Source of the DNA: Clostridia bacterium
GTDB taxonomy: Bacteria; Bacillota; Clostridia; TANB77; CAG-508
Direction of reading: 5' to 3'
DNA length: 62,665 bases
Assembly (NCBI GenBank): GCA_022795075.1
Contig: JAAWGB010000004.1
Coordinates: 1 to 62,665, forward strand
Shown: piece by piece, positions 1-62,665 of the stretch
How positions within the stretch are numbered: position 1 is the stretch's first letter
Layout of the letters: every line of letters starts with the position of its first letter
The notes under the pieces: generated by a model
Database searches by the model: none
Seen by the model: the letters and a program-made list of their open reading frames with translations, nothing else
Told to the model about the DNA's origin: nothing
Translations under genes and position numbers: made by a program

Positions 1-102
1 CATTTAGGGTTATACCTGTTCCCATTCCGAACACAGAAGTCAAGCCTAAATGTGCCGAAAATACTTGTGGGTTACCCTGCTGGAAAGATAGGTTGTTGCC
101 AG
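1..102 (+). rRNA. rrf: 5S rRNA (5' end truncated by window)
   Basis: ACCTGTTCCCATTCCGAACACAGAAGTCAAG...GAAAGATAGGTTGTTGCCAG matches conserved 5S motifs; followed by a tRNA. Confidence 0.93.
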
Positions 103-115
103 ATTTTATATATAT

Positions 116-191
116 TCCTCGTTAGCTCAGTTGGTAGAGCGCTCGGCTGTTAACCGATAGGTCGTTGGTTCGAGTCCAACACGAGGAGCCA
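116..191 (+). tRNA. tRNA-Asn(GTT)
   Basis: 76-nt cloverleaf, acceptor TCCTCGT/ACGAGGA, anticodon arm TCGG-CT-GTT-AA-CCGA, TTCGAG T-loop, encoded CCA. Confidence 0.97.
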
Positions 192-201
192 TAATAAAAT
201 A

Positions 202-246
202 AAGAACCCATAGAAGTCAGTAACACCAAGACTTTTATGGGTTCTT
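202..246 (+). terminator. Hairpin after tRNA-Asn
   Basis: AAGAACCCATA ... TATGGGTTCTT followed by a T-rich tract. Confidence 0.6.
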
Positions 247-444
247 GTTTTTAACAATTTTTTATTTTATAAAAAAATGACAGATTATAAAATTTCAGTA
301 GATTTGCATTTCAATAGATTTAACAGCTTTTTCAAGAAATTACCATTTGTTATAACTTGTTATACTTTGTCACGAAATCTGTCATAAAACACCTTACTTT
401 TTGGGAATGAAAGTATAAATGAAAGCATATAGAAGAAAAAGTAA

Positions 445-1512
445 ATGAAACATCTTGAAAGGATAATAAATATGAAAATAACTAAAAAACAAATAACCTA
501 TTTAAAAGAAATAGCAAGTCCATTTTATGATGAAATGAAAGTAGAATTTTTATTTCATTCTAATAAACTAGAAGGTAGTACCTTTGATGAAGAACAATTA
601 ATTACATTACTTACAGAAAACAAAGTTCAAGGTGAACATAGTATAGATGATGTACAAGAAACAATAAATTCATTAAAGTTATTTGATTTTGTTATAGACA
701 CATTAGAAGCAGAACTTACACCACGATTATTAAAAGAATTTAATTCTTTATTAAAACAAAATACAAAACAAGATGAATATGGCTTAATAGGAATTTATAA
801 AAAAATACCAAACAAGCTTTTAGGTGTAAATATCGAAACTGCACAACCATTTGAAGTGGAAGAAAAAATTGATCATCTTTTGGAAATGGAAATCAAAAAT
901 ATAGAAGATATTGCAAATTTTCATCAGGAATTTGAACATATACATCCATTTCAAGATGGAAATGGAAGAATTGGAAGGTTTATCATATTAAGACAATGTA
1001 TTTTGAATAATATAGATTTAATAGCAATTGACAATGAATTTGAAAAAGAATATAAAAGAAATTTATATTTTGCACAAACACAAAATAATATAGAGTTTTT
1101 AGTTGAAACTTTTAGTAAATGCCAAGAAAGATTAGATAAAAAGTTAAAACAATTAAAAGAAATATTGAACGAATTAGATAGAAATATCATAAAAACTTTA
1201 AAATTTAGAAAAAATTTAAGTGAATTAATACTAAGAAATGAAAAAAATACAACATGGAGAATATTTGATGATAAAGATATAAAAGAAGGAGATATCATAC
1301 AATTTTTAGTATGGGAAACGAAAGAGACATTTGCTAAGGCTAAAATTATAAATGTTATCGAAAAGAAATTTAAGGATTTAGATGAAAAAGATATGGAAGG
1401 ACATGAAAAGTTTGAAACAAAAGAAGAAATGTACGAAACTTATAGCAAATATTATAACAAGATAATAGATGAAAATACATTAGTGAAAATAATAAAATTT
1501 GAATTAATTTAG
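445..1512 (+). CDS. Fic-domain protein fused to a C-terminal ASCH-like domain
   Basis: HPFQDGNGRIGR Fic motif at about 943-978; C-terminal LKF...EKNTTWRIFDDKDIKEGD...F.L resembles ASCH/PUA-like. Confidence 0.8.
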   Translation: MKHLERIINMKITKKQITYLKEIASPFYDEMKVEFLFHSNKLEGSTFDEEQLITLLTENKVQGEHSIDDVQETINSLKLFDFVIDTLEAELTPRLLKEFNSLLKQNTKQDEYGLIGIYKKIPNKLLGVNIETAQPFEVEEKIDHLLEMEIKNIEDIANFHQEFEHIHPFQDGNGRIGRFIILRQCILNNIDLIAIDNEFEKEYKRNLYFAQTQNNIEFLVETFSKCQERLDKKLKQLKEILNELDRNIIKTLKFRKNLSELILRNEKNTTWRIFDDKDIKEGDIIQFLVWETKETFAKAKIINVIEKKFKDLDEKDMEGHEKFETKEEMYETYSKYYNKIIDENTLVKIIKFELI

Positions 1513-1527
1513 AAGGAGAAAGAAATT

Positions 1528-2271
1528 ATGGAAGAAAGATCTATCACAATCAATATTTTTGACTTTGATGGAACTTTAACGACACAAACATGGCCAAAAT
1601 TTTGGGTATGGGTTAAGAAATTTGGATATAGAGGAGAAAAAAGAAATGATAATTTAGAAAAAGCAATTAATGAATATAAAAAAAGAAACATAGGAAATGA
1701 GCTTGAACTATTTTTTAGATTTTTCAATGATTTACTTGTTAATAATAATGAAACACTTAACTATGAAGAACTTATGGAAGGAGAAAGATACATTCAATAC
1801 AACAAAGGTGTAGTTGAATTCATAGAAACATCAACAGCTAAAAATTATATCGTTTCAGGAGGTTTAAAAGAATTTTTACAAAATCTTAAAATAGCAAAAA
1901 ACTTTGTTGGGATATATGGAACACCTGTAAAACATAATAAGGAAGGTCTGATTACAGGAATTGGAGAAGTTATGACAGATGATAAAAAAGTATTAGCCAT
2001 TCAAGATATATTAAAAAGAAATGGCAGACAAGCAAATGATTGCCAAGGCGTAAATTATATAGGAGATGGATATAGTGATGAAGTAGCAATGAGATTTGTT
2101 CATAGCCATGGTGGAAAAGCAATTTTTGTTCATCAATCCAATCAAAATGATAAATTCTATCATTACAACCATAAAATTTATCAAGCACTAAATGCAGATG
2201 GAATGGTAGATTTTTGTTGTGTTGCAGATTATACAAAAGGAGGTATACTTTCCAATATTTTGAAAGGGTAA
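1528..2271 (+). CDS. HAD-superfamily hydrolase
   Basis: FDFDGTLT motif I, IVSGG motif II, YIGDGYSD motif IV. Confidence 0.85.
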   Translation: MEERSITINIFDFDGTLTTQTWPKFWVWVKKFGYRGEKRNDNLEKAINEYKKRNIGNELELFFRFFNDLLVNNNETLNYEELMEGERYIQYNKGVVEFIETSTAKNYIVSGGLKEFLQNLKIAKNFVGIYGTPVKHNKEGLITGIGEVMTDDKKVLAIQDILKRNGRQANDCQGVNYIGDGYSDEVAMRFVHSHGGKAIFVHQSNQNDKFYHYNHKIYQALNADGMVDFCCVADYTKGGILSNILKG

Positions 2272-2390
2272 AAAGAAAAAATTAGCAAAGATGAAAGAAA
2301 ATGAAAATAGTAGTTATCATCTACTGTTTTTTAATTATTAGGAAAAGTAAAAAATAATAAAAAGTTTATGTAATTTTTTCAAGAAATTCA

Positions 2391-2419
2391 TTGACAGAAA
2401 AGGAAAAAAGTGGTACAAT
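2391..2419 (+). promoter_or_regulatory. sigmaA promoter of the rpmG-secE-nusG operon
   Basis: TTGACA-17 nt-TACAAT. Confidence 0.75.
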
Positions 2420-2499
2420 ATTCAAGCGTATAATTATTACGGATATACGCTCACATCGTTTCAAAAAAGTAATGTTAAAAAATACGGAGGTGTTTTCAT

Positions 2500-2664
2500 A
2501 TGGCAGCAAAAGGACCAAGAGAAAATATAACATTAGAATGTACAGAATGTAAAAGAAGAAATTACACGACTTCAAAAAATAAGAGAAATAATACAGATAG
2601 ATTAGAAATCGTTAAGTATTGTAAATTTTGCAAAAAACGTACAACACACAAAGAAACAAAATAG
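2500..2664 (+). CDS. rpmG: 50S ribosomal protein L33 (Zn-ribbon form); missing from the ORF track
   Basis: Translated by hand: [54 protein letters not shown]; GGAGG RBS. Confidence 0.96.
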
Positions 2665-2692
2665 TAGAAAGCTATTTTAAGGAGGAAATAAA

Positions 2693-3085
2693 ATGGCTAA
2701 TAAAGAAGCAAATACCAAAAAAGAAAATAATAAAAACAAAAAAAGTTTTTTTAAAGACTTTAAGGCTGAATTAAAAAAAGTAAATTGGCCAACACCAAAG
2801 CAATTACTAAATAATACAATTGCAGTAGTAACCATAGTAATTATTACAGCAGTTATTGTTTTTGCGTTAGATGTAGTATTTGAAATTCTAAACAAACAAG
2901 GAGTTGACAAAATAAAAGAAGTAATTGTAACAGACAATAGTGTGTTAAATGAAACAACAAACAACACAACACAAGAAAATGCAAGCACACAAAACGAAAC
3001 AACAGCAGAAAGTAATACAACACAAGAAAATACAGAAGCTTCTAATACAGAAAATAATGCAACTCAAAACAATGTAGCACAATAA
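2693..3085 (+). CDS. secE: Preprotein translocase SecE with a long T/N/E-rich C-terminal tail
   Basis: FKAELKKVNWPT motif plus TM segment; rpmG-secE-nusG synteny. Confidence 0.93.
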   Translation: MANKEANTKKENNKNKKSFFKDFKAELKKVNWPTPKQLLNNTIAVVTIVIITAVIVFALDVVFEILNKQGVDKIKEVIVTDNSVLNETTNNTTQENASTQNETTAESNTTQENTEASNTENNATQNNVAQ

Positions 3086-3113
3086 TTGAAAAATAAAAGG
3101 AGGCTAACCATAA

Positions 3114-3650
3114 ATGTCTCAAAAAGATTACGATAATGTAGCTAGATGGTATGTTGTTCATACCTATTCAGGTTACGAAAATAAGGTAAAAGCAGACTTA
3201 GAAAAAACAATTAAGAACAGAGAATTAGAAGATTTCTTTTTTGACATCATTGTACCAATGGAAGAACAAATAGAAATTAAAGATGGAAAAAGAAAAACAA
3301 ACCTTAGAAAAGTTTTTCCAGGTTATGTATTAATTAAGATGATAGTAACAGAAGAATCTTGGTATATAGTAAGAAATACAAGAGGCGTTACAGGATTTGT
3401 AGGTTCTGGAACAGATCCAATACCATTAACAGAAGACGAGATTAGAAATATGGGATTTGAAGAAGTTCCAGTTAATGTAGACTATGAAGTAAGTGAACAA
3501 GTACAAGTTATGAATGGACCATTTGAAGGATTTGTAGGAACCGTTCAAGAAATTAATACTGAAAAACACAAAGTAAAAGTTTTAGTATCTATGTTTGGAA
3601 GAGAAACACCAGTAGAATTAGAATTTTCACAAGTACAAAAAATGAAATAA
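3114..3650 (+). CDS. nusG: Transcription termination/antitermination factor NusG
   Basis: [25 protein letters not shown] motif GPFEGF. Confidence 0.98.
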
Positions 3651-3710
3651 AAATAATCAAAGGGAAAAAGATTAAAAGAATCCCTATCAGAAAGAGGAGG
3701 TGCCATTAAA

Positions 3711-4139
3711 ATGGCAGAAAAAGAAATATCAAATTTAATTAAATTACAAATAGAAGCAGGGAAAGCATCACCAGCCCCACCAGTAGGTCCAGCTTTAGGT
3801 TCAAGTGGTGTTAACATTATGCAATTTGTAAAAGAATTTAATGATAGAACAGCCAATCAACCAGGAATGATTATCCCAGTAGTAATTACAGTTTATAAAG
3901 ACAAATCATTTGATTTTATTACAAAAGTACCACCAGTTGCTGTATTAATAAAAAAAGCAATTAATATTCAAAAAGGTTCAGGAAAACCAAATATGGATAA
4001 AGTTGCTAAAATAACAAAAGCACAAGTAAAAGAAATTGCTGAACAAAAAATGCCAGACTTAAATGCTGCAAGTATCGAAACAGCTATGAGTATGGTTGAA
4101 GGTACAGCAAGGTCAATGGGTGTTGTTGTAACCGATTAA
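3711..4139 (+). CDS. rplK: 50S ribosomal protein L11
   Basis: [15 protein letters not shown]. Confidence 0.98.
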
Positions 4140-4220
4140 AACAGATATTAAAATAATAAAAAATTGGGAGAGCTAAAAAACAAGAAAAAAAGCTCGTTAG
4201 AACCAAAGGAGGAAAGAAAA

Positions 4221-4904
4221 ATGAAAGTATCAAAAAGATATGCAGAAAGTGCAAAATTAATTGATAAAACAAAAGAATATAATGTAAAAGAAGCATTAGA
4301 AATCATTGAAAAAATGCCAAAAACAAAATTTGACGAAACCGTTGAATTACATGTAAAATTAGGTGTAGACTCTAAACATGCAGATCAACAAGTTAGAGGT
4401 ACAGTAGTACTTCCAAATGGAACAGGAAAAACACAAAGAGTATTAGTATTTGCAAAAGGGCCAAAAGCAGAAGAAGCAGAAAAAGCAGGAGCAGACTTTG
4501 TTGGAGCAGAAGAACTAATACCAAAAATTCAAAATGACAACTGGTTTGATTATGATGTTATAGTAGCAACACCAGATATGATGGGAGTTGTAGGAAGATT
4601 AGGAAAAGTATTAGGACCAAAAGGATTAATGCCAAACCCAAAATCAGGAACAGTAACAATGGATGTAACCAAAGCTATCAGTGAAATCAAATCTGGTAAA
4701 GTTGAATATCGTTTAGATAAAACAAACATTATTCACTTAGGATTTGGAAAAGTATCATTTGGAACAGACAAATTATTAGAAAATTATGAAACCATTATTA
4801 ATGCAATTATAAAAGCAAAACCAGCAGCAGCAAAAGGTCAATACATAAAAAGTGTAGCAATCACTACAACAATGGGACCAGGAATATTTATTGATCAAAA
4901 ATAA
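4221..4904 (+). CDS. rplA: 50S ribosomal protein L1
   Basis: [20 protein letters not shown]; start set at the ATG after GGAGG (ORF-track start 4164 is an upstream extension). Confidence 0.97.
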
Positions 4905-4911
4905 TAAAACA

Positions 4912-5051
4912 AGCCAAAGACAGTAGGCAAAATCAAGTTAATTGTAGTAATAACCTATAATTAATAGATATAAGATAAGTCCTACCGAGGTTGAAAAAGA
5001 GATAAAGTAGTTTATTTAAGCACTCTTTGAAACCTTGGAGGTCAAAGAGTG
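4912..5051 (+). promoter_or_regulatory. L10 leader (ribosomal protein autoregulatory RNA)
   Basis: CCAAAGACAGTAGG ... CCTACCGAGG motifs upstream of rplJ, followed by hairpin CACTCTTTG/CAAAGAGTG. Confidence 0.8.
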
Positions 5052-5135
5052 TTATTCATTTTATAGAAAGTAATTTCTATAGTAATATAAATTATCAAAA
5101 GATAGAGAAATTTTTTAGGAGGTGAAAAAAAGAAA

Positions 5136-5729
5136 ATGGCAAGTGAAAAAATTCTAAATCAAAAGAAAGAAGAAGTAAGCAAATTAGCAGAACAAATGAA
5201 AGCAGCTAAACTAATACTTTTAACAGATTACAGAGGAATTAATGTAACAGATGATACAACTTTAAGAAAAGACTTACGTGGGATAGGAGCAAAATATAAT
5301 ATTATTAAAAATAATATTACAAAAAGAGCTTTAGCTGAATGTGGTATCAATGGTCTTGAAGAGAAATTAGAAGGACCAACAGCAGTTGTTATGAGTACAG
5401 AAGATTATTTAGAGCCATCTAAAATTATATATAAATTTAGTAAAGATAATGAATACTATACAATAAAAGGTGGAGTAATTGATGGAAAAGTTATGACAGC
5501 CGATGAAATCATTACATTAGCAAAATTACCATCAAGAGAAACATTACTATCAATGCTTGCTGGAGCATTACTTGGAAATATTTCAAAAGTTGCAGTGGCT
5601 ATTAATCAAGTAAGAATTCAAAAAGAAGAAGCTGGAGAAAAAGTAAGTGTTTCAGTACCAGCAGAAGAACCAGCAGTTGTTGCAGAACAAACAACTGAGG
5701 CACCAGCAGAAGTAACAGAAGAAGCATAG
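5136..5729 (+). CDS. rplJ: 50S ribosomal protein L10 with an acidic C-terminal extension
   Basis: DYRGINV, LAKLPSRETLLSML. Confidence 0.96.
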   Translation: MASEKILNQKKEEVSKLAEQMKAAKLILLTDYRGINVTDDTTLRKDLRGIGAKYNIIKNNITKRALAECGINGLEEKLEGPTAVVMSTEDYLEPSKIIYKFSKDNEYYTIKGGVIDGKVMTADEIITLAKLPSRETLLSMLAGALLGNISKVAVAINQVRIQKEEAGEKVSVSVPAEEPAVVAEQTTEAPAEVTEEA

Positions 5730-5804
5730 ATTTAAAAACAATAAAAAATACAAATAAAAATTAGAGTAGTGAACTTAAATCACTAGAAAAAGGAGGATTT
5801 TAAA

Positions 5805-6176
5805 ATGGAAAAAATAGAAAAATTGATTGAAGAAATAGACAGCTTAACCGTTGTTGAATTAGCAGATTTAGTTAAAGCAATTGAAGAAAAATATGGAGTA
5901 TCTGCTGTAGCAGCTGCTGCACCAGCAGCAGGAGGAGCAGCAGCAGGAGGAGCTGCTGAAGAAAAATCATCATTTGATGTTGTATTAACAGACGCAGGAG
6001 ATCAAAAAATTAAAGTTATCAAAGTAGTTAGAGATGCTACAGGACTAGGATTAAAAGAAGCAAAAGAATTAGTAGACGGAGCACCAAAAACAGTTAAAGA
6101 AGGAGTTGCTAAAGAAGAAGCAGAAGACCTAAAAGCAAAATTCAGCGAAGTAGGAGCAGTTGTAGAATTAAAATAA
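5805..6176 (+). CDS. rplL: 50S ribosomal protein L7/L12
   Basis: Ala-rich hinge, [20 protein letters not shown]. Confidence 0.98.
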
Positions 6177-6191
6177 TAATAGAAATACGAA

Positions 6192-6219
6192 AAACAAGCC
6201 GAAAATGGCTTGTTTTTTT
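6192..6219 (+). terminator. Rho-independent terminator after rplL
   Basis: AAACAAGCC-GAAAAT-GGCTTGTTT followed by a T-run. Confidence 0.8.
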
Positions 6220-6270
6220 GGTAAAAAAAGTATATAATAGAAAACAAATTGAGAATTAGGAGATGATAAA

Positions 6271-6555
6271 ATGCAAATAAGCAAAGAAGAAATTTTACAC
6301 ATAGCTAATTTAGCCCATTTAGATTTAGAAGAAAACGAAATTGAAAATTACATATTAAACTTGCAAGATATTTTAAATTTTGCTAATATAGTAAACCAAG
6401 CACCAGTAGAAAATTTGGATATAACGATAGGAAACAATGAAGAAAAAAATGTATTTAGAAAAGATGAAATAAAAGTATTTGAAGATAACGAAAGTTTATT
6501 ACAAAATGCTATAGCAAAAGAACAAAATATGTTCAAAATACCAAAAGTTTTATAA
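6271..6555 (+). CDS. gatC: Asp-tRNA(Asn)/Glu-tRNA(Gln) amidotransferase subunit C
   Basis: ISKEEILHIANLAHL...FKIPKV; upstream of gatA/gatB. Confidence 0.93.
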   Translation: MQISKEEILHIANLAHLDLEENEIENYILNLQDILNFANIVNQAPVENLDITIGNNEEKNVFRKDEIKVFEDNESLLQNAIAKEQNMFKIPKVL

Positions 6556-6617
6556 AGTAAGATATTAAATATATTATATAAGACTTATGAAATATAAACC
6601 AAAAAAGGAGATAAAAT

Positions 6618-6719
6618 ATGATAATAGGGATTGATATAGATGATACTATTTCAGATACTTATGCTTATATTTTTCCATATGCACAAAAATATACTATAGA
6701 AGAGTTAGGAGGAAAATAG
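6618..6719 (+). pseudogene. 33-codon N-terminal fragment of a HAD-like 5'-nucleotidase
   Basis: AGGAG RBS then MIIGIDIDDTISDTYAYIFPYAQKYTIEELGGK*; DxD motif I only; stop abuts the gatA ATG. Confidence 0.6.
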
Positions 6720-8183
6720 ATGAATATTACTAAATTAACCGTACATGAATTACAAGAAAAAGTTAAAAATAAAGAGCTAACCATAACAGACATAACAAAA
6801 GCTTATGTTGATAGAATCCATGAAAAAGAAAAAGATGTACAAGCTTTTATAACGCTATTAACGAATGAGGCAATAGAACAAGCAAAAAATATACAAGAAA
6901 AAAAGGAAAAAGGAGAAATTACAGGAGAATTAGCAGGAATACCAATAGGAATCAAAGACAATATGTGTACAAAAGGGATAAAAACCACATGTGCCTCCAA
7001 AATGTTAGAAAACTTTGTATCACCTTATGATGCAAGTGTTATCGAAAAAATAAATGAAGAAAATATAATCTCATTAGGAAAACTAAATATGGATGAATTT
7101 GCAATGGGAAGTTCAACAGAATACTCTTATTTCAAAAAAACAAGAAATCCTTGGAACTTAAATAAAGTACCAGGAGGATCATCAGGAGGAAGTGCAGCAG
7201 CAGTAGCAGCAGATTTAGTTCCATGGGCATTAGGTTCAGACACAGGAGGATCGATTAGACAACCATCTAGTTTTTGTGGTGTAGTAGGCTTAAAACCAAC
7301 CTATGGGTTAGTATCAAGATATGGATTAGTAGCCTTTGCATCATCCTTAGATCAAATAGGACCAATCACAAAAGATGTAACAGACTCAGCCATATTACTA
7401 AATATCATTGCTGGACATGATGAAAAAGACACAACATCAAGTAATAAGCCAAAAATTGATTATACAAAATCACTTAAAAATGATGTAAAAGGATTAAAAA
7501 TAGGAGTGCCAAAAGAATTCTTTGGAGAAGGAATTAATGAAGAAGTTAAACAATCTTTACAATTAGCCATTGAAAAATACAAAGAATTAGGTGCCAAAAT
7601 AGAAGAATTTTCATTAGATGTTTCTCAATATGCCTTAGCAACTTATTATATAATTGCCTGTGCAGAAGCAAGTTCAAATTTAGGAAGATTTGATGGAATT
7701 CGTTACACCTATCGTACAACAAAATTTAACAATCTAAAAGAAATTTATAAAAAAACAAGAAGTGAAGCCTTTGGTTCAGAAGTAAAAAGAAGAATTATGT
7801 TAGGAACCTATGTATTATCTTCTGGCTACTATGATGCCTACTATAAAAAAGCACAACAAGTTCGAACTTTGGTAATGAACAAATTTAATGAAGGATTTAA
7901 AAAATATGATGTAATCCTAACACCAACATCGCCAACGGTTGCCTTTGATATGGGAACAAAATCAAATAATCCATTGGAGATGTATTTAGCAGATATTTGT
8001 ACCGTGTCAGTCAATGTAGCAGGGCTCCCAGCAATTTCGATTCCATGTGGAGTAGACAAAGAAGGAATGCCAATTGGAATGCAATTAATAGGAAGTAAAT
8101 TTAGTGAAGAAACCATATTAAATGCAGCATATACATTTGAACAAGCCATTAAATTTAGAGAAAATTATCAACCAAGATTTTAG
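6720..8183 (+). CDS. gatA: Amidotransferase subunit A
   Basis: Amidase signature [22 protein letters not shown]. Confidence 0.98.
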
Positions 8184-8216
8184 GGATTCCCTAAAATTTC
8201 TAAAAAGGAGGAAAAC

Positions 8217-9656
8217 ATGTCAAGAGAAGATTATGAAGTAGTAATAGGATTAGAAGTACATGCAGAATTATCAACTAATACAAAAATATTTTGTTCTTGT
8301 CCAACCAAATTTGGAGCACAGCCAAATACCCAAACTTGTCCTATTTGTATGGCTATGCCAGGAACTTTACCAGTGTTAAACGAAAAAGTAGTAGAATATG
8401 CTGTAAAAGCAGGTCTAGCAACTAATTGTGAAATTGCAAGAGATAGCAAAAATGATAGAAAAAATTATTTTTATCCTGATTTACCAAAAGCCTATCAAAT
8501 ATCACAATTTGATAAACCACTATGTGAACATGGAGCAATAGAAATTGAAACAGAAGAGGGAAAAAAGAAAATAGGAATTACTAGAATACATATTGAAGAA
8601 GATGCTGGAAAATTAAATCATGATGAATTTGGAGGAGGAAGCTTAGTAGATTTGAACAGAGCAGGTGTCCCTCTAATTGAAATTGTTTCTGAGCCAGATA
8701 TTCGTAGTAGTGAAGAAACGGAAAAATATTTAAGAAAATTAAAGTCAATTCTAGAATATATAGAAGTTTCTGATTGTAAGATGCAAGAAGGGTCATTAAG
8801 AGCAGATGTTAATGTTTCTGTTAGAAAAAAAGGAGAAACTAAATTAGGAACTCGTACAGAGATGAAAAATATGAATTCTTTTAGAAGTATTGCAAGAGCA
8901 ATTGAATATGAAGTAGATAGACAAATTGATGTTATCGAAGAAGGCGGAAAAATTGAACAAGAAACATTAAGATGGGATGAAGTATCTGGAAAAACTTTTT
9001 CGATGAGAGATAAAGAAGATGCCCAAGATTATCGCTATTTCCCTGATCCAGATTTAGTTGCTATCAAATTGTCAGAGGAATATATTCAAAACATTAAAAG
9101 TACTTTACCAGAACTACCAGAAAGTAGAAAACAAAGATATTTAGACCAATATCATTTATCGCAAAAAGATGCTAATTTAATTACTTCTTCTAAATATTTA
9201 TCAGATTTATTTGAACAAGCAATAGAAGTATGTAATAACCCAAAAGCAGTTAATAACTGGATTATATCAGATATTTCAAGAATTTTGAACGAAAGTGAAA
9301 TGGAACCAATTGAAATACCTTTTGATAGCAAACAATTGGGTAAATTGGTTGTTTTAATAGATAAAGGGACAATTAGTTCAAGTATTGGTAAAAAGGTATT
9401 AGTAGAATTATTTGAAAATCCAAGAGACCCAGAAGATATTATTAAAGAAAAAGGTTGGATACAGATATCAGATGAAGGAGCAATTAAAGAAGTTGTATTA
9501 AAAATATTAGAAGCAAATCCACAATCTATTGCAGATTATAAGGGTGGAAAAGATAAAGCTTTAGGCTTCTTGGTAGGACAAGCTATGAAGGAGACAAAAG
9601 GAAAAGCTAATCCTCAAATGTTAAATAAGATGTTTTTGGAAGAATTGAATCAATAA
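8217..9656 (+). CDS. gatB: Amidotransferase subunit B
   Basis: VIGLEVHAEL, NYFYPDLPKAYQISQ, YRYFPDPDL. Confidence 0.98.
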   Translation: MSREDYEVVIGLEVHAELSTNTKIFCSCPTKFGAQPNTQTCPICMAMPGTLPVLNEKVVEYAVKAGLATNCEIARDSKNDRKNYFYPDLPKAYQISQFDKPLCEHGAIEIETEEGKKKIGITRIHIEEDAGKLNHDEFGGGSLVDLNRAGVPLIEIVSEPDIRSSEETEKYLRKLKSILEYIEVSDCKMQEGSLRADVNVSVRKKGETKLGTRTEMKNMNSFRSIARAIEYEVDRQIDVIEEGGKIEQETLRWDEVSGKTFSMRDKEDAQDYRYFPDPDLVAIKLSEEYIQNIKSTLPELPESRKQRYLDQYHLSQKDANLITSSKYLSDLFEQAIEVCNNPKAVNNWIISDISRILNESEMEPIEIPFDSKQLGKLVVLIDKGTISSSIGKKVLVELFENPRDPEDIIKEKGWIQISDEGAIKEVVLKILEANPQSIADYKGGKDKALGFLVGQAMKETKGKANPQMLNKMFLEELNQ

Positions 9657-9678
9657 GATGCTTAAAGTTAGCGAAATT

Positions 9679-9703
9679 AAGACTCACAATTATTGTGAGT
9701 CTT
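9679..9703. terminator. Hairpin terminator between gatB and a convergent gene
   Basis: AAGACTCACAAT-T-ATTGTGAGTCTT. Confidence 0.7.
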
Positions 9704-9767
9704 TTATAAATTTAGGCTAAATGTTGAGGTTATTTAATTACTCCAACATTTATTATAGAACCCAAAA

Positions 9768-10019
9768 TTATATTAATTGTTTTTTTATGCCATCAACGAC
9801 AAATCCACAAATAATGAATTCAATTGAAAAAATCAAACTAAGTTTAAATAAGTTAATCCCTATGTAATAAGTAAAAGGAGAAGGTAAAGCTAAACTATAG
9901 GTAAGTAAAATAATAACGGATAAAAGGCAGATGGCAAAGCAAAATTTTAATCCATAATTCATGATTCTAAAAGTTTTTTTATCAAGTTTTTTGAAAGTAT
10001 CGAATAATTTTCTAAACAT
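9768..10019 (-). CDS. Small membrane protein, hypothetical
   Basis: ATG at 10019 with a GAGGTG RBS; two hydrophobic segments. Confidence 0.6.
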   Translation of the reverse strand: MFRKLFDTFKKLDKKTFRIMNYGLKFCFAICLLSVIILLTYSLALPSPFTYYIGINLFKLSLIFSIEFIICGFVVDGIKKQLI

Positions 10020-10178
10020 ATTACACCTCACTAAAAGAATTACTATCATAATTAATAGTAACATGAAAGAAATTTAAAAACAATGGAAATGCTTGCCAAG
10101 TAAAAGAATCAAGCTAAAAAGAACTCCTTTTTAAGAAGTTCTTGTCAGAATAAAAACTATGCATAATTTTTATTGGTC

Positions 10179-10445
10179 TTAAGCTATAGCTGCATTTAAT
10201 TTTTTAGATAGACTAGATTTTTTTCTAGCAGCTGTATTTTTAACAATAACACCTTTGGTGCATGCTTGATCAATTTTTTTAGTAGCTTCAGAAAAAAGAA
10301 CTTTTGCTTCTTCCATGTTTCCACTAGCAATAGCTTCTTCAAATTTTTTTACAGCTGTTTTATATCCAGACTTAATCATATTATTTCTTAAAGTTTTTTT
10401 CTCAATTACTTTAACTCTTTTTTTGGCTGATTTAATATTTGGCAT
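10179..10445 (-). CDS. rpsT: 30S ribosomal protein S20
   Basis: [12 protein letters not shown]...[10 protein letters not shown]. Confidence 0.98.
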
Positions 10446-10670
10446 TTCTTTTGGGCACCTCCTCTTAGTCTAAATTAAACTATAACATATGATATTCTAC
10501 CATATTTTTTTACAAAAAGCAAGTGAAATTTGATAAAATTTCACTTCTATGCAATATCTATAAATATTGGCAGATAGTTAATCTTTTAGATTTATGATTT
10601 TTTACTATTTTTTATATTGTAATAATCATTTATTTATGATATCATGAATACGAAGAAAGGAAGTGGAAGT

Positions 10671-11117
10671 ATGATAGCAATTGGATGCGATCATGGAGGA
10701 TATAAATTAAAAGAGGAAATTAAAAGATATTTAGAAGAAAAAGAGATAGCTTGTAAGGATTTGGGATGTATGAACGAAGAAAGAGTAGATTATCCCAATA
10801 TAGCAAAAGAAGTAGCCAAACAAGTAGAATCTAAACAATGTGAAAAAGGAATTTTAATTTGCCGTTCAGGAATAGGAATGTGCATAGTAGCCAATAAATT
10901 TAAAGGAATTAGATGTACACTTTGTCATGATGAATTTACCGCTAAATATGCAAGATTACACAATGATGGAAATGTATTAGCAATTGGTGCAGATACCGTA
11001 ACAGTAAATGAAGCTATTTGTATTTTAAGAATGTGGCTTGCTACTGAATTTGAAGGTGGAAGACATGAAGAAAGAGTAAAATTAATTAGTGAAATAGAAG
11101 AGGAAAACATGAAATAG
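10671..11117 (+). CDS. rpiB: Ribose-5-phosphate isomerase B
   Basis: [23 protein letters not shown]. Confidence 0.95.
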
Positions 11118-11128
11118 GAGGCAAGCAT

Positions 11129-12364
11129 ATGTGGGGAGATATAGCCATTGCTTTTTTGCTAGCCTTTATTGTAACATTTATGGCAACACCATATACCATT
11201 AAAATAGCAAGAAAAGTAGGAGCAGTAGATGTACCAAAAGACCAAAGAAGAATGCACAAAAAAGCAATGCCTAAATTTGGAGGACCAGCTGTAATACTAG
11301 GATTTTTAGTAGCCATTATTTATTTACTAATTGTAAAAAGTTTAGAAAATAGTATTGACTTATTTGGAGCTGAGCAATATGGAATGAAATTACTAGGAAT
11401 GTTTTTAGGAATTATTATAATAGCAATCTTTTGTATATTTGATGATATAATAACCATAAAACCAATAGTAAAATTGTTAGGACAAGTATTAGGAGCAATT
11501 GTTGCAGTAGCCTTTGGAATAAGAATTGATGAAATAACACCAGCTTTTTTAGCAACCAATGAATTAAAAGAAGCATTTTCAATTATTTTAACCATTGGTT
11601 GGATTGTAGGAGTAACAAATGCTATTAATTTAATTGATGGATTAGATGGGTTGTCTGCAGGGATTTCGGTTATTTCAGCAGTATCATTATTAATTATATT
11701 TGTACTCAATGAATCACCACTTATTTCAATTTTATTAATAACAGCATTAGCAGGAGCATTAGTTGGCTTTTTACCATTTAACTTTGCACCAGCAAAAACT
11801 TTTATTGGAGATACAGGTTCTAACTTTTTAGGATTTTCGCTTTCTATTATTTCTATATTAGGAGTAGCAAAAACCTATACAGCAGCAGTTATTGTATTGC
11901 CATTATTGGCATTAGGCTTACCAATATTTGATACCATTTGGGCAATTATTAGAAGGTTAATTAAAGGAAAATCTATCAAGGCAATTTTTAAAGCAGATAA
12001 AGGACATTTACATCACATGATTGTAGCAAGGGGCTTTAGCCAAAAGCAAGCAGTTTTGATTTTATATGGTATTGCAGCGACTTTTGGATTATTTGCTATT
12101 ATTACATTAGAAAGTGGAATTTGGAAAGCATTGTCTTTTTTATTAATGGTGATTGTTGCACTAGGACTGGGATATAAAAATTTTCAATCTGAAAGGTTTG
12201 AGTCACAAAGATATGAGTGTGTGGAGTGTAAATATATTTATAATCCCAAAACAGGAAATGAGAAGGCAGGAATTAAGGCAGGAACAGAGTTTGAGGATTT
12301 ACCAGATAATTGGGTTTGCCCAGTTTGCGGAGAAGGAAAAGATATGTTTCAAATTCATAGATAA
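11129..12364 (+). CDS. WecA/TagO (MraY-like GT4) undecaprenyl-P GlcNAc-1-P transferase fused to a C-terminal rubredoxin
   Basis: [23 protein letters not shown] motifs; C-terminal CVEC...[11 protein letters not shown]. Confidence 0.88.
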
Positions 12365-12442
12365 ACAAGAAAGAAGTTACAGTTTATGTAACTTCTTTTC
12401 TTGTAAATGGTATAAATAAAAGGAAAATTAAGATTACGTTAA

Positions 12443-12471
12443 TTGACAATAAACTTTAGTAGTGATATAAT
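12443..12471 (+). promoter_or_regulatory. Consensus sigmaA promoter
   Basis: TTGACA-17 nt-TATAAT. Confidence 0.85.
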
Positions 12472-12530
12472 TTAAATGTTATAATATATTACAAGTAACA
12501 TAAATTAAGATAAAAGAAGGGATATTTTAT

Positions 12531-13178
12531 ATGGAACCAAAAGTTAGTGTACTTATACCAGCATTTAATGAAGAACAAAATATAGCAAATGTAATAGCCA
12601 AATCAAAAAAATGTAAGTATGTTAAAGAAGTTATAGTAATAAATAATAAAAGCATAGATAAAACAGAAGAAATTGCTAAAAGGGAAGGTGCTAGAGTCTT
12701 AAGATGTGAAAAGCAAGGAAAAGGTTATGCTATGGAAGAAGGAATAAAAAATTCGTTATATGATATTATTGTTTTTTTAGACGCAGATATTGCAGATTAT
12801 ACAGAAGATGTAATTGATAGATTAGTAAAACCAATTATTGAAAGAAATATAGATTTTGTAAAAGCGACATTTGATAGAGAAGGCGGGAGAGTTACAGAAT
12901 TAGTAGCAAAACCTTTATTGAAAATATTGTTTCCCAAAATGAAAAATTACCAACAGCCACTTAGTGGAATGATTGCTGGAAAAAAAAGTAGTTTCGAAAA
13001 AATAGAATTTGAAAAAGATTATGGAGTAGACATAGGAATTTTATTAGATATTATTAAAAATGATAAAACGGTAGAGGAAGCGTATTTAGGAAAATTGAAA
13101 AATATATCAAAAGATTGGAAATCGTTAGAGAAGATGTCAACAGAAGTTATGACTGCAATTTTAAAAAGGAAAGAATAA
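12531..13178 (+). CDS. GT2 glycosyltransferase, glucosyl-3-phosphoglycerate synthase-like
   Basis: VLIPAFNEE, GKG.AM, FLDAD, GGRVTELVAKPLL, QPLSGMIAG, YGVDIGILLD. Confidence 0.75.
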   Translation: MEPKVSVLIPAFNEEQNIANVIAKSKKCKYVKEVIVINNKSIDKTEEIAKREGARVLRCEKQGKGYAMEEGIKNSLYDIIVFLDADIADYTEDVIDRLVKPIIERNIDFVKATFDREGGRVTELVAKPLLKILFPKMKNYQQPLSGMIAGKKSSFEKIEFEKDYGVDIGILLDIIKNDKTVEEAYLGKLKNISKDWKSLEKMSTEVMTAILKRKE

Positions 13179-13233
13179 TAAAAAACACATAATAAAAAAT
13201 GAATTGTATATTTATATTTTATTATGTGTTTTT

Positions 13234-13785
13234 TTAAACATTAATATCATAGGTTCTAAATTCACAATTGTTTAAGCTTAAAGATTGTAGATTTGTTTCT
13301 TTTGGTAAATTTTTTAAAATCAATTCCAATATTTGAACGATTCCACCATGAGTAGATAGAATGATTTTTTTATTTGGAAAATTTGTTTTTAATTCAAAAA
13401 GCAATGAAGAAATTCTTTTAAATAAATCTTGAATGGGTTCTACGTGATGTAAATTATAGTTTAAATTGTAATCTAAAAGTTTATTAATGCTACAATTAAA
13501 AGAAGAGATATCATTTAATCCTTCAAAATCACCAAAATTCCTTTCAATTAATTTTGGTTCTATTATAATATTTAAATTTTTAGATTCATTTATAATGTTA
13601 GCTGTATCAATAGCTCTTTGAAGTGGTGAAGATAAGATAAAATCTACATCAATATTTTTAAATGTTTCAGATAAATTTTTTGCTTGTTGCCTTCCAGCAT
13701 GCGTCAATAAAGTGTCAGTTCTACCTTGAAATCTTTTTTCAACATTCCAATCAGTCTGTCCATGTCGAACTACATATAATTTCAT
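13234..13785 (-). CDS. Histidine phosphatase family protein
   Basis: LYVVRHGQT, SSPLQRA, STHGG. Confidence 0.9.
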   Translation of the reverse strand: MKLYVVRHGQTDWNVEKRFQGRTDTLLTHAGRQQAKNLSETFKNIDVDFILSSPLQRAIDTANIINESKNLNIIIEPKLIERNFGDFEGLNDISSFNCSINKLLDYNLNYNLHHVEPIQDLFKRISSLLFELKTNFPNKKIILSTHGGIVQILELILKNLPKETNLQSLSLNNCEFRTYDINV

Positions 13786-13982
13786 ATTTAAAATATTCCT
13801 TCCAATATAATTTTTATAGTAACACCTAAAATATAAATTAGATATAATTTATATATGTATAGTTTATTTGATGCTCTTATATATAATATTTTAACATAAA
13901 AGAAATGAAAATAGCAAGAAAAAACTTGATATTGTAAGAAAAATGTATTAAAATGTATAAAATCAAAGAAAGGAAGAATGAG

Positions 13983-14870
13983 ATGTCAGATAAAATCATA
14001 AAATTTTTAGCACATAACCAAAAAATAGCAGTCATATGTGCCAATACCACTAACTTAGTAGAAAAAGCAAGAAAAACCCATGACCTAAGTCCAGTTGTAA
14101 CAGCAGCATTTGGAAGAATATTAACCATTACAGCCATTATGGGAGCAGAAATGAAAAGTGCAAAAGACAAACTAACTGTACAAATCAAAGGAAACGGACC
14201 AATAGAAATGATGGTAGCAACCACAAACAACTTTCCAAAAGTAAAAGGATATGTAGTAAATCCACAAGTAGATATGCCTTTAAACGAATTCGGAAAATTA
14301 GATGTAGGAGGAGCAGTTGGCTACGAAGGTTATATCAATGTTATAAAAGATATTGGATTAAAAGAACCCTATATAGGAATTTCGCCATTAACATCTGGAG
14401 AAATAGCAGATGACTTTGCTAATTATTTTGTAAGTTCCGAACAAAGAAATTCAGCAGTAGCATTAGGCGTACTAGTTGACAAAAATGGCGTAAAATCAGC
14501 AGGAGGGTATCTAATTAATCCCATGCCAGACGCTTCAGAAGAAGAAATTTCGAAAGTAGAACAAGCAATTTTTAAAGCAGGAGCCATGTCAAAAATGTTA
14601 GATGAAAAACTAACCTTGCAAGAAATTGCACAAAAAATAACAGGAGATGAGCAAGTAGAAATAATAGAAGAAAACATTACACCAATCTATCAATGTGATT
14701 GTTCAAAGGACCATATGGCAGAAGGATTAGCAACAATCGGAAAAGAAGAATTGCAGAATATTATTCAAACAGATGGACAAGCAGAATTATTGTGTCATTT
14801 TTGTAACCAAACATACCAATTTTCGAAACAAGACTTAGAGGAAATTATAAAAAATATTGACAATCAATAA
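13983..14870 (+). CDS. hslO: Hsp33 redox chaperone
   Basis: C-terminal CDCS...CHFC Zn switch; GPI..M.A, SGEIADD. Confidence 0.93.
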   Translation: MSDKIIKFLAHNQKIAVICANTTNLVEKARKTHDLSPVVTAAFGRILTITAIMGAEMKSAKDKLTVQIKGNGPIEMMVATTNNFPKVKGYVVNPQVDMPLNEFGKLDVGGAVGYEGYINVIKDIGLKEPYIGISPLTSGEIADDFANYFVSSEQRNSAVALGVLVDKNGVKSAGGYLINPMPDASEEEISKVEQAIFKAGAMSKMLDEKLTLQEIAQKITGDEQVEIIEENITPIYQCDCSKDHMAEGLATIGKEELQNIIQTDGQAELLCHFCNQTYQFSKQDLEEIIKNIDNQ

Positions 14871-14955
14871 AAAAGAAAATATAATGATAAGGATTTAAAG
14901 GGTAGCTTTAAATCCTTATTTAATGAGAAAACTAAAAAAGAAAAGGAGAAATAAA

Positions 14956-15879
14956 ATGGAAAATGAGGTATTGATATTTGGACATAAAAATCCAGACACA
15001 GATTCAATCTGTTCAAGCATGGTACAAGAAACGTTAAATAAAAAAACTGGATGGAAGGCAAAAGCAGTGAGATTAGGAAAGATAAACAAAGAAACACAAT
15101 TTGTTTTAGATTTTATAAAAGAAGAAGCACCAAAATTAATCGAAAAAGTAGAAGAAGGACAAGAGGTAATACTAGTAGACCATAATGAATTTAGTCAAAG
15201 CATAGAAGGAATTGAAAAAGCAACTATACGCATGGTAACAGACCACCATAAAATAGCAAATTTCGAAACATCAGAACCATTATATTACATAGCAAAACCA
15301 TATGGTTGTACAGCAACAATTTTATATGAAGAATTTAAAACATTTAATTGTAAAATTGAAAAAAGAGAAGCAATTTTAATGGCAAGTGCCATTATATCAG
15401 ATACATTATTATTAAAATCACCACCAACAACAAGATTTGATAAAGAAGCATTAGAACAATTGGCTCCAATAGCAGGTATTGATATAAATGAATATGGCTT
15501 AAAAATGTTAAAAGCAGGAACTGATTTAGACGATTTTTCACCAAAAGAATTAACCAATATAGATGCCAAAGTATTTGAAAAAGAAGGAACAAAATTTGAA
15601 ATAGCACAAGTAAACACCGTTAGTATTGAAGATGTATTAAAAAGAGAAAATGAATTAAAAGCAGTTATCAATCAAACGATTGAAGAAAAAGGATTAAGTT
15701 TATTTGTATTAGCCATTACAGACATTTTAAATAGCAATTCAGAAATCATAGCATTAGGAGAAAAAACAGGAGTTATAAAAGTAGCTTTTGGAAAAGAATT
15801 AGAAAACGACAAAGCCTTTTTAGAAGGAGTTGTCTCAAGAAAAAAACAAATATTACCCAACATTGACAAAAACATTTAA
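14956..15879 (+). CDS. ppaC: Mn-dependent inorganic pyrophosphatase (family II)
   Basis: FGHKNPDTDS, LVDHNE, DHH, VSRKKQI. Confidence 0.95.
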   Translation: MENEVLIFGHKNPDTDSICSSMVQETLNKKTGWKAKAVRLGKINKETQFVLDFIKEEAPKLIEKVEEGQEVILVDHNEFSQSIEGIEKATIRMVTDHHKIANFETSEPLYYIAKPYGCTATILYEEFKTFNCKIEKREAILMASAIISDTLLLKSPPTTRFDKEALEQLAPIAGIDINEYGLKMLKAGTDLDDFSPKELTNIDAKVFEKEGTKFEIAQVNTVSIEDVLKRENELKAVINQTIEEKGLSLFVLAITDILNSNSEIIALGEKTGVIKVAFGKELENDKAFLEGVVSRKKQILPNIDKNI

Positions 15880-15923
15880 TGGTGAGTTTAGAAAATAATT
15901 AAATATCCAAACCATAATCAACA

Positions 15924-16119
15924 TTTAAAAATAAAAATATTCAAAATTAGAAAATGTTAAGATGGAAAATATTTCATAATTAGAAAATGTTAGAAAGTAT
16001 TTTAGGAGAATCTCAAAAATCCTTTTTTGAGAGGTGCCTGAAATACTTTCTTACATTTACTATTAGAAATAGTTTGACAGACTAACATTTTCTAATTTTG
16101 AATGTTTCTTATTTTTAAA
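15924..16119 (+). repeat. Long hairpin element C (dispersed hairpin family)
   Basis: Perfect 21-bp IR 15939-15959/16083-16103, inner IR 15992-16006/16037-16051, loop motifs GATGGAAAATA and TAGTTTGACAGA. Confidence 0.75.
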
Positions 16120-16329
16120 GATAATATTATTATATTTAATTATATTTTAAAAACATATCAAATTTTTTTTAAAGTATTGAATATTTTAGTAATTAAATCT
16201 ATAATAAATAAGTAAAATAAATAAAGGGGAAAAATTTGAAAAATAATTACTATTTTTTTTAGGGCAAAATAGTAGTTCTTTTTTAAAACAAATACATATA
16301 TTATAAAAAGTAGAAAGGACGAAAACAGA

Positions 16330-17965
16330 ATGCCAAGAAAAGAGATAAGCCAAAAGGTTCCCAAAAAAGAGACCTTTATGCAAGGCGTTATTACCTTGAT
16401 TTTTTCACAAGTGCTTATAAAATTATTGGGTTTAATATATACGTTATATCTAACTAACAGAGAAGGATTTGGCGACAAAGGAAATGGAATTGTATCAGCT
16501 GGTTATCAAATTTATGCCATGTTATTAACAGTATCGTCAATAGGAGTGCCAAATGCAATTTCAAAATTAGTATCAGAAAGAATTGCAGTAGGAGACCATA
16601 AGGGTGGATATAGAATTTTTAAAATTGCTTTTGCAACATTTGCTATGATTGGGTTAGTAGGAAGTTTATTGTTATTTTTAGGTGCTCATATGATAGCTAA
16701 TTTGTGGTTACAAATACCAGAAGCGGAAATGACATTAGTAGCACTATCGCCTGCCATCTTTTTTGTAGCCATATCTTCTGTTATGAGAGGCTATTTTAAT
16801 GCTAGACAAAGTATTAAGGCAACTGCTAGGTCACAAAGTTTAGAACAGGTATTTAAAACAACATTAACCATTATATTAGTAGAAATAATTGCTATTTTGT
16901 CCAAAGCATCTACCGAATGGATGGCAGCAGGAGCAACACTTGCTACAACACTTGCAACTTTTGCAGGATTTGGCTATTTGTATTTGTTCTATCGAACAAG
17001 AAGTAAAGAAATTGCAAGAGAAATTAGGTCAACAGTTAATTATAAATATGAAAGAGTAAAAACAATTATAAAAAGAATTTTAATGGTTTCTATTCCAATT
17101 GCATTAACAGCTATTATGTCTTCTCTCAATAAAAATATTGACTCTTTTACAGTAGTAAGAAGTTTAAAACAATTTATGTCAGAAGATATGGCAATTTCAC
17201 AATATGGAATATTAGGTGGAAAGGTAGATATGCTAACGAGTTTGCCATTATCCATTAATGTAGCATTTGCAACTGCTTTAGTACCAGCAATATCTGCTGC
17301 TAAAGCCAAAAAGGATAAAAAGACCATTACACAAAAAACATCATTTTCGTTATTGACATCGATGTTAATAGGACTTCCTTGTACAGTTGGAATGTGCTTG
17401 TTTGCAGGACCGATTCTTAATTTATTGTTTCCCAATGCTAGTTCAGGGGAAGTAATTTTACAAATTAGTTCATTAACGATTATTTTTACCATATTAGATC
17501 AAACAATAAATGGTGTTTTACAAGGATATGGAAAATTAATGGTGCCAGCAGTTTCGTTAGGGTGCCGGTGTAATCATAAAATTAATTCTTAATTTGGTTT
17601 TGGTACCAATTCCAGAAATTGGTGTAAATGGAGCAGCTTGGGGCTCAGTTGCTTGTCACTTAGTGGCTTTTTCGATTGCGATAACGTCACTTAAAAGAAC
17701 GATAAAATTGGATTTAACATTTTCAAAATTTGTAATAAAACCTGTTATTGCTGTAACGATTATGGGAATTTGTTCATATTTTAGTTATTTAATGCTTTCT
17801 AGAATAATTGCTCAAAAATTGGCAACAATAATAGCAATCGTCATAGCAATTGTTATATATGCCTTAGCAATTGTGGCATTGAAGGTTTTCTCTAAAGAGG
17901 AAATACAAATGATGCCAGCTGGTAAAAAACTGTGCAAAGTATTGGAAAGACTAAAAATCTATTAA
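16330..17965 (+). CDS. SpoVB/MurJ-like polysaccharide flippase, split by a +1 shift at in-frame CGG 17566-17568
   Basis: Two ORFs (16330-17592, 17594-17965) join as ...SLGC-GVIIKLILNLVLVP...GVNGAAWGS when the C is skipped. Confidence 0.8.
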
Positions 17966-18087
17966 AAAAAAGTAAAAAAAAGAAGGATTTTCGGTATTTT
18001 TGGCGAATTGTTTAATTGAAGTACATTATTGCGCTTGTTCTGCAATAAAGTACATAAATTATTTAAATCTTATAGGAGGTAATTTAA

Positions 18088-18366
18088 ATGAACAAAGCTG
18101 AATTAATCGCAGCAATGGCTGCAAAAACAGGAGCTACTAAAAAAGCAGCTGAAGAATCAGTAAACGCTTTTGTAGAAGTAGTAACAGAAGCATTAAAAAA
18201 AGGAGACAAAGTTCAATTAGTTGGATTTGGATCTTTTGAAGTAAGAAAAAGAGCAGCTAGAAAAGGTAGAAACCCACAAACTAAGGAAGAAATCAAAATA
18301 CCTGCATCAAAAGCTCCAGTATTCAAAGCTGGTAAAGCATTAAAAGATTTAGTAAACAAAAAATAA
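18088..18366 (+). CDS. hup: Histone-like DNA-binding protein HU
   Basis: [31 protein letters not shown]. Confidence 0.97.
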
Positions 18367-18400
18367 GATATTTGTATAAAATATAAATATATGAATTCAT

Positions 18401-18430
18401 AGAAAGAAACTAGAAATAGTTTCTTTTTTT
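18401..18430 (+). terminator. Terminator after hup
   Basis: GAAAGAAACTA-GAAA-TAGTTTCTTTTTTT. Confidence 0.8.
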
Positions 18431-18516
18431 ATATTGTAGGAAAGTTCTCCTAGGGTAAGGAGGAGTTAAGAAAAACTGAAGATTTTACTAATTTTGTTTT
18501 ATATTAAAATTGCAAC

Positions 18517-18709
18517 TTGCCAACTTAAATGATTTTCCCCAAAAGAAAAACAGCTCGTTCAAGATAATTTTCAAAGAAATTCTAAATTCATTTTATGGCA
18601 CCCTTTCAAAACAAGTTTGAACATTTTCCATAAAATGAATTAAAAATTTCTATTTCAATTACTTTCAATTCGCTGTTTTTCTTTTGGGGAAAATCATTTA
18701 AGTTGGCAA
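18517..18709 (-). repeat. Long hairpin element A (193 nt)
   Basis: Perfect 38-bp IR 18517-18554/18672-18709 plus a 24-bp inner IR; core shared with 57415-57605. Confidence 0.85.
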
Positions 18710-18821
18710 ATTGGCATAGGTAAGAAAAAAATTTGGTAAAATTTTATTTTTTTTTCGACAAAACTTTACAGTATATTCCAAAAATGGTATAATTTGGAAT
18801 GATGAGAAAAGAGGAAATTGG

Positions 18822-20108
18822 ATGTCGAAAAAATATTTAGAAAAAGACGTGTTAGAAGCAGCAATGGAAAGACTAGAAATTATATTCCAGAATTTTGATA
18901 ATATCTATTTTAGTGTGAGTGGAGGAAAAGACAGCTCTGTAATGGTACAATTGGCTAATAAAGTAGCCAAAAAAATGGAAAAAAGATTTGACGTATTATT
19001 TATTGATTTAGAGGCTCAATATCGCTATACAATTGAACATATAGAAAGATTAAAACAACTATCACAAATCAGAGATTTCTATCATATAACTTTACCAATA
19101 GCATTAAGAAATGCTGTTTCAGTATTACAACCAAAGTGGATTTGTTGGGAAGAAGAAAGCAAACACCTATGGGTAAGAAATATGCCAAAAGACAGTATTA
19201 ATATTCAAAACTGTCCATTTAGCTGGTTTAAAAAGGGAGAAGAATTTGAAGAATTTATTGTTCAATTTGCAAGTTGGTATCAAGCAAAATATCAAGGAAA
19301 AGTAGCATGTGGAATAGGAATTCGAACAGATGAGAGTTTAAACAGATTTAGAACAATTGCTTTTCAAGATAAAAAACATACTTTTGAAAAACACAATTGG
19401 ACAACTAAATTAAAAATAAACGAAAAACATATTGAAGTATATAATTTTTATCCATTGTATGATTGGAAAACAGAAGACATATGGGGAGCAGTTAGTCAAT
19501 TAGATTTAGAATTTAATTATATATATGAATTAATGTATAAAAATGGAGTAAGTATCTATGAACAAAGGCTATGTCAACCATATGGAGATGACCAAAGAAA
19601 TGGATTAGATCAATTTAAAGCACTTGAATATGATACTTGGAGTAAGGTATTAAATCGAGTAAATGGCGTCAATTTTGGAAACATTTATTGTAAGACAACG
19701 GCCTTAGGAAATATCAAATCATGTAAACCAAGCTTTATGACTTGGCAAGAATATGCCGTATTTTTATTAGAAAGTGTAGGAATCTATAATAGAGACTTAA
19801 TGTTACATTATTATCGAAAAATAAAAAAATTTATGATTTGGTATAAAAACAAATATGGAATTGAACAAAAAAATATTCCAGACATAGCAGAATGTAAATT
19901 AGAAAATCAAAAAAAGGCTATCTCTTGGCGAAGAATTGCAAGAGCCATAGAAAAAAATGATTTTTATTTAAGAAGATTATCATTTGGACAAACCAAAAAT
20001 GATGACAGAGAACTAAAAGAATTAATTCATAAATGGGATAATTTATTAAACAAAAAAACAAGAACAGATGATAAAACATTACAAAAAGTGATACAAGAAA
20101 ATTGTTAA
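18822..20108 (+). CDS. PAPS-reductase-like PP-loop protein with DUF3440 (YbdN/IbrA family)
   Basis: SVSGGKDS PP-loop, GIRTDESLNR, YPLYDW, QRLCQPYGDDQR. Confidence 0.85.
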   Translation: MSKKYLEKDVLEAAMERLEIIFQNFDNIYFSVSGGKDSSVMVQLANKVAKKMEKRFDVLFIDLEAQYRYTIEHIERLKQLSQIRDFYHITLPIALRNAVSVLQPKWICWEEESKHLWVRNMPKDSINIQNCPFSWFKKGEEFEEFIVQFASWYQAKYQGKVACGIGIRTDESLNRFRTIAFQDKKHTFEKHNWTTKLKINEKHIEVYNFYPLYDWKTEDIWGAVSQLDLEFNYIYELMYKNGVSIYEQRLCQPYGDDQRNGLDQFKALEYDTWSKVLNRVNGVNFGNIYCKTTALGNIKSCKPSFMTWQEYAVFLLESVGIYNRDLMLHYYRKIKKFMIWYKNKYGIEQKNIPDIAECKLENQKKAISWRRIARAIEKNDFYLRRLSFGQTKNDDRELKELIHKWDNLLNKKTRTDDKTLQKVIQENC

Positions 20109-20123
20109 TAAGGAGTAAAAAAT

Positions 20124-20510
20124 ATGGTAATAAAAATGACAAATAAGCAAGAAAAATTTTATCAATATATGGGGAAATTTTTTGGGTCAAGATTAATCGA
20201 AAAACAGACCAATGACAGAATTTATGATGATGATAACAAAGAATGGTATATCTATTTAGAAGAAGAAAGAGTGATGGCATTTGTATCAGTTAATAATAAT
20301 GTAATTAAAAATGTCTATACCACAAAAGAAAAATATTTAGAAGAAATATTAATGGTAATAAAAAAAGACAATGTTATAACTTATAGCATAGTAACAAATT
20401 ATTATAAACCAATTTATGAAAAATGCGGATTTAAAGTTAGCCAAAATCAAGATTACAAAAATTTTATAACCATTTATATGGAAAAAGAAGTAGCATTGCT
20501 ATTAGATTAA
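20124..20510 (+). CDS. Putative GNAT-like protein
   Basis: WYIY..E.RVMAFVSV...IKNVY...YEKCGF pattern; between the ybdN-like and ybdM-like genes. Confidence 0.5.
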   Translation: MVIKMTNKQEKFYQYMGKFFGSRLIEKQTNDRIYDDDNKEWYIYLEEERVMAFVSVNNNVIKNVYTTKEKYLEEILMVIKKDNVITYSIVTNYYKPIYEKCGFKVSQNQDYKNFITIYMEKEVALLLD

Positions 20511-20533
20511 AACAGGAAGAAGGATAAAGAAAA

Positions 20534-21058
20534 ATGAATGAAATAGAATTTCCCGTATTAAATGTAAAAATGGTAGATATTGATAAAGTTATTGCAAATG
20601 ATTATAATCCCAATAAAGTAGCACCTCCAGAAATGCAATTATTAAAGCATTCTATTGAAGAAGATGGTTATACACAACCAATTGTAACCTATTATGATAA
20701 AGAAAGGGATATGTATATAGTAGTAGATGGATTTCACCGTTATCGTTGTGCCAAAGAATATTTTAACTTAAAAAAAATACCAATTGTAACAATTGACAAA
20801 GACTTGGAAAATCGTATGGCTAGTACCATCAGACATAATCGAGCAAGAGGAACCCATCAAATTATTGATATGTCACACATTGTTTTAACATTAACAGAAA
20901 ATGGTTGGTCTGAAAAAGAAATTTCAAAACATTTAGGAATGGAATTAGATGAAATTATTCGATTAAAACAAATAACAGGACTAAAAGAAATGTTTGCTAA
21001 TCATAAATTTAGTAAATCTTGGGAAGAATTTGAAGAAAACAGAAAAAAGAAAAATTAG
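20534..21058 (+). CDS. ParB/Srx-like protein (YbdM/IbrB family)
   Basis: ANDYNPNKVAPPEM.LL..SI.EDGYTQPIV, VDGFHRY, MASTIRHNRARG. Confidence 0.88.
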   Translation: MNEIEFPVLNVKMVDIDKVIANDYNPNKVAPPEMQLLKHSIEEDGYTQPIVTYYDKERDMYIVVDGFHRYRCAKEYFNLKKIPIVTIDKDLENRMASTIRHNRARGTHQIIDMSHIVLTLTENGWSEKEISKHLGMELDEIIRLKQITGLKEMFANHKFSKSWEEFEENRKKKN

Positions 21059-21061
21059 AAA

Positions 21062-21092
21062 ATTGCCAAAAGGGACGAACCTTTTTGGCAAT
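21062..21092. repeat. Short REP-like palindrome
   Basis: ATTGCCAAAAGG-GACGAA-CCTTTTTGGCAAT; a similar copy is at 33659-33687. Confidence 0.55.
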
Positions 21093-21373
21093 CATTGGAG
21101 TTTTAAGTTATTTTTGCAAACGATTGGTAGACAAGGGGTCGGTTGATTTTTGTTGGTATATTGAGTGTGCCCAATTTTTTAACTTTGTAAATTTATGTGA
21201 TTTTTGGTTCATTTTTGGGAATTGTGTGCCCAAATTGAGCCCAGTTATATTTAAGCTATTATGATTTTTTAGCAACCTAAGTATGCAAAATTTTTGAAAA
21301 AAATTTTGTAATGCCTTTGATTAATTAGCTTAGCATTTGATTTTATAAAAATAAATTTACGGAGGTTTTGATT

Positions 21374-31318: not shown

Positions 31319-31528
31319 ATGGAATATGCAAAAGATGAAATTTTTCAAATTCGATATCATACAGACTTAAATCGATTAGAAATGAGAAAGGATAATTGGA
31401 CAAGCAGGCTAGGAAAGAGGATGAAAAGACATAAGCTACTAACAGTTGCAATTGTTTCATTGTGTGTGTTTGCTACAGTTAATATTATTATGATAGGTAG
31501 CTTTATGAGAATTTTACAAAATCTTTAA
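31319..31528 (+). CDS. Small membrane protein, hypothetical
   Basis: RBS-like AGAGGGGG; C-terminal hydrophobic segment. Confidence 0.55.
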   Translation: MEYAKDEIFQIRYHTDLNRLEMRKDNWTSRLGKRMKRHKLLTVAIVSLCVFATVNIIMIGSFMRILQNL

Positions 31529-31615
31529 AAAATGTTGGAAAAGCTAAAGGAATGTGGTAAAATAATGCTATTCAAGAAAAAGGAGGAATAGTAGTTATTT
31601 TGGCTACGAAAGAAT

Positions 31616-32479
31616 ATGAAATTAGCAAATGAATGGAAAGAATATAAGATTTTAGATATGGCAGACGGTCAAAAGCTAGAAAAATGGGGAGATGTTGTTC
31701 TAGTTAGACCAGACCCACAAATTATTTGGAAAGATAAGTGTTATCCCAATAAGTGGAAAGAAATTAATGCTACTTATCATAGAAGTAAGACTGGTGGAGG
31801 TTCTTGGGAGTTTAAAAAGAAGATGCCAAAAACTTGGCAAGTGCATTATAAAAATTTGACTTTTAATATTAAACCAATGGGATTTAAACATACAGGACTT
31901 TTTCCAGAGCAGGCTGTTAATTGGGATTGGATGATAAATAAGATTCAATCAGCCAAAAGAGAAATTAAGGTGCTAAATTTATTTGCCTATACAGGTGGAG
32001 CAACGGTTGCGTGTCTATCAGCTGGGGCTTTTGTATGTCATGTAGATAGTTCAAAAGGAATGACTACTTGGGCAAAGGAAAATGTAGCATCTTCTAGTTT
32101 ACAAGAAAAGCCTGTTCGATTCATAATTGATGATGTTGTAAAGTTTGTGAACAGAGAGATTAGAAGAGGCAATCGATATGATGCTATAATTATGGATCCA
32201 CCTTCCTATGGTAGAGGGGCCAAAGGGGAGGTTTGGCAGTTTGAAAGTAATATTTATGATTTAGTAGAGTTGTGCCAGCAAGTATTATCAGATAATCCTT
32301 TATTCTTTTTAATTAATTCTTATACAACTGGAATATCTAGTATGGTATTAAAAAATATTTTGAGTGTGACAGTAGATAAAAAATATAAAGGAAAATTAGA
32401 AAGTGGAGAAATTGGGCTTCCTATGGAAAATTCAAATTTAGTGTTACCTTGTGGAATTTATGGAAGGTGGGAAGCATGA
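31616..32479 (+). CDS. Class I SAM-dependent methyltransferase (RlmI/RlmK-like)
   Basis: KHTGLFPEQ, VLNLFAYTGG, IIMDPPSYG. Confidence 0.85.
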   Translation: MKLANEWKEYKILDMADGQKLEKWGDVVLVRPDPQIIWKDKCYPNKWKEINATYHRSKTGGGSWEFKKKMPKTWQVHYKNLTFNIKPMGFKHTGLFPEQAVNWDWMINKIQSAKREIKVLNLFAYTGGATVACLSAGAFVCHVDSSKGMTTWAKENVASSSLQEKPVRFIIDDVVKFVNREIRRGNRYDAIIMDPPSYGRGAKGEVWQFESNIYDLVELCQQVLSDNPLFFLINSYTTGISSMVLKNILSVTVDKKYKGKLESGEIGLPMENSNLVLPCGIYGRWEA

Positions 32480-33162
32480 ATCATTTGAAAGTATTATTTG
32501 AAGATAATCATATTATTGTTGTGGAAAAAAAACCGAATATTCCATCACAAGCAGACAAAACAGAAGATAGGGATATGCTTACAATGGTAAAACAATATAT
32601 TAAAGAAACTTATCACAAACAAGCAAATGTATATTTAGGATTGGTTCATAGGTTAGATAGACCAGTTGGAGGAGTCATGATTTTTGCCAAAACATCTAAA
32701 GCAGCTTCAAGATTAAGTGATCAAGTAAGACAAAAAAATTTTAAGAAAAAATACCTGGCTGTAGTGGATGGGAAAATAGAACCTAAGCAAGGAACCTTAG
32801 AAGATTATTTATATAAAGATGAAAGGCATAATATTAGCAAAGTAGTCAATCAAAATAAAAAAAATGCGAAGTTGGCGAAATTAGATTATAAGGTATTAAA
32901 TTATCAAGCAGTAAAAAAGTTAAGTTTGGTAGAAATTCATTTACATACAGGAAGGCATCATCAAATAAGAGTTCAGCTATCTCATTTTGGACATAGTATT
33001 TTTGGAGACCAAAAATATGGAACAAGAGGACAGGGAAAACAAATTGCTTTATGGGCATATGAGCTTACAATTAAACATCCAATTTCACAAGAAGAAATGA
33101 CTTTTCAAGATTTACCAGAACCAATTGGGACATGGTGCATATTGAAAGAACAAAAAATATAG
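32476..33162 (+). CDS. RluA-family pseudouridine synthase
   Basis: VHRLDRPVGG, TGRHHQIRVQ, GDQKYG. Confidence 0.92.
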   Translation: MNHLKVLFEDNHIIVVEKKPNIPSQADKTEDRDMLTMVKQYIKETYHKQANVYLGLVHRLDRPVGGVMIFAKTSKAASRLSDQVRQKNFKKKYLAVVDGKIEPKQGTLEDYLYKDERHNISKVVNQNKKNAKLAKLDYKVLNYQAVKKLSLVEIHLHTGRHHQIRVQLSHFGHSIFGDQKYGTRGQGKQIALWAYELTIKHPISQEEMTFQDLPEPIGTWCILKEQKI

Positions 33163-33272
33163 GTTTAGATGAATAAAAAGGTATTGGATAGGATTAAAAA
33201 TCTTGTATGTGAGTAAAAATTAGAAGAAATCAAAAAAATTTAATTATTATTTTTGAAAATTTCAAAAAGTAT

Positions 33273-33301
33273 TTGCATTTTGGGAAAATTTATGTTACAA
33301 T
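33273..33301 (+). promoter_or_regulatory. sigmaA promoter of secG
   Basis: TTGCAT-17-TACAAT with extended TG. Confidence 0.65.
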
Positions 33302-33346
33302 ATCGAAGTATCAAAAAGAGAGAAACCGTAGGGAGGAAGAAAATAA

Positions 33347-33595
33347 ATGGAAATAGCAAAAGGAATATTAATTGTAATTTATTTTATGGTAGCAATAGTA
33401 TTAATCATACTAACATTAATCCAAACAAAAGAAGATGAGGGATTATCATCTACCATAACTGGTTCATCAACAAACAACTTCTTTGAAAAAAACAAAGGAA
33501 GAACCAAAGAAGGAAAACAAAAAAAATGGACAATTATATTAGCAGTAGTATTTGCAATCTTAACCATAGCATTAGGGATTTTATATATGGCATAG
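33347..33595 (+). CDS. secG: Preprotein translocase SecG
   Basis: Two TM segments around GLSSTITGS; secG-rnr synteny. Confidence 0.88.
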   Translation: MEIAKGILIVIYFMVAIVLIILTLIQTKEDEGLSSTITGSSTNNFFEKNKGRTKEGKQKKWTIILAVVFAILTIALGILYMA

Positions 33596-33775
33596 AAAAA
33601 GTAGAAGGGCGGTTTTTATTTTAAAAACTTGCTCTTTTTTCAAAGAAGGTTACAAAAGTTGCCAAAATGGATTGACCTTTTTGGCAAAATGTGTAAGTAA
33701 AAGCTTTACGTTTTAAACCAATAAAAATACAAAAAGGTTTTTATCTTTTGGCATTTATGAAAGGAAAATTAAAGA

Positions 33776-35893
33776 ATGGAAGAACAGGAACTGAAGATTT
33801 TAGAATTAATGAAAAACGAAGATTATGTACCGATGAAAGCAAAAGAAATGGCAATGATAATGAGGGTACCTAAAAACGAATATAGAGATTTTTTAGAAGT
33901 TTTGGGAAATTTAGAGTTGAATTTTAAAATCCAAAAAAATCGAAAAAGTAGATATCGTTTAGTAGAAAAAACTTACTATGATGGAATTTATAGAAAAAAT
34001 CAAAAAGGATTTGGATTTGTAAGAATAGAAAGTCAGGAAGATGAAATTTATGTTGCAAAAGAAAATTCACTAAATGCTTTAAATGGAGATAGAGTACTAA
34101 TTGAAATTATAGAAGAAAAGAATAGAATAAAGAATGCAGAAGCAAAAGTCGTAAAAATTTTAAAACATGAAAAAGACACTATAGTAGGTATTTTTCAACA
34201 TAATAAGAGTTTTGGTTTTGTTGTGCCAGATGATAGAAATTTTGGAACCGATATTTTTATTCCTAAAAAAGATATGGGAAAGGCAAGAAATAACCATAAA
34301 GTATTAGTAAAAATAACAAAATATCCAACAGAAGGAAAAAAAGCAGAAGGAAAAATTGTAGAAGTGTTAGGTAATGTTAACGAAGCAGGCGTGGATATGC
34401 TTTCTCTTATTAAAGAACATAATTTGCCATCTACCTTTCCTGAAGTAGTTGTGCAAGAGGCAAAACATTTTGAAAATAAAGTAGATAAAAAAGATATTCC
34501 TCATCGTGTGGATTTTCGAGATAGAGAAATTTTCACCATTGATGGAGAAGATGCCAAAGATTTAGATGATGCAGTTCGTGTAAAAAAATTAAAAAATGGA
34601 AATTATAAATTAGAAGTTCACATTGCAGATGTTAGCTATTATGTAAGAGAAAATAGTTTACTAGATGGAGAGGCTTTGATAAGAGGAACCAGTATTTATA
34701 TGTTAGGAAGAGTTATTCCAATGTTACCAAGAGAGCTATCAAATGGAATTTGTAGTTTAAATGCTGGAGAAGATAGGTTTACATTATCTTGTTTGATGGA
34801 GATAGATGAAAAAGGTAATGTGATATCTTCTGAAATAGTAAAGGGAATTATTAATGTAACGCAAAGAATGAGTTATACAGATGTACAAGCTATTTTAGAT
34901 CATTCAAATGAACAAATACTAAAAAGATATAAGCCATATATTTCACACTTTAAGGCAATGGAAGAATTGGCCATTATCTTGAAAAATAAGAGAATGGAAC
35001 AAGGATATCTAAACTTAGATATTCCAGAGAGTAAAATAGATTTAGATATGGATGGTAGGGTAACTAATATTTCCAAATATGAAACTACTTTTGCTCATGA
35101 AATAATAGAACAGTTTATGCTAACAGCTAATGAAACAGTTGCAGAAAAATTTTTTTGGTTAGAAGCACCTTTTATTTATCGTGTACATGAAGATCCAGAC
35201 ATGGAAAAAATCCAAGAATTAAATAAGTTTTTATTTAATTTTGGAATGAAAATAAAAGCCAATAAAGATAATATTTATCCGAAAGAATTTGCTAAGATAT
35301 TAGATGAAGTAAAAGGCAAAGAAGAAGAAAAGGTAGTGTCTAATTTAGTTTTAAGAACTTTGAAAGTGGCTAGATATGAAGCAGAAAATAAAGGGCATTT
35401 TGGAATTGCCAGTAAATATTATTGCCATTTTACATCACCAATTAGAAGATATCCAGATTTATTTATCCATAGAGTTATTTCAAAATATTTAGAACAAAAC
35501 TATGATGTATCAGAAAAATGGATAGAAGAGAAACAAACACAAGCCCAGGAAAGAGCAGAGCAATCATCAGAAAGAGAAAAGATAGCAACAAAGGTGGAAA
35601 GAGAAGCAGAGGACTTGAAAAAAGCAGAATATATGGAAAAAAGAGTGGGAGAAGAATATGAAGGTATCATATCTTCTGTTACTTCTTTTGGAATTTTTGT
35701 AGAACTTCCCAATACAGTTGAAGGATTGATTAGATTTGAGGACTTAGGGGATGAATACTTTATATATGATGAGGATAGAAAGAGATTAATTGGTGAGAGA
35801 ACCAATAAAACTTATAAAATAGGAGATAGAGTAATAATAAGAGTAAAAAGAGCGAGTAAATTATTAAGACAAATTGATTTTGAAATGAGATAA
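33776..35893 (+). CDS. rnr: Ribonuclease R
   Basis: IDGEDAKDLDDA, HFTSPIRRYPDL, C-terminal S1 domain. Confidence 0.96.
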   Translation: MEEQELKILELMKNEDYVPMKAKEMAMIMRVPKNEYRDFLEVLGNLELNFKIQKNRKSRYRLVEKTYYDGIYRKNQKGFGFVRIESQEDEIYVAKENSLNALNGDRVLIEIIEEKNRIKNAEAKVVKILKHEKDTIVGIFQHNKSFGFVVPDDRNFGTDIFIPKKDMGKARNNHKVLVKITKYPTEGKKAEGKIVEVLGNVNEAGVDMLSLIKEHNLPSTFPEVVVQEAKHFENKVDKKDIPHRVDFRDREIFTIDGEDAKDLDDAVRVKKLKNGNYKLEVHIADVSYYVRENSLLDGEALIRGTSIYMLGRVIPMLPRELSNGICSLNAGEDRFTLSCLMEIDEKGNVISSEIVKGIINVTQRMSYTDVQAILDHSNEQILKRYKPYISHFKAMEELAIILKNKRMEQGYLNLDIPESKIDLDMDGRVTNISKYETTFAHEIIEQFMLTANETVAEKFFWLEAPFIYRVHEDPDMEKIQELNKFLFNFGMKIKANKDNIYPKEFAKILDEVKGKEEEKVVSNLVLRTLKVARYEAENKGHFGIASKYYCHFTSPIRRYPDLFIHRVISKYLEQNYDVSEKWIEEKQTQAQERAEQSSEREKIATKVEREAEDLKKAEYMEKRVGEEYEGIISSVTSFGIFVELPNTVEGLIRFEDLGDEYFIYDEDRKRLIGERTNKTYKIGDRVIIRVKRASKLLRQIDFEMR

Positions 35894-35899
35894 AATGGG

Positions 35900-36015
35900 G
35901 GGAAGGGACAATTGGGGACGGTTCTTAATTGCTACTTTTATTAAAAATTTTAATATTTTAAATAATTATTTAATTAAAAGTAGCAATTAAGAACCGTCCC
36001 CAATTGTCCCTTCCC
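35900..36015. repeat. REP-like perfect 41-bp inverted repeat
   Basis: GGGAAGGGACAATTGGGGACGGTTCTTAATTGCTACTTTTA at 35900-35940 and its reverse complement at 35975-36015. Confidence 0.88.
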
Positions 36016-36028
36016 TCCATTTTCTTTT

Positions 36029-36214
36029 TTAGTTTAGCCAAATGATGATATTAGAGAAAATAACAACAAGAATGGAAAAAGCAATAACAGTTATGCCACC
36101 TATTTTATTTTTTATGGTATTAATTTCATACCATGCGTATCCAATAGCTTTTAGCAAAATATAGAGGCTAATAATTAAAAATAACATGTGATAAACAATA
36201 CTTGACAAAGTCAT
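36029..36214 (-). CDS. Small membrane protein at the end of the ger operon
   Basis: AAGGAGG RBS, two hydrophobic stretches. Confidence 0.6.
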   Translation of the reverse strand: MTLSSIVYHMLFLIISLYILLKAIGYAWYEINTIKNKIGGITVIAFSILVVIFSNIIIWLN

Positions 36215-36227
36215 TCCTCCTTTTTAG

Positions 36228-37451
36228 TTAAGTTTCAGTAATTAGCATACTAGACTTAATAGAAGTATCAATTTGCACTTCAAAAAAGGCATTTTGATAG
36301 TTATTAGTCCAGTTATAGTTGTCAAAGTCTTGAGTTGTAAAGAAGTTTCCTAGTGCATATTTTCCAAGGCCATTAATATCAGACTTTAAATCCTTTGATG
36401 TTTTATATAGATAGTCAGTAAATACAGCTTCTAAGTATTTATTACAAGTTTCTGAAATGTCATTTAAGATGGTGGGGTCTAAATATTGGGAGTTACTAGA
36501 CATAGAGTAAATTCGACCATCAAATTGTGCTTTTACCTTAATGTAAGGAGAAGTAGTAGAAGTATCGATGTCAACTTTTGTATTACCTTTTGGTGTTACA
36601 TAGATGTCAATATAGCTTTTTACATCATTTGGGTCTGGTACAGAAACTAAAAAGCGGTCAACTTGATTTCTTAAAGCTAAAAAAGTAGAGGTTTCGATTG
36701 CACATAGTTCACCTACTAGTTTGTCATCTTTAAAGGCAGCAATACCAATATTTTCTGATCCATTTTCTCCTTCAATAGGTGTTTGATTTGATTTTACATC
36801 ATAATTTTGTTGGATTTGGCTATTTCCTTGATTTTGAGGTTTTTCTGTTGATATTCCACCTAGAATAGCATAAGGTTCACAGGTTTTACATATAATGGCA
36901 TTGAAAAAATCGCCAATTGTAGCATTTGGTTTGAAACCAGTATATTTACTAGAGTTTGTAAATATTTCATAGTATTTAGAAATTAGGTTTTCAAGTTCAG
37001 GAGAGGTTTGCTCCATATAAAATTTGGCCTTGCATTTGCTAACAACAATATTAGCAGAAGGACGAATTTGTGTGTCATTGATTAAGGTATAGATTTCTTC
37101 TGAGATTCCTTCTTGGGCAAGTTCTTCTGAAAATATGATTACTTTACAATGTGACAGATTTAATTCTTTTCCCATGTAGCTGTCCATTAAATTGATTGCG
37201 GTACTAAGTGATGGAGCACTTACAGAGTCCATAACAGTAGGTGTTTTTTCAGTAGAACCAGATTCAGTTGACTTAGTGGTAGTAGAGAATTGAAAGCTTA
37301 CTTCCAAATTATTATCTTCTCCTTTATCAATGCCAATTACAAGAACATAGGCTAAATTGTCCATACTAAGTGATAAGTAAGAACTTGAAAAGGCAATAAT
37401 AAAGAAAACAATTAAGAGAAAGATAAATAGATTTCGTATAATTTTATTCAA
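36228..37451 (-). CDS. Spore germination receptor C subunit (Ger(x)C-like)
   Basis: YVLVIGIDKG, LNLSHCKVIIFSEELA; third gene of an A-B-C operon. Confidence 0.85.
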   Translation of the reverse strand: MNKIIRNLFIFLLIVFFIIAFSSSYLSLSMDNLAYVLVIGIDKGEDNNLEVSFQFSTTTKSTESGSTEKTPTVMDSVSAPSLSTAINLMDSYMGKELNLSHCKVIIFSEELAQEGISEEIYTLINDTQIRPSANIVVSKCKAKFYMEQTSPELENLISKYYEIFTNSSKYTGFKPNATIGDFFNAIICKTCEPYAILGGISTEKPQNQGNSQIQQNYDVKSNQTPIEGENGSENIGIAAFKDDKLVGELCAIETSTFLALRNQVDRFLVSVPDPNDVKSYIDIYVTPKGNTKVDIDTSTTSPYIKVKAQFDGRIYSMSSNSQYLDPTILNDISETCNKYLEAVFTDYLYKTSKDLKSDINGLGKYALGNFFTTQDFDNYNWTNNYQNAFFEVQIDTSIKSSMLITET

Positions 37452-37504
37452 AAGAACCCCTCCTTTTATTTTTTTAGACTGTCAACCTTAAGAAATATAA
37501 TCAA

Positions 37505-38620
37505 TCAAGAAATAGTTTGGCTATTTGCTTGAATCTTTTTTTGTTTTCTTTTCATGATATTAGCTAAAATAAGAATACTAATTCCTAAGCCAAAACAGAT
37601 ACCTAACACTAAATAAGGATAGATTTCTGTTTCGAACTTATCAGAAATAGCATAATTTTTTGGTACCAATGTAATAGCAAGGATGAGAAGTCCAAAAATA
37701 TCAATCAAAGGCTTTTTTGTTTCAATGTTAGTTAGTTTTTTAAAAATACTCATAGCAAATTTGCTAGTAATGCTTAAATAACAACAAAATGCCAAAATCC
37801 AAATTAGTAAGAAAATAGATTCAAGTCTTTGAAAAAAGCTTCCGAATTCGATATATCTTGTGGCATTATATAAAGGCGTAATTTCGTTTGTGTTGATGAA
37901 AAAAGAAAACATAAACAAAAGTGTTGCTACACATAGCATTAAATAAATAGCAGAAATACCAATAGAAATTAAAGCAATTTTTTTCATTTTTTCAGGTTGT
38001 TTTAAATAAGGTGGTAAAAAATATAAAAAGGCAATTCCACCAAAAGCAGATAAATTAGTAAGACCAATAACAAAGGTGTTAAATAAACCATCACCAAAAA
38101 TAGGGAACATTCTTTGAGGCACAAATTTATTCATATTGGCAAAAAATAGAAATATAATACTGGCTAAAACAAGTGGTAAAATTAACAGATTTGTCTTTAA
38201 AGAGGCATTAAAATCAAGTCTATTAACACAACAAATTGCAATGACAAACAAAGAAAGGATAAATAAAATATTGGTCATTGGATAGTAAATAATTTTTATA
38301 CTTTCACAAAAGTTTCTAAGTAAAATACTAGAACTTATTAAAAAGTAAAGAATAAAAATGATACCAATTATATTTTTAAAAACCTTTCCGCCTAAATATT
38401 CTGAAATATCAATAATATCACTACCAGCAAAGTTTTTCATAAGCCTAACAATCAAATAAGAAAATAAAATGGCTAAGATACTTACAAAAATTAAATTGAT
38501 AATGGTTGCAGATTTTGTTAAAACTAAAATTTCTCTTGGTAAAGACGAAATAGTATGAGTAACAACAATAATAAGAACTAGCATAATTGCTTCAATTGTA
38601 CCAAGTTTTGATTTTGTCAT
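37505..38620 (-). CDS. Spore germination receptor B subunit (permease-like)
   Basis: Multi-TM protein, FFQRLESIFLLIW. Confidence 0.85.
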   Translation of the reverse strand: MTKSKLGTIEAIMLVLIIVVTHTISSLPREILVLTKSATIINLIFVSILAILFSYLIVRLMKNFAGSDIIDISEYLGGKVFKNIIGIIFILYFLISSSILLRNFCESIKIIYYPMTNILFILSLFVIAICCVNRLDFNASLKTNLLILPLVLASIIFLFFANMNKFVPQRMFPIFGDGLFNTFVIGLTNLSAFGGIAFLYFLPPYLKQPEKMKKIALISIGISAIYLMLCVATLLFMFSFFINTNEITPLYNATRYIEFGSFFQRLESIFLLIWILAFCCYLSITSKFAMSIFKKLTNIETKKPLIDIFGLLILAITLVPKNYAISDKFETEIYPYLVLGICFGLGISILILANIMKRKQKKIQANSQTIS

Positions 38621-38649
38621 GGTAAAACTCCTTTCTTTGTATTTTTAAT

Positions 38650-40374
38650 TTATGGTTTTTTATGATATTTCCATTTCATAGAAATTTTTGCTTGATTTTT
38701 TTCTTTTTTAGATGCTATATAAGAAGGGCGATATTCTCGTTTCCAAATAGGATTTAGCAAATAACCATTTCCTTTTGATTCAGTAGTAGGAGCAAAAGGA
38801 GTTGTATAAGAAACGCCAAAAGATCGTAAACTACAAACAAAGCTAATATAAACAAATAGACCTAAAGCAATTCCTAAAAAACCAGCCATAAAGCCAAGTA
38901 ATACAAATGCAAAACGGAAATATCTTAAATGAAAACCAAAAGAAAAGTCAGGAATAGCAAAAGAAGCAATACCAGTCATAGCTACAATAATAATTAAAAT
39001 TGGACTAACAATACCAGCACTAACAGCTGCTTGTCCTAAAACTAAGGCACCAACAATTCCAATTGTAGGACCAATGGCAGAAGGAACACGAAGTCCAGCT
39101 TCACGAATTAACTCAAAAGAGATTTCCATTAAAAGAATTTCTACGATAATAGGAAAAGGGACATTTTCCCTAGAGCTTAATATCGAGTAGAGTAGACCAG
39201 TTGGTAAAATTTCTTGATGAAAACTAGTAATAGCAACATATAATCCAGGTAAAAGTAAGGTGATAAAGGCAGCTAAAAATCTAAGCATTCGTAAGAAATT
39301 TGCAAAATTAACTTTTAAATTGCTATCTTCAGGAGAAGTTAAAAAGTCAATTAAAATAGCAGGCATAATAATACCATAAGGAGTTCCATTGACAATGACA
39401 ATGACTCTACCTTTTAAAAGATATTTAGCTGTTTTATCTGGTCTTTCGGTAGAAATCATTTCTGGAATGCCTAAGGCATTTGATTCAACTAATAATTGTT
39501 CTAATTCTCCAGCAGATAGTAAAGAATCGATTTCTAAGTTATTTAAGCGATATTTAACTTCATTGACTAAATCCGAATTGGTAATATTTTTCATGTAACA
39601 AATAGCACATTTAGTTTTGGTAATTTTTCCAACTTCTAAATTTTCTATAACTAGATTTTCGTTATTGACAATTCTTCTAATTAAAGAAGTATTGGTTCTA
39701 ATATTTTCGACAAAGGCTTCATGGGGTCCTTTTATAACAATTTCATTATTGGGGCTATTCACACTTCTTTGCTTAAAACCTTTTACTTCAATGTCAAAAG
39801 CAAGGCTTAGGGTATCAACAAATAAAGCACAGTTCCCAGAATTAATACCATTTGCTACTGTATCAAAGTCAGTTGCTTCTTTTACAGCATTTTGAGGCAT
39901 TAAACAACCCATTAAATAATTAGACAAGTCGAATTTTTTGACTTTTCGGACAGTAATATTATTGGCAACTGCTTCAGAAATTACTTTACTTTGTGTACCT
40001 TCATATAAATTACTTTTGTTTCGTAGCATGAGAGGCTCTAAGACAAATTTGTCCATAATTTCAGAGTCTACCATACCATCGATATAAACTAAAAAGGCAT
40101 TATATTGCTTTCCTCTAGCGTTAATAGTAAATTGTCTTAAAATGACATCACTATTAATTAATAGGTTGTATTTGGTTTTCATATATTCTAAATTGACATT
40201 TAGACTTGGAAAGATATTTATGGTTTCTTCTGTGTCAGATACTGAATCTACTGCTTGATTATCATTGGATTCTGTATTTTGAGTACCTTCTGGCAAACTG
40301 AAATTATATTCAACTGGTGGCTCATAAGTAAACAACTTTTGAAAAATATTTTTTAAATTCATCGTTTTCTCCAT
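38650..40374 (-). CDS. Spore germination receptor A subunit
   Basis: KGPHEAFVE, TERPD, LIREAGLRVP..IG.TIGIVGALVLGQAAV. Confidence 0.92.
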   Translation of the reverse strand: MEKTMNLKNIFQKLFTYEPPVEYNFSLPEGTQNTESNDNQAVDSVSDTEETINIFPSLNVNLEYMKTKYNLLINSDVILRQFTINARGKQYNAFLVYIDGMVDSEIMDKFVLEPLMLRNKSNLYEGTQSKVISEAVANNITVRKVKKFDLSNYLMGCLMPQNAVKEATDFDTVANGINSGNCALFVDTLSLAFDIEVKGFKQRSVNSPNNEIVIKGPHEAFVENIRTNTSLIRRIVNNENLVIENLEVGKITKTKCAICYMKNITNSDLVNEVKYRLNNLEIDSLLSAGELEQLLVESNALGIPEMISTERPDKTAKYLLKGRVIVIVNGTPYGIIMPAILIDFLTSPEDSNLKVNFANFLRMLRFLAAFITLLLPGLYVAITSFHQEILPTGLLYSILSSRENVPFPIIVEILLMEISFELIREAGLRVPSAIGPTIGIVGALVLGQAAVSAGIVSPILIIIVAMTGIASFAIPDFSFGFHLRYFRFAFVLLGFMAGFLGIALGLFVYISFVCSLRSFGVSYTTPFAPTTESKGNGYLLNPIWKREYRPSYIASKKEKNQAKISMKWKYHKKP

Positions 40375-40451
40375 TATTTTTTTACTGCTTAGTCAATTCT
40401 GTGAACAAAAATATTATACAAAAAAGGAAGACAGTTTGTTCAAATAATTAT

Positions 40452-40510
40452 CATAGAACTTCTAAATTTATTTTATGGATCTTTTCAAAGCAAGTTTGAA
40501 CATTTTCCAA
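40452..40510 (-). repeat. Degenerate partial copy (E) of the hairpin-family core
   Basis: TTTTATGG..CTTTTCAAAGCAAGTTTGAACATTTTCCA matches the core of 18517-18709. Confidence 0.65.
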
Positions 40511-40764
40511 ATAGAACAAAAGGAATATAATTAAAATTTTTTGACCTTTTTATATTATTTTTATATTCCATCTTTGTTCGTGTGCAAAAAATTGCTTGCA
40601 ATTTTTTTGTACCTTTTTTGTATAATATTTTGGTTGACAGTTTAAGTAATGTTAAAATTAAGCAGTATTTTTTTATTAGTATTTCTAAAAATAAACAAAA
40701 TATACTAGTTTTTTGAAGAAAAAAATGATATAATAAAAAGAGAAAAAAACAAAGGAGAAATAGT

Positions 40765-41883
40765 ATGAAAAGTAAATTAACAACAATCATTATTACAATT
40801 ATTATATTACTAACACTTAGTGTTTTTTCTTTATTTGGTATAATGGTGTGGAATGAATTAAAACAAATGGAAATATCTGCACAACCAGAAGATATGAAAA
40901 CGATTCTTTCAGAAAGCATGGATACAAAAAGTGAAGAAATAAAGTCACCACAAATTTTAGAAAATCCATTTGACAATATAAAAGACGAAAATCAACAAAG
41001 GGAAGAAAAAGATAATTCTAATGTTAATAAATATTTTTATAATCAACTAGAAGATTATTCAAAAACGATATATAGAGCTTTTGAAATAAACAAAGAAAAT
41101 ATGAAAACAGGAACCCAAAAAATAGAGTTGGGAAGCTCATTTAGTTCTTTATTACAACAAGAAGATGGGCAAGAACAATTAGGAAATTATTATCAATCAG
41201 CTTTAGAAGCCTATACTTATGATAATCCAGATGTATTTTATTTAAGTCCCAATAAAATGTATTTAAACATAGAAACTACTACAAAAGGAAAAAAAGTTAC
41301 TTATTATGTATATATTAATAGTGGTGATGAAGAAAATTATTTAATTGATGAATTTTCTTCTAAAGAAGAAGTTGATTTAGCCATCAATCAAATTGAACAA
41401 GTTAAAAATGGAATTTTGCAAAATAGACAAAATAATGCTTATGATAATATTAAAATGGTACATGATTATTTAGTAGAAAATATAGAATATGACACTAGTA
41501 TTTCTAAAAATCATATTTATAATATGTATGGGGCAATGATAAATGGAGAAGCGGTTTGTGAAGGGTATGCAAGAAGTTTTAAGTATTTAATGGATTCACT
41601 TGGTATACCATGTACATTAGTAATTGGAAAAGGAACTAATTCAGAAGGAAATCTAGAAAATCATGCTTGGAATTATGTGCAAATTGATAACCAGTGGTAT
41701 GCAATTGATACTACTTGGGATGATCCTGTTTCATTAACTGGCTGGGTTAGCCAAAGTTCAAAATATCGTTATTTTCTAAAGGGGTCAAATGAAATGGTAA
41801 AAGATCACACACCAAGTGGACAATTTACAGAAGGGGGAAAAATGTTTTATTATCCACCTTTGAATAGTACTAATTATGAATAA
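40765..41883 (+). CDS. Membrane-anchored transglutaminase-like domain protein
   Basis: N-terminal TM; AVCEGYARSF, HAWNYV, DTTWDD catalytic triad. Confidence 0.85.
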   Translation: MKSKLTTIIITIIILLTLSVFSLFGIMVWNELKQMEISAQPEDMKTILSESMDTKSEEIKSPQILENPFDNIKDENQQREEKDNSNVNKYFYNQLEDYSKTIYRAFEINKENMKTGTQKIELGSSFSSLLQQEDGQEQLGNYYQSALEAYTYDNPDVFYLSPNKMYLNIETTTKGKKVTYYVYINSGDEENYLIDEFSSKEEVDLAINQIEQVKNGILQNRQNNAYDNIKMVHDYLVENIEYDTSISKNHIYNMYGAMINGEAVCEGYARSFKYLMDSLGIPCTLVIGKGTNSEGNLENHAWNYVQIDNQWYAIDTTWDDPVSLTGWVSQSSKYRYFLKGSNEMVKDHTPSGQFTEGGKMFYYPPLNSTNYE

Positions 41884-42038
41884 TTAGTAATTGAACACAT
41901 TGAGGTATAGATCTTATTAAAAAGAAAAGAACTTAAAAATTTAATCATATAAAATTGCTTTTTTTATGGAAACCTGTTATAATCTAGTATACTAGAAGTT
42001 CTAGTAGTAGCAGGCAATGGTTTTTAAGGAGGAGAGAT

Positions 42039-42227
42039 ATGGGCAACAAATATTTTCAAAAAATACAAGGAATGACAGTAGAAACATTTGTGCAGAGCTA
42101 TAAATTTCAATCTCAAATGGATGTTAATACAATTAATGGAATTGATGTTAGCGGTCGTGGGGCGAAGATGGTAGGCGATATACATCGTTCCGTAAAAAGA
42201 AAGGAAAAAGATTCCCAAAAAGATTAG
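42039..42227 (+). CDS. Small hypothetical protein
   Basis: AAGGAGGAG RBS, 62-aa ORF. Confidence 0.55.
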   Translation: MGNKYFQKIQGMTVETFVQSYKFQSQMDVNTINGIDVSGRGAKMVGDIHRSVKRKEKDSQKD

Positions 42228-42433
42228 AGCGTTTCAAAGAAAAAAACAAAAGTAAAGGATAATTAATTAATTATTAAAAAAATACCATTGCAACCCATCT
42301 TATTTATAGGATGGGTTCTACTTTTTTATAGGGAATAATTTTCCTATTTTTGAAACTTTTTTAAAAGAAATTACATCTTTTAAAGTAGGAAGGAGAAAAC
42401 TAAAATTTAGAATAAGAAAAAAAGGGGGAAGAA

Positions 42434-52784: not shown

Positions 52785-53354
52785 ATGAACAAAACCAAAA
52801 GAAAAATATTTGAAACATCAATGAAACTCTTTGCAGAAAAAGGATACGATGCTACCAGTATTGAAGAAATAACAGCAACAGTAGGAGTAGCAAAAGGAAC
52901 ATTATACTATCATTTTTCTAGCAAAGAAGAAATTTTCAACTTTTTAGTAGAAGAAGGAATCAAACTTCTGCAAAATAGTGTAGATATAAAAACAGCTAAA
53001 TATGCCAATTATATTGATAAAATAAAAGCAATTGTATTGATACAAATAAAAATTGTTGCAAAATACGAAGATTTAATTACTATTTTATTGAGTCAATTTT
53101 GGGGAAGAGAAACAAGGCATCAAAAATGTCAAAAACATATTTTAGAATATATTCAACAAATTGAAAATATAGTAAAAGAAGGAATGGAAATTGGACAAAT
53201 TAAAAAAGGAAATCCTGAGGCCATTGCTTCTGAAATTTATGCTTTAATTTGTTCTAGTTTAGTATATAAAACAAGAAAAGAAGAAAAAATTGATACCATG
53301 AAATTATTCAAAGAATTTGAAAATACAGTGATAGAAGGGTTGAAGGTAAAATGA
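52785..53354 (+). CDS. TetR/AcrR-family regulator
   Basis: LFAEKGYDATSIEEI...GVAKGTLYYHFSSKEE. Confidence 0.93.
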   Translation: MNKTKRKIFETSMKLFAEKGYDATSIEEITATVGVAKGTLYYHFSSKEEIFNFLVEEGIKLLQNSVDIKTAKYANYIDKIKAIVLIQIKIVAKYEDLITILLSQFWGRETRHQKCQKHILEYIQQIENIVKEGMEIGQIKKGNPEAIASEIYALICSSLVYKTRKEEKIDTMKLFKEFENTVIEGLKVK

Positions 53355-55069
53355 GAGAACCAGTTCATAATATGCCAAAATATGAAAACTTAAAAGAAAT
53401 GCTTGAAAAATCGGGAGAATTATATGGTAGTAGACCAGCGTATTTATTTAAAACACAAGAAGAAGGAAAATTTAGAGAAATTACCCATAAACAATTTAGA
53501 AAAGAAATCAATAATCTTGGAACAGCTTTAATTGATATGGGACTAAAAAATAAAAGAATAGCTGTCATATCAGAAAATAGATATGAATGGGGATTGGCAT
53601 ATTTTGCTATTGTAGCAGGAACGGGAGTAGTTGTACCTCTTGATAAAGCTTTGCCAGGAAACGAAATAGAAAGTTTAATTCTACGTTCAGAAGTAGAAGC
53701 TATTTTTTATTCTAGCAAATATGATGCTATCATGAATGAAATAAAAGACAAAAATCATACAAACATTAAATTTTTTATTTCAATGGATTTAGACAAGCAA
53801 ACAAATGGAATTTATTCACAAAAAGAATTAATCAATAAAGGTCAAAAACTAGTAGAAGGTGGAAATAAAGAATTCTTAGACGCTAACATTAATGCTAAAG
53901 AAATGGGAGTTATGCTTTTTACATCAGGAACAACAGCTATGTCAAAAGCCGTTATGTTGTCTCATGAAAATTTATGTGCCAACTTATTTGATATTGCCTC
54001 TACCATAAAAGTAGATGAAAATGATAGATTTTTGTCATTTTTACCATTACATCATACTTTTGAATGTACAACAGGATTTATTTATCCTATTTCAAAAGGT
54101 ACAGCAATTGCTTTTTGTGATGGAATTAGGCACATAGCAGATAATCTTAAAGAATATCAAATATCTGTTATGGTTTCTGTTCCAATTCTTTTTGAAGGCA
54201 TGTATAAAAAAGTAATGAAAAACATAGAGAAAAAGGGAAAATTAGAAACTGTAAAAAAAGGAATCAAAATTAGTCAATTTTTATTAAAAATAGGAATTGA
54301 TATTAGAAAAAAACTATTTAAAGAAATTCATGATAATTTGGGCGGAAAATTGCGTTTATTTGTGGCAGGTGGAGCAGCATTAGACCCAGAAACAGAAAAA
54401 GGTTTTAATGACTTAGGGGTAGTTACTTATCAAGGGTATGGACTAACAGAGAGTTCCCCAGTTATCGCGGCAGAAGATGATAAATATAGAAGATTAGGAT
54501 CAATTGGAAAAGCTTTTCCAAGTTTAGATGTAAAAATAGTAGAGCCAAATGAAGAAGGAATTGGAGAATTAGTAGCCAAAGGTCCATCTATTATGTTGGG
54601 CTATTATAACAATGAAGAAGCAACCAAAGAAACAATTGATGAAGAAGGTTGGTTACATACAGGAGATTTAGCAAAAATAGATAAAGATGGTTATATTTTT
54701 ATTGCTGGAAGAAAGAAATTTGTTATTGTTTTAAAAAATGGAAAAAATATTTATCCAGAAGAATTAGAAACTTTAATTAATAAAATAGAAGGAATTAAAG
54801 AAAGTTTTGTCTACGGAAAACCAGAAGATGATGGAGATTATAAAATATGTAGTAAAATTGTTTATGATGAAGAAATAGCTGGAGAAGTTTTTGGAACAAC
54901 AGATGAAGAAAAATTAAAAGAATTAATTTGGCAGGAAATCAAAAAAGTGAATAAAACAATGCCAGCCTATAAATATGTTAGAGAAATTTCTGTCACCAAA
55001 GAAGATTTAATTAAAACGACAACACAAAAAATAAAAAGGTTTGAAGAAATTAAAACAGTTATTCATTAA
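53351..55069 (+). CDS. Long-chain fatty acid-CoA ligase (AMP-binding)
   Basis: FTSGTT, QGYGLTES, GWLHTGD, NGKNIYPEELE. Confidence 0.9.
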   Translation: MREPVHNMPKYENLKEMLEKSGELYGSRPAYLFKTQEEGKFREITHKQFRKEINNLGTALIDMGLKNKRIAVISENRYEWGLAYFAIVAGTGVVVPLDKALPGNEIESLILRSEVEAIFYSSKYDAIMNEIKDKNHTNIKFFISMDLDKQTNGIYSQKELINKGQKLVEGGNKEFLDANINAKEMGVMLFTSGTTAMSKAVMLSHENLCANLFDIASTIKVDENDRFLSFLPLHHTFECTTGFIYPISKGTAIAFCDGIRHIADNLKEYQISVMVSVPILFEGMYKKVMKNIEKKGKLETVKKGIKISQFLLKIGIDIRKKLFKEIHDNLGGKLRLFVAGGAALDPETEKGFNDLGVVTYQGYGLTESSPVIAAEDDKYRRLGSIGKAFPSLDVKIVEPNEEGIGELVAKGPSIMLGYYNNEEATKETIDEEGWLHTGDLAKIDKDGYIFIAGRKKFVIVLKNGKNIYPEELETLINKIEGIKESFVYGKPEDDGDYKICSKIVYDEEIAGEVFGTTDEEKLKELIWQEIKKVNKTMPAYKYVREISVTKEDLIKTTTQKIKRFEEIKTVIH

Positions 55070-55228
55070 ATGGAAAGAAAACAAAATAATAAGCTATATT
55101 AAGAAGTATAGACAATAGGGATAATAGATTTTAACAACACAAAAGCACCATGTTTTTGTAACAGGTGCTTTTTTTGTGCTATGTGCGTATGATCCTTTAC
55201 ATTTATATTGCTACGATGCTGTTATTTT

Positions 55229-55759
55229 CTATCTTTCACGCTCATAATCCATTCTGGATGAGATTTGAGCCAGCTGACGAATTGATTGAAATGCTTCTTC
55301 TCCGTTCTCAATATCACGGAAGTAAATCTCCGCAACGTCTCCCGCAGTTGTAATTGATAGATTCATCGAACCGCAACGCCTTTGAATTGGTCCACAGTTT
55401 TTCTTACAAGACCGAATCCTGCTAACAGGAATCACTTTGGTCTTCTTACTGATGAACCCATACTCATACACAATTTCATCATTGTTTATAATGAGATGTT
55501 GGTATTTGCTTGTAAAAATATCACAAATCTTAAGAATCACATGTAGACAAGCAAAAATGAAAAGTAAACCAGCTGACCCTCCCATAAAGACTATGATAGA
55601 GTGTTCTTCAGGGTACATATAAGATGGCCAATACATATCATTAAAAACAAGAGAGAGTGTAGCGAGGGGAATGATAAACAAAAAGTATATCGTGGTTACA
55701 ATGATTAACCGAATAATACCAGCTTTAGCCTTGTAAGTGAAAGTTGTTGAATTTGTCAT
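55229..55759 (-). CDS. Membrane protein with a bacterial PH (bPH_2-like) domain, likely foreign
   Basis: Two TM segments then YEYGFISKKTKVIPVSRI...LSITTAG; visibly GC-richer; two in-frame CGG codons. Confidence 0.7.
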   Translation of the reverse strand: MTNSTTFTYKAKAGIIRLIIVTTIYFLFIIPLATLSLVFNDMYWPSYMYPEEHSIIVFMGGSAGLLFIFACLHVILKICDIFTSKYQHLIINNDEIVYEYGFISKKTKVIPVSRIRSCKKNCGPIQRRCGSMNLSITTAGDVAEIYFRDIENGEEAFQSIRQLAQISSRMDYERER

Positions 55760-56166
55760 AATTAGAATCCTCCTAAAATTTTATTTTGGATCCGCACATA
55801 AAATGCTTCTTTATAAGATAATTATACTACAAAATTACATAATATACAAGTTTTTCTATTTGATTTTATGTTATTGTATAGATAAACAATCAATCTAGTT
55901 ACAATCTTTTAAAAAGATATTATTTAAAATACGATAGCTATATGATAAAACATCTTAAAGTCTTATCATTAGCAAAATATACGGAAGGAAAGATAGATTA
56001 CCGTCGAATAAATGAAGAAAATGTAATATTTTTGTAATATTTATGTAACAAAAAAATAAAATAAAAATATAAAAAAGTACTTGTAGTTTTTCTACAGTTA
56101 AGGTATAATAATATAGAAAAGAGATAAAAAGCAAGCATGCGTAAGATAAAAGGAGGTACTTTTGCG

Positions 56167-57048
56167 ATGTCAAAATCAGGCATAGTAAATGTGAGAATGG
56201 TTATCACAGAAGAAAAAATGTTATGTAATATAGATAAAATACAAAAATTAATCAATCCAAAAAGTAAGAAACAAATTGTTCAATTAGAAGATGATTCTTA
56301 CTTTAAAGATTTAATTGAATCAATTAAAATGTATTTAATAGAATACCCAAAAAAGAAAAACTTTCCAGCAAGTGTTTATAAAGCAGCCTATGGATTAGTT
56401 GAATTTGCAACGAATCAATTTGAAGAAAACACCAAAAAAATAGAAGAATTAATTAGACAAAGAGAACAAAATATAGGACAAGCAAGTCAATTAAAAGAAT
56501 TATTGCAAGCAGTAGAGATTGAAACAAGAGAAAAAGACTGGAAAGAAAAAGTAAAAAAAGCAGAAGACACATTTTCAGAAGATATGATAGATACATTAAC
56601 CATTATAGGAAAAGCCAAAAAAGTAGAAGAAGATGACTATGAAGATGCTGTAAAATTAATCAATGCAAGAATCAACAATTTAGAAACCAATTTACATATT
56701 GAAATCGACATGGAAAGAATTGAAGACCGCTCAAAAGCTTTAAGTTACATTGGAATTGAAATAGCAGATGCCTTAAAATCAATTCCAACACCAATCGAAG
56801 AAATACAAGAAAATAAAGTTGTGGAAGAAGAAAAACAAGCAGTACAACAAACAGTAGAAACACCAGAACAAGAACCAGCAGTAGAACAACAATATGCTCA
56901 AGAAACTACTTTTGAAGCAAAACCAAGTTTATGGCAAAGAATTAAAAATAGTAAATTTATAAGAGCAATGAGATCAATTACCAAAATCAGAATTGTATTA
57001 GATTATTCTGAAGCACTTCCAGAAGGTAGAGGAGAAAATGCTAGATAA
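56167..57048 (+). CDS. Hypothetical coiled-coil protein
   Basis: AGGAGG RBS, long ORF with native codon style. Confidence 0.75.
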   Translation: MSKSGIVNVRMVITEEKMLCNIDKIQKLINPKSKKQIVQLEDDSYFKDLIESIKMYLIEYPKKKNFPASVYKAAYGLVEFATNQFEENTKKIEELIRQREQNIGQASQLKELLQAVEIETREKDWKEKVKKAEDTFSEDMIDTLTIIGKAKKVEEDDYEDAVKLINARINNLETNLHIEIDMERIEDRSKALSYIGIEIADALKSIPTPIEEIQENKVVEEEKQAVQQTVETPEQEPAVEQQYAQETTFEAKPSLWQRIKNSKFIRAMRSITKIRIVLDYSEALPEGRGENAR

Positions 57049-57137
57049 GTAAAAATAGAGAAATAAAAAAACGAATTCTAGTTTAATAGAACTTTCCTAC
57101 AATATAAAAAATCCCATTTAGAAATCCTAAATGGGAT

Positions 57138-57166
57138 TTGACTTTTATCAGAAAATATAGTATAAT
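57138..57166 (+). promoter_or_regulatory. sigmaA promoter overlapping a terminator hairpin
   Basis: TTGACT-17-TATAAT following AAATCCCATTTAG/CTAAATGGGATTT. Confidence 0.55.
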
Positions 57167-57414
57167 GAAAAACAGTGATTAGTAACATATTAGTTGCTAA
57201 AGAATGAGATTTTATTATTAAGTAAAAAATGTATGAAGAGAGAAAATAAAGTAAATAATAATAGGGATTGGAAAATTTAAGAAGTTTATCCTATGCCAAA
57301 AAAGAGAGAAACTGGTATAGGAATGAAACTTGTTTTTATTGTGCAAAGATTCAATAAAAATTTATTTCTTAAAACAAGCCTAAATAACTAAATTAGTATA
57401 CTGTTTTGTAACAC

Positions 57415-57605
57415 TGTCAACCTAATCTATGATTTCAAAAAGGAGGACAGTGAATGGAAAGTAATGGAAGTAAAAATTTTGGAATATTTTATGAAAAATG
57501 TTCAAACTTGTTTTGAAAGGGTGCCATAAAATGGATTTAGAATTTCTATGAAAATTAGCTTGACCGAATCCGTCTTCCTTTTTGAAATTATAGATTAGGT
57601 TGACA
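57415..57605 (+). repeat. Long hairpin element B (191 nt)
   Basis: 30-bp IR 57415-57444/57576-57605 (one G-T pair); core nearly identical to element A in inverted orientation. Confidence 0.85.
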
Positions 57606-57705
57606 ATATGATTTTTAAAATCTATTTTTGTAATGATAGACAGTACACATTTTAGAAAGTTATTAATAAAATCGAAAAATAAAAAAGAAGAAAAGAGGAG
57701 AAAAC

Positions 57706-59670
57706 ATGGCAGAAGAAAAATCAGAAAATAAGCCAAAGAGAAACTATGAGAAAAAAGAAAGGACTACAAGAAGAACCAATCAAGAAGGAGGAAAAACAAC
57801 AAAAGTGACAAGAACAACAAGACCTTACCATAGAAGAAATAATACTAGTGTAAATACGAATGCAAATACAAAAATGGTAAAAGAAGACAAGGAAAATAAA
57901 GAAAAAGAACAAAAAGTAGAAACAAAACTCATAAAATCTACAACAGAAAGAAAAAGAAGAACAACAACAACTAGAACAAGCAGAACCAATAAAAATAACA
58001 GAACATTTAAAGAATCCAAACTAAAAATCATTCCATTAGGGGGTTTACACGAGGTAGGAAAAAACATTACAGTTTTTGAATATGAAAATGAAATGATTGT
58101 TGTTGATTGTGGATTATCCTTTCCAGAAGATGACATGTTAGGAATAGATTTAGTTATACCAGATATTACGTACTTAGAAAAAAATGTAGACAGAATTAAA
58201 GGATTAATTATAACACATGGACATGAAGACCATATTGGAAGTGTACCATATTTATTAAAGAAAATTAATATTCCAATTTTTGCACCAAGATTAGCTTGTG
58301 GACTAATTAGAAATAAATTAGAAGAACATAAATTATTAAGAAGTACTAAATTAACAGAAGTATTGCAAGGTCAGACCATTAGTTTAGGGAAAAATTTTAA
58401 GGTAGAATTTATTAGAAGTTCACACAGTATCCCAGATTCCGTCATGTTAGCAATTACAACACCAGCAGGAACCATTTTACACACAGGAGATTTTAAGGTA
58501 GATTATACACCAATTGATGGAAAGTTAATGGATTTTGGAAGAATTGCTGAATGGGGAAATAAAGGCATTTTAGCTTTAATGTCAGATAGTACCAATGCGG
58601 AGAGAAAAGGTTTTACCATGTCAGAGAGTTCAATTGGAGAAGTATTTGATAAATTATTTTTGAATTGTACGAAAAGAATTGTGGTTGCAACTTTTGCTTC
58701 TAATGTGCATAGAGTTCAACAAATTGTCAATTCAGCTGTAAAATATAATCGAAAAATTGCAGTGTGTGGTAGAAGTATGATTAATATGATACAAACATCT
58801 AAAGAATTGGGTTACATTAATTGTCCAGAAAATATATTTATTGATATTGATATGATGAATACCTATACAGATGAACAATTAGTTATTATTACAACAGGTA
58901 GCCAAGGAGAGCCAATGTCGGCTTTAACAAGGATGGCAGCAGGAGACCATAGAAAAGTAAAAATTACACAAAATGACCTAGTTATTATTTCAGCAACTCC
59001 GATACCAGGAAATGAAAAATTTGTATCAAAAGTAATTGATGATTTAATGCAAATTGGTGCAGAAGTGGTATATAGTTCTTTAGAGACCATACACGTTTCT
59101 GGTCATGCCTGCCAAGAGGAACAAAAATTGATATTGGCATTAGCAAGACCAAAATATTTTATACCAGTACATGGTGAATATAGACAACTAATTGCCCATA
59201 GTGAAACAGCTCAAAGTATGGGAATTGACAAAGATAATATTATTATGATGTCAAATGGTAGAGTGCTAGAAATTAATGAACAAGGAGCTGAATTAACAAA
59301 TTCTGTTCCAAGTGGTAGAATTTTAGTAGATGGCTTAGGTGTTGGTGATGTAGGAAGTATTGTTTTGAGAGATAGACAACACTTATCACAAGATGGATTA
59401 ATTGTTATTGTTTTAACAATGGATTCTTCAACAGGGGAAGTAGTTGCAGGTCCAGATGTTATTTCGAGGGGATTTGTTTATGTAAGAGAGTCTGAAAATT
59501 TAATGGATGATGTTAAGTCTGTTGTTAGGCATGAAATTAAAAAATGTGAAGAAAGAGGAATTACAGATTGGGCAACTATAAAGTCTACAACAAGAGAAAA
59601 TTTAAGAGATTATATTTTTATGAAAACAAAAAGAAACCCAATGATTATTCCAATTATTATGGAGGTATAA
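57706..59670 (+). CDS. rnj: Ribonuclease J with an N-terminal extension of about 100 aa rich in K/R/T
   Basis: IIPLGGLHEVGKN, THGHEDHIG, HTGDFK, HVSGHA. Confidence 0.95.
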   Translation: MAEEKSENKPKRNYEKKERTTRRTNQEGGKTTKVTRTTRPYHRRNNTSVNTNANTKMVKEDKENKEKEQKVETKLIKSTTERKRRTTTTRTSRTNKNNRTFKESKLKIIPLGGLHEVGKNITVFEYENEMIVVDCGLSFPEDDMLGIDLVIPDITYLEKNVDRIKGLIITHGHEDHIGSVPYLLKKINIPIFAPRLACGLIRNKLEEHKLLRSTKLTEVLQGQTISLGKNFKVEFIRSSHSIPDSVMLAITTPAGTILHTGDFKVDYTPIDGKLMDFGRIAEWGNKGILALMSDSTNAERKGFTMSESSIGEVFDKLFLNCTKRIVVATFASNVHRVQQIVNSAVKYNRKIAVCGRSMINMIQTSKELGYINCPENIFIDIDMMNTYTDEQLVIITTGSQGEPMSALTRMAAGDHRKVKITQNDLVIISATPIPGNEKFVSKVIDDLMQIGAEVVYSSLETIHVSGHACQEEQKLILALARPKYFIPVHGEYRQLIAHSETAQSMGIDKDNIIMMSNGRVLEINEQGAELTNSVPSGRILVDGLGVGDVGSIVLRDRQHLSQDGLIVIVLTMDSSTGEVVAGPDVISRGFVYVRESENLMDDVKSVVRHEIKKCEERGITDWATIKSTTRENLRDYIFMKTKRNPMIIPIIMEV

Positions 59671-59761
59671 CGAAAAATAGGCATATCAACGTTTTTTAGG
59701 TTTTGATATGCCTACTTGTTACCCTTTTGTTACCCACCTATTAATTTTCAACAAGTTTTTA

Positions 59762-61027
59762 CTATTGATTAACAACTAAAACAGACAAGTTTTTAAATTT
59801 TTTATAAGTAATTAGCTTTATAGCTTCAATTTTTTCTTCAATGGTTATGTGAGTGTAAATATCTTGTCCTACATTTTCGTTACTATGACCTATGATAGAA
59901 TTAATAATAACTTGTTTTACATTTTGTTTTTCTAATTCTGTTCTTAAAGTATGTCTACATTCATGGGCTGTATGGTTATTTAGAAAAGTGTGCTTATTTA
60001 TAAAATTAAATTTATAATGATATAAGTAGTAATCATAATTTGTTCTTTTGCCATTAGGCATAACAAATAAAAATTCATTTTCAGGGTTATAATATTTTAA
60101 AAATAAAGTTTTTATTTTAGGATGAATAGGGATTTCTCTATTTATACCAGCTCGAGTTTTTAAACCTCCTATAAAATAATCTTTATCTAAAAAGATATTT
60201 TTAGTATAAATAAATAGTAATTCTTCTGCTCTACAACCTGTGTATAACGCCATTAACAATAAATCTCTTATAAAATCTTCTTTATAATTATCTGAATTAA
60301 TATTCCATAGATAATTGATTTGTTCGTAAGAATATGGAGTTTTATTGCTAGAAGTTTTTGTATTTGTTAAGCTTATATGTTGAGCATAACTTTTTTCGAT
60401 AATATCTTCTTGGAGTGCATATTCATCTAATTTTATATAAAGATTTTTCATTATTCTTAATGTTTCATATTTTTTTTCACAATTATTTAAAAAAGTCTGA
60501 AAATCAGATGTTCTTAAATCTTTATATACCTTATTATATAAATCTTCTGAATTGTGAAATGCTGTAATCATTCCTCTTGAATAATGATAAGCAAATTTTC
60601 CATTAGGCTTTATATGTTTTTCTTTTTCAAGTTTAACTTCTTCATCGTTTGGTAATTTCATTTCTTTAAATTCATGAAATAATTGTTTGAATGTATATGT
60701 ATCTTTTTTTATCTTTTGTTCTAGTACTTTATTAGGGTTATTTACAGAAACAAGAGGGTAAGGTTTTTTAGGAAAAGTAAATATTCTATTGTATTTTTCT
60801 TCCTTTATATAGAGAGAATAAGGATTTTTATGATAATTCTCCAAACAAACAAGGGCATCTAATTCAGTTTCAAAAGTATCAATAAAGTGTCTAATAGATG
60901 TGCCATTTATATCTTTTCCAATTGTTATTCTAGCACCCCAAGGTTTTTCTCTATTGTTTCCTAGGTATACAGCAGAACCTTTTCCATTAGCTCTTTTTTT
61001 AATAGTTTTCATAAAAAATACCTCCAT
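59762..61027 (-). CDS. Tyrosine recombinase/integrase
   Basis: KRANGKGS arm-binding N-terminus; YTGCRAEE, HECRHT, IIGHS, DIYTH catalytic residues. Confidence 0.95.
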   Translation of the reverse strand: MEVFFMKTIKKRANGKGSAVYLGNNREKPWGARITIGKDINGTSIRHFIDTFETELDALVCLENYHKNPYSLYIKEEKYNRIFTFPKKPYPLVSVNNPNKVLEQKIKKDTYTFKQLFHEFKEMKLPNDEEVKLEKEKHIKPNGKFAYHYSRGMITAFHNSEDLYNKVYKDLRTSDFQTFLNNCEKKYETLRIMKNLYIKLDEYALQEDIIEKSYAQHISLTNTKTSSNKTPYSYEQINYLWNINSDNYKEDFIRDLLLMALYTGCRAEELLFIYTKNIFLDKDYFIGGLKTRAGINREIPIHPKIKTLFLKYYNPENEFLFVMPNGKRTNYDYYLYHYKFNFINKHTFLNNHTAHECRHTLRTELEKQNVKQVIINSIIGHSNENVGQDIYTHITIEEKIEAIKLITYKKFKNLSVLVVNQ

Positions 61028-61165
61028 TTTTAATAATTTATTTTTTAATAAACTATTGAAAATGAAAGTTTTTTTTTATATAATAATACTATACACTTTC
61101 AATAGTGTTGTGCGAGGAAAATAAATGTATCGGTTCGTGGTAAAATTGATAACATCTATTTTCCT

Positions 61166-61510
61166 TTATTTTTTATCTTGTTTCTTTTTGGTCTTTAAAA
61201 ATTCGACAAATCTATTTAATTCTTCGATATCTTTTTCATCAAGACCATTTATATTAATATTGTTATCAGTATAAAAATCAGTTAGTTCAATATCATCATC
61301 CAACAAATCATCTAACGTGATTTCAAAATAATCGCATAATTTTCTTGATGTACTTAATCTAATATCATTTACATCGCCATCGAAAATACTTTTTAAAGTC
61401 GTATAAGGAATATTGGTTTCTCTAGATAATTGAGAAATTTTTTTTATATTTTTTTGGCTCATTAGTATGTGTAATTTTTCTATTAAATCCATATTTTCAA
61501 ATCCTTTCAA
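61166..61510 (-). CDS. CI-like XRE repressor
   Basis: ISQLSRETNIPYTTLKSIF...LCDYFEITLDDL. Confidence 0.85.
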   Translation of the reverse strand: MKGFENMDLIEKLHILMSQKNIKKISQLSRETNIPYTTLKSIFDGDVNDIRLSTSRKLCDYFEITLDDLLDDDIELTDFYTDNNININGLDEKDIEELNRFVEFLKTKKKQDKK

Positions 61511-61551
61511 ATAGCATTATAACAAATTTTTTCAAAAATGTAAATAAGAAA

Positions 61552-61631
61552 TTACGAAAAAATGTAAAAAAACTATTGACAAATCACGAAACATCATATA
61601 TTATTACAGCATAAATTACGAAAATTCGTAA
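61552..61631 (+). promoter_or_regulatory. Lytic promoter with palindromic operators
   Basis: TTGACA(61576)-17-TATTAT; TTACGAA-AA-TTCGTAA at 61616-61631 and a variant at 61552-61567. Confidence 0.7.
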
Positions 61632-61648
61632 AAAGAGGAGGTGCGAGA

Positions 61649-61852
61649 ATGTTTGAAAATTTAAAAGCAGAGATGGCAAGAAAAGATTTAACAATTATGG
61701 ATTTTTCTAAAGATAAAGAATTAAATTTATCTTATGAGACTTTGAGAAATAAGTTTTTAGGAAAAACAGAGTGGAATAAAAGAGAAATGTGGATAATAAG
61801 AAAAAATTATTTTAAAGAAAAGTCTATTGAATATTTATTTGAACAAAGATAA
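61649..61852 (+). CDS. Cro-like HTH protein
   Basis: MFENLKAEMARK.LT...LRNKFLGKTEW...IEYLF; divergent from the repressor. Confidence 0.8.
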   Translation: MFENLKAEMARKDLTIMDFSKDKELNLSYETLRNKFLGKTEWNKREMWIIRKNYFKEKSIEYLFEQR

Positions 61853-61887
61853 CCACGAACCGATACTAAAAGAAAGGAGGTGAATAT

Positions 61888-62080
61888 ATGCAAGAAATAG
61901 AAAGAATGACACCAACAGAAGTAGCATCAATATTACATATGAATGCAGAAGGGGTGAGAGCAGCTCTAAGACAAGACAAATTTCCATTTCGGAATAGCTT
62001 TCGAAGGAAACACAGGGCAATGGAACTATATAATTATAAAAAATAAATTTTATGATTGGTTAAAAAGTAGTGAAAAATAA
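61888..62080 (+). CDS. Excisionase-like HTH protein; +1 shift at in-frame CGG 61990-61992
   Basis: MQEIERMTPTEVASILHMNAEGVRAALRQDKFPF then, skipping the C, GIAFEGNTGQWNYIIIKNKFYDWLKSSEK*. Confidence 0.72.
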
Positions 62081-62099
62081 ATGAAAGAGGTGAAAACAA

Positions 62100-62665: not shown

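Follow-up and report, generated by a model that had tools for sequence, protein, structure and literature searches.

The window, a 62.7-kb stretch of clostridial DNA, carries five dispersed hairpins of similar build, and this raises the question of whether they are genes for structured RNAs or copies of a repeat that spreads. The original prediction favored an expanded family of 6S-like sigma-decoy RNAs and listed an unusual MITE among its options. It is essentially the latter that is borne out by family size, presence/absence differences, inversions and deletions. We consider it probable that the five hairpins are non-coding, non-autonomous foldback repeats, MITE- or REPIN-like, that have spread across intergenic regions in a group of uncultured, AT-rich gut Clostridia. 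On the best reading of the data the repeat is undescribed, and the hairpin shape is what is maintained. A search with nhmmer recovered exactly five copies in the window, of which A, B, and E belong to one type and C and F to a sister type:

15924..16119, plus strand: copy C, full-length C-type element with arms of about 36 nt (fold, nhmmer)
18513..18713, minus strand: copy A, full-length A/B-type element with 38-bp arms (fold, inverted repeat)
40399..40640, minus strand: copy E, disrupted A/B-type element with 29-nt outer arms that are 93% complementary (nhmmer)
44171..44303, plus strand: copy F, C-type element with an internal deletion of about 63 nt and 32-bp arms (fold, strain comparison)
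57415..57605, plus strand: copy B, full-length A/B-type element with arms of 34–36 nt ending in TGTCAACC and GGTTGACA (fold)

Copies A, B, C, and F are near-perfect hairpins of 130–200 nt, and folding confirmed the long hairpins proposed for them (z −11 to −17). Each forms a single long hairpin, with a minimum free energy of −94.6 kcal/mol for copy A (z −16.9 against dinucleotide shuffles), −79.5 kcal/mol for C (z −12.8), −72.9 kcal/mol for B (z −11.3), and −50.8 kcal/mol for F (z −10.8); none of 200 dinucleotide shuffles folded as well as any of the four. The layout that had been described, consisting of closing arms, a two-sided internal loop, an inner stem, and an apical hairpin, is present, as are the loop strands and the GGTGCC junction common to the window copies. 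Likewise, the arms of the window copies are unlike each other and complementary within each copy. A TTGACA-like word is located within the 3′ loop strand of the window copies.

The five copies occupy different kinds of sites. Copy C, whose core (15959–16089) includes the apical GGTGCC junction, is flanked by the stop of a DHH-family gene (15879) and, on the other side, by the promoter-like site (16177–16205, promoter scan) of the gene that follows. Relatives L001–L006 have no copy at this locus, and the DHH-gene terminator of relatives corresponds to the position taken by copy C here. The hairpin predicted as copy A is real, but its ends had to be corrected from 18517–18709 to 18513–18713. It is nested within TTGCCAA/TTGGCAA, the outermost 7 bp, which match a small hairpin repeat that fills the site in relatives. 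Copy A is situated between the HU terminator and a promoter-like site (18765–18793), and the spacer from HU to the next gene measures 455 nt here vs. 175–233 nt in relatives whose HU protein is the same. Copy E had been taken for a 59-nt fragment (40452–40510), which proved wrong: it is a whole disrupted element in the divergent GerA/transglutaminase spacer that has outer arms of the same subfamily as B and retains the 3′ half of the core (40438–40515), with the 5′ half exchanged for about 100 nt of unrelated sequence containing two small hairpins. Copy F, between the convergent genes for a 397-aa protein of unknown function and spoIVA, is a shortened element as proposed; comparison with strains L014, L015, and L016 identified it as a full C-type copy with an internal deletion bounded by short GAAAT repeats, and other strains carry a full core at this site in either orientation. 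Copy B is inserted ahead of the RNase J coding sequence, with the conserved promoter and leader of that gene on one side and the ribosome-binding site on the other. In L159 (RNase J 96% identical) the copy has decayed (fold z −0.15), and L160 (RNase J 90% identical) has none. The window encodes no transposase, and a tyrosine integrase (59762–61027) is its sole mobility-type gene. Unrelated long hairpins are plentiful in these genomes, for example at 52435–52647, and the HU and DHH loci of relatives carry various hairpins. A separate REP-like family (GGGGACGGTTCTT...) also occurs in the window and sometimes hosts these elements.

Beyond the window, the family comprises at least 145 dispersed copies in MAGs and in metagenomes from mouse, rabbit, human, and shrew gut, with a unit of approximately 170–200 bp and a median hairpin length of 192 nt. 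Searches gave 17 loci in about 12 MAGs labelled as uncultured Clostridium, Clostridia, or Eubacteriales, and at least 120 stretches in gut metagenomes of humans and other animals, the alpine shrew among them. In three mouse-gut DNA runs the unitig over 57486–57524 reached 29–31 times the depth of the flank; the summed core depth in mouse-gut DNA runs was 130–170 times, and that of C/F-type loop words 15–25 times, the flank depth. Copy number in these uncultured gut Clostridia is thus of the order of 10^2 per genome. One species that is very common in the human gut carries a fixed and nearly invariant copy.

The element is built in layers that differ in conservation. Only the inner hairpin of about 80 nt is conserved across all hosts. 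Its 25-bp stem with one T.T mismatch is accompanied by unpaired purine-rich loops (AAAGAG and AGGGTG) and a short co-varying apical stem, and a T.G wobble and unpaired purines are conserved. The stretch from ATG to GGTGCC, which holds the apical hairpin, is 34, 35, or 37 nt long depending on the copy; therefore no reading frame is conserved and the element is not coding. Around the inner hairpin lies an asymmetric internal loop that is specific to each subfamily, with 5′ CGAAT and 3′ CGAG recurring and different loop sequences in other subfamilies. The conserved “bubble” of the original prediction accordingly holds within the subfamily but does not extend to the family, where 61 of 145 copies match. 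The outer arms, 20–40 bp in length, pair within each copy: median complementarity was 87% to the own arm vs. 57% to arms from different copies. Between copies the arms share 60% identity, which is background level, and the inner module shares 83%, a value that is partly forced by the search patterns used. In the pair L031/L032 the inner hairpin is 97.5% identical vs. 81–87% for the flanks. As to covariation, 10 of the 25 consensus pairs have changes on both sides. One arm type is common to B, E, the decayed copy in L159, and the copies L022 and L036 from other species, all at different loci; the arms travel together with the element. Some copies possess unique outer stem extensions past the shared arm.

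At orthologous sites, copies are variously present, decayed, or absent, as exemplified by A, C, and B; A and C are both missing from contigs of relatives whose HU protein is identical. Among contigs with identical SpoIVA, the core points one way in three and the opposite way in five, and the orthologous copies L022 and L036 are flipped between two species, whereas each of two large sets of orthologs, with 11 and 12 contigs, has a single orientation. The genomic contexts include terminator-promoter spacers, a 5′ UTR, convergent, divergent, and co-directional spacers, and the centers of other palindromic repeats. Copies nested within TTAGACATTGGGACGG-type and GGTTGCCAAAA-type palindromes retain their own arms, and the loop sequence on either side of them is non-complementary. 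Orientation relative to local GC skew was the same at 36 of 45 loci (36 vs. 9, p = 6.6e-5), and 24 copies between co-directional genes are antisense vs. nine sense, a bias for which replication and gene direction are not separable on contigs. The bias of about 4:1 is relative to the local G-rich strand, which is the coding and probably also the leading strand. No consistent target-site duplication was found at the copy ends inspected by eye, where flanks are AT-rich and the ends uncertain, and a listing of element ends revealed no shared flanking target word by eye. A clean strain-level empty site was not obtained, and a promoter scan detected no promoter or terminator signal above background.

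Four other explanations have to be weighed against a mobile repeat. That the hairpins encode 6S-like sigma decoys, or some other small RNA with a transcript of its own, would agree with the length of about 190 nt, the succession of closing stem, internal loop, and terminal stem, the TTGACA-like word, and the occurrence of core pieces in some metatranscriptome assemblies. The latter come at low depth: in contigs from RNA runs the neighboring HU gene is covered and element A is not, a weak indication against the reading, and since contigs of about 100 kb assemble from the same runs, DNA carry-over is likely. The arm mismatches of the window copies are indeed all G.T on one strand (5/5), as had been claimed, but over 53 independent copies G.T and A.C are balanced (40 vs. 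43, p = 0.83), and with G-U pairs disallowed in folding the family copies gave 11 G.T vs. 16 A.C; across the family there is no strand-specific G-U signal. The covariance model RF00013 gave no match at the gathering score, nor at E ≤ 1 or E ≤ 10, and no Rfam family matched copies A, B, C, E, and F or eight other loci even at E ≤ 10. Five copies in 62.7 kb exceed the 6S norm, as the original prediction remarked of five copies in about 42 kb; together with the core depth of 29–31 times the flank, copies in the order of 10^2 per genome, compared with one or two for 6S, speak against such genes. A large central bubble conserved across the family is not seen, promoter signals do not exceed background, and copies are inverted, deleted, decayed, or absent in close relatives. 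With no Rfam match, no G-U bias, this copy number, and unstable sites, the 6S-like headline lost its support and such RNA genes appear extremely unlikely. We also regard it as very unlikely that the elements are programmed invertons, in which the inverted arms would be recombinase sites and a promoter or terminator in the core would be flipped to control a neighbor. Both core orientations do occur between the same arms at two loci (strains with identical SpoIVA; L022 vs. L036), and some subfamily members contain TTGAAC and TATAAT separated by 17–18 nt and reading outward through the arm. However, the promoter-like pattern is not general, no invertase gene adjoins any window copy, and the neighbors are unrelated housekeeping genes. 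The two large single-oriented ortholog groups and the 4:1 orientation bias family-wide argue in the same direction. Moreover, long perfect inverted repeats can invert by ordinary recombination.

A host-serving module deserves more weight, although it too is unlikely. On this view the conserved inner hairpin would be an exapted binding or processing site that acts within mRNAs or at the DNA level and is kept for the benefit of the cell; it might, for instance, be recognized by RNase III or a different nuclease, stabilize or terminate transcripts, or bind a nucleoid protein. The inner part being more conserved than the flanks, the conserved unpaired loops and T.G wobble, the non-random orientation relative to genes, copy B within the RNase J 5′ UTR, copy C where relatives have the DHH-gene terminator, and the fixed copy in the prevalent human-gut species are all consistent with this. 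Against it stand loss, decay, flips, and deletions in close relatives without visible compensation, heterogeneous contexts (co-directional, convergent, and divergent spacers, and the inside of other repeats), the antisense position of most copies to neighboring genes, and terminator and promoter signals no higher than background. The conservation of the inner hairpin, of its T.G wobble, and of its unpaired purines would follow equally well from a host function or a role as RNA. Given how strongly this hairpin and its unpaired purine-rich loops are conserved, the element may still be a protein-binding structured nucleic acid. Finally, palindromes could arise repeatedly in place by replication template switching, with the core spread by gene conversion and no mobility at all. 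The wealth of unrelated hairpins in these genomes (52435–52647; the HU and DHH loci of relatives) and the unique outer stem extensions of some copies would fit this view, but across many species the same 80-nt core with subfamily arms recurs at over 100 unrelated loci, so that copying between loci is needed, and nested copies keep their own arms with non-complementary loop sequence around them. We therefore find the explanation hardly credible.

For the mobile foldback repeat, no transposase or other mobilising gene was identified in the window, no target duplication was seen at the inspected copies, and no clean empty site was obtained, so that mobility is argued from distribution; the element would be mobile on the evidence of where its copies lie, rather than of an observed event. 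A trans-acting enzyme might recognize the folded inner hairpin with its loops instead of the ends, and the element would probably move as single-stranded DNA. Arm-to-arm copying, i.e., template switching at quasi-palindromes, could keep the arms paired, as could selection that favors foldable units; the two might also act together. Such upkeep would allow the arms to drift near-neutrally with their match retained, and the asymmetric loops would survive only because they are needed. Flips might result from recombination between the arms, and any effects on neighboring genes, such as termination or mRNA processing, would be a by-product.

Among known systems, 6S RNA (RF00013) resembles the element in its length of about 190 nt and its long interrupted helix with an internal loop, but differs in its one or two copies per genome, its covariance model, which the element does not match, its loop, which is unconserved across the family here, and its abundant, discrete transcript, which binds RNA polymerase and templates product RNAs and of which the RNA-run contigs gave no sign. 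Quasi-palindrome correction by replication template switching is a mutational mechanism described in E. coli. It would account for matched yet divergent arms, inversions, and slippage deletions; however, it is a mutational process and not an element, and leaves unexplained the core at more than 100 loci and the asymmetric loops that have not been erased. The single-stranded DNA transposition of IS200/IS605 elements and of PATEs, their derivatives without genes, offers a parallel, in that imperfect hairpins are recognized, as might by analogy hold for the repeat here. These systems lack classical terminal inverted repeats and target duplications. They also have a strong orientation bias relative to replication, to which the 36:9 ratio, inseparable from gene direction, may be compared. 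IS200/IS605 elements, though, have two different subterminal hairpins and insert 3′ of a specific word of 4–5 nt, whereas here a single hairpin was found and no flanking word by eye. REPINs are REP doublets mobilized by RAYT (TnpA-REP) transposases, whose gene is single-copy in the genome and often has REPs beside it. They resemble this repeat in being short and non-coding, in lying between genes in tens to hundreds of copies, and in forming a long imperfect hairpin in which correlated changes preserve the pairing. They likewise show no clear target duplication, and the hairpin form, not sequence-defined ends, appears to matter. In a REPIN, two REP sequences form conserved arms around a variable middle, while our repeat combines hairpin and correlated change with a conserved center and variable arms and lacks the GTAG-type REP head; since the center rather than the arms is conserved, it contains no REP unit in the usual sense. 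The terminal inverted repeats of classic MITEs are conserved in sequence, their target duplication has a fixed length, and their parent insertion sequence is known, whereas the ends of this repeat vary by subfamily and copy, arms being shared only within subfamilies, no duplication was seen at the inspected copies, and no parent element is known. Hairpin MITEs such as Correia/NEMIS of Neisseria, ERIC/IRU of enterobacteria, and RUP and BOX of Streptococcus pneumoniae are alike in being multi-copy elements of 100–200 bp in intergenic regions or UTRs, in differing in presence between relatives, in having internal-deletion variants, and in that they can be co-transcribed with neighboring genes.

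The hairpins of the window are probably copies of a non-autonomous, MITE/REPIN-like repeat and not members of an RNA-gene family. This reading follows from their copy number and host spread, from presence, decay and absence at orthologous sites and nesting in other repeats, and from in-place inversion, slippage deletion and a strand-symmetric maintenance of pairing. Among the identities offered by the original prediction (a 6S-like or sigma-decoy RNA, a protein-binding structured RNA, or an unusual MITE), the last one is in essence the one borne out.

The window is AT-rich (25–31% G+C). At its start lie a 5S rRNA gene, of which only the 3′ portion is included, and then a tRNA gene. The rest encodes housekeeping and sporulation proteins of the Clostridia type (among them HU, RNase J, SpoIVA, GerA/GerAC, AspRS, a Lon-like protease), and the DNA runs containing its sequence are mouse-gut metagenomes. 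A profile search of the window recovered exactly five copies, all intergenic, of which A, B and E represent one type and C and F a sister type:

C, 15924-16119, plus strand: full-length copy in the spacer that runs from a gene end to the next promoter-like site
A, 18513-18713, minus strand: full-length copy in the spacer that follows the HU terminator and precedes another promoter-like site
E, 40399-40640, minus strand: disrupted copy in the spacer of divergent genes
F, 44171-44303, plus strand: internally deleted copy in the spacer of convergent genes
B, 57415-57605, plus strand: full-length copy downstream of the conserved RNase J promoter and leader and upstream of the RNase J ribosome-binding site

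As proposed, A, B, C and F each form one long hairpin (fold z −16.9, −11.3, −12.8 and −10.8, respectively; equalled by none of the shuffles). E had been regarded as a fragment; an inverted-repeat scan revealed instead a whole element with 29-nt outer arms, in which approximately 100 nt of other sequence stand in place of the 5′ half of the core. Upstream of the RNase J gene, at about 57130-57400, a promoter-like TTGACT-17-TATAAT is followed by a leader of ~230 nt that is near-identical in relatives with 96% and 90% identical RNase J, whereas the remaining spacer differs. The leader probably represents a regulatory 5′ UTR of rnj that has been conserved, and the insertion point of B lies downstream of it. 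Directly downstream of RNase J, the region at 59762-61510 (minus strand) includes a gene for a tyrosine recombinase of the phage integrase family, accompanied by an HTH gene in the identical contig L011; this region may be the edge of an integrated element.

In all DNA analysed, 145 copies were found. Their hairpins have a median total length of 192 nt (interquartile range 176–260 nt) and are built in layers. The inner hairpin is common to all copies, a conservation partly forced by the search patterns, and the inner modules are 83% alike between copies. It is surrounded by a subfamily-specific asymmetric loop, in which 5′ CGAAT and 3′ CGAG recur, and by the arms as the outermost layer. The predicted conservation of the internal loop, or “bubble”, holds for the 61 of 145 copies in which the whole core was matched, but not for the remainder, which match only the inner ~80–90 nt. 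For 39 diverse copies RNAalifold predicted 25 pairs, 10 of which show pairing-preserving changes on both sides; one U·G pair is conserved. The copy at 4296-4342 of contig L030 carries an insertion of ~50 nt in the apical loop that is absent from an otherwise near-identical copy of the same MAG (L034).

Within a copy, the left arm and the reverse complement of the right arm are identical to a median of 87%, over a stretch that includes some loop fringe, compared to 57% when a left arm is paired with the right arm of another copy. Left arms are 60% alike across copies, which corresponds to background. The stems thus differ between copies yet stay complementary, as originally described, and the architecture is unusual in that a conserved, asymmetric centre is combined with arms that are sequence-free yet matched. 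One arm type (TGTCAACCTAAAATATTATCC.AAAAAGGAAGACAGT) occurs at different loci, namely in B, in E, in a decayed copy on a relative's contig (L159) and in L022/L036 from other species. Other subfamilies also have common arms, differences in one arm being mirrored in its partner, and some copies carry extra unique outer stems. Since arm types are common to different loci, arms are not made fresh at each site. Copying of the arms from flanking DNA at insertion was not supported as a general rule, because subfamilies share arms at unrelated loci and because nested copies have non-complementary flanking sequence; nor was an evolution of arms faster than that of flanks supported when unconstrained spacer served as the yardstick.

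The proposed 6S-like nature found no counterpart in Rfam. A, C, B, E, F and eight further loci yielded zero matches at permissive thresholds, and 6S RNA or another Rfam family was rejected as their identity; at gathering score the whole window contains only the 5S rRNA and the tRNA. Contigs of RNA runs cover the neighbouring HU gene and not A, and other copies are present in them only as low-depth, ambiguous pieces; these contig-level data carry little weight, and as the same runs assemble contigs of about 100 kb, DNA carry-over is likely. Mismatches that are G-U-compatible on one strand, which had been taken as a sign of RNA-level selection, do occur in the window's own copies (5/5), but independent copies show no such asymmetry (G·T 40 vs. 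A·C 43, p = 0.83; 11 vs. 16 in a second strand-symmetric count). An excess of 122 vs. 25 obtained with RNAfold, a method that favours G-U pairs, vanished under both strand-symmetric methods, and RNA selection was rejected as its cause. The balanced counts indicate that arm pairing is maintained alike for both strands, and covariation within long AT-rich hairpins is not evidence for an RNA gene. A promoter in the 3′ loop (TTGACA/TTGAAC) was also discarded, since a good −10 element exists only in some subfamily members; a consensus promoter scan of C and A gave nothing above shuffles. The same applies to a small core peptide: the stretch from ATG to GGTGCC, apical hairpin included, is 34, 35 or 37 nt long depending on the copy, and as these lengths vary by non-multiples of three, no reading frame is conserved.

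Orthologous sites differ in whether and how they carry the element. At the HU locus, contigs encoding an identical HU protein lack A, their spacer measuring 175–233 nt vs. 455 nt in the window, and have a small TTGCCAAGAG...CTTTTTGGCAA hairpin in its place. A probably sits inside such a small hairpin, because its outermost 7 bp are TTGCCAA/TTGGCAA. C is missing at the DHH locus of the same contigs, where ordinary terminators or other hairpins are found instead. At the RNase J locus, the copy of L159 (RNase J 96% identical) occupies the same position as B and has lost its fold (z −0.15), and the relative's contig L160 (90% identical) has none; in comparison with the foldable B, one lineage has thus retained pairing and another has not. 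At the spoIVA locus, where the SpoIVA protein is 100% identical, the core lies in either orientation beside the same arm (three vs. five contigs, the window grouping with the five). The core is full-length in the contigs L014, L015 and L016, whereas F in the window has lost ~63 nt between short GAAAT repeats; in L014, a different gene is located on the far side. The whole element is flipped between L022 and L036, which represent orthologous loci of two species. In two large ortholog groups of 11 and 12 human-gut contigs, only one orientation occurs. In a very common human-gut species, Clostridium sp. 26_21 according to one source, the element located upstream of an OmpR-type regulator is fixed and shows almost no variation; the homologue search with this regulator returned the same species only. 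Many copies are centred in other palindromic repeats and have non-complementary loop sequence as flanks. Searching for strain-level empty sites by way of RpsO, RecA, the DHH protein and the upstream neighbour of B yielded nothing new, no target duplication or fresh insertion was observed at the copies inspected, whose AT-rich flanks make a duplication hard to recognise, and no mobilising gene was identified within the window.

The HU locus also varies in its terminator-like hairpin TTGCCAAGAGG...CCTTTTTGGCAA (L001/L003/L008, 2820-2920, compared with L002/L004/L007). It is single in some relatives, and in others an exact inverted copy follows ~30 nt downstream, resulting in a 29-bp perfect palindrome that may have arisen by local inverted duplication.

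The unitig over the apical part of B is 29–31 times as deep as its flanks in three mouse-gut DNA runs, and the summed core depth there amounts to 130–170 times flank depth. Loop words of the C/F type reach 15–25 times flank depth. These depths, together with contigs and unitigs that terminate within the core, point to a family whose copy number per genome is of the order of 10^2; related organisms in the same samples add to the summed depth. A 23-nt inner-stem pattern retrieved 17 loci, spread over about 12 MAGs that carry the labels uncultured Clostridium, Clostridia or Eubacteriales and whose sources include mouse and rabbit. With an apical-hairpin pattern, at least 120 stretches were obtained from a metagenome collection; human gut accounts for many of these and an alpine shrew for one. 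One host is the very common human-gut species mentioned above; the OmpR-type regulator protein flanking the fixed copy (human-gut contigs L170–L179, which reach 1.4–1.67 Mb) is indexed in more than 8,000 assembly-collection blocks. IMG/VR contigs, GenBank phages and PLSDB plasmids contained zero matches, and a full-text literature search found no description of such a repeat. If the repeat reading is right, the number of copies of this undescribed foldback repeat in each of these gut Clostridia is of the order of a hundred. The repeat breaks short-read assemblies, can be mistaken for structured RNA genes and occupies UTRs and terminator positions of housekeeping genes such as those of RNase J, HU and recA.

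The window contains further repeats and hairpins. A second, unrelated palindromic family consists of five GGGGACGGTTCTTRATTGCTAC units arranged as inverted doublets at 35892-36023 and 47262-47368, one doublet comprising 55+55 nt (95% complementary) and the other 47+47 nt (100%). The latter palindrome is located exactly at the junction of the ORFs 46297-47262 and 47285-48058, and related GGGACGG-type palindromes host the foldback element in other genomes. A third, short repeat, ATATTGTAGGAAAGTTC, is present at 18431-18447 (plus strand) and 57089-57105 (minus strand), i.e., twice in the window vs. 0.05 times expected by chance, each copy lying just past the terminator region of a gene; one relative (L001, about 490-520) has a variant, ATATTCTAGGAAAGTTC, at its DHH locus. 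Finally, the spacer that separates the divergent genes for the Lon-like protease and a TetR protein contains a hairpin of ~213 nt at 52435-52647 (DNA fold z −8.4). Its outer arms measure 35 nt, and an internal loop and a long inner stem lie inside them. This hairpin is layered like the foldback family, without sequence match to the family or to other DNA compared.

With “+” defined as the strand reading CGAAT...TTTTATGG...GGTGCCATAAAAT...CGAG, 36 out of 45 independent loci with a length of 3 kb or more have “+” on the locally C-rich strand (binomial p = 6.6e-5), a count in which more distant orthologues may appear twice. Between co-directional genes, “+” is antisense in 24 and sense in 9 cases, on contigs that do not allow replication and gene direction to be separated. 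Single-strand, replication-coupled insertion, as in IS200/IS605-family elements, would give such an orientation bias, which would also be expected from selection against one orientation inside transcripts.

For a MITE/REPIN-kind repeat, a trans-acting enzyme would recognise the folded inner hairpin, and the loops would persist only because they are needed. The arms might be kept matched by arm-to-arm copying, selection for a foldable unit, or both; template switching at quasi-palindromes is a known mutational process. A host function of the inner hairpin seems unlikely. A further possibility, though a rather improbable one, is a mobile element defined by its shape instead of its sequence ends. 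Here, the inner hairpin, conserved and deliberately imperfect, would be recognised by an enzyme acting on single-stranded DNA, and the entire foldback would be inserted into single-stranded loops that other hairpins form. Such insertion would account for both nesting and strand bias, and continual rewriting of arm against arm by template switching would yield arms of any sequence that are always paired. The build of centre and arms, with occasional in-place inversion and strand bias, offers a good natural case for two lines of study, the recognition and movement of hairpin DNA and the upkeep of matching in inverted repeats. A shape-defined element, if true, would in addition provide a natural example of sequence evolution being visibly shaped by hairpin-templated repair, and with its conserved centre and free ends it would invert the usual architecture of transposable elements.
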